Below are positions 1 through 64,000 of a stretch of DNA of 64,000 nucleotides, piece after piece. The notes beneath the pieces are model-generated. The model made no database searches. It was not told where the DNA came from and saw only the letters and a list, made by a program, of their open reading frames with translations. Made by a program: the position numbers and the translations under genes. Source of the stretch: Candidatus Cloacimonadales bacterium (GTDB lineage Bacteria; Cloacimonadota; Cloacimonadia; Cloacimonadales; JAFGVF01); NCBI GenBank assembly GCA_963663475.2, contig CAXXJV010000001.1:64001-128000 (forward strand). Direction: 5' to 3'. How positions within the stretch are numbered: the stretch's first letter is position 1; the number at the start of each line of letters is the position of its first letter.

Positions 1-242
1 TCATAATCAAACATAGAGAATTGGTTGATTCTCTTGCGGATGAACTTCTAGAAAAAGAAACCCTTTCCGCTGAAGAGATTTTCGCTATTGTGGAAAAATA
101 CGTTACTGGTGATGATTTAGATTTTGCTAAAGAAAAATACCAGAAGGCTAAACAGCTAAGTTTTGAACTTCTTAAAGAAGAAGAAAGTCATGGGAAAATC
201 AAGAAAGACCAAGTAAATAAAGAAGAAGATAAAGAAGTATAA
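1..242 (+). CDS. ftsH: 3' end of ATP-dependent zinc metalloprotease FtsH (partial, begins upstream of window)
   Basis: Frame is open from the window edge; HRELVDSLADELLEKETLSAEEI matches the FtsH M41 C-terminal LLEKETL..EEI motif; lies upstream of hslVU. Confidence 0.8.
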   Translation, partial: IIKHRELVDSLADELLEKETLSAEEIFAIVEKYVTGDDLDFAKEKYQKAKQLSFELLKEEESHGKIKKDQVNKEEDKEV

Positions 243-247
243 TTTGA

Positions 248-280
248 AGTAGGAAGGAGTCTCTTCTCTTTCCTACTTTT
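248..280 (+). terminator. Hairpin plus short T-run after ftsH
   Basis: agtaggaaggag...ctctttcctact followed by tttt. Confidence 0.5.
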
Positions 281-300
281 TAATAAATTTAAGGGGAAAA

Positions 301-837
301 ATGGAACAGTTTCACGGAACTACTATTTTAGGTATTCTAAAAGATGGGAATTTAGTCATTGGTGGTGATGGACAAGTTACTCTTGGCCACACTGTAATTA
401 AAGATACTGCTAGGAAAATTAGGCACCTTTACAATGGACAGGTTATTGCTGGATTTGCTGGAGCTACAGCAGATGCTTTTACACTTTTTGAAAGATTTGA
501 TGCCAAATTAAAAGAAAGCAAGGGAAACTTAAGAAAAGCTGCTGTTGAATTAGCTAAAGATTGGCGGTCAGATAGAATTCTCCGCAAGCTGGAGGCTATG
601 ATTATTGCAGGTTCTAATGATGCCTTGCTAATTATTACTGGTGTTGGTGATGTACTGGAACCTAATAATGGTATCTGTGCTATTGGTTCTGGAGGAAACT
701 ATGCCTTGTCTGCTGCTAGAGCCCTATCTGAAAATACTAAACTATCCAATAAAGAACTTGTGGAAAAATCACTTCATATAGCTGCTGATATTTGTATCTA
801 TACAAACCATAATTTAGTAATTGAAGAATTAAAGTAG
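301..837 (+). CDS. hslV: ATP-dependent protease peptidase subunit HslV
   Basis: HGTTI N-terminal Thr nucleophile, GDGQVT, GFAG, AIGSGG, ICIYTN motifs. Confidence 0.97.
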
Positions 838-839
838 GA

Positions 840-2216
840 ATGAAAATGATAGATCGTAACGAACTTACACCCAAAAGAATTGTTAAAGAATTAGATAAAT
901 ATATTATTGGTCAAGACCAGGCTAAAAAAGCTGTTGCTATAGCTTTAAGAAACCGCTGGAGAAGACAAAGAGTTGGTGCTGACCTACAGAACGAGATAGT
1001 ACCTAATAATATTATTATGATTGGTCCTACTGGTGTTGGTAAGACTGAAATTGCCCGTAGGTTATCAAAACTAGCTAATGCCCCTTTTATCAAGGTGGAA
1101 GCTTCTAAATTCACTGAAGTAGGCTATGTTGGTAGAGATGTTGAATCTATGATTAGAGAACTCATGGCCCTAGCTATTAACCAAGTTAATGAACAAATGC
1201 TAGAGGATGTTCAGATTGAAGCTAAGAAAAAAGCTAGGGAGCTAGTTTTAGACAAGCTTATCTCTCCTATCGGGAAAAAAACAAGTGAGGAAAGTGAAGA
1301 AGATTATCAAGAAAAATTAGAACGCTATAATCGTTCAAGAGCAAAGATGGAGTCTATGTTAGATGAAGGAAAACTTGATCAACGTAAAATTGACCTAGAG
1401 GTTAAAGATTCTCCTAAAAAGCCTCAAATAGAAATCTTCTCAAATACTGGTATGGATATGCTTGATCTAGACCTGCAAGATATGCTTGGTAATATTATGA
1501 ACAAAGGCGATAAGAAGAAAAAGAAATCTTTCTTTGTTAAAGAAGCTTTATCTTACTTCCAAGAAATGGAAGCTCAAAAACTTGTAAAAAAAGAACTTGT
1601 GGTCGAAAAAGCCAAAGATTTAGTAGAAAATCATGGCATTGTTTTTATTGATGAGATTGATAAAATTGCTTCTACTGATAAGAAATCCTCTGCTGATGTC
1701 TCACGTGCAGGTGTGCAAAGAGACCTGCTACCAATTGTCGAAGGTTCTAATGTGCCCACAAAACATGGTATTATCAAAACAGACCATATCCTTTTTATTG
1801 CTGCTGGAGCCTTTCATGTAGCTAAACCTTCCGACTTAATCCCAGAACTGCAAGGTAGATTCCCTATCAGGGTTGAATTAAATAGTCTCACTGCTGACGA
1901 CTTTGAGAAGATACTAACCTTCCCTGAAAATTCTCTCACAAAACAATATACAGCTCTCTTCAAAACTGAAAAAGTTAAACTTAGCTTTACTAAAAAAGCA
2001 GTTAAGCAAATCGCTTACTATGCTTTCAAAGCTAATGAAAAAATGGAAGATATTGGAGCAAGAAGACTGCATACTATTTTAAATAAGCTTATGGAAAACT
2101 ATCTCTTTGAAATGCCTACTAGCAAATATAAAAGTGTTAAAATTGACGAAGATTTGGTAAACACTGTCATCAATGATGTTGTGGAAAATGAAGACCTATC
2201 ACGTTATATTCTATAA
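840..2216 (+). CDS. hslU: ATP-dependent protease ATPase subunit HslU
   Basis: GPTGVGKT Walker A, GYVGRDVES pore motif, FIDEIDK, LQGRFP, GARRL. Confidence 0.98.
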   Translation: MKMIDRNELTPKRIVKELDKYIIGQDQAKKAVAIALRNRWRRQRVGADLQNEIVPNNIIMIGPTGVGKTEIARRLSKLANAPFIKVEASKFTEVGYVGRDVESMIRELMALAINQVNEQMLEDVQIEAKKKARELVLDKLISPIGKKTSEESEEDYQEKLERYNRSRAKMESMLDEGKLDQRKIDLEVKDSPKKPQIEIFSNTGMDMLDLDLQDMLGNIMNKGDKKKKKSFFVKEALSYFQEMEAQKLVKKELVVEKAKDLVENHGIVFIDEIDKIASTDKKSSADVSRAGVQRDLLPIVEGSNVPTKHGIIKTDHILFIAAGAFHVAKPSDLIPELQGRFPIRVELNSLTADDFEKILTFPENSLTKQYTALFKTEKVKLSFTKKAVKQIAYYAFKANEKMEDIGARRLHTILNKLMENYLFEMPTSKYKSVKIDEDLVNTVINDVVENEDLSRYIL

Positions 2217-2306
2217 ATTTTTAAAAAGTAGCCCCTTCTTTTCTTTTGTAAATAAAATTAAAGAAGGGAGCTATGCTACAAATTACCCGACCTGGGAGAT
2301 TGACTA

Positions 2307-2762
2307 ATGCTAAAAAAAGTAATTCTCTGTCTGATAATTGCTAGCTTCTGCTTTTCATTATTAGCTTACGATACTGGTAAATCCCCTAGTAAAGCTGCCC
2401 TCTACTCTTTCCTTATTCCAGGAGGAGGACAGTATTATAATGAATCTACTTGGAAAAGTATCTTATGGGGTGGTTCTGAACTGGGTTTCATCGCCCTAAC
2501 TTCCTACCACCATAATAAGTTCCTTGATTATAAAGACAAAAGAAATAATGCTAGTAACCAAGAAGAATGGGCAAAATGGAATAAGGAGGCAGGTGACCAA
2601 CTCCATAAAAGAAATAATGGTTTCTGGTGGTTAGGGTCTACTCTAATTCTCTCTATGATGGACGCTTATGTTGATGCTGCCCTCTTCGACTTCGCTGAAG
2701 AAAAACAAAAGCTGGAACTGCAATTTAATCTTAATTACCTAGGACTACAATTTAATTTTTAA
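2307..2762 (+). CDS. DUF5683-like secreted/membrane protein
   Basis: Signal peptide; SPSKAALYSFLIPGGGQYYN and DAYVDA motifs; C-terminal Phe. Confidence 0.7.
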   Translation: MLKKVILCLIIASFCFSLLAYDTGKSPSKAALYSFLIPGGGQYYNESTWKSILWGGSELGFIALTSYHHNKFLDYKDKRNNASNQEEWAKWNKEAGDQLHKRNNGFWWLGSTLILSMMDAYVDAALFDFAEEKQKLELQFNLNYLGLQFNF

Positions 2763-2772
2763 CTACTTTTTC

Positions 2773-2838
2773 TAAAATAAGATAATAGACTTGAGAAAAT
2801 AAGTGCTATTCTCAAAGATATACTGCATTATTGGGTTA
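2773..2838 (+). repeat. Palindromic MITE-like family, internally deleted copy
   Basis: agtgctattctcaaagatatactgcattattgggtta matches the right end of the 13561-13728 copy; degenerate left arm present. Confidence 0.7.
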
Positions 2839-2861
2839 AAATAACTTATTTTATTAAATTA

Positions 2862-2890
2862 TTGACAAATCACATAAAGTATAAAAAAAT
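2862..2890 (+). promoter_or_regulatory. Putative sigma70 promoter of the pyrR operon
   Basis: TTGACA at 2862 with an AT-rich -10 region; GGAGG RBS before ATG 2924. Confidence 0.45.
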
Positions 2891-2902
2891 GATAATAAGT
2901 GA

Positions 2903-3466
<564 letters not shown>

Positions 3467-3470
3467 ACTA

Positions 3471-4274
3471 ATGTCATTCTGGACTAAATATACAAACATA
3501 ATCAAAAGCAATAAATCATATGTTTGCCTAGGATTAGATAGTGAGTTAAGTAAGTTACCTAGTCATCTCTTAGACCAAGAGGACCCTATCTTTGCCTTTA
3601 ACAAGGCTATAATTGACCAAACTAAAGATATTGTGGCTTGCTACAAACCAAACTTTGCTTTCTACCTTTCTCAAGGCTTAAAATCTCTCTCTTCATTGCA
3701 AAAAACTATTAGCTATATCCCTGATCATATTCCTGTTATCTTAGATATTAAAGCTGGTGATATAGGAAATACTATGGCAAACTATGCTAAAGCATTCTTT
3801 ACAGATTGGGGAGTGGATGCAATAACTGCTAATCCTCTCATGGGAAATGATGTTATGAAAGCAATTGAACCTTTCCAAGAAAACTTTGCCTTCCTATTAG
3901 CCCTGACATCTAATCCTTCTGCTAAAGATTATTTGAAGGTTAATGACCTCTACAAAAACATTTCTGAGAATATTAATAATCTTCCTAATAAGCAATTTGG
4001 TGCAGTAGTGGGAGCCACTAATTCACAAGAACTAAGGGAGCTCAGAAAATTAATGCCAGAATCTCTCTTCCTTATACCAGGTATAGGTGCTCAAGGAGGA
4101 TCATTAAGAGACGTTGTTAGCAGTACTTGCTATTCAAAAGATGATGCACGTTTTGTGATAAACTCTTCCAGAGGAATTATCTTTGCTGATTCATCTGAAA
4201 GCTTTGCCCAAGTAGCTAGAGAGAAAGCAGAATCCCTACGTGACCAAATAAATAAGCTTATTGCAGACCTATAA
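3471..4274 (+). CDS. pyrF: Orotidine-5'-phosphate decarboxylase (subfamily 2)
   Basis: CLGLD, KPNFAF, LDIKAGDIGNT (DxKxxDI), TSNP, VVGAT, PGIGAQGG, NSSR. Confidence 0.96.
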   Translation: MSFWTKYTNIIKSNKSYVCLGLDSELSKLPSHLLDQEDPIFAFNKAIIDQTKDIVACYKPNFAFYLSQGLKSLSSLQKTISYIPDHIPVILDIKAGDIGNTMANYAKAFFTDWGVDAITANPLMGNDVMKAIEPFQENFAFLLALTSNPSAKDYLKVNDLYKNISENINNLPNKQFGAVVGATNSQELRELRKLMPESLFLIPGIGAQGGSLRDVVSSTCYSKDDARFVINSSRGIIFADSSESFAQVAREKAESLRDQINKLIADL

Positions 4275-4310
4275 ACTTAAATAAAAAAATGTAATCAAGG
4301 ATAGAATAAT

Positions 4311-4787
4311 ATGAATAATAGACCTAGTTGGCAGAAGTACTTTATTGACATGGCATATTTAGTATCTACCCGTTCCACCTGTTTAAGACGTAAGGTTGGA
4401 GCAGTTATTGTTAAAAACAATCAAGTTATCTCAACAGGCTATAATGGTGCACCTAAAAGTGTTCCCCACTGTTCAATAACTGGATGTTTAAGACAACAAA
4501 TGAATGTCCCTTCTGGACAAAGACATGAGCTTTGTCGAGGTGTTCATGCGGAACAAAATGCAATTGTCCAGGCTGCTGTCAATGGTACTTCTATCCAAAA
4601 TGCTGAGTTATACTGCACTACTCAACCTTGTATTATTTGTGCAAAAATGATTATAAATTCTGAGATAAAAAGGGTCTTTGTTGCAGAAAGTTATAATGAT
4701 GAAATGTCTTTGGAGATGTTAACTCAAGCAAATGTTGAATTAATCAAAGTTGATAAAGAGACAGGTCAGCTAACAAAATTAAATTGA
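4311..4787 (+). CDS. dCMP deaminase / ComEB family zinc deaminase
   Basis: [26 protein letters not shown] zinc motifs. Confidence 0.92.
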
Positions 4788-4795
4788 GGGGTTTT

Positions 4796-6031
4796 ATGAA
4801 GAGATCTATTAGTCTATTATTCCTGATATCCTTTACCTTGTTATCAGGAAAAATTCTGACATTAGATGAAGCTGTAGAGCTGGCTTTAACTAATTCTCAG
4901 GATAGTAAGATAAACACTATAAACCTAAATAAGGTACATTCCAGCTATAAATCCACCTTGTGGGATATTGCCCCAGATGGATCAATTAGCTATAACTGGA
5001 CACGTTCAAATGGCCTTATATCCAAGGGAGCAGGCTTAACTATTAGCAAGTCTATTGGCTCTACCCTACCTGACTACTTCAACTGGAAAAGTGCTAAGCA
5101 TAATATTGAAATAGCTAAAATCAACAGTGAAAAAATAAACAAAGATATTGCCTGGCAAGTTTTAAACTCTTATGTAGATTTACTCTTAAGTCAGAAAAAA
5201 TTAGAAATCTATGCGGAGAATTACCAGGTCCAGTTAGATCTTTTGACAGAGACACAGCTGAAAAAAGAACTGGGAAGATCTACTCTTTATGAGTATAATC
5301 AAGTAGAAATTAATGCCTTAAATAGCCAGCTGGCAGTCTTAGATGCTGAAAAGAATATTAGCGAGAAGATTAAAAACTTTAATCTACTATTAGGGATAGA
5401 GGCTGATAGTCTTTCTCTGCAAGATATTGATTTTAATCTTCCTGCAGATTATGATTTTGATATTGACCAAGAAAAATCATATTCAATCTTAATGAATGAG
5501 TTAAATATTGATCATAGTAAATTCCTTCTAATCCAAGATAGATTAAGATTCTTGCCTGATTTAACTGTCTCCTGGTCATATGGTTCTTCTTCAATTAACA
5601 ATCAACCTTTTGAATTTGATAATTATCAAGATGGTTCTAGCTGGAGAATGTCCTTAAGTTATCCCTTACTTAATTTCTTTAAACAAAGAGAAAGTCATTA
5701 TCGTAATAAAGAAAACCTCTATACAGATATGATTAATCTTGATCAGCAAATTGATGAGTTAAAAACTAACTACCAAAATCATATTGCTGATTTAGAAAAC
5801 ATGTTTATAAGAAAAGATATTAATGATAAGATATTACTTCAAGCTCAGGAGAACTTTGAAATAGCTAAAACTAATTTCTCATTAGGACTTATAAAATCAA
5901 TTGAGCTAGAACAATCAAAAACAGATTTGCGAGAAGCTGAACTTAACAATCTTGATATTGATTATCAAATTTATTTAAAACATCAAGCAATAAATCATTT
6001 GTTATCCAAGAAGATAGCAAATAAGTGGTAG
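4796..6031 (+). CDS. TolC-family outer membrane efflux protein (start ATG 4796 after GAGGGG)
   Basis: Signal peptide, LTLDEAVELAL N-terminus, duplicated helical OEP-like repeats, adjacent adaptor gene. Confidence 0.8.
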   Translation: MKRSISLLFLISFTLLSGKILTLDEAVELALTNSQDSKINTINLNKVHSSYKSTLWDIAPDGSISYNWTRSNGLISKGAGLTISKSIGSTLPDYFNWKSAKHNIEIAKINSEKINKDIAWQVLNSYVDLLLSQKKLEIYAENYQVQLDLLTETQLKKELGRSTLYEYNQVEINALNSQLAVLDAEKNISEKIKNFNLLLGIEADSLSLQDIDFNLPADYDFDIDQEKSYSILMNELNIDHSKFLLIQDRLRFLPDLTVSWSYGSSSINNQPFEFDNYQDGSSWRMSLSYPLLNFFKQRESHYRNKENLYTDMINLDQQIDELKTNYQNHIADLENMFIRKDINDKILLQAQENFEIAKTNFSLGLIKSIELEQSKTDLREAELNNLDIDYQIYLKHQAINHLLSKKIANKW

Positions 6032-6037
6032 GGAAAA

Positions 6038-7156
6038 ATGAAAAAAGCACTTAAAATTATATTTACTTTAATTATTGTATCATTACTTGCAGCATGGGGA
6101 TTCAAATATTTCTCAAAAAAAGATATGACAGAAACTTCAGGACCTGCTTTTGAGCTTAAAACAACTAAAGCTGAACTTGGAGAAATTGCTACTCAAATTG
6201 ATATCACTGGTGAAATTGAACCAGAAACTATCGTGGAAATTAAATCAAAAGTCTCAGGTAAAATAGTAAAATTCTATAAAAATATCAATGACTATGTTAA
6301 TGCTGGAGACTTAATAGCCTCTATCGAAATTGACTACCAACAAGCAAATAGTATTACTAATACAAGATCTAATCTTGATTTAGCAGAAATTAGATATAAA
6401 TGGGCAAAACGTGATTTAGATGACATCCAAGCTCAATACCAAGCAGGATTTGAAACAAAATACAACTACGATACAGCGGTCAAAAACTTAGAACAAGCTG
6501 AACTAAACTACACTATCGCCCAAGAACAATATAAACAAGTTGAAGATATTGATACTAAAAGCGAAGTATCCAAAATATACTCATCAGTTAGTGGAACAGT
6601 TATTACTCGTACAGTAGAAGAAGGTGAAATGGTATCTTCTATAGGACTTGGTAATTCTGATGGTACAGCTATCATGCAGATTGCTGATTTATCCAAAATG
6701 ATTGTTAAATCTAATATTAACGAAATAGATATTAATAAATATAAAGAGGGACAGACTGCTGCTATTACAGTTCCAGCAAATCCAAAGCATTCTTATAATG
6801 GCATCATAACCCAGGTAGCAGCTATGGCTCAAAATGTTAATAACGTAAAAGTCTTCCCAATTGAAATAGAATTGTCTGATGTTGATGAAATGATTAAGCC
6901 TGGTATGACTGCTGAAATTTCCATTAAGGGACAATCAAAGAGTGATATTATAATTATTCCTATCAAAGCCTTATTCAGTAACGAAAAAGGTGAAGATGTA
7001 GTATATACTGTAGAAAATAATGCTATTAAAGATACTAAAGTTATTGTAACTGGAATTAATAATTTAACCCATGTTGAAGTTATTAGAGGTTTAGAAGCAG
7101 GAGAAGAAGTTTCATTAGTACCACCTTCATTATTAGCCAATGGAGATAAAAAATAG
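6038..7156 (+). CDS. Efflux periplasmic adaptor (MacA/HlyD-like membrane fusion protein)
   Basis: N-terminal TM, EIKSKVSGKI lipoyl half, helical hairpin, IKPGMTA, GLEAGEEV. Confidence 0.9.
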   Translation: MKKALKIIFTLIIVSLLAAWGFKYFSKKDMTETSGPAFELKTTKAELGEIATQIDITGEIEPETIVEIKSKVSGKIVKFYKNINDYVNAGDLIASIEIDYQQANSITNTRSNLDLAEIRYKWAKRDLDDIQAQYQAGFETKYNYDTAVKNLEQAELNYTIAQEQYKQVEDIDTKSEVSKIYSSVSGTVITRTVEEGEMVSSIGLGNSDGTAIMQIADLSKMIVKSNINEIDINKYKEGQTAAITVPANPKHSYNGIITQVAAMAQNVNNVKVFPIEIELSDVDEMIKPGMTAEISIKGQSKSDIIIIPIKALFSNEKGEDVVYTVENNAIKDTKVIVTGINNLTHVEVIRGLEAGEEVSLVPPSLLANGDKK

Positions 7157-7877
7157 TATGGATGATAAAAAGAAGAGTATCATATATTTTATTGTTATCC
7201 TTCTGTTAGCAGTTGCTTTTGTAGTTCTATATCTTTTAGATTCTAGTATTACTGAAAGTGAAGGACAAGATGCTTTCACTGAAGTTATTGAAAACATTAA
7301 ACCTGCTTTGGAGAATGATAATAACCCTAGTCCAAATAAGCAAGAAGAAAAAACTGAAAACAATAAAAATCAAGATAAAAATTTAGATTCAGATAATGAA
7401 ACTACTGTTAGTTATGAGGAAATAAAAGTGATTAATTGGGACGCAAATGAAATCGATTCTGTTCAGATTTTCAGTCCTCGGAAAGATTTTACCCTTATCA
7501 ATCATGGAAAAGCAGGTGAGAAAAAGTGGTCTATTAGATCCCCGAGAGTTAATGCTAAGATTGCTTCAACTAACAATGCTTTATTCAAACTTTTAAACGT
7601 CTTCACACTTTTCAAAACTGATAATAACCTCACCAGAGATTATTCAGAATTTTCCAAATACTTTGAGTATCCAGCTTGCACTGTAGTTGCACACTTCAAA
7701 GATGGCTCACAAGAAAAATTAACCTTCATCAGAATAGCTGGATATGATGAGTTTATGGATAAAACCAAGATGATGACTTGGGCAAGAGTAAATGAAGAGA
7801 CACTTGTGTATGCAGCAACTTATAATATTCTGGAAAGATTTCTAGTTGCTGAAAATCTATTTTTACGAATTTATTAA
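7140..7877 (+). CDS. Membrane-anchored protein, DUF4340-like (start may be ATG 7158)
   Basis: Single N-terminal TM, N/K/D-rich linker, C-terminal domain with W...P, P..TV and ARV....VY patterns. Confidence 0.5.
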   Translation: MEIKNSMDDKKKSIIYFIVILLLAVAFVVLYLLDSSITESEGQDAFTEVIENIKPALENDNNPSPNKQEEKTENNKNQDKNLDSDNETTVSYEEIKVINWDANEIDSVQIFSPRKDFTLINHGKAGEKKWSIRSPRVNAKIASTNNALFKLLNVFTLFKTDNNLTRDYSEFSKYFEYPACTVVAHFKDGSQEKLTFIRIAGYDEFMDKTKMMTWARVNEETLVYAATYNILERFLVAENLFLRIY

Positions 7878-7897
7878 TATTAACTGGAGGATATAAG

Positions 7898-9043
7898 ATG
7901 GATTACTTCTTAACAGAAGATCAATTAGAAATGAAAGAAATAGCTAGAAGAATAGCTCAAGAAAAAATAAAACCTTTATCAGAAGAATATGATGGAAAAG
8001 GTATTTTCCCTTGGGATATCGTAGAAGTATTAGCTCAAAGTGACCTTTTTGCTGTGCTAGTACCTGAAGAATATGATGGAATTAGTGGCAAAGTATTAGA
8101 TTTATCTATTGTAACTGAAGAGCTATCTAAAGTTGATACTGGTATAGCCCTAGCTTTTGGAGCAACAGGATTAGGTTTATATCCAATACTACTTTCTGGC
8201 TCTGAAGAGCAAAAACAAAAATGGTTACCAGCTATCGCTGCTGGTGAAAGATTAGCCGCTTTTGCCTTAACAGAAGCTAATGCTGGTTCTGATGCAGGAG
8301 CTATTGAAACTACTGCTACTAAAGATGGTGATTATTATATCTTAAACGGCACCAAACAATGGATTACTAATGGTGGTGATGCCGAGGTTTATACTGTCTT
8401 TGCTATGACTAATAAAGAAAAAGGTGCTCGTGGATGCTCTTGTTTTATAGTAGAAAAAGGGACACCTGGCTTCGAGTTTGGCAAGAAAGAAAACAAAATG
8501 GGAATTAGAGCTTCTTCAACCCGTGAATTAATCTTCGATAACTGCCGAGTTCCTAAAGAAAACTTGATTGGTAAAGAAGGTACTGGTTTCATTACTGCAA
8601 TGAAGACTTTTGATAAGTCTCGTCCTATGGTAGGTTCACAAGCTGTTGGTGTAGCTGCTGGTGCTTTAGATATAGCAGCTAAGTATTCTAAAGAAAGATA
8701 TCAGTTCGGTAAACCTATTTCTGCCTTCCAAGGCGTACAGTTTATGTTAGCTGATATGGCTACTCAGATTGAAGCTGCTAGAGCCTTAGTTTATCAAACT
8801 GCTCGTATGATTGATGCTGGCGTTAAAAAGTTTAGTAAAGAATCTGCTATGTGTAAATACTTCGCCTCTGATGTTGCTATGAAAGTTACAACAGATGCAG
8901 TTCAAATACTTGGTGGATATGGTTATATGAAAGAATATCCTCTTGAGAAAATGATGCGTGATGCTAAGATTCTCCAAATATATGAAGGAACTAATCAGAT
9001 TCAAAGAACTATTGTTGCTTCTAATTTATTGAAAGAGTATTAA
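7898..9043 (+). CDS. Acyl-CoA dehydrogenase (butyryl-CoA dehydrogenase-like)
   Basis: FALTEANAGSDA, NGTKQWITNG, KMGIRAS, QILGGYGY, IYEGTNQIQR. Confidence 0.95.
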   Translation: MDYFLTEDQLEMKEIARRIAQEKIKPLSEEYDGKGIFPWDIVEVLAQSDLFAVLVPEEYDGISGKVLDLSIVTEELSKVDTGIALAFGATGLGLYPILLSGSEEQKQKWLPAIAAGERLAAFALTEANAGSDAGAIETTATKDGDYYILNGTKQWITNGGDAEVYTVFAMTNKEKGARGCSCFIVEKGTPGFEFGKKENKMGIRASSTRELIFDNCRVPKENLIGKEGTGFITAMKTFDKSRPMVGSQAVGVAAGALDIAAKYSKERYQFGKPISAFQGVQFMLADMATQIEAARALVYQTARMIDAGVKKFSKESAMCKYFASDVAMKVTTDAVQILGGYGYMKEYPLEKMMRDAKILQIYEGTNQIQRTIVASNLLKEY

Positions 9044-9054
9044 AATATATCTTA

Positions 9055-9087
9055 ATATCGGAATAGGATAACCTATTCCGGTATTTT
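9055..9087 (+). terminator. Intrinsic terminator
   Basis: cggaatagg-ataa-cctattccg stem followed by gtatttt. Confidence 0.65.
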
Positions 9088-9243
9088 CCTAGGATGTAGA
9101 GGAAAGTAATTTCTCACAGGTAAGTTCAAGGCATTAAATTCAGATAATTATGAGAAATTTCTTGACTTTATTTCCTTAATATTAACATAGTTTTAAAAAT
9201 ATTGATTTAAATTATAAAAATAAACATAAGATGGAGCTTTTAG

Positions 9244-12171
9244 ATGAAGAAAAAGACAATAATCATCGAATCAGTTATACTGGTCACATCAATTATTCTT
9301 TTGGTGCTTTTCTTAGGGTTACCCCAATGGTTAGATTTAAACAAGCAAGCTAACCAGCAAAAAAACATTTCTCAACTTACTGAGTTGAGTTTAGCTACAA
9401 ATAAATTCCTAGACAAGTATATGTTCAGCATGACTGCTGATCTTTCAAGAATCAAGGAAAAAATGGAATATTCTCAAAGACTTAATGTTCCAGGAGACAG
9501 CAAATACCAATATTTGATATATGGTGGTTTAAAAGATGCTGACTTAAGATATGTCGTATCTTATGACCTTTTTGATTTACTTAATCAGTACAATAAAATA
9601 ACAGATTCTAACAAGGAAACCTTCGTTAATTCTGTAAACGCTTATATTATTTCTGCTAAGGAAAGAATGTTACACAGTCCTGATAAAGATAAATACACTG
9701 ATTATATTGGATATTTAGACTTATTGGTTTCTAAACTCAGTGATGATAATTATTTCAGAAGAGCTCGTTATACAAACACTATTGTTAATCCTGCTTTCGA
9801 TGCTAATAAGGTATCAATGTTTGGGCCAGTAGCACAAAGTTTTGTTGGTTCTGAACTTTTTAAAGATAAAAGACAGGTAGGAGCAATAATACTCTATTTA
9901 GCTTACATCAACCAAGTATCTTATGAAAATGCTAGTGCAGAAACCTTTAATGACTTCTATACAGCTTTCACACAAATTTTTAACTATACTAATTATTATT
10001 CAAATTCAGCTGGTAACCCTTTACAAGAAGGTAAACAACCTAATGAAATAAAAGATATGTTCCAGAAAGAATTCCGTAAATTCTATCTTGATTCTATTCT
10101 TTATAATGATAGATTAAACAAGGGTATTGTAGCTATTGGTTCTAATGCTGCAGTTGAAGCTGATAACAGATTAACTGATGAATTTCTTAATGACCTAACT
10201 GAATCATCATATCAAAAAGAAGTTAATCAAACTATTCAACAACTCATAACTGAATATCCTGGTGATTATGATGGCTTTGCTAATGCTCTCAGAGAAAAGA
10301 TTAATACTTATAAAATGCATGACATAGACCGTCAACTTATTGATATATATGAATCAGTTTTCAACTATATGCAGTATCAAGAATATCTTCATAAATCTAT
10401 CTACAAGCAAAGAGATAGCTTTGTCCAAGCTGATTTTGACAATCAGTTCAATGATTTCTTCCATAAGTATATCTTGAAATATAATAAAGTTACTATCTTA
10501 GGTGACTTAGCTAAACTTCTAGAAAATGAAAAGAAATCTTCTGAAGATAAGTTATTAAGTAGATTTACCAATAATAATTTACTTAGTGATTTCAGAGAAG
10601 AAATGAAAACTCAAGCTGACTTCTTAAACTCTTTCTATCGTTCAAAATCTTATTCAGATATTATTGCGAAAAGTAAGAAAGACTTTATTGATACTAAAAC
10701 AAACGCTTTTGCAAGTCAGGTTAGAAGTGAAAAATTGACTATTGAAAACATCAAGAAAAATATTTCAAATGACAGAATTATTGAAGACGAAGCTTATAAA
10801 CAAGAATTGAGAAACAAAGTTAATCAATGGGAAGCTGAATTTGATTATATCAAATACTTTGTATCTTTAGATAATCCTAGATCTAGCTCAGATAATATAG
10901 CTCCTGAAGTCTTAGCAGATTCAACTAATATTCAAAAACAAAACAAAGCTCTTTTTGATAAATTGAATGCTAGAATTAATGAAGCTAAAGATTCTTATAT
11001 CAGAAATGATTACAGTAAATATAATTCTCTTTTCAGTTACGTTGATTATTGTGCAAGTCAGTTAATTTCAACTATTAGTAATGAAAGACTAGCTGACTAT
11101 CAAGAATTCCAACAAGCTGTTTTAAATACTACAAGTTCTTATATTGCAGAAACTGAATATCCTGAATTCGATAATGAGCTAGTTTCTCAAATTAGAAATC
11201 AATTAAATGATTTGTATAAGAAACATACCTTAGAATATGCAAGTCTTCCTGCTGATTATATTGAAAAACTTAATTCTTTAAATGAAAAACTCACTAATCA
11301 TGCAGAATATCAAAAATTTGCCAGAGCTAAAAGAGTTTCTAATAAAAGAATTCTCTCAGCAAATGAAATTGAACAATTCAAAAATGTATCTATCGATCCT
11401 GAAGGATTAATCTATTTCTATAATTTCTACCTATACTACATCAAAGATAACATTGATAAAAATAGATTCTATTCACGCTTTGGTTCTTCAGCTCTTAGAA
11501 ATGCCAAGAAACAATATGTTGATAATAAAATATCAGCCAATGATAGCAGTTGGTTAGATCTAGAAAAAGAATTATTAACTCTTCTTGAAGATTCAGAAGT
11601 TAAAGAAAAACAAGCTGAATTTGATGCTACTATCAAGCAAGCTCTTGCGAATTATAAAGATTCAAAATTAGAATCATATAAATATCAGAATGCTTTTAAC
11701 TTCAATGGACTTCTTTCTGATTTAGCTAGAGTTGAAAATAATATTAAATTCTACCGTGGTCCAATTGAATTCCCATTCTACGATAAAGATGAATTCTATT
11801 TAATTTACGGAAGATTTATGGAAGAGGGTGACAAGAAAGTTGCTATTTCTCTTGTTTCATATACTGATATCCACAACTTCCCACAAGCTAATGCCGTAGT
11901 TGTGAGAAATCTTGGTAAAACTGATGTTGATGTAGCTGCAATTCAAGCTAATTTACAGAAAAATTTAAATAGCTTAATAGCAAAATATCAAGATGAAATT
12001 GTTAAGTTAAGTCAAGATGTTGAAGAATTTAAGAATATTAATGTTATTCATAATAATGATCCTGATTATAAAATTACTACTCAAACTGTTAAAGCAAAAC
12101 AGCTTATCAGAGATCAATTCACTCTAGCTTTAGAACAAATGCTTGAAGACTTCGTGAGATCAAACTATTAA
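9244..12171 (+). CDS. Hypothetical 975-aa N-terminally anchored, mostly helical protein
   Basis: Long ORF, GGAG RBS, one N-terminal hydrophobic segment, upstream TTGACT (9162), downstream terminator; no family recognised. Confidence 0.85.
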   Translation: MKKKTIIIESVILVTSIILLVLFLGLPQWLDLNKQANQQKNISQLTELSLATNKFLDKYMFSMTADLSRIKEKMEYSQRLNVPGDSKYQYLIYGGLKDADLRYVVSYDLFDLLNQYNKITDSNKETFVNSVNAYIISAKERMLHSPDKDKYTDYIGYLDLLVSKLSDDNYFRRARYTNTIVNPAFDANKVSMFGPVAQSFVGSELFKDKRQVGAIILYLAYINQVSYENASAETFNDFYTAFTQIFNYTNYYSNSAGNPLQEGKQPNEIKDMFQKEFRKFYLDSILYNDRLNKGIVAIGSNAAVEADNRLTDEFLNDLTESSYQKEVNQTIQQLITEYPGDYDGFANALREKINTYKMHDIDRQLIDIYESVFNYMQYQEYLHKSIYKQRDSFVQADFDNQFNDFFHKYILKYNKVTILGDLAKLLENEKKSSEDKLLSRFTNNNLLSDFREEMKTQADFLNSFYRSKSYSDIIAKSKKDFIDTKTNAFASQVRSEKLTIENIKKNISNDRIIEDEAYKQELRNKVNQWEAEFDYIKYFVSLDNPRSSSDNIAPEVLADSTNIQKQNKALFDKLNARINEAKDSYIRNDYSKYNSLFSYVDYCASQLISTISNERLADYQEFQQAVLNTTSSYIAETEYPEFDNELVSQIRNQLNDLYKKHTLEYASLPADYIEKLNSLNEKLTNHAEYQKFARAKRVSNKRILSANEIEQFKNVSIDPEGLIYFYNFYLYYIKDNIDKNRFYSRFGSSALRNAKKQYVDNKISANDSSWLDLEKELLTLLEDSEVKEKQAEFDATIKQALANYKDSKLESYKYQNAFNFNGLLSDLARVENNIKFYRGPIEFPFYDKDEFYLIYGRFMEEGDKKVAISLVSYTDIHNFPQANAVVVRNLGKTDVDVAAIQANLQKNLNSLIAKYQDEIVKLSQDVEEFKNINVIHNNDPDYKITTQTVKAKQLIRDQFTLALEQMLEDFVRSNY

Positions 12172-12198
12172 TAGTAAATATTAACCAATAATAAACTC

Positions 12199-12232
12199 GA
12201 TGAGATACTCTTTTTTGTATCTCATCTTTTTT
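12199..12232 (+). terminator. Intrinsic terminator
   Basis: gatgagatac / gtatctcatc 10-bp stem followed by T6. Confidence 0.8.
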
Positions 12233-12264
12233 ATTATTACTTATAAACAAAGGATAGATTAATT

Positions 12265-13539
12265 ATGGAATACAAAGAATTTCTGGAAAACTTATATCAG
12301 AGATATTCGGGTAATATTAAATTAGGACTCCAACGAATGTTCCAAATCTTAGCTGAAATGGATAGTCCGCATACTAAACTTCAAGGATTACACGTTGCTG
12401 GTACTAATGGAAAAGGTTCTACTTGTGCTATGCTTGAAGCTCTCTGCCTAGCTAATAATCTCACATGTGGTCTTAATACCTCTCCCCACTTAGTAAACTA
12501 TACTGAAAGATTTAGAATTAATGGCCAAATTCTTGATTATGAAACCATCTATCAAGAATATAAAAAATGGGAATCAACTTTTAATAAAACTGATGCTTCC
12601 TTCTTTGAAATTACAACAGCTTTGGCTTTCAGACTATTCTTAGATAAGAAAGTTGATACCTCTATCTTTGAAGTAGGTCTTGGTGGTAGGTTAGACGGAA
12701 CAAATCCTTTTCAATCTACCGTAACTGCTATTACCTCAATCTCCATTGATCACAAAAAAACACTTGGTGATACTATTGAAAAAATAGCTGGAGAAAAAGC
12801 AGGTATTATCAAAAAATATGTTCCTATGGTAATCAGCAAACTTAAAGCAAGTGCTTTAGAGGTTATCCAAAAAGTAGCTGATGATAATTTCGCTCCTACT
12901 TATGTTTATGATAGGGACTACTTTGTTAAAAATGTTAGAATCTCTGATAAAGGTACTGTTTTTGACTACTCTTTCCCAGAAATGAACATAGAATTCAAAG
13001 ATATTGCTGTTAATCTTCTTGGCCAGCACCAGTCATTAAATGCAGGAGTAGCCCTTACTTCTTTCTTACTCTACATGCAAATCAGAGGTCTTGCTATCAA
13101 TGAAGATATGATTAGAAAAGCTATGATAAGTGTTTCGTGGTCTGGCAGAATGCAAATTATTAATTTTGAACCGCTTACTATCCTAGATGGAGCTCATAAT
13201 GATGTTGGTATGGATTTCTTAATTGAGAATATTAATGATATTTTTCCTGATAGAAAGAAGAGATTTGTTTTAGGTATCTTACAAGATAAACCCTTTAAGG
13301 ATATGTTAGAGATGGCTGCTAAAATTGCCTCTAAACTATATCTATGTCAGAGTAACTCACAAAGAGCAGCTGATGTTGATTTACTAGCAGAAGTAGCTGA
13401 ATCTCTTAAAATCGATTTTGAAAAAATACCTAATGTCTTTCAAGCTTATCAAAAAGCTATCCAAGATGCAGACCCTAATGATGTTATTATCATAGGAGGT
13501 TCTCTTTATACTATAGCTGAAGTTTTAGCTAATATCTAG
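12265..13539 (+). CDS. folC: Folylpolyglutamate synthase / dihydrofolate synthase
   Basis: HVAGTNGKGS, TSPHL, FFE, EVGLGGRLD, EKAGIIK, LDGAHN, GSLY. Confidence 0.96.
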   Translation: MEYKEFLENLYQRYSGNIKLGLQRMFQILAEMDSPHTKLQGLHVAGTNGKGSTCAMLEALCLANNLTCGLNTSPHLVNYTERFRINGQILDYETIYQEYKKWESTFNKTDASFFEITTALAFRLFLDKKVDTSIFEVGLGGRLDGTNPFQSTVTAITSISIDHKKTLGDTIEKIAGEKAGIIKKYVPMVISKLKASALEVIQKVADDNFAPTYVYDRDYFVKNVRISDKGTVFDYSFPEMNIEFKDIAVNLLGQHQSLNAGVALTSFLLYMQIRGLAINEDMIRKAMISVSWSGRMQIINFEPLTILDGAHNDVGMDFLIENINDIFPDRKKRFVLGILQDKPFKDMLEMAAKIASKLYLCQSNSQRAADVDLLAEVAESLKIDFEKIPNVFQAYQKAIQDADPNDVIIIGGSLYTIAEVLANI

Positions 13540-13560
13540 TTTTTGCTTCTTATTCGAGTT

Positions 13561-13728
13561 TAACCCAGATAGTGTAGTAGAGCTTTAGTGAAGAGTGCAG
13601 ATTATTCTAGCAAAATAGCTTACAGAATTTTGACGCATATATTTTATATATTCGGAGAAATTATGGAAGCTACTTTTGCAGAAGAATATAGTGCTATTCA
13701 CAAAGGTCTACTGCATTATTTGGGTTTA
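13561..13728 (+). repeat. Palindromic MITE-like element, full-length copy (168 bp)
   Basis: TAACCCAGATAGTGTAGTAGAGCTTT ... AAAGGTCTACTGCATTATTTGGGTTTA; the two ~80-nt halves are imperfect reverse complements; homologues at 19721, 29521 and 30134. Confidence 0.9.
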
Positions 13729-13793
13729 ACCCATAAAGTGTAGTATAGCTTTAGTGATACTTTGCTAAAGCTATACTGCCTCATCTAGGATTA
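13727..13793 (+). repeat. Short (67 bp) hairpin derivative of the same family, sharing a TA with the long copy and ending in the stop codon of the adjacent gene
   Basis: TAACCCATAAAGTGTAGTATAGCTTTAG-tgatactttg-CTAAAGCTATACTGCCTCATCTAGGATTA. Confidence 0.8.
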
Positions 13794-15782
13794 TTTAGTC
13801 TTTATTATAGAAATCTTTTGCACCTTCTCTTGTCCTTCATAAATAAATTTTACAAGATATATACCATTAGAAATATTTTCTGGTAAATCGATTCTACTTC
13901 TATTCTGGTTAAAATTAGAGGAGTGCACTAATTGCCCTCTTAAGTTATATATTTTCACCTTTTTTAATCCAAGTGTTTTATTGATATTAATTTCATTATT
14001 AATAACTGGATTAGGGTATATGAGAGGCTCCACTAAGTAAGCGACATTATTATCATTGCTTGTTGCACTTGAAGTAATAAGAATTCTATCGATTATCAAG
14101 AGTAAGGTTTGGATTCCACAAGACTCAAGGAGAAGATTAGTTATTATATCTTGATTATTATTAACATTGTGGTCAAAAGTAAAGATACTCATCTCTTCTG
14201 GTACTTCAAGATAATTTCCTTGGTTTAAATAAACTATATCCTCTTCATTATTGTTGTAAATTAGACCGACTTTAATTCTTTCCATTCCCCAAGAAGTATT
14301 CAAACTTTTAGCATTTATAGTTATTGTAACTTGTTGAGCTTGGAAAGATGGAGATATAAGAATATCTGATGTTGGTGGACTAATAGCTGAGAAACTAACA
14401 AGACACTTATCTCCTGCTATATTAAAATCTAAGGGAGGATTTGTTGCACTAGGTTGAAAAATCATAAATCCTGCTGGATTACCTTGATTAGGATATTGAT
14501 AATCTGCTATTACATAAGTTTCTTGACCATCATTATCTATACTTTGCCAATCCCCTATTTGACTAGTAAAAGCTGGGTATTCCTCAAAATCATCATCAAG
14601 CAGTATGTTAGCAGGTTCATTAACTAGAACTTGCACACTAGGACTTTCAATAAATGATTCATCACAAAAGATGAATTTAACCTTATAATAATAGGTCTCA
14701 CCTACCTCAATATTACTATCTACAAAAGAATTAACATTTACTTCAGCTAGTAACTGACCATTCCTATACAAAAGATATGGATAGTTATTATTAAATAAAT
14801 TAGTCCATTCCAAATTAACACTAGAATTATTTACTTGGGAAGAAGATATTTCTAGATTCATTCCTTCTTCTATAGTGGCAAAGGTAGATACCTGACTTGT
14901 AAATGTCTCTTCACCATTAAAATAACTAGCATACAAACTATAATAACTAGCTGGCGCAAAGGGTAGTAGAGGTGTGACTTCATATATATTCTCATCTATC
15001 ATTTGACAGTCTGCAACAACCAATTGATTAGTATAGCTATTAGCTTGCAAATGAATAGTCATAGCTTGAGGATCAATAACTTGAATATTTAAGGCAGATG
15101 TAGGTAGAATTTGACTAGCATTAGCAGGAGGATAAATTATCTGGGGATAATTGGCATCAGGTGTTATATCAAAGATTGAATTAGGTAATTTGCTTCTCAC
15201 AAAGATAGCTGGGACTAAATTATTGCTATCTAATGGATTTACATTATCAACAAAACACATGGAGGTGTTGTTTGCTGTATCAAATGCAATAAAATCATCT
15301 GAGTTCATCCCTTGATCTGAATCATTTTCCATAAAAAAGATAATTAGATTTTCTGTAGCCGAATAATAATAGGCTTGTGTCAAAGTTATTACCATCCAAC
15401 CATCTCCTTCGGAATTACTAGCATGAAAATTGAATGGGGTTAAGTTGCCTTCAAAGCAGACATCTAAATCACTCAATTCTAGATAATCTGTTTCATCTGC
15501 AAAACTAGCTTGTGAACTTTCTCCTATCATAATCAAAACGTCATTAATATACAGTTCAGGATTAGGACTAGTTAAACTGTATTGAAAAGCTAATTGATTA
15601 ATAGTACAAGCTTGATTAAAATAGCTGGAACTGTAAATTAATTGTGATGCACTATGTCGGTAAAATGGGTCACATGGCAGATGCTGAGAATTATCATTCC
15701 CATTACCAATTTCCAATTGAATAGCAAAAGTCATTCCTGCCATAATTACAAACCAAATAATAAAGCAAAATCTTTTAAGCAT
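13791..15782 (-). CDS. Secreted protein with FN3-like and cleaved-adhesin-like domains and a T9SS type-A-like CTD
   Basis: Signal peptide; NLEW..LYRNG..FVD..YYYKV; DDFEEY...WQSIDNDG; C-terminal IYPNP..KIYNLRGQLV..GIYLVK..KISIIK. Confidence 0.8.
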   Translation of the reverse strand: MLKRFCFIIWFVIMAGMTFAIQLEIGNGNDNSQHLPCDPFYRHSASQLIYSSSYFNQACTINQLAFQYSLTSPNPELYINDVLIMIGESSQASFADETDYLELSDLDVCFEGNLTPFNFHASNSEGDGWMVITLTQAYYYSATENLIIFFMENDSDQGMNSDDFIAFDTANNTSMCFVDNVNPLDSNNLVPAIFVRSKLPNSIFDITPDANYPQIIYPPANASQILPTSALNIQVIDPQAMTIHLQANSYTNQLVVADCQMIDENIYEVTPLLPFAPASYYSLYASYFNGEETFTSQVSTFATIEEGMNLEISSSQVNNSSVNLEWTNLFNNNYPYLLYRNGQLLAEVNVNSFVDSNIEVGETYYYKVKFIFCDESFIESPSVQVLVNEPANILLDDDFEEYPAFTSQIGDWQSIDNDGQETYVIADYQYPNQGNPAGFMIFQPSATNPPLDFNIAGDKCLVSFSAISPPTSDILISPSFQAQQVTITINAKSLNTSWGMERIKVGLIYNNNEEDIVYLNQGNYLEVPEEMSIFTFDHNVNNNQDIITNLLLESCGIQTLLLIIDRILITSSATSNDNNVAYLVEPLIYPNPVINNEININKTLGLKKVKIYNLRGQLVHSSNFNQNRSRIDLPENISNGIYLVKFIYEGQEKVQKISIIKTK

Positions 15783-16089
15783 AATTCACTCCTTTAAGCA
15801 AAAAGTACTTATAATTATTTTATTGTCAATACTTTTTTATCATAAGGAATACATTTACTTGCTTTTTGTGACTAAGATAGTAACATCATGATAAATTTTC
15901 CCTAATTTTTCTTTTTGCTAGTGGGGGAATAAATGAACTTAAAACATAGATAGACAAAGACAAAGAATTAAGTTACGATATATTAAAATATGCTTATTTA
16001 GATAAACTTTTATTGACATAAAAATGGGTAAATAATTCTATGTCTATATGAAAATAATTAAACACAAAAAATAAATTAAGGAGTGTGAC

Positions 16090-19000
16090 ATGGCTCAGTT
16101 TAAGAAAGAAACTATGGATGGAAACACAGCTGCTGCGCATGTAGCTTATGCTTTTAGTGAAGTTGCTGCTATTTATCCTATTACTCCATCTTCTAACATG
16201 GGTGAATCAACCGATGCTTGGGCTGCTAACGGAAGGAAAAACATATTTGGAACTACAGTTGATGTAGCAGAACTTCAATCAGAAGGTGGTGCTTCTGGTG
16301 CTGTGCACGGAGCTCTATCAGCTGGTGCATTAACTACTACTTTTACAGCTTCTCAAGGACTCTTATTGATGTTACCTAACATGCATAAGATTGCTGGAGA
16401 AATGTTACCAACTAACTTCTGGGTTTCAGCTAGATCTCTTGCTGCTCAATCTTTATCTATCTTTGGAGACCACTCTGATGTGATGTCTGCTAGAAATACT
16501 GGTTTTGCTTTAATGGCCTGTAACTCAGTTCAAGAAATTATGGATATTGGTGTTGCTTCTCATTTATCAACACTTAAATCAAGTATTCCATTCTTAACCT
16601 TCTTTGATGGTTTTAGATCTTCTCATGAAATTCAAAAAATTGAAGTTATTGATTATGATACTATTGCATCTTTAGTTGAACCAGAATATATCGAAAAATT
16701 CAGAGAAAATGCCTTAAATCCTGAAGCACCTAGATTAAAAACTGGTGCTCAGAATCCTGATGTTTACTTCCAAGGTAGAGAAACAACAAACAAACATTAT
16801 GAAGCAACTCCTGCAATCGTTGAAGAATATCTTAAAAAAGTTTCTGCATTGGTAGGCAGAGATTATAATCTTTTTGATTATGTAGGTGCTCCTGATGCAG
16901 AGTCAATAATCGTAGCAATGGGTTCTGGTTGTGAAACAATCGAAGAAGCTGTTGAGTATTTAAATAAAAATGGAAAAAAATACGGTTTATTAAAAGTACG
17001 TCTTTTCAGACCTTTCTCAGTTGAACATTTTGTAAATGCTATTCCAGAAAGTGTAAAAAGAGTTGCAGTTCTTGATAGAACAAAAGAACCAGGCTCAATT
17101 GGTGAACCTTTATACTTAGATGTTGTTACTGCACTTAAAGGTAAATGTCTTAACATTATTGGTGGACGTTATGGTCTTTCTTCCAAAGAATTTACACCTG
17201 GCATGGTTAAATCTGTATTTGATCACCTTGATAATGATGGTTTCCATGGTTTTACTGTAGGTATCAACGATGATGTATCTCATAAATCACTCCCAATCAA
17301 TCAAGTTATCAATGCTATTCCAGCAGACACTATTTCTTGTAAATTCTGGGGATTAGGTTCTGATGGTACTGTTGGTGCTAATAAGAACTCTATTAAAATT
17401 ATTGGTGATAACACTGAATTATGGGCTCAAGGATACTTCCAATATGATTCAAAAAAATCAGGTGGAATTACTCGTAGCCATTTAAGATTTGGTAAATCAA
17501 AAATTAGAGCTCAATATACAGTTAATAGTCCTGACTTTGTAGCTTGTCATAATCCTGCTTTCATCGGTCGTTTTGATATCTTAGAAGGTATCAAAGAAGG
17601 TGGAACATTCTTATTAAACTCACAATTCTCTAATGATGAAGTTTTTGCTAACTTAACAGAAGACATGCAAAGAACAATCATCGAAAAGAAAATTAAATTA
17701 TATAATATCAATGCTTTAGAAATTGCTAACAAAGTTGGTCTTGGTGGAAGAATTAATACTGTTATGCAGGCTGCCTTCTTTATAATTTCTAATGTATTAC
17801 CAAAAGATACAGCTATTGACCTTATTAAAAAAGCTATTGTAAAATCTTATACTAAGAAGGGTGATGAAATTGTTAAAATGAACATCCTTGCAGTTGATAA
17901 GGTGGAAGAAGCTTTAGTTGAAATTAATGTTCCTGCTGAAATGATTGCTGATCATATTAAATCAAAGCAACTCGTTCCTGCTGATGCAGATGATTTCACA
18001 AAACAAGTTATTGAACCTATCATGAGAGAAAAAGGTGATGATATTCCTGTTTCTGCAATGCCTATTGATGGTTATATTCCTACAGGCACAGCAGCTTTAG
18101 AGAAACGTGGTGTTGCACCATTTGTTCCTCATTGGGATGCTTCAAAATGTATCCAATGTAACCAATGTTCTATGGTATGTCCTCATGCTGCTATTAGAGC
18201 TAAATTGATTCCTGTAGATGCTCTTGAAGATGCACCTGAATCATTTGTTACTTTAGATGAAATGATGGAAGCCCGTAAAGGCCAAGTTGATCATAAATAT
18301 AAAATCCAAGTTTATATTGATGACTGCCAAGGCTGTAAAGCATGTGTCTTAGAATGTCCTAAAGATGCTTTATCTATGAGTCCTATCGAAGAAGAAAGAG
18401 CTGCTGGTGAGCAAGCTAACTACGAATACTTCGAAAAATTACCAACAGATATTCTTGGTGCTTATAAAGAAGATACAGTTAAAGGTTCTCAGTTCAAACA
18501 ACCACTTCTTGAGTTCTCAGGTGCTTGTGCAGGTTGTGGAGAAACTCCATACGTAAAACTTATCACTCAATTAGTTGGTGATAGAATGTTAATTGCTAAT
18601 GCTACTGGTTGTTCTTCAATTTGGGGTGGAACTTTCCCAACAGTACCTTACTGTAAAAACCAATTTGGTAATGGACCAGCTTGGGCTAACTCCCTCTTTG
18701 AAGATAATGCTGAGTATGCTTATGGTTTCAGATTAGCTGTTAATGCCAACAGAAAGCAATTAAGATATAATGTAGAGAAATTACTTCCTCTTTTAAATTG
18801 CCAAGGTTGCACAGAAAAATTCAATTATGCTCTTGAAAACTGGGATGCAGTTGATCAAGCAGCTAAAGAAAACATCAATGAAATCAAAAAAATACTTCCA
18901 ACTCTATTAGAGAAAGCTACCCCTGAAACTAAACCTATGATTGAAAAAATCATTGAACTCAAATCATACTTCCTTCAGAAATCAGTTTGGGGATTTGGTG

Positions 19001-19617
19001 GAGATGGTTGGGCTTATGATATTGGATTTGGTGGTTTAGATCACGTACTAGCTCAAAACAAAAATGTAAATATCTTAGTTATGGATACTGAAGTTTACTC
19101 TAATACTGGTGGTCAAGCTTCTAAAGCTACTCCATTAGGTTCTGTTGCTAGATTCGCTGAATCTGGTAAGACAACTAATAAAAAAGATTTAGGCAAAATG
19201 ATGATGACCTATGGTTATGTTTATGTTGCTCAAATCTCAATGGGTGCAAACAAGAATCAAGCTATTAAAGCTATTAAAGAAGCAGAAGCATATGATGGTC
19301 CATCAATCATCTTAGCATATGCTCCATGTATTAATCATGGTATCAATATGGCTGAAGCTCAAAAAATTGAAAAAGCTGCTGTTGATTGTGGCTACTGGAT
19401 TACCTACAGATACAACCCTGCATTAAAAGCAGAAGGTAAGAATCCATTCCAATTAGATTCAAAGAAACCTACTGGTGATCCTATTGAATTCATCGAAGCT
19501 GAAAAGAGATATTCTTCCTTAAGAAGAACTTTCCCTGATAAAGTTGATGAATATCGTGAAGAATTACGAAAATGGGTAAATGAAAGATACGAAAGCTATG
19601 CTAAAATGGCTGAATAA
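16090..19617 (+). CDS. nifJ: Pyruvate:ferredoxin (flavodoxin) oxidoreductase
   Basis: AIYPITPSS, GGRYGLSSKEF, CIQCNQCSMVCP and CQGCKACVLECP 4Fe-4S motifs, GACAGCGE, GGDGWAYDIG TPP motif. Confidence 0.98.
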   Translation: MAQFKKETMDGNTAAAHVAYAFSEVAAIYPITPSSNMGESTDAWAANGRKNIFGTTVDVAELQSEGGASGAVHGALSAGALTTTFTASQGLLLMLPNMHKIAGEMLPTNFWVSARSLAAQSLSIFGDHSDVMSARNTGFALMACNSVQEIMDIGVASHLSTLKSSIPFLTFFDGFRSSHEIQKIEVIDYDTIASLVEPEYIEKFRENALNPEAPRLKTGAQNPDVYFQGRETTNKHYEATPAIVEEYLKKVSALVGRDYNLFDYVGAPDAESIIVAMGSGCETIEEAVEYLNKNGKKYGLLKVRLFRPFSVEHFVNAIPESVKRVAVLDRTKEPGSIGEPLYLDVVTALKGKCLNIIGGRYGLSSKEFTPGMVKSVFDHLDNDGFHGFTVGINDDVSHKSLPINQVINAIPADTISCKFWGLGSDGTVGANKNSIKIIGDNTELWAQGYFQYDSKKSGGITRSHLRFGKSKIRAQYTVNSPDFVACHNPAFIGRFDILEGIKEGGTFLLNSQFSNDEVFANLTEDMQRTIIEKKIKLYNINALEIANKVGLGGRINTVMQAAFFIISNVLPKDTAIDLIKKAIVKSYTKKGDEIVKMNILAVDKVEEALVEINVPAEMIADHIKSKQLVPADADDFTKQVIEPIMREKGDDIPVSAMPIDGYIPTGTAALEKRGVAPFVPHWDASKCIQCNQCSMVCPHAAIRAKLIPVDALEDAPESFVTLDEMMEARKGQVDHKYKIQVYIDDCQGCKACVLECPKDALSMSPIEEERAAGEQANYEYFEKLPTDILGAYKEDTVKGSQFKQPLLEFSGACAGCGETPYVKLITQLVGDRMLIANATGCSSIWGGTFPTVPYCKNQFGNGPAWANSLFEDNAEYAYGFRLAVNANRKQLRYNVEKLLPLLNCQGCTEKFNYALENWDAVDQAAKENINEIKKILPTLLEKATPETKPMIEKIIELKSYFLQKSVWGFGGDGWAYDIGFGGLDHVLAQNKNVNILVMDTEVYSNTGGQASKATPLGSVARFAESGKTTNKKDLGKMMMTYGYVYVAQISMGANKNQAIKAIKEAEAYDGPSIILAYAPCINHGINMAEAQKIEKAAVDCGYWITYRYNPALKAEGKNPFQLDSKKPTGDPIEFIEAEKRYSSLRRTFPDKVDEYREELRKWVNERYESYAKMAE

Positions 19618-19636
19618 GCTTTTACCTTAAAATAAT

Positions 19637-19671
19637 AAAAACAGGAATTCTTTGAATTCCTGTTTTTTTTT
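19637..19671 (+). terminator. Intrinsic terminator after nifJ
   Basis: aaaaacaggaattc-ttt-gaattcctgttttttttt. Confidence 0.9.
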
Positions 19672-19675
19672 GTTT

Positions 19676-19924
19676 TACCCCAAATAGTTTAGTAGAACTT
19701 GATGAAGAGTGCTACTCCATTATCCCAAATAATGCAATAGATCTTTGAGAATAGCACTATATTCTTTTGCAAAAGTAACTTACATAATTCTTCCGAATAT
19801 ATATATTATATGCGTCATAATTCTGCAAGCTATTTTGCTAAAAGAATTTGCACTCTGCACCTGTGATACTTAGCTTTAGCGAAGTATTACTAAAGATCTA
19901 TTGCAACATTTGGGATTATTTGGA
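19676..19924 (+). repeat. Outer, internally deleted copy of the palindromic family, interrupted by a nested full copy
   Basis: Left arm taccccaaatagtttagtagaacttgatgaagagtg plus right end ctactccat|TA ... TA|tttgg, compared with the consensus ctactgcatTAtttggg. Confidence 0.7.
19721..19918 (-). repeat. Palindromic MITE-like element, full-length copy with a ~30-nt internal hairpin insertion
   Basis: Reverse complement aligns along its length with 13561-13728 and 29521-29715; TA at both ends. Confidence 0.9.
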
Positions 19925-19925
19925 C

Positions 19926-22676
19926 CTACAACCTTTCTCTATTTTTATATTCAAGAGCAGATTCTAGAATAAAAGCAAAACTAGCTATAGACAAGATATC
20001 TGGAAAAACAGCATCAATGGTATCAAAGACTTTGCCATCTTTGTTATCATCAATATCAGCAACAATATATGGTTTATTGATATTTTCCATTTCTTTTATC
20101 TCTTGTAAAGACTCTAAATCATTAATACTAGCAATTGTTAAGTCTATGAAAATAACATCAAATGTATCTTTTAAAAGTATTTCTTTTAAGTCTTGATCTG
20201 GGGCACATATCTGAACTTTTTGATTAAGAACTTGAGAAATCTTGTAGAGAATTTGATGATTAATATTGCTATAATTAACTAGCAGAAGCTTTAGTGGCAG
20301 TAATTTATTAGTAAGATCAAGACTATTCTTACCTACTTCATTGGGAAGGATATATCTTTCTATACTATTCATATCACTAGAATCTGAAGGACTATCACTC
20401 AGTTCCTTCTCAGAATAGTTTTTAATAGTAAAGATAAACTCTTTATCTGGGTTAATATCACTAGCATATTCAATCTTTCCACCTAGCTGGTCTACCAATT
20501 TGTTTATCACAAGATAGTTAAATCTTAGTTCACTTATCATACTCAAATCATGTATGTCTTCTTGCTTCTTGTTCTCAACCTTTATATACTCCCTAGCTAT
20601 AGTTCCTTGCCAAGAAACAATAGTGAACCTAAGCAAATCATCAGCAGACATTGCTACATCAATAAGTATTGGAATACTTGGGTCAAATTTAGCTAATTTA
20701 ATAATAATGATTTCTAAAAGTTTTTCTAGCTGTTTAACGGCCAAATAAGTTTGTTTCCTTAAATCAGAATCTACCCTATAATACATCTCATTAATGTTAG
20801 TTCTTTCGGTAAAGAATTCTAAAATATACTGAAGTAGTTCTGGCAGATAAACTTCTTGTATTGGAAATGCCTCTGGAGCTGATTCTATTTGAAATTCAGT
20901 CATTTCATTCACTATATAAAGAAGTTGACTTGTCAGATTTTTTACTATTTTATAAGTATCTTCATCTTCATTATTCTCACTAGTATATTCAAGAAAATCT
21001 ACAAGACCATAGATTGATTTGAGCGGAGTATTGAGATCTTTACCAAAATTACTATAAAATTTTCTCTTGGCTTCATTGAAAGCTTTCTGTTCTTCAAGCA
21101 GTAGTTGCATTTTATTCTGCACAGCATTCTTTTGGCTAATATCAGTAATAGATGAGATAATTTCTCTGGTTTCTGGCACCAAAACAACATTTAAAAGGGC
21201 ATCTATGACAAATCCTTTCTTATTAACTAGCTTAACCTCATAGGTATCGATTTTTGGTAATTCATTATTGTAACGACCATCTCGATTAGCTTGCATTTTG
21301 TCCATATCAGCCTTATCTATGAATGCCTTCCAAGTTAATTTATTAATAATCTCTTCTTTAGTATAGCCACTTAGTTCAACAAACTTATCATTTACCATAG
21401 TCACTATACCATCTTCAGCCACAGTAATCATTGCTATTCCAGTATTTTCATATACAGACCTGTATTTTTTCTCTTCACTTTGCAATTCTTTGGTTCTTTC
21501 ATCGACCATGATTTCAAGATTCTCTTTAAGATCTGACAGTTTCTGGTAAGAATTCATTAGCTCATTTTTTAATCTATTCTTCTTAACTAAGGTTATTATC
21601 AGCCAGAAAATTATTAAAGAAAGAATTAGGACAATAACAGCAAAACGTAAGATGATATCTTTATGACTTTGAAAATATGACTCTTGATAATTAATGAAAA
21701 CAGAGTTTTCTGGAACATCTTTTATACTAATACCCCATTTCTGCATTACCTTATAATCGAAATAATAACCATTAGGGCTAACATCAATAATATCTAGCTT
21801 TTCTGCTTCTGCACCTTCAAGTATTTGAATTGCTAGATTGGCAGCATTCTCTCCCTGTAGTCTACCGCTAGTAAGATAGCCACCGACAGCTCCATAACCT
21901 AATGAAAAGTCAATGGATACATAAACTGGTACTGCTGAGTATTTTGCTACTAAAAGGGCACTTTCATCATACTCTAAAAAAGCACCTTGATTATCTTTAA
22001 AAAAAAGACTATAAAGAACTATGGTATCTTGATCTAAATTTGCTAGTAGTTCTTTCAGCTCTTCTATCGAAACATCTTCAACAATCTCAATTTCCACATC
22101 CTCTTTAAATTCTCTCATGTCAGCTAGGATATTTATCCTATTCTCTTTACCAGTTGGAGTCATTTCATTTAGAACAATAATCTTTTTTACATTCTTATGA
22201 ATGCTCTTTATCAGTTGGAAATTCTCTAAAGATATAATTTTTTCTCTTACACCTGTAACATTATTCATACCTTCTAATTGAGATGGGTGGAAGTAGTTTA
22301 ATCCGCAAAATACCAGAGGCGCTTCCTTAAAAATGGATTTATGGAGCTCTTTTACTAATTCAAAAGCATTGTTATCCGCTGTTATTATTAAGTCAAAATG
22401 ACTATCTTTGTACTTATATTCAAGCATCATTTTTAGGTTATCTTTGAAATCTTGATTATTAAATCTTTTAGTATCTAAAAATTCAGTTTTAATTCTTATA
22501 TTATGGTTGTATTTTTTTAAAGATGTTTTTATTGCTGTATCTATATTATCTGACCAAAGAAAACCAGAATGATATGATTGAATTATTAGAACTTGAGGTA
22601 TTTCATAGTCACTTGTTTCTGCCTTAACGATTTGGAAAGACATTATTATAATAATAAAAAATAATATTCTTTTCAT
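19926..22676 (-). CDS. Membrane sensor: ABC-substrate-binding-like periplasmic domain, TM, PAS, degenerate HisKA/HATPase/REC
   Basis: VLIIQSYH..WS, EFLDTKRF, PLVFCGLN periplasmic domain; PAS (VNDKFVELSGYTKEEI); NFGKDLNTPL in place of the H-box; FDVIFID REC-like strand. Confidence 0.8.
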   Translation of the reverse strand: MKRILFFIIIIMSFQIVKAETSDYEIPQVLIIQSYHSGFLWSDNIDTAIKTSLKKYNHNIRIKTEFLDTKRFNNQDFKDNLKMMLEYKYKDSHFDLIITADNNAFELVKELHKSIFKEAPLVFCGLNYFHPSQLEGMNNVTGVREKIISLENFQLIKSIHKNVKKIIVLNEMTPTGKENRINILADMREFKEDVEIEIVEDVSIEELKELLANLDQDTIVLYSLFFKDNQGAFLEYDESALLVAKYSAVPVYVSIDFSLGYGAVGGYLTSGRLQGENAANLAIQILEGAEAEKLDIIDVSPNGYYFDYKVMQKWGISIKDVPENSVFINYQESYFQSHKDIILRFAVIVLILSLIIFWLIITLVKKNRLKNELMNSYQKLSDLKENLEIMVDERTKELQSEEKKYRSVYENTGIAMITVAEDGIVTMVNDKFVELSGYTKEEIINKLTWKAFIDKADMDKMQANRDGRYNNELPKIDTYEVKLVNKKGFVIDALLNVVLVPETREIISSITDISQKNAVQNKMQLLLEEQKAFNEAKRKFYSNFGKDLNTPLKSIYGLVDFLEYTSENNEDEDTYKIVKNLTSQLLYIVNEMTEFQIESAPEAFPIQEVYLPELLQYILEFFTERTNINEMYYRVDSDLRKQTYLAVKQLEKLLEIIIIKLAKFDPSIPILIDVAMSADDLLRFTIVSWQGTIAREYIKVENKKQEDIHDLSMISELRFNYLVINKLVDQLGGKIEYASDINPDKEFIFTIKNYSEKELSDSPSDSSDMNSIERYILPNEVGKNSLDLTNKLLPLKLLLVNYSNINHQILYKISQVLNQKVQICAPDQDLKEILLKDTFDVIFIDLTIASINDLESLQEIKEMENINKPYIVADIDDNKDGKVFDTIDAVFPDILSIASFAFILESALEYKNRERL

Positions 22677-22895
22677 AATAACCTCTAATATAATGATATA
22701 GATAAGATAAGTAAAATAAATTTAATTACAACTTATTTTTTAAGATTTTATAATTACCTCAAGTATAGCTATTACAATAGACTTTTAGCTGGACTTTTTT
22801 GCTTGTCATAAACAATAAGTTCCCTTTTTCAATAGACATCTATATAGTAAGCTGGCTTTCTACTTAAGTGTTCAGAGATAATTTATATATTTTTC

Positions 22896-22925
22896 TTGAC
22901 TAAAATTACATGCAATTAGTTCTTG
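22896..22925 (+). promoter_or_regulatory. Putative sigma70 promoter of the small Cys4 ORF
   Basis: TTGACT at 22896; GAGGAG RBS precedes ATG 22957. Confidence 0.4.
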
Positions 22926-22956
22926 GATAATAATACATAATAATTGAGGAGCTATC

Positions 22957-23121
22957 ATGGCAAAGAATTACCGTGGAAAGAATATTGAAAAGAAAAGAGG
23001 AACTTGCCCTTCTTGTGGAAGAACAGGTGTTAAGCTTCTTCATGAAGTTAAAAAAGATGATAAAACTATAATGGTTTGTAAGGTTTGCAAAAAAGTAGAC
23101 CCAGCAAAAATAGAAGCATAA
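22957..23121 (+). CDS. Small basic CxxC...CxxC zinc-ribbon protein, 54 aa, absent from the ORF track
   Basis: Translated by hand: MAKNYRGKNIEKKRGTCPSCGRTGVKLLHEVKKDDKTIMVCKVCKKVDPAKIEA; GAGGAG RBS; own terminator. Confidence 0.85.
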   Translation: MAKNYRGKNIEKKRGTCPSCGRTGVKLLHEVKKDDKTIMVCKVCKKVDPAKIEA

Positions 23122-23127
23122 GTTTAT

Positions 23128-23153
23128 GAGGCTATTTAGCCTCTTTTTTTTTT
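23128..23153 (+). terminator. Intrinsic terminator between the small ORF and convergent cls
   Basis: GAGGCTA-TT-TAGCCTC followed by a long T-run. Confidence 0.85.
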
Positions 23154-24696
23154 ACAAGATAGGAGAGAAAAGTCTTGCTACTCCTATCTTTAATTTTGTA
23201 AAAAAGGAGATATTATCAATATCTTGAAGCCTTATCAGCCGTGAATTTTCTATATCTTCAAAGAATTGTTTTTCCATTTCTCTCGTTGTTTTTTCATCAT
23301 ATATCAAACCATTAATCTCAAAATTCTGCACAAATGATCTTATATCCATATTTGCAGTTCCTATAGAACATACTTCCCCATCTACCAGCATTACTTTAGC
23401 ATGAATAAAACCTCTTTGATACTCATAGATTTTAACTCCTGCTTCCATTAATTCTTGATAATACGACCTAGTTCCCCAGAAAACAACTATATGGTCTGCC
23501 TTTCCAGGTACAATAATTCTCACATCGACTCCACTTAAGGCTGAAGTTATTAGAGCCATACTAAGGCTCTCATTGAGAATTAGATAGGGTGAAGTTATAT
23601 AGATTTTATTTTGAGCTTTTGTTATTGCTGAGAAATATATTTGCATAATGCTTTCCCAGTTGGAATCTGGTCCTGAAGTAACTATTTGCATAGGCAATTT
23701 ATCTTCGAGACCCACTTCTGGATAAAACTCCTGTTTAAAGAGATATTCTTTAGAAACAAAAAAGAGATCAGTTAAAAAAACTGTCTGTAAGGCATAGACA
23801 GAGCCACCGATTATTCGCATATGAGTATCTCGCCAATAACCAAAATATTTATCTCTACTAGCATACTTATCACCTATGTTAAGTCCACCTAAATAAGCTA
23901 TCTTGCCATCAATAACAACAATTTTTCTATGGTTTCTGTAGTTAAACCTACTGTTAAAGAAAGGTAGCCTTACTTTATTGAAATAATGGCATTCAACTCC
24001 ATGCTTGCTTAGTTTTTTTGCTAGAGTAAATCTAAACTTCCAAGAACCAACATCATCAACAATTATTCTAACCTTAACCCCTTCTTTAGCTCTTCTAATT
24101 AGCAGGGCTGAGAGTTCTTTTCCCAAATGATCTGTAGCAAAAGCAAAATATTCCAGATGAATATGTTGCTTTGCTTGAGCAATATCTTTAAACATTGCCC
24201 CAAAGAGTTTATTTCCATCAGGATAAATATTCACTCTGTTATACTCACTCAAGAAAGCTTTACTATTCTTATGGAGTAGGTGGGATATTCTATGACTTAA
24301 AGGGGTTTTAAAAAGTTCCTTATTGGCATAACTACTATTCAAAAATTTGTACATAGATTTAAACTCTATCCTATCAACAAGTTCTTTATCAGAAAACATT
24401 TTTCGTTTTCTAAAATTGCGTCCTAAAGTAAGATAAAAGAAAATACCAAGAACAGGTATGAAGAGAAGGACAAGTAACCAGGCAAAAGTATGAGCAGAGG
24501 ATTTTCTTTCAATAATGATAACTATTGTTATTGTTATCACTGATATAGCTGATAAAACAGCCCAAACTGTTGAGATCGTTAGCATGTGAGGTTTCTGAAT
24601 AAAAAAAGCTATAATGGCTAAAATAGCTAAGATTATTGCTGAAGAATAGAAAAATAATTTCTTTTTTAAATATCTGGGATGTTTAGTAGTTAACAT
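23152..24696 (-). CDS. cls: Cardiolipin synthase
   Basis: N-terminal TMs and PLDc_N; two HKD motifs (HRKIVVIDG, HAKVMLVDG); GTANMDIRS. Confidence 0.95.
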   Translation of the reverse strand: MLTTKHPRYLKKKLFFYSSAIILAILAIIAFFIQKPHMLTISTVWAVLSAISVITITIVIIIERKSSAHTFAWLLVLLFIPVLGIFFYLTLGRNFRKRKMFSDKELVDRIEFKSMYKFLNSSYANKELFKTPLSHRISHLLHKNSKAFLSEYNRVNIYPDGNKLFGAMFKDIAQAKQHIHLEYFAFATDHLGKELSALLIRRAKEGVKVRIIVDDVGSWKFRFTLAKKLSKHGVECHYFNKVRLPFFNSRFNYRNHRKIVVIDGKIAYLGGLNIGDKYASRDKYFGYWRDTHMRIIGGSVYALQTVFLTDLFFVSKEYLFKQEFYPEVGLEDKLPMQIVTSGPDSNWESIMQIYFSAITKAQNKIYITSPYLILNESLSMALITSALSGVDVRIIVPGKADHIVVFWGTRSYYQELMEAGVKIYEYQRGFIHAKVMLVDGEVCSIGTANMDIRSFVQNFEINGLIYDEKTTREMEKQFFEDIENSRLIRLQDIDNISFFTKLKIGVARLFSPIL

Positions 24697-24702
24697 AGAA
24701 TT

Positions 24703-25509
24703 TTATAAGTATTTTAAGTATTCTCTACCTTCTACTCCAGCATATAGCTCAATATATTTCTTAACTGGACTTTTTAATATTTTAGGGAATAAAACTTCTT
24801 CAATCTGGAAGAAACCCACAGAAGCAGTCATTGTTACTTTAATCTCAATTGCTTTATGCTGACCTTTTTCAAACCTAACTTTTTGAATTGCATTAGCTGA
24901 AGTACGATGAATATCACCAGGTTTAGGATTTGAAGCCAATAAAGTTGGTATTCTAGCCCTTCCATGTTCCATATCAGCTCCATCTGCTATCAAGACTAAT
25001 CCTGCTTCTAAGGAGTGGATTTTCTGGGTACCCATATGACCAAAAATACCCTCTATAGCTATAGACTGAACAGCCATTTTAGTTTTTATATCTGATTTAT
25101 CATAGACTAAATCAAGGTATTTTCTTATATAAGGCAAGGCAATTTGCACACTCATAAGTTCATGATTTTCACGAGCTATACTCATACCAAAATCATGAAA
25201 TAAAGATGCTAAAATTATCCCTATAAGTGAATCCTCTTTACTCCCTAACCCTTCCTTTTCTAAATTAAATTTTACTCCATTTTCTGATAACAAGCCAAAC
25301 ATCACAATAGCATTTAAAGTTGCCTTCCGCATGTGAACAGGCCCATGGTCATTATAACCTAACCTTTTTATTGAAACACTATTGCAATAATCCTGGAGAG
25401 CTTGAATTTCCTCATCTTGAAAAATACTTTCAGTAATCTGGTAAGCCTTACCTGCTAATAAGTTTAGTATTTTTTCTTCAAAATGTGTTTGTTTAACTGA
25501 TTTATTCAT
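24703..25509 (-). CDS. HD-domain metal-dependent phosphohydrolase
   Basis: YNDHGPVH, LFHDFG, IFGH, ADGAD motifs. Confidence 0.85.
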   Translation of the reverse strand: MNKSVKQTHFEEKILNLLAGKAYQITESIFQDEEIQALQDYCNSVSIKRLGYNDHGPVHMRKATLNAIVMFGLLSENGVKFNLEKEGLGSKEDSLIGIILASLFHDFGMSIARENHELMSVQIALPYIRKYLDLVYDKSDIKTKMAVQSIAIEGIFGHMGTQKIHSLEAGLVLIADGADMEHGRARIPTLLASNPKPGDIHRTSANAIQKVRFEKGQHKAIEIKVTMTASVGFFQIEEVLFPKILKSPVKKYIELYAGVEGREYLKYL

Positions 25510-25614
25510 TAAAACTCCCTTATCGTTTTTTATAAACTAGTAATATTTCCTAAATTTACAAATTTTATCTTATTTATTCTCCCTTTCTCTGTTTCTTCTA
25601 TGTAAACTGAGATT

Positions 25615-28600
25615 CTACTTCATGACACATATCTTTCTAATTTTCTGGGATTTTTCATCTTTATATTTTAGGAAATAGACTCCTGAGCTTACTCTCTGTC
25701 CCTGATTGTTTGTCAAGTTCCACTTCAAGTTTGTATTTTCTTCTTTACAATCCTGCACATGGAAGTCTTTAACTTTCTGCCCTTTAAGATTATAGATAGT
25801 AAGTGAATAGCTTGTGTTTTTAGTATTAGGAATATAAATATTAGCTATTTTAGAAATCGGGTTAGGGCTAACTTGGATATTTCTAACTGGGACAACATCA
25901 TTATTTTCATTATCAGTGATGGTAGTAATGGTTAGTTGAGCTTCATAGTTGCCACTTTCATCAGTTTCTGGTATTGTTTGAAAAACATTAGTCAATCTGA
26001 TTTGATTATTTCCCATAATTAAATCAAGCGGGTAATTATCAGGGTTATTGCTCTCTTTTATACGGATTTGAACTGCTTGATCAAGGGTATTAGTAAAAGC
26101 AAGATCCCATTGATAAGTATCTTCTCTACTTGGATCTAACATTTTTTGGTGCATTTTAGGATAGTAATTGCTAAGAGGAGGCTGACTAACAATATAAGCT
26201 TCTGTAAGTCCATAACTTGGTCTTAGAGGTGCTTTCATAACATCATAATAGAAATCTATCACAGGTGTTAGGTTATTTTGCAGTCCAATGGTAACTTCAT
26301 CTTTAGCTCCGTTAAGAGTTTTCAGTTGGAGAGTGAAGAAGACTTGAGCAGGCTCATAGGTAAAGTTTTCATTAAGGTTAACTGGATCAAATCTAATATT
26401 AATGAGAGAGTTAGATACCTGGCAGAGAAAGGCACTTTCAAAAGCTCTGAGAGTATCAATACGAGTATAGGCTCCATCTCTCACCCCTATAATCGCAGGA
26501 AGGATCATTTGACTGTTAACTAAAGTCTTATAACTTTTCATAAGTCCGTTCACTTCGAAGAGAAAATCTTTAACAGCATAATCCAGAGGGTGTGGATTAC
26601 TTATATGATTCCAGCCTTGATTAAGCTGATACTGACTACTTTCTAAGTATGGCAAACTACTTATCGGAATATTTTGATCATTACTAACATTTATCAAGTA
26701 AGCATTATTATGGGAAAGTAGTGAGCAATTAGTGAATTCTTCGTCAAAGAAAGAATATGCTTGCAAGTTTTCTTGATACAAAGCTAGATCTAGGTCATCA
26801 ATAAAAGGATATGAGAATAAGTAATTAGCAGACTGCGATGAAAGATTTAGTTCTTGGATTTCAGAAATAAGCACAAATCTAGAATAAGACTTGTAGTCTA
26901 TAATTTGTCCATCACTAGCATTTACTCTTACCATCAAATTCATCATTCTATAGTCTTCTGAATTATCATTAAGATAGTTGAAAGAAGTAGTTGTCGCAGG
27001 TAAATTACTTGCCACAAAAATTGAATCTCTCCCATTAGTAAAATATAAATCTATATCATTAACTAGTTGAGGATAATCGAGATCCCAGTTTAGGTCAATC
27101 TCATTTCCTTGATAGGAAATTGCAGAGGTAAGATTAGGAAATGATACTTGAGCTTGGAGATTTCCCCAGATCAGTTTAAGCTCATAATTACCAGGTTCAG
27201 GAAAACTTATAAGAGGCTCTTGATCAGTAAGGGAATATAGATTCCCTGCATATTCAAGGTAAAATCTTTCAGATAAACGGGGAGCATCAAGAGAAAAAGT
27301 AAGATTTTCTGGGGGATTATTAATAATTAAGTCCATATACCTAACTTCTGATATAGGATCAAAATCACCAATTATATTTCTAGTAAGTTTCTGATTATCA
27401 GCATTTATAGCTAAATAGTCTTCTGTTGACTCATTCATTTGATCATAGACATCATCATAAGAATCAGTAGCATAATAGCTTTTGCCAAAGGTGATACTTT
27501 CATCCCATGAGTTACCAGTAGAAGCTAAGTTAATATAGCTTGCTAAGGAAGCATGCATAATCTGAGAAATCTGACCACTTGTTCCAGCAGTATTTACCAC
27601 ATGCACCTTATAAGCATAAATATTTGTAATTTCAACATTAGTATCAGTAAATGAAAAGAACTGGGTATAAGGGCTAGTTATCTGTAGATCTGAATTATTT
27701 TCATAACTGGAATACAAGGCAAAATCTGAATCACCTTCTTTCCTATATACTTCAAAACCAAGGCAGTTTTGTTGCTGATTCATAGACCAATCAAAGCTGA
27801 TGTTAGAATCGCTAGCAAAGAAATCAAATTCAGAGGTTATTATAGGTAGGGTATTATAGATTATTTCTTCAGAAAGCTCTGAAACATTCCCATTATAATC
27901 TCTAGTTCTCATTGCCATATAATAGGTTTGATTTATTTCTAAATCTGGCAAAGAAGCATTATCTGTCATTGGGTAAGCAAGTCTTTCAACTTGTTCACGA
28001 TTCACTATACTATAATTATTTTCAGAAATTGGATCTACAGAGTAGAGAATTTCATAAGAATAAAAATCATAAGCGGGAGCGAGATCCCAAGCTATAGAGT
28101 TCCCCCCTCCTCCATAATATCTTCTTAAATTGGTGGGAGCTTCTGGAATCAGTCCATCATCAAACTCAATCCAGTCTGCTACCGAAGAAGTTAAGGCTGT
28201 AAGAAATGGTTGGTAATAACTTGCAAGTTTGGTATATCTTTGTAACATATTCCAGCTATTATTATATGAATTGAAACCATAAAATTCTTTGAAAGATTCT
28301 TCGTTTTGACTATAACAATTGGGAAGCTCATCAAATTCTACATGGAAAAAAGGGGAAAAGACATCCCATTCACTAAAGTTACTAGTTGAATATTGATCAT
28401 GAAAAGAGTTAGGATAACCAGGTAAATCTACTTGGGAGCTAATTTCTAAGGTATCTTGATAAATTGTTGGATAAAAGTAATTATGGACACTATAATAATC
28501 GCTAACTACCACTTGTTCATTATTGCCTATACTAGCTTGAGGGACAACAATATAATCAGTATATTGGATAAGATCTTGTTGAAGAGGTGAAAAGTCTCTA

Positions 28601-29445
28601 ATAGGTAATCCAGCAGGTCTATTATATTGACCAGGAGAAACTTGACAACTAGCCCTATTGGGATGGGAATCCCAATCATAGGAGTGAAGTTGTACAGAAA
28701 GTTCTCTTCTATCAAAATCACTTCTGATTTTATCACAAGCTTTTGCATAAAAATAATTAAATGGGTGGTCATGATTACGTGAAGGATCACTTAGTGATTT
28801 ATTATTGGAATAAGATCCCCACTCACTCCACATTACTTCTCTCCCACTCCCGTTTATCATTAAGTATTGGGCATTTAATTCTTGAAAACTTTGCACAGAC
28901 AAATAAGGAGTAACAAAATCATCGTTAGGATGAGGAGCTGTAACTAAGATAGGATTAGGAGAAGTTGTTCGATATATATAAATACCCCAGCCAAAATCAA
29001 AAGAACCAATTTCATCATCAAATGATGCACTAGTCCCATTATCATCTGTATAAGTAAGATTAAGATTCTCTCTTAACATATAATATATATCATCTCCATC
29101 AGTAAATTTAACAACTGAGTAGGGGATATTGTTTTGAACTAATAAATTATGAGCATTGTTATACTCTTCATTGAAAAAGTAATCTACTGCTTCTTCCCAA
29201 ATATCACTTTGACTTTCACTAGGCAAAGTAAACTGTCCAAATCCATCAGTCTGCCTGTCATAAGGTGCATACATATTGTAGCCTTCCTCTGCTATTCCTT
29301 CTACAATATGTGAAACCCATTTACTATATGCAGAATTTTCTTCTACAGCTAATAAAAAATCATTTAAACTACCAGATTCTTCAATTATGGCATTAGCCTT
29401 AATAAAAAATAGTAAAACAAAAATTAAAAATACCACTCTTTTCAT
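25615..29445 (-). CDS. Large secreted protein: putative Zn-hydrolase N-domain, FN3 repeats, FlgD/T9SS-type CTD (start ATG 29445)
   Basis: Signal peptide MKRVVFL..; TAPHPNDD, QLHSY, FHVE; FN3 PEAPTNL..W..YEI; CTD SPNP..IYNLKGQKVK..W..SSGVYF. Confidence 0.8.
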   Translation of the reverse strand: MKRVVFLIFVLLFFIKANAIIEESGSLNDFLLAVEENSAYSKWVSHIVEGIAEEGYNMYAPYDRQTDGFGQFTLPSESQSDIWEEAVDYFFNEEYNNAHNLLVQNNIPYSVVKFTDGDDIYYMLRENLNLTYTDDNGTSASFDDEIGSFDFGWGIYIYRTTSPNPILVTAPHPNDDFVTPYLSVQSFQELNAQYLMINGSGREVMWSEWGSYSNNKSLSDPSRNHDHPFNYFYAKACDKIRSDFDRRELSVQLHSYDWDSHPNRASCQVSPGQYNRPAGLPIRDFSPLQQDLIQYTDYIVVPQASIGNNEQVVVSDYYSVHNYFYPTIYQDTLEISSQVDLPGYPNSFHDQYSTSNFSEWDVFSPFFHVEFDELPNCYSQNEESFKEFYGFNSYNNSWNMLQRYTKLASYYQPFLTALTSSVADWIEFDDGLIPEAPTNLRRYYGGGGNSIAWDLAPAYDFYSYEILYSVDPISENNYSIVNREQVERLAYPMTDNASLPDLEINQTYYMAMRTRDYNGNVSELSEEIIYNTLPIITSEFDFFASDSNISFDWSMNQQQNCLGFEVYRKEGDSDFALYSSYENNSDLQITSPYTQFFSFTDTNVEITNIYAYKVHVVNTAGTSGQISQIMHASLASYINLASTGNSWDESITFGKSYYATDSYDDVYDQMNESTEDYLAINADNQKLTRNIIGDFDPISEVRYMDLIINNPPENLTFSLDAPRLSERFYLEYAGNLYSLTDQEPLISFPEPGNYELKLIWGNLQAQVSFPNLTSAISYQGNEIDLNWDLDYPQLVNDIDLYFTNGRDSIFVASNLPATTTSFNYLNDNSEDYRMMNLMVRVNASDGQIIDYKSYSRFVLISEIQELNLSSQSANYLFSYPFIDDLDLALYQENLQAYSFFDEEFTNCSLLSHNNAYLINVSNDQNIPISSLPYLESSQYQLNQGWNHISNPHPLDYAVKDFLFEVNGLMKSYKTLVNSQMILPAIIGVRDGAYTRIDTLRAFESAFLCQVSNSLINIRFDPVNLNENFTYEPAQVFFTLQLKTLNGAKDEVTIGLQNNLTPVIDFYYDVMKAPLRPSYGLTEAYIVSQPPLSNYYPKMHQKMLDPSREDTYQWDLAFTNTLDQAVQIRIKESNNPDNYPLDLIMGNNQIRLTNVFQTIPETDESGNYEAQLTITTITDNENNDVVPVRNIQVSPNPISKIANIYIPNTKNTSYSLTIYNLKGQKVKDFHVQDCKEENTNLKWNLTNNQGQRVSSGVYFLKYKDEKSQKIRKICVMK

Positions 29446-29520
29446 TATCTCTCCCACTCTGTCTTTTTACGAGTTATGTTAAGTTTACTTATTGTTTAAA
29501 TGCCTATTCTTCAGTATGAT

Positions 29521-29715
29521 TAACCAGAATAGTGCAGTAGAACTTTGATAATACTTCGCTAAAGCTAGGTATCACAGGTGAAGAGTGCTAGATTCTTTTA
29601 GTAAAATAAGTTACAGAATTTGAAGGCATATAATATATATTCCTGAAAAGTATGTAGCTTACTTTTGCAAAAGAGATTCCGCTATCCGCAAAGCCTTACT
29701 GCATTATTTGAGTTA
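29521..29715 (+). repeat. Palindromic MITE-like element, full-length copy with the ~30-nt insertion
   Basis: TAACCAGAATAGTGCAGTAG ... TACTGCATTATTTGAGTTA; insertion ataatacttcgctaaagctaggtatcacag shared with the 19721 copy. Confidence 0.9.
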
Positions 29716-30052
29716 AATCATTGCTCTATAACATATTATTTCATAAATAAAAATTTGGTCAAGGATAAAGTTTTTTCTTTTTGCTCCACTATTTAGGATA
29801 ATTTAAGTATCTTAGTTTGATTATCCAAAGTATCCCTGAAAGGGATATAAGACCTATCCCTTGAGGATTATTTCTTATTCTGCTAAAATAATACTATCGA
29901 TAGTAACTTATAATCAGTAAACTACTGTAATACAATATCTAGTGCAAAATAATGCAACATAATTTCCACCAGACTTGAACTTGAGCCAAAAAAGATGAAA
30001 AAAAAATGAAGATTATTCTCATTTTGCCATTTTTTCAGTAATCTTCCATATT

Positions 30053-30111
30053 CCTTCCTTTACGGTCTTTCGATGAAAACCCCACTTTCATCGAAAGACC
30101 GTAAAGGAAGG
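30053..30111. repeat. Perfect 26-bp inverted repeat with a 7-nt loop
   Basis: CCTTCCTTTACGGTCTTTCGATGAAA-accccac-TTTCATCGAAAGACCGTAAAGGAAGG. Confidence 0.95.
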
Positions 30112-30133
30112 GTAGAGGATGACCTAGGCTTAT

Positions 30134-30266
30134 TAACCCAAGTAGGCAGTAGGATTTTAGGTAAAAAATGGCGTTTTTTCACGCAAAATAGGTGACATAA
30201 TTTTGACGCATGTATTTTATATTATATATTCGGAGAAATTAGGGATCTTACTTTTGCAGAAGAATA
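30134..30266 (+). repeat. Palindromic MITE-like element, right-truncated copy
   Basis: TAACCCAAGTAGGCAGTAG start; core ttttgacgcat..tatattcggagaaatta..tacttttgcagaagaata shared with the 13561 copy. Confidence 0.85.
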
Positions 30267-30420
30267 AGGAGGTCAAGCTGTCCATATTGTGGATAATGTG
30301 GATATTAAGGATGAGTAGTAGTTAATCATGGATGAAATTTAGGTATAAGTAATAGTGTACATAGAGAAGAGAAAGTGATAGTAACTCACCGCTTCTGTGA
30401 CTAATTATTTCTTTTCTTTC

Positions 30421-30557
30421 TTCCCAGCCCATCTTTACGCAGATGACAAGTGGTTACGGTATTGTATCGCGGGATTCCAGCCCGCGTTTACGCAGATAAT
30501 AAAGCGGTTACGGATTGGGTCGTGGGATTCCAGCCCGCGTTTACGCAGATAATAAAG
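30421..30557 (-). repeat. Tandem array (~2.5 units of ~53 bp) of a GC-rich REP-like unit
   Basis: Repeating ggttacgg..t.gcgggattccagcccgcgtttacgcagat; reverse complement of the 31014-31136 array. Confidence 0.9.
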
Positions 30558-30966
30558 TACTGTAGATGGCAGTTTAATCTGGTACAGTTTCCTAGATAAA
30601 AAATAGAAAAATCTAGAAGATAATATGAAAGGAGTCAATGTTTATCAAATCAATACAGGATTGCACTTCATTAGATACATCATTTCATTACCCATTGTGG
30701 CAAGCCTTTCAGGCTTTTACCATAGGCTGAGGTATTTATCCTCTTCTGGGATTTTATGGAATTTCTACTATTATTTAATTCACATCTTAGTGTAATTAGT
30801 GGAAGTAGGGATATTTTATCTCTTTTTTACACAAGCTGGTCATCTAGTCCATTGGACAGTTTTATAATGCCTATAAGAATTGCTAGCAAGGGTTGTATAT
30901 TCCTGATTAAGATAATTTCCGCTCCAGCTATGATATCCTCTAGCAGATCTTACTCTGTATGGGTTG

Positions 30967-30990
30967 TACCCAAATGCACTATTCGGGTTA
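30967..30990 (-). repeat. Collapsed 24-bp remnant of the palindromic family (both termini only)
   Basis: Minus strand TAACCCGAATAGTGC-ATTTGGGTA equals the family left end joined to the right end. Confidence 0.6.
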
Positions 30991-31013
30991 AAATGTTGTG
31001 GTGAATAAGCTGT

Positions 31014-31136
31014 GTAACCACTTGTAATCTGCGTAAACGCGGGCTGGAATCCCGCGACCCAATCCGTAACCACTTGTAATCTGCGTAAACGCGGGCTGGA
31101 ATCCCGCGATCCAATCCCGTAACCACTTGTAATCTG
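31014..31136 (+). repeat. Tandem array (2.3 units of 52-53 bp) of the REP-like unit
   Basis: gtaaccacttgtaatctgcgtaaacgcgggctggaatcccgcga.ccaatcc starting at 31014, 31066 and 31119 (partial); internal hairpin CGCGGG-ctggaat-CCCGCG. Confidence 0.92.
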
Positions 31137-31204
31137 GTCTTATCTCCCTTACCTACAGTTGAGGAACTCTGGTCTTATCTGGTCTACTTGAGAGAGAGTC
31201 AAAC

Positions 31205-31230
31205 AAAAAAGCCCTCTTAAAAAAGAGGAC
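31205..31230 (-). terminator. Intrinsic terminator ending the giant-protein operon
   Basis: Minus strand GTCCTCTT-TTTT-AAGAGGGC followed by T6. Confidence 0.75.
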
Positions 31231-31253
31231 CTTTTTATCTAAGTAATTGTAAT

Positions 31254-33542
31254 TTATTCTTCTAAAGGATTGATTTCAATAAATGAAGTTTTAGCTTCAA
31301 TACCAGGAATAAACCAGCCATCAAGGAGGTCTTTAACTGATTGTGTGAAAGAATCATTAACAAGCTCTTCTTGGAAGTCGATACCTGTAACATAAGCTCT
31401 ATTAGATCTATTTTCTAATTGAACCATCATTTTACTTTCAATTCCATATTCATTAGCCATTCTTTTAATTTTACTGCTTATGATATTTAATTCAGAATCA
31501 TTAAAGAAAGGAACATATTCTTGTATCTCAGTTTCTGCAACTTCTGCTTCAACAACATCTACTTCCTCAACCTCTTCAGTTTCTTGAATTTCAACTTCTT
31601 GAACCTCTTCTGTAGCTTCTGTTTCTTGAATTTCAACTTCTTGAACCTCTTCTACAGTTTCTGTTTCTTGAACTTCTTCAGTTTCTTGAACTTCTTCAGT
31701 TTCTTCTACTACAAGCTCTTCAACTTCATCTGCTTGAATTTCTTCTATCTCAAGATGACTTTCCTTTGTTTCTACAGGAGTTTGAGAAACAAGGAGTTGT
31801 TTATTGTTTCTAGAAACTTCAAATTCAACTCTTCTATTGAGCTGTCTATTTTCTTCACTATCATTTGCAACCTTAGGATTCTCTTGTCCCTCACCGCGAT
31901 AATTGAGAATTTCTGGATCAATATCATTATCGATTAAATATTGATAAACAGATTTTGCTCTTCTTTCAGATAGATCTTTATTATAGCTTGCAGAACCAAC
32001 GTTATCAGTATGTCCTACAATACAAACTCTCACACCTGGATTAGTTTTTATAGTTTCAACTAAGAGGTTAAGACTTGGGAATGATTCTTCTTTTAGGCTT
32101 GCTTTATCAAAATCGAAATAGATATTTTCGATTACATAATTCTTTTCTTCAAGAAGATCAATTTGGATATCATAATTAAGCTCTTTAGTATCTGGATCAA
32201 AAGTTATAGAATTTGAATAAGCTTGATAGTTTGAACGGGTAATTTGAATATCAACAAGATCAATTCTTGGTAAATACAAGTTATAGTAACCATCTTTATT
32301 AGATTGAACAACATGAGTTTTTACTTCATCGTTAATTGAGAAAGTCCATGTAATATCAGTTGATACAGGATTCCCATAATTATCAACAACATTACCATAA
32401 ACTCTAATACCATCAATATATTCTTCGTTTAGAATAACAACTTTATAGATATCTTCTCCACCTTGGCCATCAGCTCTATCTGAAGAGATGAAAGCTTGGT
32501 TAGAATCTTTAATTCTATAGTAGTGTCTTTCATTATATATTGAATTTATTTCTGGTCCTAAATTGATAGGAGTTTCCCATTCTGTCCATGATGAACCTTT
32601 CTTTCTAGCTCTAAAGATATCAAAGCCACCAAAGGTAGAATGTCCATTTGAGGCGAAGAAAAGATTGGAACCATCCCAGCTAATAAAGGGAGTTTGTTCA
32701 TCGTGAATAGTATTAATAGTAGAACCTAAGTTAACTGGTTCTTGCCAGCCATTACTGTATTCTGAAACCCAGATATCATAGCCACCAATTGAGCCTGGTC
32801 TGTTAGAAGTAAAGAACATTACCCTATCTTCAAAGACATATGGTTGTAGGTCTCCATAAGCAGAAGACACAGCTTTTATTTTTACAGGTTGACTGTAGGC
32901 ATCTTGAATTTTCTCAGCTCTATAAATACCTCTATTTCCATCGTAATGGCCAAATAGATAAGCATAGCTTCCATCAGCTGAGAATGAACTCAAAGATTCA
33001 TTTCCGTTAGTTAAAAGAGTAGGAATAGGTTTGAGAGGTCCCCAAGAAGCACCTAATTTTTGACTAACAAATATGTTTTCTTTAAGAGCCTTACATTTTC
33101 TGGAAGAGGTGAAGACTAATTCTTGATTTTCAGGATTAAGAACAGCTGCAAAATCACTAAATTCAGAGTTCAAGTATTGAGGGAAATATCCAATTTGGTA
33201 CATTGGAAGATCCTTAGCTGTTCTAATCACAGAATCTTCAATCAGTTTTAGTAAAGTATCATAATTCTCATAATCAATTCCTGAGGCATTATCTACATAA
33301 TACTTAAGATTATCATAAGCTGCTTGTAAGTCATTCTTAGCCATTTGAACCTTGAACATAAGGAAATAATTATCCATATCTTTAGGGCTTTGAGCAATAG
33401 CCTTTTCCATAAGGACTTCAGCATGAGGATAGAATCCTCTATCTAAAAATGTTTCAGCTTGCTCTCTGTAGGATTGACCTATCTGAGCAAATAGCAAAGA
33501 AAAACTTAAAAGAGCTAAAGCTATAAAAAGTTTAGTTTTCAT
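31254..33542 (-). CDS. PorE-like protein: TPR, PD40/WD40-like propeller, CRD-like beta-sandwich, OmpA_C, acidic repeat linker, C-terminal domain
   Basis: FTSSR / FTSNRPG..GGYDIW / FASNGH..GGFDIF PD40 repeats; NIYFDFDKA..GHTD..YNKDLSERRA..NRRVEF OmpA_C. Confidence 0.9.
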   Translation of the reverse strand: MKTKLFIALALLSFSLLFAQIGQSYREQAETFLDRGFYPHAEVLMEKAIAQSPKDMDNYFLMFKVQMAKNDLQAAYDNLKYYVDNASGIDYENYDTLLKLIEDSVIRTAKDLPMYQIGYFPQYLNSEFSDFAAVLNPENQELVFTSSRKCKALKENIFVSQKLGASWGPLKPIPTLLTNGNESLSSFSADGSYAYLFGHYDGNRGIYRAEKIQDAYSQPVKIKAVSSAYGDLQPYVFEDRVMFFTSNRPGSIGGYDIWVSEYSNGWQEPVNLGSTINTIHDEQTPFISWDGSNLFFASNGHSTFGGFDIFRARKKGSSWTEWETPINLGPEINSIYNERHYYRIKDSNQAFISSDRADGQGGEDIYKVVILNEEYIDGIRVYGNVVDNYGNPVSTDITWTFSINDEVKTHVVQSNKDGYYNLYLPRIDLVDIQITRSNYQAYSNSITFDPDTKELNYDIQIDLLEEKNYVIENIYFDFDKASLKEESFPSLNLLVETIKTNPGVRVCIVGHTDNVGSASYNKDLSERRAKSVYQYLIDNDIDPEILNYRGEGQENPKVANDSEENRQLNRRVEFEVSRNNKQLLVSQTPVETKESHLEIEEIQADEVEELVVEETEEVQETEEVQETETVEEVQEVEIQETEATEEVQEVEIQETEEVEEVDVVEAEVAETEIQEYVPFFNDSELNIISSKIKRMANEYGIESKMMVQLENRSNRAYVTGIDFQEELVNDSFTQSVKDLLDGWFIPGIEAKTSFIEINPLEE
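31560..31725 (-). repeat. Coding tandem repeats (18-nt and 42-nt periods) encoding an E/V/Q/T-rich linker
   Basis: EETEEVQETEEVQETETVEEVQEVEIQETEATEEVQEVEIQETEEVEEV; gtttcttgaatttcaacttcttgaacctcttct at 31579 and 31621. Confidence 0.85.
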
Positions 33543-33583
33543 GAAATCTCCTTTCTTTAATTTAATTTTTAAACTTCTTTAAT

Positions 33584-33654
33584 TCAAAACTTCTTTTAAG
33601 CACTAGGACTTAATGCTTAAAAGAAGTTTTGAGGAGGGAATCCCTCCTCAAAAC
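33584..33654. promoter_or_regulatory. Two overlapping perfect hairpins between the porV-like and porE-like genes
   Basis: 19-bp stem 33584-33602/33614-33632 and 14-bp inverted repeat 33626-33639/33641-33654 share GTTTTGA. Confidence 0.7.
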
Positions 33655-33663
33655 GATCTATGT

Positions 33664-34620
33664 TTAGAATCTAAATGTTAAACCATATCTATGATTATCT
33701 TCGTTGATTCCTTCAGAATCTTCTCTAACATAAGCATAGTTCATTTCAATCATTTTAAATCTAAAACCAAAACCAGCAGTGAATTGACCATCATTAGCAC
33801 CAATTCTTACACCAGCTTGTACTTGTGATAACATATCTTCCCAAGAAGGATTTTGAGTATTTCTCATTGTTCCAAGTCCAGCACCTAAATCAGTATCACT
33901 ACCAATATTAGTCCAATATTCTGCACCCATGTGTACAGTAATCTCATCTGAACTTTCTTCTTGTCTTAAATCACCTGATACAGTAAAACCTTTCATTGGG
34001 AATACAGCGATTCCTAGGTTATATTGCATTGGGATTGATACATCATCAAATTTACTGAATACGTCTCTAACGTGAGCACCGAAAGTAATGTATTCATTCA
34101 TTTCATACATAGCACCAAGATCCATACCAAAACCACTCTTGCTCTCATCATCCATATTATCAAATAACATTTTGATGCTTGAACCCCATAGGAATTTACC
34201 TGTGCGAGTTGCTAAGCTTAAGTTAATATTATTATCTTGGTAATCATAAGTACCAGTTGAATTACCAAAGCCATCATAGCCTTCTAAATCACTAGTACCA
34301 GCATTAATCCAAGAGATTGCCATGTAACCATATTTAAATCTCATACCCATACCGGCAAAGCTTGTAGTTCTATCAAGACCTAAGCCGTCAGTATAATCTA
34401 TACCTACTTGATAATCTGCAATCTTACCTAAACCAGCAGGATTCCAGTAAGCAGCTGTGATATCATTCATATAAGCAGTACCTGTACCACCCATTGCCAT
34501 TCCTTTTGCACCATAACCCATACGGAGATAAGGTTTATTGTGGTTATTATCAGCAATAAGAGCGGAAACAAGACTTAGCATCACTGCTACAACTATCATT
34601 ATTTTTACACTTTTAGTCAT
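33664..34620 (-). CDS. PorV/PorQ-family (FadL-like) outer-membrane beta-barrel
   Basis: Signal peptide; YLRMGYGAKGMAMGG..AAYWNPAGL hatch motif; amphipathic beta strands; C-terminal YGLTFRF BAM signal. Confidence 0.85.
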   Translation of the reverse strand: MTKSVKIMIVVAVMLSLVSALIADNNHNKPYLRMGYGAKGMAMGGTGTAYMNDITAAYWNPAGLGKIADYQVGIDYTDGLGLDRTTSFAGMGMRFKYGYMAISWINAGTSDLEGYDGFGNSTGTYDYQDNNINLSLATRTGKFLWGSSIKMLFDNMDDESKSGFGMDLGAMYEMNEYITFGAHVRDVFSKFDDVSIPMQYNLGIAVFPMKGFTVSGDLRQEESSDEITVHMGAEYWTNIGSDTDLGAGLGTMRNTQNPSWEDMLSQVQAGVRIGANDGQFTAGFGFRFKMIEMNYAYVREDSEGINEDNHRYGLTFRF

Positions 34621-34641
34621 TTATTCCTCCAAATTATTAGA

Positions 34642-34663
34642 GGAAGGGGGCGTACCCCCTCCC
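34642..34663 (-). promoter_or_regulatory. GC-rich hairpin directly after the giant gene stop, no U-tract (mRNA stabiliser or partial terminator)
   Basis: Minus strand GGGAGGGGG-TACG-CCCCCTTCC. Confidence 0.55.
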
Positions 34664-34666
34664 AAT

Positions 34667-37600
34667 TTATTGAATTGCTATCTTAACAACCTTATTAATT
34701 TCCTTAGCACCATCAACTATGTTGATTCTAGCGAAGTAAGCACCACGAGCTAATCTCTTACCATCGTTGGTTCTTCCGTCGAATTGAATCATATTATTAG
34801 TGTCTCCACCAATAGAGTTATGGCTCATTTCACGAACAAGTTTACCAGCGAAATCGAAGATTTCAATAGTAACTTGTGCTTCTTTTGTAGTAGGAATTAC
34901 GAAAGTACCAACATCTCCTCTTTGAAGAGGTGAAGGATACATATAAGGTTTTGCAGTGAACATTAAGTCAACATTTGCCCAGTCCATATCAACAGTGAAG
35001 TTCATCATCTGAGTATTACTGTTTCCAGCTCTATCATAGATTGTAGCTTCAATGCGATATTGACCAAGACCATTAACTGGAACACGGCAAGCATAACTAT
35101 TTGCAACATTATTTTTCACAGTATCAATCACAGTAACATTATCATTATCAAAGACTTTAATCTCTAACATATCAAGACCAGAAGAAGCCATAGCTTTAAC
35201 TTCAGGCATGATATCAGATAATGTCATCATAACATCAACAAACATATTCTCAGCATGAGTATATGTAGTATTTGCTACAGGAGATACAAATTCTATTGTT
35301 GGGATATAGCTATCAATTGGGTAGCTTTGGTTAGAAACAGCGTTTCCACCAGCAACATTTGATGCCATAACAAGAACTTTAACAGTATTTGCATCAGCAG
35401 GGATAAGACCACCGTGAAGGTTAATATTATAAATGCCATTATCAGCTTGAACAGTAAATGGTTCATAGATAACTTCATTATTTGGCATTGCAATGATGCT
35501 AGCCATAATTGAAGCGTTATCTAATTCGTAGCCATTACCATCAACAGTAAATGAAATAGCATTATTATTTTGAGTATTTACCCAACCGTTTGAAGCATCA
35601 AGAGCTGAGATAGCGATGATTGGAGCAGGTGCAGTAATTGCGAAGTTTCTAGTAACAGTAGTAACGTTACCAGCCATATCTTTAGCTTGAGCTTCGATTA
35701 CATAAGTACCAGCAAGTAAATCATCAGTAGAAACAGCTAAGTTAAATGCTTCAGGACTATCTGAATCAATCTCTTCAACAGTGAAATCACCATTAAGAGA
35801 AGTAACTTTTATAGAAGACATAGCTAAGCCAGACATATTGTCATTAGCCATGATATTAACATTAACATTATTTCCGACCATTACTGAGTAATTGATTTCA
35901 GGATTAACAATAGTTAATTCAGGTCTGCTATTATCAATTGGGAATGTTTGACTAGAAACTGTTTGGATAGCCCAATCATTTTCAGCAATCACTTCAACTT
36001 TGATAGCATTTTGACCAGGAGTAACAATACCACCGTGGAAGTTGATAGTACCTTGTCCATTTTCTAAAGAAACAGAGAAAGGTCCTTGAATAACTTCATT
36101 GTTAGGTAATTGAATGATATTAGCTACAACAGATTGAAGAGCTGTATCAGTATGTCCTGATTCAACAGTTAAGTCGAATTCATAATTATTAGCAGTTGTG
36201 ATCCACCATGAACCATTAGCAAGAGGGCTAAAGTCAACAAGAGGAGCAGGTCCACCAACAATTTCGAAGTTAACAGTAGCAGATGCAGTGTTACCAACAA
36301 AGTCACTTACAGAAGCAATAGCAGTATGAGCACCAGGAACTAGGTCAGAAGCTGCATAAGCAACAGAACCATTAGAAACTTGGCCATTAACCACATTACC
36401 ATCAAGAGTAAGTACAAGTGTTGAGATATCGATACCAGAAGCACCTGAGAAGTGTTGTACTAAATCGTCATCTATGAAGTGACCTTGAGGATCATTAAAT
36501 GAGAAGGCGATTTGAGCATCTGAACCGAAGTTAACTACAGGGTTAGTAGGAGCAGTAGCAGTAACAACAGGGTCCATATAATCTAAACTGAATGTTTGTT
36601 CAGCAACATTATTTACATCGATGTCGTCAATAGCATTAACTCTTACTTTAATACCTAATGAATTTGGAAGTTGTAATTGAGCGAAGCCAAATACATATTC
36701 GTTTTCATTAGCAGTAGCCACAGGGTTAGAAGTTTGGATAAGAATACCAGCTGGGTTAAGATCAGTTATAGCAAGGATAGAAACGTTGATATCTTCAAGA
36801 GCAATAGTTCTTCCATCAGCAGGAACAACACTCATAAGAAGTTCGTTTGACATTGCAGGATTTAACCACCAACCGTTTTCGAAGCCAGCGTCATGAATAG
36901 TAATTTGAGGTCTGTTAACAACTACGTTAGCAGTAACGTTAGCAGCCATTACATTAACTAAGTTAAGGTTATTTACAGCAGTCCACTGAACATTAAGAGA
37001 AGCAACTTCTCTAGAGTTTCTACCAGATCTCATTGGTTGTGGAACTAAAGTAACTAATTCTTCAACTGTCATTTCATAACTAAATTCATTACCTGTAACA
37101 GTAATTTCATTCATAGGAACATTAAGAACAGTATTAACTGCAGGATCATTGTTAGTAACAACTAAGTTATAATCCATAAGACCAGTTTCAGCATCTTCAA
37201 TTGTAGCTGTTAATGTTCTATTAGTAGCTGATAAGATACTTGTTGATTCAAATGCGATTGTAGGCATTGAGTCATCAACGAAGAAGTATAATGTTTGATT
37301 AGCATGGAAACCATTCATTTCAACATGAACTTCAAGTTCATTTTGACCTGCCATCATATTGACTAAATCGAAACTTACTACTCCATTTACAAGAGCAATG
37401 TTATTAACATTGTTGATGCCATTATTTAGAGTAATTGAGATGTTACCTAGTCCGAAACCTGCAGGTAATTGATAACCTTGTTCATTTTCTTCATGATATA
37501 CAGTGAAGTTCATAGCTACATTTGGAAGAGTCCATAAGTTAGTACCTTCAACGAATACATCATTGTTAACTGGAGCGAATTCAGTAACAAACATTTCGAA

Positions 37601-40600
37601 ACCAAGGTATTGACCAACAGTAACAACTGTATTAACAGGAGCAGTGAAAGTCATACTTGCATCAGATTCACTATAAACAACATCGATTTCTACGAAGTCT
37701 GCTAAAACAGCATCCCAAGCAAGAGCTACAATATCACCTTCAACAGCTACAGTAGCTGTAAGAGGTAAAGTATAAGTAGCGTTACCAGCGATGTTTGAAT
37801 TAACAAGAACTTGGTCAGTAAGTTGAGCATAATGGTCAGCTAAAGGCATTTCGTTATCTAACATAGTGAACCAGTAAGGGTTGTTGTAGTTAACAATAGC
37901 ACCATTAGAAGCAGCCATTGGATCTAATTCAGCAAATTTAATCCAAGCAGCACCATTAGCAACGCCTGATAACCAGTAACCTGGTAGTTCGTTATTTGCA
38001 TTAACAACTAAGTTGAATTCATAGTCTTCATTAATGGTTTCATAACCAGCATAACCGTTTTCATCAACTCTGATTACATTTGGCATGCTATCTGTATCAA
38101 CTACCATTAAGTTATTTTCATGAATTTCGATGTTTCCGTTAGCAGGAGCTAGTTCAAATTCACCTTGGTTATAAGTAACATTAAGAGGATATACAAGAGA
38201 AGATTCTTCATCATTGTTCATCATAACATTTACTTTAACCGCAATAGCATTTTGAATTGCTTCAGCATTGAAATCAAATTCATAATAAGGATCGTTGTTT
38301 ACTGTATTGATTGCGAAATCAACCCAGTTAATATTATCAGTAGTATATTGAGCAACTACAGCAGTAACATTATTACCCCAGTTAGTAACTTTAGCATACA
38401 TTTTGTCTGTTGAAATAGCTTCGTTATCAAATTCAAAAGCAGTAATCACAGCGTATGGGTCGTTTTCATTAGGAGTAACAAGCACAACATTTTGTAGTGT
38501 GTTATTGATAAATCCATCATTATCAGTAACAATAGCTTCAATAGTATAGGTTCCTACGTTTGCTAAGAGAGCAGTGTTCCATACATAAGTATAAGGAGCA
38601 TTTTCTACAATAGCGTGAGATTGACCGTTTACTTTGAATTCAACTGAAGCAACATCTTGAGGAGCAATTTCATTTGTTCCATCTGTGTAGTTAACATCAG
38701 CATTGATAGCTACCATTTCACCAAGCACAAATTCAGAATCATTATCTATATTTGTGAAGAATACTTCTGGAGCATCAGCATCGTAGTAAACCATTGAGCC
38801 AAGGTTAATATCATATTGATTTGCAGGGATAGCAAGATCAGAAACAATAGCTTTGAAGTTGTAGAATCCACTTGCAAGACCTAAGTTAGCAAATGTAACT
38901 TCAGTAAGACCAGCATTAAGAGCTGCAGGAGTGAATCCTAATGACATCCAGTTTCCGTTAAGAACGTCAGCATATTGTAGTTCGATATTTCCGTTAATGA
39001 TGTTTGTTGCATCAACATCGAAAGTAAGAGTGATTTCATCATTCATATTGAAGATAGAATCATCAACTAAAGTGTTCATGCTATTAGCAACAAGTGGTGT
39101 TATGTTATCAAATACTTGATAAGTAACAATACTTTCACCAACATTGTTATATTCGTCTTCGATTTCAGCTTTGAAGTCATAGTTTGCACCAATTGTCCAA
39201 GTTTGAGGAATAATCCATTGACCATTAGCATCAAGAGCTATTGGGTTCCAAACATTAGCAGCTGCATCAGACCAGAAGTAGTTAATAGTCAATTGAGTAG
39301 AAACATTATCCATTGCATTAGCATTGAAGGTATATGCCATTCCACGAGTAATTGAGCCATTATCATTTTCTGCAAGAACTAAAGCACCTGTAGGAGCATC
39401 AGTATCTACACTGAAAGCGAATGTTTCATTATAAGTATGACCAACAAAGTCTGCAGTAACAACTTCAATTTGATAAGTTCCAGTAGTTAAAGCTGAAATA
39501 TCAACTGAGTAGTTAACAAGAGTTGGATCTACTTGGTTATTAGTATCATAAGCAAGAGAGTGAACTTGATTACCATCAAGATTAATCACAAGACTTGCTA
39601 AATCAAGAACAGGGTTATCAACAGTAATAGCAAGATCAAGAGCATTAGCAATTGCTACAGTTGCACCAGCAGCTACAGGATTACCAGCTTGATTTACTGT
39701 TAGGTCAGTTACCATTGGAGCTTGGCTATCAATGATATCAACAAGATAAGGATTACCACCGTTAGCTATGAAGCTAGCTTGGTCATCAACATTGTTAAAG
39801 ATATCTTCAACTTGAACAGCAATTTGAACTTTTTCAGCAAAGAGATAATCCATGCCAATAGTCCAGTTGTATTCATTAGCAACAAAGCCACTTAATTGGT
39901 TCCAAGGAGAAGCTACATTATCATTTTCATCTAAGAAACGATACATATAGTTAACTTGGTTGAAGAATTCAGGGTTGCTTGAATTGAAGTTTCCAATAGA
40001 AAGGATATATTCAGAACCTCTGTTTACTTCAGTAGTAGTTTGACCTTCAAGTGTTGAAAGAGTAATTTCAGGAACGATTGTAGAGTTCCAGATATGTAAG
40101 TTAGTTTCATTAACAACCTCACCGAAGTTATATTCAGAAACTGTTCTTACAGTATAATCACCATCCATGTTAGCAATATTCCAGTTTACTGACATAAATT
40201 CAGCATAACCTGCAACAGTTCCGTTTCCTGCGAAGTTAGCAATAGGAGTCCATACTGCATTAGCAGCAAATTGCATCCAGTTTGTTCCATCCCAGTATTC
40301 GAATCTAACATTGTTAGGATCTATAACATTATTACCTTCTGGTAAGAATGCGTATAAGTTAATATTGTTACCACCGATAACATCAGTGATTTCATTATTA
40401 TTAGTTACATTTGTTTGATGGAATGTCTCAGCACCATTTCTGAAATCTGAAACAACCATTATCTTAGCACCAACTTCGTCACTTCTAAGAGTGAAGTTAC
40501 CTGCGTTGAAGATAGCAGAAACATAATCATTATGATCAGTTAAAGTAAGATCAACATTAACCAAGATGTTGTCTTGGCCATTAATAACTTCATTCATCAT

Positions 40601-43600
40601 TGCTTGTGAAGGAGTCCAGTCAAATACTAAGTTTGCACCATCATCACTTACTTTTACATCAACAAGATCTACAGTAGCATTGTGAGTGAAAGTAGCTTGC
40701 ATAGCTTTAACACCAAGGCCATTACTATTAGCATCAAGTAATTGAGCTAAGTAGTCATTATAAGCTACAGTAAAGCTATGAGTTTCTGTGTAGATACCAG
40801 ACATATTGAATGGATTGTTCACTGCAGTAATTACAGGAGCATTTGTATCAATATAAAGGTTATCACCTAAAGCAGGACTTTGATTATTTGCGTTAAATAC
40901 GAAGTCTTGAACTGTAACATCAAGATAGTAATTACCATCAGGTACACCAGCAAGAACAAGTGAGAAATCAGTTGGTCTTACATCGTAAGCAGCATAGACA
41001 TCGTTAACTATTTGATATGTATTTGCAGGATTATTTACATCAACTAACCATGCTTGAACAGTATGAACATCATTTGGATTAGCATAATCTAAAGTGAATT
41101 CAAGGTTTTCAGCAAGAGTTTTGTAAGAATCTAACATTACATAATTAAGTGCAGTTAAGTTAAATGCAGGAGCAGAGTTATCAATGATTAAGTTCATTTC
41201 AACTGCTGCAGCTTGATCATCAGTAGCAACTAAGTTATCAAATGGAACAGCTCTGAAGAGGTAAGAACCATCTGGAATAATACTTGTATCGAACTGTAAT
41301 GCAAAGCCATCTGCATTAATATTTTCAGTAACTACAAAGTTGTTAGCCATTTCAACAGCATCAATCACACCGTCGTTATTAGCATCAACATAGTAGTTAA
41401 CTACATAAGTTTCACGAGCAAGAGTAACATCTGCAGTCCAGATGTCATTTACATTAGCAAGTTCAACCCATGAAGTGTTGAGAGCACTATCAGTAATTTC
41501 AATATGGACACCAGGAATAAGAGCAAATGGGATGTTTGCATTAGCAATTGAGAATTGGTAATCAACATCAGCCATTGAATCATCACTTCCAAGAGGCATC
41601 CAGTTTACTCCATCATTATATTGGAATTCAACTGATTGAATACCAGCAGGAGTAGCAACATTAGCTGTTAATAATTCTAAACCTGAAATAACATCATCTG
41701 CATTGTGATTAACAATAGTAGTTGTGATATCAGTAGGATATAGAACGTTAACAGTTAAATCAACTTGGTAGTTATCAATAATACCATCGAAAGGAATAAG
41801 ATCACCTTCAACATTACCACGAGTATCTTCAGCGATAATAGCAAATTCAACCATAGCACCAGTATCAACAGTTACATCGAATTGGTACATATTATTTGCA
41901 TCTACTTCGTGGTCGTAAGCGATTAAGTTCCAACCAGCACCATCTATATTTCTATAGAGTTTTACAGGAGGATAGATATCATCATTAGTATTTGCATACC
42001 AAGGTTGAGTTTGATTTGCCCAGTTTTCTGTATCTTCAGTAGATAAACCAAGAATTTGTGCTCTATCGATTTGGATAGTTAAGTTCTCAGCATTATCAGC
42101 CATTACAGCAATTGGGTTGCCATCGAAGTTGTGAAGTTGGTTCATAGCTTCGCCACCATTATCAGCATCTGTCATGTAAGCAAGACTTGCAATAGCTGTT
42201 TGTGGAGCTTGGTTATCAACATAAACATCGATAGGAGTGATTTCTGAAACATTGCCATTAGCATCAGTAACAGTAACATTATAAGTAACTATACCTTCAC
42301 CAGTGATAGTATTAAGACCAGTCCAAGGGATTGATACTGTATTTGTAAGAGCATCGATTGTGATGTTAGCATTATCTGCAACATTAACTGCATTATAATC
42401 AACGAAGAAGTTGTTAATGTTAAGTCCATCAAAATCAACATAATCAAATACTAATCTATCAGTGTTACCATTATAGTAAGCGTAAGAAGTATGAGTTACA
42501 GAAGCATTATTCACAACAAGTTCAGGTTTCATATAATCAACTCTGAAGTCAGCGTTATCATTAAAGATACCAGCTTGAGGAATAACTTCATTATTTGTAT
42601 AACTATCGATTAATACAGCGAAGAATTCATAAGAATAATCACTACCATCATAGTTACCATTATTTGTGTATAAGTTAGGGTCAACAGTAATCCAGCTATT
42701 CCATACGTTAGCAGTTGCATCGTAACAGTTAGCAGGATTAACTACATTAGTATTTCCATATTGTGGATTTACTGCAGCATCATTATTTACAGGAAGAGTA
42801 GCAATCACATTACCTGTAGCAGTTTCAATTCTATTTACGAAGAATTGAATTTCTGAGATGCCTTCTAAGCCGTTTGGATATATAGCATATACTCTAAGGT
42901 TGTTTTGGATAAGTGGGTTGCTAGGGGAATAGATTGTTCCATTAGCAATTGTATTATCACTATCGAAGTTAGTATAATCAACTAATGTAAGGTCATAGAA
43001 CTTATCATAAGAAGGATTAACAATTTCGAGAACAGTAGAGAAGTCTGCTTCAGCTGAAACATTACCAACAAAGTCATAAGCTTTTGCAGTAATAACAACA
43101 GCACCAATATCATTAGCATCGTAAGTCCAGTTAACTGGATTAACCATATCATAAACTAAGACATCACCGTTAAGAGTTAATTCAACATAGTCAACATCTG
43201 TCCATGCACCAACAAGAGCAGTTAAATTAACATTGTTGTTAGCAGGTGTGATATAGTCATAAACAAGTTGGAGAGAGTTAGAACCAGCAGCAAGTACATC
43301 AGATACTTCAGGAGCTGTAACATCAGCAACTGAGTAAGTGAATTGAGCATCAGAAACTGATCTCATTTGGCTACTTGTAGTAAGAACTCTAACAATATAA
43401 TTTCTTATATTTTCATCAAGGTCTAAGTTATCACCATCATTATTTCCATCATAATTTGCATTATAAAGGTAAGAAGTATATTGAGGGCTACTTAAATCCC
43501 AGTTGAAGCCATAAGGATAAACAGCATCATTTGCTTGAAGAACAAGATTTCCAAGATCATCAGTATAATCACCATCATTATCAGCATCAAGATATACTTG

Positions 43601-46600
43601 GAATTCAACAGTATTAACAACACCGTCAGGGTCGTTAACTAAGAATTCAAGTTCGATATCGTTACCACTATTTAAAGTGATAGCAGGATCAGTAGTAGCT
43701 GAAACACCGGCAGGTGAGTGAGCATATCTGAATGTTTTAGTATCTGTGAAATTGTTACCTAAAGCATCAGTAGCATTAATAGTGATTTGATAATCACCTT
43801 CAGCTAAATCAAATCCAGAATAACCAGCATTGAATACAAATTCAGCAACACTACCGTTGAAATTAACAGCAACATTGTTGATAGCGGCTGTATTAGGAGT
43901 AACGCCGATTGTAGCTAAATTGAAGTTAGCATTAATATTTCCGATACCGTCAGTTCCAAACATTTCAGGATCTTCAAGTTCAATTACTAATGAAGTGAAA
44001 TCTTGGTCATAAATAATAACATCGCCCCAGTTATAGCTAGCAGGGCCAACTGGTGAGTTAAATGTTACACCATTAGCAATAACTTGTGGTGCAGTAGCAT
44101 CTAATAAGATGTTAATATTTTCTGATTTTTCGAAGCCATATATATTAGTATAGGTTACTGTTAAATCAGTATTGCCAAGAGTAGCTGCATCAGCAGTGAA
44201 ATCATTAGCAGTGATTGTAAGAACTGCAGTATTACCATTGATTACTGGAGTCATATCATTAACTAATTGGTTACCACTAACAACAAAGTCAGTTCCAACA
44301 GGAACATAAGCAGGGTTAAGTGATTCACCAAAGTTAGTGAAGTCTATTGTTAGGTCGAAAGCACCTAAAACAGGATTTTGAGTTCCAGGATTATTGATAA
44401 GGATATCAAAGTCATTACCGTCAACTTCAACATCAAGAGCCATTTCGTGTTCGAAAACATTAGTTAAAATGTTATCGAAAGGATCTCTGAATGAAGTAAT
44501 GTTAAGAGTAAGCATTTGATTTTCTGCAAATAGAGCAGGATCAGTAATAGTAACAGGGAATGTTGCTAGCCATTTTGAGTTGTGCATAACAGTTGGTGCA
44601 ACAGTGTAAGCACCGAATGTTAAACCAGCAACAGGATCAATAGTTACATTATCAATATACTCTTGGAATTGAGTATTAATATATACATTAACTACAGGAT
44701 CTACAGTTTGACTTCCACTTACTGCTAAGTAATTTGTAGCATTACCAGTAACTAATTCAGCATGTTGAATTAGAGGAACAATAGGACCTGAACCAGCATA
44801 AGAAATAGTCTTAGTAGAAGCAGGAGTAGATTGACCTGTAATATTTGTAGCACTTACGCTAACAACTTGAGAAGTTTGGTTATGGTTAGTAACTACAGGG
44901 ATACCTGTCAATTCAGCAACCCATTGCATTCCATCCCAAGTAATATTATTTTGAGGAACAAGATAAGGACTAGGAATATCTAAGATATTATTGAAGTCAG
45001 TAAGTGTAACGTATGGTTTTGCTACAGTACCTGTTAAAGGAGCATCACTATTGAAGATAACTTTAATAGTAGCTAGGTCACCAGGAGTAACATAATACAT
45101 ACCATTTTCACCTAATGTTTGACTCCAAACATAGATTTCATCTAAGCTTGTTGTATTACCATCGATTAAATTGAATACGTTAGCAACAGATTGTTGGCTA
45201 ATTTCGTTAGTAGAATAAGTAATTCTATATTCTAATTCTTTCCAACCAACAGTTGAGTTAACTACGATATCACTATTTAAGAAGTAAAGATCATTAACTG
45301 CATCATAAGCAAGAGCAATCCAGCCTTGGTTCGCATTGTTATAATGGTCAGCTAAGATTTCTACACTAGTAACATTAGCATTATCTGTAGCTAATGGTTG
45401 AACATCTAAGATTACACCAATTCTCTGACCATTACTAATGTATGGAGAAGTTGCTGCATTCATTCTATCTAAGCCATCATATTGGAAAGCAGTAATGCCA
45501 TCAACATCAGCTTGACTAGCGATAAATTCAACAGTAGCTTGAGGGCCTTGAGCAAGATATCTATTAGAAGGTGAGTTATAGTTTTCACCAGCATAGTTCT
45601 TGTGATTAACGAGGTCTTCTAACTCATTAAACTGAATAGTAACAATGTCTGTATTTTCAACAGCAGTGTTATCAACAGGAGTAATTTTCCAGATTAATGC
45701 TCTTTGATTAACATTAATTAACTCACTACCTAAAAGAGTAACAGTCCAAGTAGGATCAACACTTGGTAAGGTTACACCAGTTTCAGCAACTGAAACACCA
45801 TTCATATCTTCAACTATTCTCTTAACATAGAGAGAACCATCAAATTGATATGAATCAAGGTCTTGTGGGTCATTTAAAGTAAGATCAAAGTTATAGCTAT
45901 TAACTTGATTACTTAAGTTATTGATACCTGGTAAAGTATTAGCTGTAGCATAATCATTGATATTACTAGCAGCTTGAACAATAGTATAATCACTATAAGT
46001 AGGAACTTCTAAATCAATTTTGATTGATTTAAAGATTGAGATAGGATTAACAGCAAAGAAGTCTTCGTATCTTACTTCGATTTGGATGTTATCACCATCA
46101 TCATAAGTATTCCAACATGCTTGAACATCAGGTGTTCTTACCCATGTAATTTGGTGGTTATAAATTGTTACACCAGGAATTGGATTAGTAGAAGTTGTTA
46201 CAACTGTACCGTTAATCCAATTAGTATCAGGGAAGTCATTAGTGATATTGTCAAATTCAGCTATAGGATTAATATCAGCTAAAACAGAATTAACAGTCAT
46301 AGTTAATTCAACATCATGTTCAGGAGCAAACCAACCTTGTGGATCATATCCTACATAACGTGATGCAGCAATACCATTAAATGTATATTCAGGAATATTA
46401 ATAGCAACCATGTCTTGGTTATAAGGAGTTGCTACAAAATTAAAGTCTGATCTTGCTTCAACAACAAAATCTACAACTTCATAACCAGTAGTTTGATTTT
46501 CAAAATTAGCGAAATCAAAGTCTGCATTATCCCATGAATAAGTATAAGTATGTTTTTCAAAACCAGTTACAGGTTCTGATTCAAAAACATCACTTTCGTA

Positions 46601-49600
46601 TTGAGCTGAAGTAGCTTGGATACCTTTGTAGGTAAGAACAACATTTGAAGTTGTTAACTGACCTTGGTAAGCAATAACGTCAGCTTCAAATCTGATGTTT
46701 TGATTAGGGTCTATTGAGAAATAGTTTTCAGTTTCATTACCATTAACATAAACTCTTAAGTCACTAATAACAACTTGGTTATTATCTACAAAAGGAACAT
46801 CAGTATTAGTAGAAGCAGTACTTGATTCAGTTTCATAATACTCATAAGGATGTGTAATTGTAAGATCTTCAACTTTAAGAGTTGCATATTCAGGATTACC
46901 AATACCAAAATCATCAATAATAACAGTATTTAGACCATTAACTAAACCGCTAGTTACAGTCTCAACAGTACCGTTATTTAAAGTAATTTCAACTTGGCTG
47001 ATTCTGTCAGCATCTGTTAATTCAAATGTTACTTTAACCTTATTATTATTTTCAATTATGTCAATGTGGTTACCTTGATCAGCATATTGATCAAGTCCTT
47101 CTACATTATATATATTCACATTAGAAACTGTAGGAATATCTTGGATAGCTACAGCAACAGCTGGTTCATTATATATAGTATAGAAATCATAGTCTGAAGT
47201 AACTTCTAAATTGAAGTTTAATTCAACATAACCATAAGGTGGGTTACCAGCATCGATAAATTCATTATAATCGAAATCAGTTTGTTCCCATCTATAAACA
47301 TAAGTATTCTTAATAAACCCGTTAACTTCTTCACTTTCAAAAGTACTACTCATAAGAGTTGGAAGTCCAGCTGAAGCTGTTGGAGTATAGTTAAGAACTA
47401 CATTATTTATATCAATATGATTTTGATAAGCAACGAAAGTACCTTCAACGTAGAAATCATCATCTAATTCAGCTGAGAATTCATTATCTACGTTTTCTTG
47501 GCCATTAACGAAGAATTTAATGTCGCTAATAACAACTTGATCTTCATCAACGAAAGGTGTAGATAAAGCAGGATTGCTATTAGCATCAGAAGAATCATCT
47601 AATCCATTATATGGGTGAGATATTTCAACATTAGCAGCAACTACTTCATATTGATCATAATCACTAGCATCAAATGTGTCGATAACAAAAGTATTTAAAC
47701 CATCTTGATAGTTAGTAACGTTAAAGATTTGTCCATCATTAAGAGTAATAGTAACAGCATCAATTCTTTCACTGTCAGTTAACTCGAAAGTTACATCAAC
47801 AACATCACCATCTTTAATAATGTTTTGATTTTCTGGACTATTATTTAGAACAGCAACATTACTTACAGTAGGCATAGGAGTAATGTCGATAGTGTGAGAA
47901 TGAGTCTCTTCATTATCTAACATATCTTGTGCTACGAAATCGAAAGTTAATGTATTTGTTTCATAGTTATTTGGAATAGTAATTTGCCACTGATAGATGT
48001 TTCCACCTAAGGCTGTAGCTAAGGTATTATCAGCTATTAAAGTATTATCTGAACAAGAGATAGTAACTTTATCAGCTTGAACACCAGCAATAGCATCAGT
48101 TATTTCATAACTTAAAGTTAAGACTGTGTTTTCATCAACAGTGTTTGGAACAAGATTATCGTTGAATGTTGGAGCTACATTATCATAAGTAACACCGTTG
48201 TAAGTGAAATCATATTCATGAACAGCTACATCACCAGTAGTAAATCCTAATGAAAGTTCAACTGGGATTTCGATAACTTGACCATTAGCAATACCATTAG
48301 CAATACCAGTATAAGAACCAGTATAAGTAATTTCCCAGTTTCCATTTCCTAAGTCATTAACTTGAGGAGCTGAAATTGTAGCACCTGTGAAGTTTGAGAA
48401 ATTAACATCAAATAGATATTCTTCAACACCACGAGCAGGAGCTTCAATTGGAGTAATTCCTGGGTAACCATTGATACTAACTGTAAATTGGAAATCACCA
48501 GCTTCAGCAGCTTTATCCAATACCATATCAGCATCACTATTAATATAGTAGAACTGACCAGAGGCAGAAACAACTTGCGGAGCTTCTCTTAACACGATAA
48601 AGTGAACAAAAGCTTCTGAAGAGTCTGTATGCCATGCATCAGCATCAAATGGGTAAGGAGGGTTGTTATATCTTCCAGGGTTTCCACCAAAGTCATTTGG
48701 GGTCCTTAGAATTAATGTATAATTAACGTTTTCTAAAACACCATCAGCAAAGTTATCTATAGTTGCTGTGATATTAAAGTTTTTATAACCAACAGTACCA
48801 GTAGTAGGACATTCAAAATTGTCAGTTAAATTAGTTGGAGTTGCTGTAATAACAACATTAGCACCAGGAACTAATTCCAAAGTATCTTCATCATATACTA
48901 AAGCAGTCCAATCAGTTTCTTTAAGATATTCTGAAGTTTCAATATCAAAATTGAAACTATTAATTCCATTAGCTAAGTAGAAAGTATTACCAGCAGGATT
49001 TGGAATATAATTTTCAGAATTAGTACCGAGAATTTGAGGATTTTCATTATCTACACGAGTTGTAGCGTATGAGTAAGCATTTTCTGGAGCAATATAACCA
49101 GTATCTGAATAAGCTTCAGGAACAACTTTAAGCTCAACATTAAGAAGTTTGCTTGCTAAAGCACCAACAATATTGTTATTGCTATTAGTTAAGTTAGCAA
49201 AGTTCATTGTTTCGCTAAAGTTTCCGATTCCTGCTATTTTATTTCCAGAAATACTTCTTACTTTAGTTTCATCATCTGGATCATAAACTCTTAAAGACCA
49301 TTCATAATCTACAGAAGAGTTACCAATAGTGAAAGAAATTTCATTGAAAGGTTTATCAATACCGTTATGAGCCATTCCAGCTTCGTTAGCAGGATTAGTC
49401 TCTGCATCATAAGCCCAAGATGGATTACCAGGACTGATACAATGAGGAACTACATTAACGATATCACCAACAATTTCTGGCCAGATTGGTTCTTCAGGTC
49501 TATCGATTTTGAAAGATCTGTCACCAGCTGCTACATTAGAAATATTAAAAGATCCATCTTCTATATCTCTAGTAATTACTTCAATTTTAATATCTGAAGT

Positions 49601-51742
49601 AGCATTACCATAAGTATATGTACCTGTTGCGTTTTCAGCAAATGCAGATACAGGAACTGATAATGTTACACTGTTGTTTGCATCAAAGTTTGATAATTCA
49701 GCATCAAAAGCTGCTGGTAAATCATTGTTATTTCTTGTGAAAATAACTTTTTGAGCATTAATTAAATTATTAACTTCTACAACAATATCAATTGAATTAT
49801 CACCAGTATCAAAATACTGTTCTGTATTGTTAGCTGTAAAATATGAGTTAACATAGAATACAGGAGTAGTACCATCAACAGTTACTAGACTATTAGTTCC
49901 GCCTTCATGAAGTGAAGTAACATCATAAAAAACGATTTCTGATGGAGTTGTTGGGTCTGGAGGAATTACTGGAGGAACATAACCATCAAACTGATTAACC
50001 AGTTCAACTGATTTTTGTGATGTTCTAATGTTACCTGCATTATCTTGAATATAGGCAGTTACAGTATAATCACCAGCTACCCAGTCCATACTTTCAGGAG
50101 ACCAACTAAAAGAACCATCGCTATTAACAGCAGCATAAGCCTCTGTGTTCACGAAGTTAATATCAGTTTTACTAACACTATCTTCACCTAAGTCTGATGA
50201 AGTAGGATAGAAATACTTTTTAAAGCTAGCATCTGAATCAGAAACGATTTCAACCCAATACTTAACTTGTTCTTTTCTTTCAGGTTCTAAATCGTTTAAG
50301 AAGTCTCTTTTTACTGAGAATGTGAAGTAAACTTCATCAACATCATCAAGAGAATCTTCAGGACCCCAAGAATCTTCTTGTCCAGGATTATTACCACTTT
50401 CATCAATATATCTATTAATAGTATATCTTTGATTATCACTTGAAGAGTCAAATATTCTTAATTCAGAAGGACTACCATTCAAGTTTTCGAAAATAGGAGC
50501 TGTATTGTCTAAGACGAAATCAAGAACATTAAGTTCTGTTTCACCATCAGCAATATTAGGATTAACAACTGGAGGTAGTGGAGTTAATGTTACACTATTA
50601 CCAGCATTATCCATCATACTTACTAAAGTTAAGCCATAAACAGCTTCATCAAGTAGTACATTATTTACTTTACCGTCCCAAACAAATGTTATCACATCAC
50701 CATTAATGCTTACAGTTGGATCATCTATCGCAAATTCAATGTAGCCAACATTAGTGTCTGTGTTTTCATTTTGAACAAGTATTTCAAAAGCACTTGCATT
50801 ACCAGCTTGACCAAATCCAGGAATATCAATTTTAGCTGAGATAGTGTTAGGATTAGTATCCCAATCTCCCATCATATCATTACCTGGAGAGAATCTGAAC
50901 TGATCATTATCATATAAGTCAGATATGTTTCCTAATGTAGGAGGCATTCTATCTGCAGGATATGGATCTCCATTAACATCACCTGTAATAACATTTGATG
51001 GGTGAGGAACGCTCACATTACCCCATTGATCTGTCATTATCATTGGTATAGTTATAGATGGAATATAACCTGTTGAAATAGGCCCTGGCATTCTATCTGC
51101 TTCAAGTTCAGTAAGAACATAAGTTGCAGTAAATAAGTTACCATTACGAGTTGTAGCCAACTCAGCTGGCCCACCAATAGATGTTAAATCTAATTTTACA
51201 TCAATAACATCCTCTGTAGGATCATTCCAATCTCTATTGAAGACGAATTTCATTTCATCACCAATACCGAAAATTGATTTTCCTGCAGGAACTGATTCAA
51301 TGTGAGTTGAATTTCCGTTAGTTACAAAAGGAATTTGATTATCGATTAGTAGGTTATAGCTTTCAGTTGTATTGAGCGGGACTGATGATCCATCTACAAA
51401 GACAAATACTTGGTAGATATCACCATCTAATGGTTCATTTACATCACCAGCAGTTACTACATAATCTCCAGCATAGGAGTTAGCAACTCTTCTAGCTAAG
51501 GTTAAGCCAAATGACTCAGTTTCGCCAATAATATTATCACTCTTAATTTTTACAGAGTCGATTGTTGTAGCATCAGTATCAACTGTTACATCAAAATGAA
51601 CAGTGTACCCTACAATTGCGACATCTTGTTCGACGCCATCCGGATCGTAAATGGTGTGGTTAGCAGTTACTGTTGTTGCAGCAAAAGCTAGACCAGTCAG
51701 CATCACGAACAATAAGATTAAAATCGGATGTTTGTTTAACAT
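34667..51742 (-). CDS. Giant (5691 aa) secreted acidic multi-Ig-domain surface protein with a C-terminal FlgD/T9SS-type sorting domain
   Basis: 17-kb uninterrupted ORF; GGAGG RBS; Sec signal peptide ending AFA; recurring D..AP / D.AGN Ig-like motifs; CTD YPSP..IEIFDFAGKLVR..FDGRTNDGKRLARGAYFARI..KIAIQ. Confidence 0.92.
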   Translation of the reverse strand: MLNKHPILILLFVMLTGLAFAATTVTANHTIYDPDGVEQDVAIVGYTVHFDVTVDTDATTIDSVKIKSDNIIGETESFGLTLARRVANSYAGDYVVTAGDVNEPLDGDIYQVFVFVDGSSVPLNTTESYNLLIDNQIPFVTNGNSTHIESVPAGKSIFGIGDEMKFVFNRDWNDPTEDVIDVKLDLTSIGGPAELATTRNGNLFTATYVLTELEADRMPGPISTGYIPSITIPMIMTDQWGNVSVPHPSNVITGDVNGDPYPADRMPPTLGNISDLYDNDQFRFSPGNDMMGDWDTNPNTISAKIDIPGFGQAGNASAFEILVQNENTDTNVGYIEFAIDDPTVSINGDVITFVWDGKVNNVLLDEAVYGLTLVSMMDNAGNSVTLTPLPPVVNPNIADGETELNVLDFVLDNTAPIFENLNGSPSELRIFDSSSDNQRYTINRYIDESGNNPGQEDSWGPEDSLDDVDEVYFTFSVKRDFLNDLEPERKEQVKYWVEIVSDSDASFKKYFYPTSSDLGEDSVSKTDINFVNTEAYAAVNSDGSFSWSPESMDWVAGDYTVTAYIQDNAGNIRTSQKSVELVNQFDGYVPPVIPPDPTTPSEIVFYDVTSLHEGGTNSLVTVDGTTPVFYVNSYFTANNTEQYFDTGDNSIDIVVEVNNLINAQKVIFTRNNNDLPAAFDAELSNFDANNSVTLSVPVSAFAENATGTYTYGNATSDIKIEVITRDIEDGSFNISNVAAGDRSFKIDRPEEPIWPEIVGDIVNVVPHCISPGNPSWAYDAETNPANEAGMAHNGIDKPFNEISFTIGNSSVDYEWSLRVYDPDDETKVRSISGNKIAGIGNFSETMNFANLTNSNNNIVGALASKLLNVELKVVPEAYSDTGYIAPENAYSYATTRVDNENPQILGTNSENYIPNPAGNTFYLANGINSFNFDIETSEYLKETDWTALVYDEDTLELVPGANVVITATPTNLTDNFECPTTGTVGYKNFNITATIDNFADGVLENVNYTLILRTPNDFGGNPGRYNNPPYPFDADAWHTDSSEAFVHFIVLREAPQVVSASGQFYYINSDADMVLDKAAEAGDFQFTVSINGYPGITPIEAPARGVEEYLFDVNFSNFTGATISAPQVNDLGNGNWEITYTGSYTGIANGIANGQVIEIPVELSLGFTTGDVAVHEYDFTYNGVTYDNVAPTFNDNLVPNTVDENTVLTLSYEITDAIAGVQADKVTISCSDNTLIADNTLATALGGNIYQWQITIPNNYETNTLTFDFVAQDMLDNEETHSHTIDITPMPTVSNVAVLNNSPENQNIIKDGDVVDVTFELTDSERIDAVTITLNDGQIFNVTNYQDGLNTFVIDTFDASDYDQYEVVAANVEISHPYNGLDDSSDANSNPALSTPFVDEDQVVISDIKFFVNGQENVDNEFSAELDDDFYVEGTFVAYQNHIDINNVVLNYTPTASAGLPTLMSSTFESEEVNGFIKNTYVYRWEQTDFDYNEFIDAGNPPYGYVELNFNLEVTSDYDFYTIYNEPAVAVAIQDIPTVSNVNIYNVEGLDQYADQGNHIDIIENNNKVKVTFELTDADRISQVEITLNNGTVETVTSGLVNGLNTVIIDDFGIGNPEYATLKVEDLTITHPYEYYETESSTASTNTDVPFVDNNQVVISDLRVYVNGNETENYFSIDPNQNIRFEADVIAYQGQLTTSNVVLTYKGIQATSAQYESDVFESEPVTGFEKHTYTYSWDNADFDFANFENQTTGYEVVDFVVEARSDFNFVATPYNQDMVAINIPEYTFNGIAASRYVGYDPQGWFAPEHDVELTMTVNSVLADINPIAEFDNITNDFPDTNWINGTVVTTSTNPIPGVTIYNHQITWVRTPDVQACWNTYDDGDNIQIEVRYEDFFAVNPISIFKSIKIDLEVPTYSDYTIVQAASNINDYATANTLPGINNLSNQVNSYNFDLTLNDPQDLDSYQFDGSLYVKRIVEDMNGVSVAETGVTLPSVDPTWTVTLLGSELINVNQRALIWKITPVDNTAVENTDIVTIQFNELEDLVNHKNYAGENYNSPSNRYLAQGPQATVEFIASQADVDGITAFQYDGLDRMNAATSPYISNGQRIGVILDVQPLATDNANVTSVEILADHYNNANQGWIALAYDAVNDLYFLNSDIVVNSTVGWKELEYRITYSTNEISQQSVANVFNLIDGNTTSLDEIYVWSQTLGENGMYYVTPGDLATIKVIFNSDAPLTGTVAKPYVTLTDFNNILDIPSPYLVPQNNITWDGMQWVAELTGIPVVTNHNQTSQVVSVSATNITGQSTPASTKTISYAGSGPIVPLIQHAELVTGNATNYLAVSGSQTVDPVVNVYINTQFQEYIDNVTIDPVAGLTFGAYTVAPTVMHNSKWLATFPVTITDPALFAENQMLTLNITSFRDPFDNILTNVFEHEMALDVEVDGNDFDILINNPGTQNPVLGAFDLTIDFTNFGESLNPAYVPVGTDFVVSGNQLVNDMTPVINGNTAVLTITANDFTADAATLGNTDLTVTYTNIYGFEKSENINILLDATAPQVIANGVTFNSPVGPASYNWGDVIIYDQDFTSLVIELEDPEMFGTDGIGNINANFNLATIGVTPNTAAINNVAVNFNGSVAEFVFNAGYSGFDLAEGDYQITINATDALGNNFTDTKTFRYAHSPAGVSATTDPAITLNSGNDIELEFLVNDPDGVVNTVEFQVYLDADNDGDYTDDLGNLVLQANDAVYPYGFNWDLSSPQYTSYLYNANYDGNNDGDNLDLDENIRNYIVRVLTTSSQMRSVSDAQFTYSVADVTAPEVSDVLAAGSNSLQLVYDYITPANNNVNLTALVGAWTDVDYVELTLNGDVLVYDMVNPVNWTYDANDIGAVVITAKAYDFVGNVSAEADFSTVLEIVNPSYDKFYDLTLVDYTNFDSDNTIANGTIYSPSNPLIQNNLRVYAIYPNGLEGISEIQFFVNRIETATGNVIATLPVNNDAAVNPQYGNTNVVNPANCYDATANVWNSWITVDPNLYTNNGNYDGSDYSYEFFAVLIDSYTNNEVIPQAGIFNDNADFRVDYMKPELVVNNASVTHTSYAYYNGNTDRLVFDYVDFDGLNINNFFVDYNAVNVADNANITIDALTNTVSIPWTGLNTITGEGIVTYNVTVTDANGNVSEITPIDVYVDNQAPQTAIASLAYMTDADNGGEAMNQLHNFDGNPIAVMADNAENLTIQIDRAQILGLSTEDTENWANQTQPWYANTNDDIYPPVKLYRNIDGAGWNLIAYDHEVDANNMYQFDVTVDTGAMVEFAIIAEDTRGNVEGDLIPFDGIIDNYQVDLTVNVLYPTDITTTIVNHNADDVISGLELLTANVATPAGIQSVEFQYNDGVNWMPLGSDDSMADVDYQFSIANANIPFALIPGVHIEITDSALNTSWVELANVNDIWTADVTLARETYVVNYYVDANNDGVIDAVEMANNFVVTENINADGFALQFDTSIIPDGSYLFRAVPFDNLVATDDQAAAVEMNLIIDNSAPAFNLTALNYVMLDSYKTLAENLEFTLDYANPNDVHTVQAWLVDVNNPANTYQIVNDVYAAYDVRPTDFSLVLAGVPDGNYYLDVTVQDFVFNANNQSPALGDNLYIDTNAPVITAVNNPFNMSGIYTETHSFTVAYNDYLAQLLDANSNGLGVKAMQATFTHNATVDLVDVKVSDDGANLVFDWTPSQAMMNEVINGQDNILVNVDLTLTDHNDYVSAIFNAGNFTLRSDEVGAKIMVVSDFRNGAETFHQTNVTNNNEITDVIGGNNINLYAFLPEGNNVIDPNNVRFEYWDGTNWMQFAANAVWTPIANFAGNGTVAGYAEFMSVNWNIANMDGDYTVRTVSEYNFGEVVNETNLHIWNSTIVPEITLSTLEGQTTTEVNRGSEYILSIGNFNSSNPEFFNQVNYMYRFLDENDNVASPWNQLSGFVANEYNWTIGMDYLFAEKVQIAVQVEDIFNNVDDQASFIANGGNPYLVDIIDSQAPMVTDLTVNQAGNPVAAGATVAIANALDLAITVDNPVLDLASLVINLDGNQVHSLAYDTNNQVDPTLVNYSVDISALTTGTYQIEVVTADFVGHTYNETFAFSVDTDAPTGALVLAENDNGSITRGMAYTFNANAMDNVSTQLTINYFWSDAAANVWNPIALDANGQWIIPQTWTIGANYDFKAEIEDEYNNVGESIVTYQVFDNITPLVANSMNTLVDDSIFNMNDEITLTFDVDATNIINGNIELQYADVLNGNWMSLGFTPAALNAGLTEVTFANLGLASGFYNFKAIVSDLAIPANQYDINLGSMVYYDADAPEVFFTNIDNDSEFVLGEMVAINADVNYTDGTNEIAPQDVASVEFKVNGQSHAIVENAPYTYVWNTALLANVGTYTIEAIVTDNDGFINNTLQNVVLVTPNENDPYAVITAFEFDNEAISTDKMYAKVTNWGNNVTAVVAQYTTDNINWVDFAINTVNNDPYYEFDFNAEAIQNAIAVKVNVMMNNDEESSLVYPLNVTYNQGEFELAPANGNIEIHENNLMVVDTDSMPNVIRVDENGYAGYETINEDYEFNLVVNANNELPGYWLSGVANGAAWIKFAELDPMAASNGAIVNYNNPYWFTMLDNEMPLADHYAQLTDQVLVNSNIAGNATYTLPLTATVAVEGDIVALAWDAVLADFVEIDVVYSESDASMTFTAPVNTVVTVGQYLGFEMFVTEFAPVNNDVFVEGTNLWTLPNVAMNFTVYHEENEQGYQLPAGFGLGNISITLNNGINNVNNIALVNGVVSFDLVNMMAGQNELEVHVEMNGFHANQTLYFFVDDSMPTIAFESTSILSATNRTLTATIEDAETGLMDYNLVVTNNDPAVNTVLNVPMNEITVTGNEFSYEMTVEELVTLVPQPMRSGRNSREVASLNVQWTAVNNLNLVNVMAANVTANVVVNRPQITIHDAGFENGWWLNPAMSNELLMSVVPADGRTIALEDINVSILAITDLNPAGILIQTSNPVATANENEYVFGFAQLQLPNSLGIKVRVNAIDDIDVNNVAEQTFSLDYMDPVVTATAPTNPVVNFGSDAQIAFSFNDPQGHFIDDDLVQHFSGASGIDISTLVLTLDGNVVNGQVSNGSVAYAASDLVPGAHTAIASVSDFVGNTASATVNFEIVGGPAPLVDFSPLANGSWWITTANNYEFDLTVESGHTDTALQSVVANIIQLPNNEVIQGPFSVSLENGQGTINFHGGIVTPGQNAIKVEVIAENDWAIQTVSSQTFPIDNSRPELTIVNPEINYSVMVGNNVNVNIMANDNMSGLAMSSIKVTSLNGDFTVEEIDSDSPEAFNLAVSTDDLLAGTYVIEAQAKDMAGNVTTVTRNFAITAPAPIIAISALDASNGWVNTQNNNAISFTVDGNGYELDNASIMASIIAMPNNEVIYEPFTVQADNGIYNINLHGGLIPADANTVKVLVMASNVAGGNAVSNQSYPIDSYIPTIEFVSPVANTTYTHAENMFVDVMMTLSDIMPEVKAMASSGLDMLEIKVFDNDNVTVIDTVKNNVANSYACRVPVNGLGQYRIEATIYDRAGNSNTQMMNFTVDMDWANVDLMFTAKPYMYPSPLQRGDVGTFVIPTTKEAQVTIEIFDFAGKLVREMSHNSIGGDTNNMIQFDGRTNDGKRLARGAYFARINIVDGAKEINKVVKIAIQ

Positions 51743-51759
51743 AATTTGAAACCTCCAAA

Positions 51760-51930
51760 TTACAATTTTTTTTCTAATATTTGTAAGAAATTCCCAGCAT
51801 AGCCGACATTTCTTGTTTCAAAATTCATAAAATCTTCTACTTCTCTCTCAAATATTCTACACCAACCGTAAGGCTCTCCTCTGTTTTTTACATTAGTTAA
51901 AAGTCCATAAAAACCGCTTTTCATAAGCAT
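51760..51930 (-). CDS. Small ORF (56 aa, or 54 aa from ATG 51924) immediately upstream of the giant gene, absent from the ORF track
   Basis: Translated by hand: MLMKSGFYGLLTNVKNRGEPYGWCRIFEREVEDFMNFETRNVGYAGNFLQILEKKL; AGGAG 9 nt before the second ATG; stop 3 nt before the giant gene's GGAGG. Confidence 0.55.
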   Translation of the reverse strand: MLMKSGFYGLLTNVKNRGEPYGWCRIFEREVEDFMNFETRNVGYAGNFLQILEKKL

Positions 51931-52004
51931 TTTCTCCTATATTAAGTTATATCATTTTATTTCCGAAACGTGCAAAGTGTTTTAAACACACTAATATAGT
52001 TTCG

Positions 52005-52033
52005 ATTTGATAACAAGTTCATGAAATTGTCAA
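52005..52033 (-). promoter_or_regulatory. Putative sigma70 promoter of the giant-protein operon
   Basis: Minus strand TTGACA-17 nt-TCAAAT. Confidence 0.45.
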
Positions 52034-53234
52034 GTTTTTTCTATTTTTTTTAATATTAGTTATTTTAGGCAATTTTTTATGGCTTTTTTATCCTTTCCTA
52101 TACTACAAAGTGCATGATCAGCATATTTCAGTTTTTGCATTTTTATTTACTTTATCATTTCTCTGATATTATATTGTCTTTTAGGCGTTTAACTCATATA
52201 TAAACATTTCACTCAGGTGAAATATTATCTAATTATGCAACATTCTTTATTTTTTTTTATTGCAAAGATAATTATCTGATACTTACCCATGTAAACAAAA
52301 CCTACACCTTGTATCTGACTCTTACTTTATCTTTAGTTCTCTAACAATAATCTTATAAAACTGAAAAGTATTCAAGGCACAAGAGAATTTAGATAAGCTA
52401 ATCAGCTAGCCCCCCTTTTTTGCTTTGTGATATTATAGGAGTAATTAGTTAGAAGGTTAAGCTAGAATGGCAAGTAGAATTTATTCGAGTAAGGCAGTTT
52501 CTTCTTCAAAAGCAAGAAAGGCAGAAATATACCCTTATCGGCAAGCATCTAGAGCATTATTAGGCGAAATTAGTCTCAGATTAACTACAGACCAAGACTA
52601 AAGTCAAGTTTAAGATGAGGCAATATAAAGTCTGCTGAAAGACTAATTTGTTTGATTAAATTTGATGAAACTTTCTTATCTTTCTTTACGGTCTATTGGG
52701 CCTCTATTAGCTATCCATTAGTATAAGAACTAATAATCTCCCAATAGACAAGCTATATAAGTTATATATACATTAGATTATCTTAGAGGGAAGAAAGGGT
52801 TACTCTCCCTGCCTTAGACCAACATGCCATCTCTAGGCAGGAGCCAACAAGCCAAAGAATTAGGTTGTCCAACTGAGACCATACCTCTGATACAGAATTA
52901 AAGAACAGAAAAGGGAAATAGCTCCTTCCATAGTATATATATTTATATATATACCAGCACTAACTTGTATTCATAAACAAGGAATAAGTATTTTAGTAAA
53001 ATTAGCATATTTATGATGTATTTCTTATATTTAAATGGCAGAAATTTAAAATTAAAGACAATAAATAGTTAGCTTTATTTTGGGATATTTAGCATTATAA
53101 GTGGATTTTAAGACTATTTAATAATATTTTTTGTAAATTTATTTTTTTTTCTTGACTAAATTGTAACGAATCTTTACAGATGAATATACGAAGTTTACAC
53201 ATAATTAATCACTTATAAATTTAATGGGGTTGTC

Positions 53235-56200
53235 ATGGAAATAGGTACTAACCAAGCTATGGAAAAGTATATTGTAGAGAAGATCTCAAAGCTATCAGAG
53301 CTTATCAATAAGTTGGAAGATAAAGGTAGTTCTCTGATTGAAGTTACTGGAAATTCAGGAACTGGCAAATCACTACTTTTCAAGAATCTAATAAAAAGGC
53401 TAGAGAGTAAAGATAGTTTTTATCAGATATTAACTCCGAGAATTTTCGGTCAAAATCATTTTAAAGACTTTGTACAATTGATGACTGGTATAAATGACAA
53501 AGACTTCAAAATGATTCATGATTTGAGTAAGGAGTACAAGACAGGTCAAAAGTATGACTTCTTCTTTTTCTTTAGTGAACAATTGAAGTTAAGAGACTTT
53601 GCTAGACCTTGTATTATACTCATCGATGACTGCAATCTAGTAGATAGTTACACTAAGGATTTCATCCAGTATATTATTAATTATTGGAAAGATATCCCCT
53701 TAAAAGTAGTTGCCTTTACACCAGAAAATACATTTACATTTTCTGATAAATTTATTTTAGACTTTCTTACACAAGAGGATATTGTTAAGATATTAACAGT
53801 ATCTTTCCCTAACATAAAAAGTGATTTCCAGAATGAAGCTGAGATTATTAAAAATATTTCTAAAGGAAATCTCTATATAGTCAACTACATTGTTTCTTCT
53901 TTAGCAAAAAGTAAAGGTAAGCTAGACCTATCCAACTTCATAGATAAGAATCTAGATAGTTTCAAAATTCATACTGCCATAATTGACTCATTAACAGAAG
54001 TTCAGCAAGACATATTATTCTACATATTCTTGCTTGACAACCATGCTGAATACAAAATACTTAAGAAAATATTTTCAAGTAAGTTAGATAAAAATTTAGA
54101 TTCACTTATAAAGTCCTTTTTAGTAGTTGACCACAAAGGCACTTTCTACATTCACAAAGTTTCATCTTATAAAGAGTATTTCGATAGCCTTTCCTTAAAG
54201 AAATATCAAGATAAGATTGAGGAAGTTGTGGATATTTTGCAACAGTTTAATTTAGAACCATATAATATTGTTAACTATTTTATTCTGCTAAACAATCATA
54301 ATTCTGAACTTTTTGAAGAATCTTTAGCCGAACTAGACTCTTTATATGACTATAAGAGTAAAATAGGACTGCTCAAATTTCTTTATTCCAAGCATAAGAA
54401 GATTGAAAAGAAGCTGGAGATACTAAAACAGTTAGGGCTTGCCCATATTGATTTAAATGATTATGAGAAAGCAGTAGATTTATTTAGAGAGTACCTACAT
54501 ATATGTAGTAAACATAGCACTCCTGAAGCAGAAATAATTTATTATTTAGCCTCAGCTTTGTTCAACTCCAACTCCTCTAATTTTGCTTTAGAAATAATTA
54601 AGCAATACTCTCCTGAAAACATAGATTTAGTCTGGAAGATTAAAATCCTTCTCTTGAAATCAGATATTTTAATGGAAGGAGAAGATTTTGTAGAAGCTAG
54701 TGAAATCATTGATCAGGTAGTTAACAGTGCTTTCCAAATCGATGATAAGAAAGTTCAGTCAAATATTTTAGGTGATACTAAGAAGTTATCAGGTAAGTTA
54801 TATTACTTCAAGAATGATTATGATAAAGCTGCAGACTTATTCATGGATGCTGAAACTTACTATAAGAAAGCAGATAATTATATTGGTTTAGCAGCTGTTT
54901 ATAATAACATAGGTGTCTTATACCAATTTAAGGGCGAGTATGATAATTCAGAAGAAATGTATAAGAAGAGTATGGAGTTAGAGAAGAACAGATATAACTT
55001 AAAGGGTATTTCTGTGTGTTATAACAATCTTGGTGGTTTAATGGACGATAAGGGCAATCGTTCTGAGTCAATTTACTACCTAAAAGAAGCTTTAGAAATT
55101 CAAACTCTTTTGAATGATCCTTATCAAATCACCAACATCTATAACAATCTTGGTGTTACTTACATGGATGAAAAGAATTATAAGAACTCTGAAGATGCTT
55201 TTAGGAAGTCTCTAGAAATAGCTATTAATTTTAATTTCTTCAGAGTATTAATTCCCACATACAATAATCTAGGAACCCTCTTCAATGCTAAAGGGGATTG
55301 GGATAAGGCTATCGAATATTATCAAAAAGCTATTGATAAATGTCTGGAATATGATGATTTTGATGGTCTAATAATTTCTTATAGTAATTTAGGTGAAATT
55401 TATGAGAAAAGAGGAGAGTTTAATATTGCCTACGACCTCTATTTCAAAGGATTAGAGCTCTTACCAAAGGTTAATGATGAGAACATTAAAGCTGATTTAT
55501 ATGGTAATATTGGTTCTGTTTTAACCAACCTACACAAATTTAAAGAAGCCTACTCTTATCTGGTAGAAAGTTTAGATTTCTTTAAATCAGTTGATGCCAA
55601 ACATAAAATTGTTGAAGGTTATCAAAAACAAGCAATGTACTTTGTAATGACCCATAATTATGAAAGTGCAGCCTATTATTTAAATCAAGCTTTAGCAATA
55701 GCAGAAGAATTAAATCTTACAAATGAACTTGGTAAGTCTTATTACCTCAAAGCTATTTTAGAAAGAGATGATTTTGAATCTGCTAAAAAATATATTCTTA
55801 AGTCCATTGAGCTTTTCTTATCAAACTCTAAGCAATATGAGTTAGCCCAAGCCAACTATCTTTTGGCAACTATTCTAGCAGATGAACAGGATTGGGAACA
55901 AGCCTTAGAAATTCTCAATAATAATAGAAAATCAATTAAGAAATTCGGAGCTATTAAACTTTTAGAAAAGAATGATATCTTAATAGCTAATATAACTAAA
56001 GAACATAAAGCTGAATTAGAAGGTTCTAGAAATCAGGTTGAGTTAACTAACAAGTTCTACGAAATAACTAAAGACCTTGGTACTATAACTAATTTTGATA
56101 CCTTATTGGAAGAATCTTCCAACAAATTAGTAGAATTTTCAGAAGCAGACTCTGCAATTGTCTGCCTTTATAACAATCAAGCTATTAAGGATAGCTGGCA

Positions 56201-57497
56201 GTATTTAAAACTTATCAATATTGAAAAAAGTGCTAAATACTTTGATGTAATCATGGATATAGCAAAACAGTCCTATAGCTCTGCTAAAAAGATTGATTAC
56301 AAACAGCCATCTATAGCCCCAATCTATAATCATATTGTTGCCTTCCCTTTATCTTTGAGAAATAAATCTCAAGGTGTAATTATTCTCATGACCAAACATG
56401 GTACTCACTACTTCCCTGAAAAATCAATTAATATGATTTCTGCTCTCTGTAATCAAATAATCGTTCTTATTGAAAATATTAGAACTTCTGATCTAGAAAA
56501 AACTCATGCCCAAATAAGAGGTGAGTTAATCGAATCTAATCCTTTTAATATTATTGGTAAGAGTAAAAAAATGATGGAAATCTTTGATTTGATCAACAGA
56601 ATTAAAGATACCCCAACTACTGTTTTAGTTGAAGGACCTAGTGGTACAGGTAAGGAGTTAATTGCCAGGGCTATTCACTATTCTTCCATAAGAAGGAATA
56701 AGCAATTTATTGCTCAATACTGTGGAGCACTACCAGAGACTCTGCTTGAATCAGAACTCTTTGGGCATGTTAAAGGATCATTTACTGGTGCAGCCTATGA
56801 TAAAAAAGGTCTCTTAGAACTAGCAGATGGAGGAACTTTCTTCTTAGATGAAATCGCTGATATATCATTATCTACTCAAGCAAAACTTCTTAGATTCTTA
56901 CAGGAAGGAGAAGTTAAAAGAGTCGGTTCCACTAAAACTGAAAAAGTTAATGTCAGAGTTGTTTGTGCTACCAATGTTTCCCTGATTGATAAAGTGAAAA
57001 CTGGTGAATTTAGACTTGACCTCTATTACAGACTTAATGTTATTAGAATCCAAGTACCAGCCCTAACCGAGAGAAGAGATGATATACCTTTACTAGCAGT
57101 ACACTTCTTAGATAAGTATAATAAACATATCAATAAAAAAGTTTCTGGTATTACAGATGAAGCAATGACTATACTTAAAAACTATGAATGGCCTGGAAAT
57201 GTTAGACAGTTAGAAAATGAAATTGAGAGAGCTGTTACATTAGCAGATAACAATGCCTTTATTAAAGCGGAAGATGTCTCTCCAGAACTTATTCATTTTA
57301 CCGCTAATAAAACTACTATAAACCTGCTCTCTAAACCACAGTCTCTCAAAGATGCTGTCGAAGAGCTTGAAATACAAATGATAACCCAAGCTTTAGAAGA
57401 AACAGACTGGAATCAGACCCAGGCAGCTAAAGCTATTGGCCTCAGTAGACAAGGATTAATTAAAAAGATTAAAAGATATAATTTAGATCGCGAATAA
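53235..57497 (+). CDS. Sigma54-dependent enhancer-binding protein with N-terminal P-loop NTPase, TPR array, GAF, AAA+ and Fis-type HTH
   Basis: GNSGTGKS and IILIDD; multiple YNNLG TPRs; GPSGTGKE, ESELFGHVKGSFTGA, FLDEI, FRLDLYYRL, WPGNVRQL; WNQTQAAKAIGLSR. Confidence 0.92.
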   Translation: MEIGTNQAMEKYIVEKISKLSELINKLEDKGSSLIEVTGNSGTGKSLLFKNLIKRLESKDSFYQILTPRIFGQNHFKDFVQLMTGINDKDFKMIHDLSKEYKTGQKYDFFFFFSEQLKLRDFARPCIILIDDCNLVDSYTKDFIQYIINYWKDIPLKVVAFTPENTFTFSDKFILDFLTQEDIVKILTVSFPNIKSDFQNEAEIIKNISKGNLYIVNYIVSSLAKSKGKLDLSNFIDKNLDSFKIHTAIIDSLTEVQQDILFYIFLLDNHAEYKILKKIFSSKLDKNLDSLIKSFLVVDHKGTFYIHKVSSYKEYFDSLSLKKYQDKIEEVVDILQQFNLEPYNIVNYFILLNNHNSELFEESLAELDSLYDYKSKIGLLKFLYSKHKKIEKKLEILKQLGLAHIDLNDYEKAVDLFREYLHICSKHSTPEAEIIYYLASALFNSNSSNFALEIIKQYSPENIDLVWKIKILLLKSDILMEGEDFVEASEIIDQVVNSAFQIDDKKVQSNILGDTKKLSGKLYYFKNDYDKAADLFMDAETYYKKADNYIGLAAVYNNIGVLYQFKGEYDNSEEMYKKSMELEKNRYNLKGISVCYNNLGGLMDDKGNRSESIYYLKEALEIQTLLNDPYQITNIYNNLGVTYMDEKNYKNSEDAFRKSLEIAINFNFFRVLIPTYNNLGTLFNAKGDWDKAIEYYQKAIDKCLEYDDFDGLIISYSNLGEIYEKRGEFNIAYDLYFKGLELLPKVNDENIKADLYGNIGSVLTNLHKFKEAYSYLVESLDFFKSVDAKHKIVEGYQKQAMYFVMTHNYESAAYYLNQALAIAEELNLTNELGKSYYLKAILERDDFESAKKYILKSIELFLSNSKQYELAQANYLLATILADEQDWEQALEILNNNRKSIKKFGAIKLLEKNDILIANITKEHKAELEGSRNQVELTNKFYEITKDLGTITNFDTLLEESSNKLVEFSEADSAIVCLYNNQAIKDSWQYLKLINIEKSAKYFDVIMDIAKQSYSSAKKIDYKQPSIAPIYNHIVAFPLSLRNKSQGVIILMTKHGTHYFPEKSINMISALCNQIIVLIENIRTSDLEKTHAQIRGELIESNPFNIIGKSKKMMEIFDLINRIKDTPTTVLVEGPSGTGKELIARAIHYSSIRRNKQFIAQYCGALPETLLESELFGHVKGSFTGAAYDKKGLLELADGGTFFLDEIADISLSTQAKLLRFLQEGEVKRVGSTKTEKVNVRVVCATNVSLIDKVKTGEFRLDLYYRLNVIRIQVPALTERRDDIPLLAVHFLDKYNKHINKKVSGITDEAMTILKNYEWPGNVRQLENEIERAVTLADNNAFIKAEDVSPELIHFTANKTTINLLSKPQSLKDAVEELEIQMITQALEETDWNQTQAAKAIGLSRQGLIKKIKRYNLDRE

Positions 57498-57504
57498 GGA
57501 TGGT

Positions 57505-60381
57505 TTGGTGAATAATGAAATTCTGCAAGCATTCAGTTTTGTTGCAGTAGATATTAAAACTACAGGAATAAAACCTGAAACTAATAATATTATTGAAATT
57601 GGTGCTACTCTTTTCCAAAAAGGTCAAGCAGTAGACCAATTTCATTCTTATGTACAAGCTACATTTAAGGTATCTCCTCTTGCTCTTGCTTCCCTAGATA
57701 TCTCTTTAAATACTCTTAATCACTATGGACAACCCTTAAAAAATGTCCTCAAGGAACTTGATAATTTTGTTGGTGATAATAACCTGCTCTTCTTCAATGA
57801 TATTGACCAATCTGGTTTTCTAACTCACCATATTATTCAGCAAAATATTAGTCCCTTTATTGATTATTACTATGACCTCTATGAGTTAATGAAAATTTAT
57901 TTCCCCTTTTCCCAACACTTCGATTTAGAACAACTAAGCCAAAACCTAAAGTATCAATTACCTGATTCTCAGAATTGCCAAGATAAATCTAAAGTACTTG
58001 GTGAAATGTTCTATCAACTCATCGACTATGTTATTGATAATATTGCCTATCCTAAGAATAGACTCCTCTATCAAATTGCTGCTATAGCTAACCTAGATAG
58101 CGATATCAATTCAATTCTCTTAAAAATTACTGAATATCAACAGAAAACTGCACTGGTTAAAGAAGATAAGTTCACAGCCAAAAATTCTCAAGTGAATTTC
58201 ATAGATTCTCAAGTAAAATCTTCACAATATCCCTCTATTGAAAAAATTTTGGGAAATTCTGGACTCTTCTCTGAGAAATTCCCTAATTATGAGGAAAGAC
58301 AAGGGCAAATAATGATGGCCCAAGCTGTAGATACAGCCTTTCAAAAAGACCAGCTCTTACTAGTTGAAGCAGGAACAGGAGTTGGAAAATCTTTTGCCTA
58401 TCTGATACCTGCTATCCAGTATTCTACAAAAAGTAAAAGTAAAGTGATTATTTCTACTAATACTAAGAATTTACAAGAACAACTATTTTATAAAGACCTC
58501 CCTACTCTAGCTGAAATTCTCCCTATTAATTTTAAAGCATTAATAGTCAAAGGACGTGAAAACTATATTTGTTTAAAAAGATGGCTAGAGACAAGCTTAA
58601 ATATCAATTCCTTAACTAATTATGAAGCTCAAGGACTGCTTTACCTAGTTGTTTGGCAAAGTCAAACTACTACTGGCGATATATCAGAAAATAATGCTTT
58701 TGACAAGACTAAATTCCCCGCTTCTTGGCGTCTAATCGTTTCCGAAAGATACTTCTGTGGAGGTATCAATCGTTGCTCTCATGGCTCTTCTTGCCACGTT
58801 ATGTTTATTAAGAAAAAGCTAGAAGAAGCTGGTTTAGTAGTTGTAAATCATTCTTTGTTACTTTCTGACTTGATGAACGATAAAAAAACTTTAGGAGAAT
58901 ACTCTAGAGTTATCATAGATGAGGCCCATAATCTTCCTTCCGTAGCAAGTAAACATCTTGGCTTCAGTTTAACCTACTTTGATATCAATCAATTATTAAA
59001 TCATATCATCTTTGTTAAACAAAAAAAGAAAGTAGGACTTCTAGCTAATTTCCTAAATATTATTGAAAATACCCTTCAGGATAGTCAAGCCTCAAAATCC
59101 CATTTTATCTCCCAAACTAACTCAATAATAGATTTTATCACTGAACATAAAAAGAACTATTCCGATGTTTTCAATAAACTTTCCCATATTGTGGAAGAAA
59201 GAGGTTCTTATGGAAAATATAGACTGAAAGATGTCTCTGTTATTCCTGATTTTGAGTCTGACTTTACTGAGTTTAAAAATACTTGGAATCAACTAAGTCA
59301 AAAGTTCTTCCGCTTAACTGAACTGCTACGAATGACCTCTAAAGATTTAATTCACCAATATGATAAATACCTAACTGACTTTGAAGGAATCTATCAACAG
59401 CTAAGCGAAATTGAAGAATCTCTTAACATTCTTTCCAAACCTGAATGGAATGATAATGTGATTTGGTTAGAACAACTAGCTTCTAGAAATAGTGATTTCC
59501 CTCTTGTAATTATCAACTACGCCCCTATCGAAGTTAACGAGAAATTACATGGTTATCTCTATAATGCTGTAGATACTTTAGTTATGACTTCCGCTACTTT
59601 AGCTATCAGAGGTGTTTTTAAGTTCTTTCTGAACCAATCAGGATTAGCCTTGTTACAAGATAAAGCTATTGAGCAAATAATTGTACCATCTCCCTTTGAT
59701 TATAATAAGCAATCTAAACTCTTCGTAACTAATTTCCTTCCCTTCCCTAAGGATTCTTTCTATGTAGATCAAGCCTTAAAAATTCTCAACACCCTAATTT
59801 CAAATACTAAGCAAGGAAGCATGGTCCTCTTCACTTCCTATAAAGACCTTAATTATGCCTATAGAGAACTACAAGAACCCCTCTTTGAACAAGGAATAAA
59901 ACTCCTTGCCCAAGGTATCTCAGGTAGTAGAAATTCAATTTTAAATGAGTTTAAAAGAAATAAAAATTCTGTCCTTCTAGGAACATCTTCCTTCTGGGAA
60001 GGCGTTGATGTTCAAGGAGATTCCCTCTCTCAGTTAATTGTTTTTAAACTACCCTTCCAAGTTCCCTCAGAACCATCTGTGGAAGCTTATATTGAAAAAC
60101 TTGAAGCCCAAAAGAAAAACTCCTTTATGCACTTTATGCTACCTAACGCTCTGCTTAAGGTTAGACAAGGATTTGGTAGATTAATCAGAAGTAAACTCGA
60201 TAAAGGGGTCGTTATTATCCTTGATAAAAGAGTAATTACTACCAGATATGGTGACTACTTCCGCCAAATATTACCTTGCAAACTTCAAGTTATCAACACA
60301 GACCTAGAACTTGTTGACGTAACTAACAAATTTTTTAATAATTTACAGGATAAGGAACATGTACAAATCCCTGATTTCTAA
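57505..60381 (+). CDS. dinG: DinG-family helicase with an N-terminal DnaQ-like exonuclease domain (degenerate)
   Basis: EAGTGVGKS, KGRENYIC, four Fe-S Cys, IIDEAH, TSATL, FWEGVD, QGFGRLIR. Confidence 0.9.
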   Translation: MVNNEILQAFSFVAVDIKTTGIKPETNNIIEIGATLFQKGQAVDQFHSYVQATFKVSPLALASLDISLNTLNHYGQPLKNVLKELDNFVGDNNLLFFNDIDQSGFLTHHIIQQNISPFIDYYYDLYELMKIYFPFSQHFDLEQLSQNLKYQLPDSQNCQDKSKVLGEMFYQLIDYVIDNIAYPKNRLLYQIAAIANLDSDINSILLKITEYQQKTALVKEDKFTAKNSQVNFIDSQVKSSQYPSIEKILGNSGLFSEKFPNYEERQGQIMMAQAVDTAFQKDQLLLVEAGTGVGKSFAYLIPAIQYSTKSKSKVIISTNTKNLQEQLFYKDLPTLAEILPINFKALIVKGRENYICLKRWLETSLNINSLTNYEAQGLLYLVVWQSQTTTGDISENNAFDKTKFPASWRLIVSERYFCGGINRCSHGSSCHVMFIKKKLEEAGLVVVNHSLLLSDLMNDKKTLGEYSRVIIDEAHNLPSVASKHLGFSLTYFDINQLLNHIIFVKQKKKVGLLANFLNIIENTLQDSQASKSHFISQTNSIIDFITEHKKNYSDVFNKLSHIVEERGSYGKYRLKDVSVIPDFESDFTEFKNTWNQLSQKFFRLTELLRMTSKDLIHQYDKYLTDFEGIYQQLSEIEESLNILSKPEWNDNVIWLEQLASRNSDFPLVIINYAPIEVNEKLHGYLYNAVDTLVMTSATLAIRGVFKFFLNQSGLALLQDKAIEQIIVPSPFDYNKQSKLFVTNFLPFPKDSFYVDQALKILNTLISNTKQGSMVLFTSYKDLNYAYRELQEPLFEQGIKLLAQGISGSRNSILNEFKRNKNSVLLGTSSFWEGVDVQGDSLSQLIVFKLPFQVPSEPSVEAYIEKLEAQKKNSFMHFMLPNALLKVRQGFGRLIRSKLDKGVVIILDKRVITTRYGDYFRQILPCKLQVINTDLELVDVTNKFFNNLQDKEHVQIPDF

Positions 60382-61252
60382 ATACTCTCCCAAGTATCTT
60401 ATTCAAAATGAAAAACTTGCTAAACATACTTCCTTTAAAATTGGTGGTCCTGCAGATATTTTTTTAATGCCAGACACAAAAAGTCTTCTTCAAGAAATGA
60501 TTAGCCAGGTAACTGATTTAAACCTAAAATATATGCTTATCGGTGGAGGAAATAATCTTCTCTTCTCTGATTCAGGATTCAGAGGTGTTATTATTTCTAC
60601 TGAAAAACTTAATAAAATTCATATTGAAAATAATATTATCACTGCCCAATGTGGAGTTTCCTTAAAAGACCTAACTGAATTTTCTCTTAAACACTCCTTA
60701 TCTGGCTTAGAGTTTGCTTGTGGCATTCCAGGTAGTGTCGGAGGAGCTGTCTTTATGAACGCTGGTGCTTACGGAGGAGAAATGAAAGATGTCATTATCT
60801 CTGTAGATTTTCTTGACCATGATAATATATTAAGAAAGCACGGATTAAGAGGTCATAATTTTGACTATCGTACTAGCATCTACCAACAAAGAAACTATCT
60901 AGTCTTAGAAGCTAAATTTAAACTTACCCCAAAAAATAGGAAGGACATTGAAGCAACTATGGATGATTTACAGGCTAGAAGAAAAGCAAAACAACCACTG
61001 GAATATCCAAGTGCTGGATCTGTCTTTCGCAGACCAGATGGTTACTTCGTTGGCAAACTCATCGATGATTGTGGTTTAAGAGGTTACTCTATTGGTGGAG
61101 CTCAAATCTCCGAAAAACACTCTGGTTTCATTATTAATAAAGATCATGCAACAGCTCAAGATGTTAAAGACTTAATAATGCATATCCAAGAAGTTGTTAA
61201 GTGCAAATTTGGGGTTGAACTTCATACCGAGGTGAGAATTATTGAGAATTAA
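60359..61252 (+). CDS. murB: UDP-N-acetylenolpyruvoylglucosamine reductase
   Basis: HTSFKIGGPA, GLEFACGIPGSVGGAVFMNAGAYG, PSAGSVF, SEKH. Confidence 0.97.
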   Translation: MYKSLISKYSPKYLIQNEKLAKHTSFKIGGPADIFLMPDTKSLLQEMISQVTDLNLKYMLIGGGNNLLFSDSGFRGVIISTEKLNKIHIENNIITAQCGVSLKDLTEFSLKHSLSGLEFACGIPGSVGGAVFMNAGAYGGEMKDVIISVDFLDHDNILRKHGLRGHNFDYRTSIYQQRNYLVLEAKFKLTPKNRKDIEATMDDLQARRKAKQPLEYPSAGSVFRRPDGYFVGKLIDDCGLRGYSIGGAQISEKHSGFIINKDHATAQDVKDLIMHIQEVVKCKFGVELHTEVRIIEN

Positions 61253-61279
61253 GGATTAGATATCCAGTAGAGTAAGACT

Positions 61280-61566
61280 CCCACACGAATTAGCACGAAT
61301 TAAGAGAAGATCCTTAACACAGAGTTTCACAGAGGTTAAGAGGAGTCCCACAGAGGTTAAGGGAAAAAAAATGAAGACCTCTTAATTCCCCTCTACGGAG
61401 GGGTGCCGAAGGTGGGGTGGTCCCTTTTCTTAAAGTCCTCTTTTGGGGATTTAGGGGCTTGTGTCCTGATATTCTCAGGACGGGGTGATTCACAATGCTC
61501 CAGAGGAGCTAACTCTTTGTAGTACATGAGAATGCCAAAAAACCGTTCGACGCGTTAGCGAAGAAC
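61280..61566. repeat. Patchwork of short direct repeats and GC-rich hairpins (REP-like)
   Basis: CACGAATTA x2, CACAGAG x3, CCCCTC-TACG-GAGGGG, GTCCTGA-tattc-TCAGGAC, GCTCC-aga-GGAGC. Confidence 0.6.
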
Positions 61567-61596
61567 TGATAAAACTAATACAAAAAAGGATGGAAA

Positions 61597-63822
61597 ATGG
61601 ATAGAGAACAACAATTAACAAATTATATTATCTCATTTGCCAGATTATATGGTTATGTTAGATATTTTCACCCTAGCAATGAAGCAAGTAGGATAGAATG
61701 GGAAAAGTTTGCTTCGTATGCTATCAAGAGTATTTTAAAGGTTAAAAATGATAATGAATATATCGATTATATTCAAGCACTATTCTCAAAAATTACAGTA
61801 GGGTTTAACTATTCAAAAAATGAAATTAATCTAGCACAACTTTCAAGTGATTTAACTCCAACTAATTTCTCAGAATATAAAACATCTCATTGGGTTCACT
61901 TTGGATTAAATGAAGCTTTTGGTGTCTATTTCAATAAAAGAACAAACAATTGTTATGAAATTAGAAAATTAGCTAATTTTAGATATTCCAGAGGGATAAT
62001 TACATTTAAGGACCTAAACATTTCTCCTTCAGCTGAAAATATAATCCTTAGGATCAAAATGAGGGGTATTCCGAAAAGTGATAAAACCATAGGGATTAAT
62101 CTTTTACATGGAAAGAATCAGCATTATATAGACGACTCTGAGGTAAATTCTGAAGAGACATTCCGAGAGATTGAGTTAACTACCAAGTTAGATAACCTGG
62201 CAGAGTATAATCTGAATTTATTTCTATTCGACCATGAATATATTGAAATTGCTTCAATAACAATATGGGAAAGTTATATCAATAACAGGAATATACTGCA
62301 ATCGTGGGATATGCCTCCTAGAATTGACCAATTGACCTATTTTGAATATAATGATAGTAGAATTCCCAATACTAAGTTTAGCATAGAAAACTACAAGACC
62401 CTTAATGTCCTTAGAATTGAGGAAGATAGGTCAGATTTAAATTATACTAAAGGATATGTTAAAGATATAAAAGATGTAGATCTTGAGTATCCTAAATATA
62501 TTATTTATAAAGATTTCAATGGTTATAATGTTGTAATTCCACGTGTCCTCTATGTTAGAAATTGCCAAACTACCCCAATTTTAGACATTGATAAAGTAAA
62601 TGAACTTAACAAAGAGATAAAAAAGATTAATATTGATGATGATACTGAGCTATATAACAGACTAGCTACAGTCGTAATGTTCTGGAATAACCTGGAGCAT
62701 TTTTATCCATATTGGGATTATATAGAAGAAGATATTGATGATGCTTTAATTTCTAATGATGGACAAAGTGAATATAGAAGAAAACTACTAGAAAATAGTA
62801 TTGGAGAAACTCTCAGATCAAGAAACTTAGTCGACTTAAACGAAGTTATTAATAGAATTTGCTCTGTAATCAAGGACGGTCATTCAGGTATAATGAACAA
62901 AGAAATCAATTTGAAAACTCTTCCCTTTTACATTATCCTAATAGAAGATAAATGGATAGTTAAGACTTCTAAAACTAAAGAAGTACCAATTGGATCTGAA
63001 CTAATTAAGATAGAGGGAAAAGATGCAGCTAAACAATTAGGTGAAGTAGCTCATCTATATATTAAAGCAAGTCCCCAACACACAAATGCTATGTTGTTTA
63101 GTAATTACATACGTTCCCTTAAACAAGATAAAACCAACTTGCAGTTCAGATATAATAACGAAATTATTGATTTTATATTTGACAGAAATAATGATTATTC
63201 AGAACCAAGCACTAGTGAAAGTGTAAAAGAGTATGATAATGGAACAATTTATCTAGATATTAATCATGGCAAACTCAATGATGCAGATATAGAAGAATTA
63301 CTCCCCAAACTTCTAAATGCCAAGAATATAATCCTTGATGTAAGATCATACCCAGGAATAGGGTTATCACTGCTACAACATATGCAAACGAAACCGTGCC
63401 CTTGGAGTAATAAAGATATACCACTAGTTCTTAATCCACACAGGAATAATGATTATTCTATACCATACTTTCAAAATCATCTAAAAAAGCCAAAAGAGCC
63501 ACATATCAATGCCAATATTATTGCTCTTTCTAGCAGGCATTCTATAAGCTATTGTGAATCATTCATATCATATCTTAAATACAATAATCTGGCTACAATT
63601 GTTGGGGAACAAACGGCTGGAACAACTGGTGATGTTGTGCCTGGTATATATCCGTGTAAGTCTAGAATCCACTTTACTGGTTTGAGAGTAGTTAACCCTG
63701 ATGGATCTAGATTTCATGGAGTGGGAATAATACCTGACTTAGAAGTTAAACTAACTGTTCAAGGAATATTAGATGGAAGAGATGAAGTTTTGGAGGCAGC
63801 TATTAAGCTCTGTAAAAGTTAG
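61597..63822 (+). CDS. Peptidase family S41 protein
   Basis: RLYGYVRYFHPS, WNNLEHFYPY, KDGH, IILDVRSYP, ISYCE catalytic Ser motif, VGEQTAGTTG, GVGIIPD. Confidence 0.85.
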   Translation: MDREQQLTNYIISFARLYGYVRYFHPSNEASRIEWEKFASYAIKSILKVKNDNEYIDYIQALFSKITVGFNYSKNEINLAQLSSDLTPTNFSEYKTSHWVHFGLNEAFGVYFNKRTNNCYEIRKLANFRYSRGIITFKDLNISPSAENIILRIKMRGIPKSDKTIGINLLHGKNQHYIDDSEVNSEETFREIELTTKLDNLAEYNLNLFLFDHEYIEIASITIWESYINNRNILQSWDMPPRIDQLTYFEYNDSRIPNTKFSIENYKTLNVLRIEEDRSDLNYTKGYVKDIKDVDLEYPKYIIYKDFNGYNVVIPRVLYVRNCQTTPILDIDKVNELNKEIKKINIDDDTELYNRLATVVMFWNNLEHFYPYWDYIEEDIDDALISNDGQSEYRRKLLENSIGETLRSRNLVDLNEVINRICSVIKDGHSGIMNKEINLKTLPFYIILIEDKWIVKTSKTKEVPIGSELIKIEGKDAAKQLGEVAHLYIKASPQHTNAMLFSNYIRSLKQDKTNLQFRYNNEIIDFIFDRNNDYSEPSTSESVKEYDNGTIYLDINHGKLNDADIEELLPKLLNAKNIILDVRSYPGIGLSLLQHMQTKPCPWSNKDIPLVLNPHRNNDYSIPYFQNHLKKPKEPHINANIIALSSRHSISYCESFISYLKYNNLATIVGEQTAGTTGDVVPGIYPCKSRIHFTGLRVVNPDGSRFHGVGIIPDLEVKLTVQGILDGRDEVLEAAIKLCKS

Positions 63823-64000
63823 ATTATTTTTAGTTAAATTTCTTATTTGTCATGGATTAAATTAATGAGAGTAATATAAGAAGTGTGTAAGAATTCATTG
63901 ATTTATGTAAAATAATAATGATACGAAACAGGGGACTTATGACTATAGAGATAATGTAACAAGCTTGAACTGGACTGACGAGAATATCTTTCAAACAGCC

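Follow-up and report, generated by a model that had tools for sequence, protein, structure and literature searches.

A Cloacimonadota locus combining a giant type-A CTD protein, a PorV-family barrel and a PorE-like protein: a putative surface display module

Organization of the Locus

The window analyzed here is a stretch of 64,000 nucleotides from a Cloacimonadota MAG; an earlier note, made from the sequence alone, had correctly placed its host outside the Bacteroidota. The locus contains the following features, the main genes being taken from the ORF list:

52005–52033, minus strand: promoter-like site (TTGACA, 17 nt, TCAAAT), read from the sequence
51760–51930, minus strand: 56-aa ORF within the giant-gene leader, a doubtful gene, open in the genus alignment
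34667–51742, minus strand: gene of the giant protein (5691 aa)
34670–34939, minus strand: type-A C-terminal sorting domain (CTD) of the giant protein (PF18962, TIGR04183, subtype HMM)
34646–34663, minus strand: short G+C hairpin in the giant–barrel gap (hairpin scan, reported on the plus strand)
33664–34620, minus strand: barrel gene (318 aa)
33543–33663, minus strand: RNA element of two hairpins in the barrel/PorE-like gap (scan, folding, covariation)
31254–33542, minus strand: PorE-like gene (762 aa)
31833–32120, minus strand: OmpA-type peptidoglycan-binding domain, aa 475–570 of the PorE-like protein (PF00691 1–98/98, E 6.5e-21)
31201–31230, minus strand: intrinsic-terminator-like hairpin with a T-run, 24 nt past the PorE-like stop (read from the sequence; the scan lists its stem on the plus strand)

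The four ORFs are all located on the minus strand and are separated by gaps of 17, 46 and 121 nt, as described before. The ORF layout, the promoter site and the terminator-like hairpin (31230–31201) of the earlier note were found again, but the terminator is not a single one: a second hairpin with a T-rich tail lies at 33654–33626.

The Giant Protein and Its C-Terminal Sorting Domain

For the giant protein, a mass of 622.3 kDa and a pI of 4.05 were calculated from the sequence composition, in agreement with the size of about 600 kDa claimed for it earlier. Pfam matches to Big_13, Big_7 and Big_3_2 were found. The predicted model of the last 600 aa is a string of all-beta domains (pLDDT 86.5), and the Foldseek search with this C-terminal model returned multi-domain Ig/MG arrays and titin I65–I70. 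Judging by these matches, it is built of Ig-like beta-sandwich domains, as a putative secreted surface protein. The orthologues vary in length from about 2560 to 6830 aa. Comparison of the protein with itself by BLAST gave no off-diagonal rows at E 1e-5, and two pairs of similar segments were seen by eye.

A FlgD-like CTD had been proposed for this protein, and its C-terminus scored above the curated cut-offs of all three type-A/FlgD-like models, namely TIGR04183 (28.7 bits, cut-off 23), PF18962 (37.1 bits, cut-off 27) and FlgD_ig (27.1 bits, cut-off 27). The type-B model CHU_C (PF13585) reached 22 bits against a cut-off of 27, and TIGR04131, also type-B, gave no row at E 0.01. The predicted model is all-beta here, with seven strands among the final 92 residues (509–511, 521–527, 530–538, 544–553, 557–563, 576–585 and 590–599 in the numbering of the 600-aa model), with pLDDT blocks of 67–89, which is the seven-strand beta-sandwich of a type-A CTD at the very C-terminus. 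An HMM of this CTD subtype was run against all ORFs of at least 60 aa of the genome; the giant protein scored 173.7 bits and the next-best of the 148 CTD-bearing ORFs 56.8 bits. By this sequence comparison, the subtype is private to the giant protein within its genome, and it is kept across the order (alignment A3).

The Barrel Protein

The earlier note had assigned the second protein to the PorV rather than the PorP family. It matched the PorV/PorQ family model NF033709 over its whole length (positions 5–326/326) with 86.5 bits (E 2.5e-24), slightly under the curated cut-off of 90, and with 82.2 bits against the same cut-off in a six-frame search. The scores with the equivalog models were far under their cut-offs: PorQ 60.2 bits (220), PorV 27 bits (250) and PorV2 56.3 bits (325). 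The AF2 model (pLDDT 73.5) is a 14-strand, FadL-like barrel, and its best Foldseek matches were the PorV chains 8gl6_F and 6h3i_F (E 7.7e-11, TMq 0.66 for PorV), followed by FadL and TodX. By sequence, the similarity to PorV was faint (E 0.0035) in a PDB search with the single protein, used because a profile search with alignment A4 was swamped by OmpA matches from fused rows. The PorP/SprF model TIGR03519 gave no row for the barrel and no match genome-wide, and it matched in no control genome either. The family match, the PorV-like fold and the absence of PorP matches agree with the assignment to the outer-membrane barrels of the PorV family.

The genome encodes ten further PorV-family paralogues, of which four exceed the cut-off of the family model, and 7 of the 11 family members adjoin a CTD gene. 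The orthologues of the barrel are well separated from the paralogues (at least 185 bits, with complete matches, versus at most 62.6 bits).

The PorE-like Protein

The third protein contains TPR, a PD40 beta-propeller, a CRD and an OmpA domain, after which come an acidic linker and one additional domain at the C-terminus. The PorE domain order is present, as a single stretch was aligned to positions 73–603 of 648 of the PorE model NF052230; its score of 201.2 bits is well under the cut-off of 600. The Pfam OmpA and PD40 matches reached 74.9 and 26.3 bits, respectively. The CRD was weak in Pfam (CarboxypepD_reg), and orthologues show TPR and a stronger CRD. PDB OmpA/Pal domains matched at E 1e-17 and weaker, and the second-best PDB sequence match, at 64.8 bits, was 6top, which bears the title 'OmpA family protein'. 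The peptidoglycan-binding residues of the OmpA domain are, as we judge by eye, kept. The N-terminus, as read from the sequence, has no lipobox cysteine, in line with the non-lipoprotein PorE variant suggested before. On its sequence, the protein is a PorE-like relative and not an equivalog. Its gene is the sole PorE-like gene in the genome.

Conservation and Co-Inheritance

The order of CTD giant, barrel and OmpA protein was found in all 14 loci fetched around barrel orthologues and in five of five additional Cloacimonadota loci (L071–L075). The triad, whose synteny the earlier note had proposed as a check, is therefore conserved in 19/19 orthologous loci.

Among 232 genomes of the phylum, 85 contain both the barrel and the PorE-like N-terminal part and 133 contain neither, while the barrel occurs alone in 8 and the PorE-like part alone in 6; kin are not independent here, so that these counts correspond to fewer independent events than they suggest. 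For 86 of the 96 barrel matches in these genomes, the contig also carries a PorE-like match no more than 1000 nt away. Long barrel ORFs occur in six of the eight barrel-only genomes. Two of these (G022 and G040) were checked and turned out to encode fusions of the barrel orthologue with one or three OmpA domains, with no separate PorE-like gene following; in the other four, the barrel ORFs are 766–784 aa long. The barrel–OmpA fusions do not contain TPR and PD40, as would be expected if these domains serve for docking, which is no longer needed once the parts are fused.

PorU was found in all 41 relatives and the barrel orthologue in 15 of them; thus, the barrel and PorE-like pair does not belong to the core T9SS. 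The PorE-like N-terminal part (at least 243 bits) was present in 13/41 relatives, all of them barrel holders, and at this score in none of the 26 relatives without the barrel. Several genomes have extra PorE-like copies apart from barrel orthologues (15 PorE-like matches). For instance, the second copy in G014 follows a different protein of 665 aa.

Predicted Complex of the CTD and the Barrel

A CTD–barrel interface, the structural check suggested in the earlier note, was indeed predicted, with an ipSAE of 0.91 (0.02 for the best of three controls). Among 157 solved complexes, 116 attain the mark used for this score, as do 2 of 215 mismatched pairs. At least 94% of the contacts agree between runs, and the pLDDT of the partner is at least 84. 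The predicted contacts include the invariant CTD residues P22, P24, D49, F50, G52, R85, G86, Y88, F89, A90 and K106, and on the barrel side they involve alternate inter-strand loops, i.e., one face of the barrel. According to this model, the barrel is predicted to be the cognate partner of the CTD of the giant protein. Since PorV–CTD complexes have already been solved (PMC10994853), and 8gl6 is the top fold match of the barrel, the modeled interface, which does not bear on specificity, may reflect just the general PorV/type-A likeness.

Comparison with Known Systems

A complex of PorE, PorP and PG1035 is described for P. gingivalis (PMC9143113). F. johnsoniae has five operons of a PorE homologue, a type-B substrate and an SprF-like shuttle, and Fjoh_3952 is apparently static (PMC12618676). 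As far as these accounts go, the F. johnsoniae operons (e.g., Fjoh_3952/3951/3950) and PG1035–PorP–PorE are similar to the locus studied here in combining a CTD cargo, a private barrel and a TPR–propeller–CRD–OmpA wall binder, as well as in gene order and in the proposed static anchoring to peptidoglycan (PMC12618676, PMC9143113). The differences are as follows. The barrel is of the PorV/PorQ family here and PorP/SprF there, and the CTD matches type-A models instead of type-B ones. The PorE-like protein has no lipobox cysteine and carries the acidic linker and the C-terminal domain. The host belongs to Cloacimonadota, some lineages of which fuse the barrel and OmpA domains. The usual partner of PorE is PorP, whereas a PorV-family barrel is its neighbor here and, in some lineages, its fusion partner.

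PorQ–PorZ and PorV–PorU of the P. gingivalis attachment complex also have a PorV-family barrel that holds the uncleaved type-A CTD of its partner (PMC10202324, PMC10947112). The CTD of PorZ is retained on PorQ, and cognate PorV-like barrels have been hypothesized to shield the CTD from cleavage (PMC10202324). The partner in these pairs, an enzyme or a component that presents LPS, has a size of about 0.1 MDa, compared with 0.6 MDa for the putative fiber here, and what PMC10202324 and PMC10947112 say on these pairs links no PorE-type wall tether to them. PorV itself (F. johnsoniae; 6h3i, 8gl6) has the same fold, and its loop-mediated binding of the CTD is the same in kind as that predicted here (PMC10994853). 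However, PorV is mobile and serves all type-A cargos, while the barrel studied here is inherited only with one cargo and a wall tether.

The system had been called undescribed. This does not apply to the layout itself, which is in print for Flavobacterium johnsoniae (PMC12618676), but it does apply to the PorV-family/type-A version: in the papers covered by the full-text literature search, no type-A cargo was described as having a PorV-family barrel together with a PorE-like tether, and T9SS parts in Cloacimonadota received no more than a mention. The locus is a new PorV-family/type-A version of the known cargo/PorP/PorE operons.

Proposed Function and Alternative Explanations

The genome encodes SprA, PorU and about 140 CTD proteins. 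GldL and GldM had no match in the genome, and their models were silent in every control genome as well, so that their absence is not established. No type-B CTD in the genome scored above the cut-off; since PorP/SprF also had no match, the usual partner of PorE is missing.

We consider it probable, at roughly 60%, that the three genes form a module for presenting a single giant protein at the cell surface and fastening it to the cell wall. The Ig-repeat protein of 622 kDa would be exported by Sec and then pass through the type IX translocon, for which SprA and PorU are encoded elsewhere in the genome. Its private type-A CTD variant would be received by the adjacent PorV/PorQ-family barrel and not by the general PorV carriers. 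The CTD would stay on the extracellular loops of the barrel, as that of PorZ does on PorQ and that of SprB on SprF. From the periplasm, the PorE-like protein would hold the barrel to peptidoglycan via its OmpA domain, its TPR/beta-propeller part probably docking on the barrel. The outcome would be a fiber, a barrel and a wall rivet for an adhesin or a surface-layer-like filament. With about 55 domains of about 4 nm each, we estimate that such fibers would be on the order of 200 nm long. The earlier reading is supported in the identities of the parts, the conservation of the triad and the predicted interface, and it fails in the membership of the small ORF.

The barrel could also be a transient private shuttle that ferries the CTD of the giant protein from the translocon like PorV, after which PorU would cut the CTD and the fiber would be released or linked to a surface glycolipid; the PorE-like protein would then do no more than keep the barrel close to the translocon. 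The type-A models matched by the CTD describe domains that are normally cleaved off (PMC10994853, PMC10202324), PorU is available in the genome, and the predicted binding by loops on one face of the barrel resembles the CTD-holding loops of PorV (PMC10994853). However, a wall tether, which is even fused to the barrel in some lineages, ill suits a carrier that leaves the translocon by diffusion. In F. johnsoniae, substrates whose operons include a PorE homologue are static (PMC12618676), and the order-wide conservation of the CTD subtype would be expected for a lasting interface. Shuttling is rather unlikely on this evidence, and anchoring would be the better description of what the barrel does.

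Two further explanations concern the origin of the parts and the route of export. General T9SS components could lie beside a cargo by chance, the barrel being the PorQ/PorV of the lineage and the OmpA protein its PorE, and both serving the approximately 140 CTD cargos. The lack of another PorE-like gene in the genome would suit this, as would the need for PorE in gingipain secretion by P. gingivalis (PMC12773672). It is nevertheless very improbable, given that 26 of the 41 relatives keep PorU with neither the barrel nor the PorE-like gene found there, that both genes adjoin the giant gene in all 19 loci and that the ten other PorV-family paralogues, four above the cut-off, are at hand in the genome. 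Even less credit can be given to export independent of SprA, in which the barrel with its wall tether would both secrete and hold the giant protein in a two-partner or autotransporter style. That GldL and GldM were not found, with models silent in the control genomes too, is in its favor, but SprA, PorU and the numerous CTD proteins are encoded in the genome, and a 14-strand FadL-like barrel with its modeled N-terminal segment inside would offer folded Ig domains no channel.

The following broader picture is less likely than not, and we put it forward tentatively. Cloacimonadota, with no detectable PorP, GldL or GldM, would sort type IX cargos with private PorV-family barrels, and the triad would be a third mode of T9SS surface attachment, in which a type-A-like CTD is held for good in a PorV paralogue riveted to peptidoglycan. 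Tethering carrier barrels to the wall would then be the ancestral job of PorE, predating the PorP/type-B system of Bacteroidota. To our knowledge, the way in which very large adhesins are held on the Gram-negative surface under mechanical load is understood in few systems and, for type IX secretion, in Bacteroidota only. The locus suggests that the principle of cargo, private barrel and wall tether goes back further than the PorP/type-B case and is less rigid: the barrel here is of another family, and the signal is type-A-like. We know of no cultured, genetically tractable members of Cloacimonadota; the natural barrel–OmpA fusions make it easy to test which domains of PorE are responsible for docking on the barrel. 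The giant protein would be the most conspicuous surface structure of these widespread anaerobic bacteria of sediments and digesters.

Leader Region and Transcription

The promoter at 52033 proposed in the earlier note is present as a site, and its TTGACA (52033–52028) and TCAAAT blocks are invariant in 7/7 genomes of the genus (alignment A2). The site was absent from the output of the consensus promoter scan, and the region was no richer in promoter-like sites than shuffled sequences. The 56-aa ORF, which had been counted as a member of the module, is open within the genus only. It is free of indels in the seven genomes and fast-evolving (23/27/37 variable sites by codon position), and in the sister genus (G008) a stop cuts it after 17 codons. 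No counterpart was seen upstream of four more distant giant orthologues, and no Pfam or NCBIfam family matched it.

The divergent neighbor of the giant gene encodes a sigma-54 activator of 1420 aa. It was rejected as a part of the module, as it adjoins in the six family-f1 loci fetched and not in G013, G014 and G018. A sigma-54 promoter upstream of the giant gene was also rejected, with no site of two or fewer mismatches at 51743–53234 and the 23 matches in the window corresponding to chance. No RNA family was found in the window at the gathering score, nor in the 1.3-kb upstream spacer when matches up to E 1 were admitted, and no tRNAs were found at 29400–31300.

Metatranscriptome contigs from four runs of one study cover the locus, with 30/30 bins in run X1; this coverage consists of contigs only, with possible DNA carry-over, and gives no transcript ends and no bridge over the gene junctions. 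The first hairpin of the barrel/PorE-like gap (33654–33626) has a 13-bp stem. The double hairpin has an MFE of −42.5 kcal/mol (z −7.2) and is kept in 8/8 genomes of the family, with compensatory changes at 8 of 28 pairs. Because these conserved hairpins precede the PorE-like gene, a single transcription unit for the module is doubtful, and the barrel and the PorE-like protein may not share a fixed ratio or one transcript.

Organization of the locus

The earlier note had described a display module of four co-oriented genes with one candidate promoter and one terminator. The ORF calls bore out four ORFs on the minus strand, separated by gaps of 17, 46 and 121 nt.

Features of the locus (window positions)
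52033–52028, minus strand: TTGACA of a promoter-like site, then a spacer of 17 nt and TCAAAT (read from the sequence)
51760–51930, minus strand: 56-aa ORF (ORF call)
34667–51742, minus strand: ORF of the giant protein, 5691 aa (ORF call)
33664–34620, minus strand: ORF of the PorV-like barrel, 318 aa (ORF call)
33654–33626, minus strand: 13-bp hairpin with a T-rich tail, with a second hairpin after it (hairpin scan)
31254–33542, minus strand: ORF of the PorE-like protein, 762 aa (ORF call)
31230–31201, minus strand: 8-bp hairpin and T-run located 3' of the PorE-like gene (read from the sequence)

The giant, barrel and PorE-like genes are called the triad below. The 56-aa ORF matched no family in Pfam or NCBIfam and is doubtful as a fourth gene of the module. 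Both the promoter-like site and the terminal hairpin with its T-run were seen, but a further structured element, within the 121-nt gap, had been overlooked. The TTGACA and TCAAAT blocks upstream of the giant gene are invariant in all seven genomes of the genus; the site was not listed by the consensus promoter scan, and promoter-like sites in this region were not commoner than in shuffled sequences. A sigma-54 promoter was sought upstream of the giant gene and none was found.

The spacer at 51931–53234 (1.3 kb), between the leader of the giant gene and a divergent sigma-54 activator gene, is non-coding, contains G+C-richer stretches within an A+T-rich genome and gave no Rfam matches even at E-values up to 1. 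The activator (53235–57497, 1420 aa) shows an AAA_16 ATPase match at its N-terminus, together with numerous TPRs, HTH_8 and a sigma-54 interaction domain; its gene adjoins the module only inside the family around this genome (f1).

The element in the 121-nt gap (33543–33663) is a double hairpin with a minimum free energy of −42.5 kcal/mol (z −7.2), and none of 200 shuffled sequences was as stable. It is kept in all eight genomes of the family, 8 of its 28 pairs carry compensatory changes, and it matched no Rfam family. Because their arms share five bases, the two hairpins may be mutually alternative structures. They may lower the level of the PorE-like transcript or mark a processing site, and they make a single operon doubtful.

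Conservation of the triad

Barrel orthologues, which scored at least 197 bits compared with at most 62.6 bits for paralogues, were present in 15 of the 41 genomes of the order. The three-gene order proposed earlier was found to be kept in synteny: at all 14 loci of the order outside G000 (the genome of the window), a large ORF that ends in the CTD subtype of the giant comes first, the barrel gene second and a gene for an OmpA protein third. Five more loci of Cloacimonadota, taken from the genome collection, all showed this arrangement. The giants readable as whole genes range from about 2560 to 6830 aa. At locus L055 (G008:C1:219066-234400), the giant orthologue occupies two ORFs (>3288 and 1741 aa, 243 nt apart); a split gene, a pseudogene or a frameshift could explain this.

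Occurrence in 232 genomes of the phylum
Barrel orthologue and PorE-like N-terminal part: 85
Barrel only: 8
PorE-like only: 6
Neither: 133

A barrel orthologue is present in 93 genomes overall, and the first 470 aa of the PorE-like protein in 91; these counts are of genomes and not of events, and related genomes are not independent. A PorE-like match lay on the same contig within 1000 nt for 86 of 96 barrel matches (median gap 64.5 nt). Among the PorE-only genomes, G079, G083 and G122 gave partial matches at contig ends or short ones, G200 and G219 gave weak matches, and the match in G128 resembles second copies known from other genomes. Among the eight barrel-only genomes, six have barrel ORFs 486–784 aa long, and the two of these examined are true fusions, of the barrel with one OmpA domain in G022 and with three in G040; neither contains TPR or PD40, and a separate PorE-like gene does not follow. 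Completeness is 75% and 67% for the remaining two genomes with a barrel alone. These fused forms suggest that TPR and PD40 dock on the barrel, a reading that agrees with a report stating that the WD40 domain of PorE likely takes part in PorP binding (PMC12773672).

PorU was found in all 41 genomes of the order. The PorE-like N-terminal part (at least 243 bits) was found in 13 of them, all holders of the barrel, and in none of the 26 genomes without it; the pair does not belong to the core T9SS machinery. The distribution of the triad is patchy (25 of 66 genera), and its genes are kept and lost together, as predicted for a functional unit. On this comparative evidence, the triad is a real, conserved three-gene module.

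Proteins of the triad

The giant protein has a computed mass of 622.3 kDa, a pI of 4.05, 11.4% Asn and six Cys. It ends, as the earlier note had claimed, in a type-A/FlgD-like CTD: the last ~80 residues matched PF18962 (37.1, cut-off 27) and the T9SS type-A model TIGR04183 (28.7, cut-off 23), while FlgD_ig was matched at its cut-off (27.1 vs 27) and the type-B model CHU_C gave 22, below its cut-off of 27. The rest of the protein gave only scattered matches to bacterial Ig-like families (Big_13, Big_7 and Big_3_2). Modeling of the last 600 aa led to a chain of all-beta domains of ~100 aa each (mean pLDDT 86.5), whose structural matches in the PDB were multi-domain Ig/macroglobulin arrays and the titin I65–I70 fragment; the giant is read as a beads-on-a-string fibre. 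An HMM of the CTD subtype, built from 15 orthologues, scored 173.7 bits on the giant and 56.8 bits on the next ORF of G000, and the signal appears private to the giant.

Along its full length the barrel aligned to the PorV/PorQ family model, with a score of 86.5 bits (E 2.5e-24) that is just short of the cut-off of 90, and none of the equivalog models PorQ, PorV and PorV2 came near its cut-off. Its single sequence match in the PDB was F. johnsoniae PorV (E 0.0035). The AlphaFold model has 14 strands (pLDDT 73.5) and its best two structural matches are the PorV chains 8gl6_F and 6h3i_F, with FadL and TodX ranking lower, in agreement with the earlier assignment as PorV-like.

The PorE-like protein matched the PorE model in one stretch (positions 73–603 of 648; 201 bits, cut-off 600). 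It contains a PD40 and an OmpA domain, and CRD was matched weakly; in its orthologues TPR, PD40, CRD and OmpA are all present. Since its signal peptide was read as lacking a cysteine, the protein is probably not a lipoprotein, and its description as a non-lipoprotein PorE variant was upheld. The tail (aa 580–762; 31254–31800), C-terminal to OmpA, consists of an acidic, repetitive linker with many E, V, Q and T residues and a last domain of ~100 aa, which matched no family. This tail is common to the orthologues in G008, G014, G016, G018 and G037 and is missing in G013 and at loci L073–L075, where the proteins stop at the OmpA domain.

G000 has one PorE-like gene only. G014 has a second PorE-like gene (781 aa) at locus L113 (G014:C1:82263-86628), downstream of the gene for a 665-aa secreted protein whose end resembles a beta-barrel, and no gene for a giant is close by; about eight further genomes have comparable isolated copies. 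Because such copies exist, PorE-like tethers may serve other barrels too.

Predicted complex and proposed function

Complex prediction paired residues 24–318 of the barrel, from an alignment of 16 rows, with the C-terminal 110 aa of the giant, from one of 19 rows. All three runs gave an ipSAE of 0.91, compared with 0.02 for the highest-scoring of three controls, so the CTD–barrel interface proposed earlier was predicted. In the benchmark, 116 of 157 solved complexes attained this ipSAE mark, as did 2 of 215 mismatched pairs. The runs had at least 94% of contacts in common, with a partner pLDDT of at least 84. On the CTD, the interface is formed by the residues that are invariant in the subtype (P22, P24, D49, F50, G52, R85, G86, Y88, F89, A90 and K106). 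On the barrel, contacts are made by the N-terminus of the mature protein and by the loops joining model strands 1-2, 3-4, 5-6, 7-8 and 13-14, which form one face; by the usual topology rule this would be the outer face. Structures of PorV–CTD complexes inside SprA have been reported (PMC10994853), and for this reason the high score may reflect the likeness of the PorV and CTD families; on specificity it is silent.

We propose that all three proteins would reach the periplasm via Sec, that the giant would be threaded through SprA, that its CTD would be received by its own PorV-family barrel and retained there, and that the PorE-like protein would fasten the barrel to peptidoglycan. This anchoring model is given a probability of about 0.6. 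The barrel could also be a transient private shuttle, carrying the CTD of the giant only in passing, which we consider rather improbable. Other rivals to anchoring are given little weight.

Among described systems, the PorE–PorP–PG1035 complex of P. gingivalis (PMC9143113) is one of the nearest. A review proposes that cognate PorV-like barrels shield the CTD from cleavage, with PorZ and PorQ as an example (PMC10202324). The triad would work like the described PorE–PorP cargo systems, yet it lies outside them: its barrel belongs to PorV/PorQ and not to PorP, its signal is type-A-like whereas theirs is type B, its PorE-like protein is below the family cut-off, is probably no lipoprotein and has an extra domain, and the host phylum differs. 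The new element is a PorV paralogue reserved for a single type-A cargo, of which no description was found in full-text literature searches on Cloacimonadota T9SS, PorE/PorP, PorV2 and PorV paralogues.

T9SS components of the genome

The genome G000 (3.30 Mb, two contigs, 99.24% complete) contains SprA (487 bits summed), with a GldK-like gene adjoining sprA, and PorU (571.6 bits, over the cut-off). CTD-like tails were found in 148 ORFs (138 at E <1e-3). Despite SprA, PorU and ~140 CTD proteins, the motor components GldL and GldM and PorP were not found: profile searches for PorP/SprF and for GldL also gave no match in control genomes, and for GldM the TIGR03517 controls gave no match and the PF12081 control match was below the cut-off. 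No type-B CTD over the cut-off was found in G000.

A second PorU-like gene (C1:1305927-1310888, 1653 aa) adjoins a PorV-family barrel and, by reading, polysaccharide-export-like genes. This protein (~1650–1730 aa) occurs in 39 of the 41 genomes of the order, being not listed for G016 and G038, and the sortase model was matched only over about its first 750 positions. At G000:C1:1163656-1170280, small ExbB/ExbD/TonB-like genes (by reading) lie directly upstream of a 1061-aa ORF and a high-scoring PorV paralogue; the tail of this ORF is CTD-like by eye and was not matched by the CTD HMM.

PorV-family matches were found in eleven places of G000, and seven of these barrels directly adjoin a large CTD-bearing ORF, while ~1 such pairing would be expected by a rough estimate with ~140 CTD genes spread randomly. 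Examples outside the window are C1:1166058-1172688, C1:873291-881497, C1:1305927-1310888 with 1304911-1305918, and C2:166017-172210. Private pairing of cargo and barrel may be a general rule in this genome.
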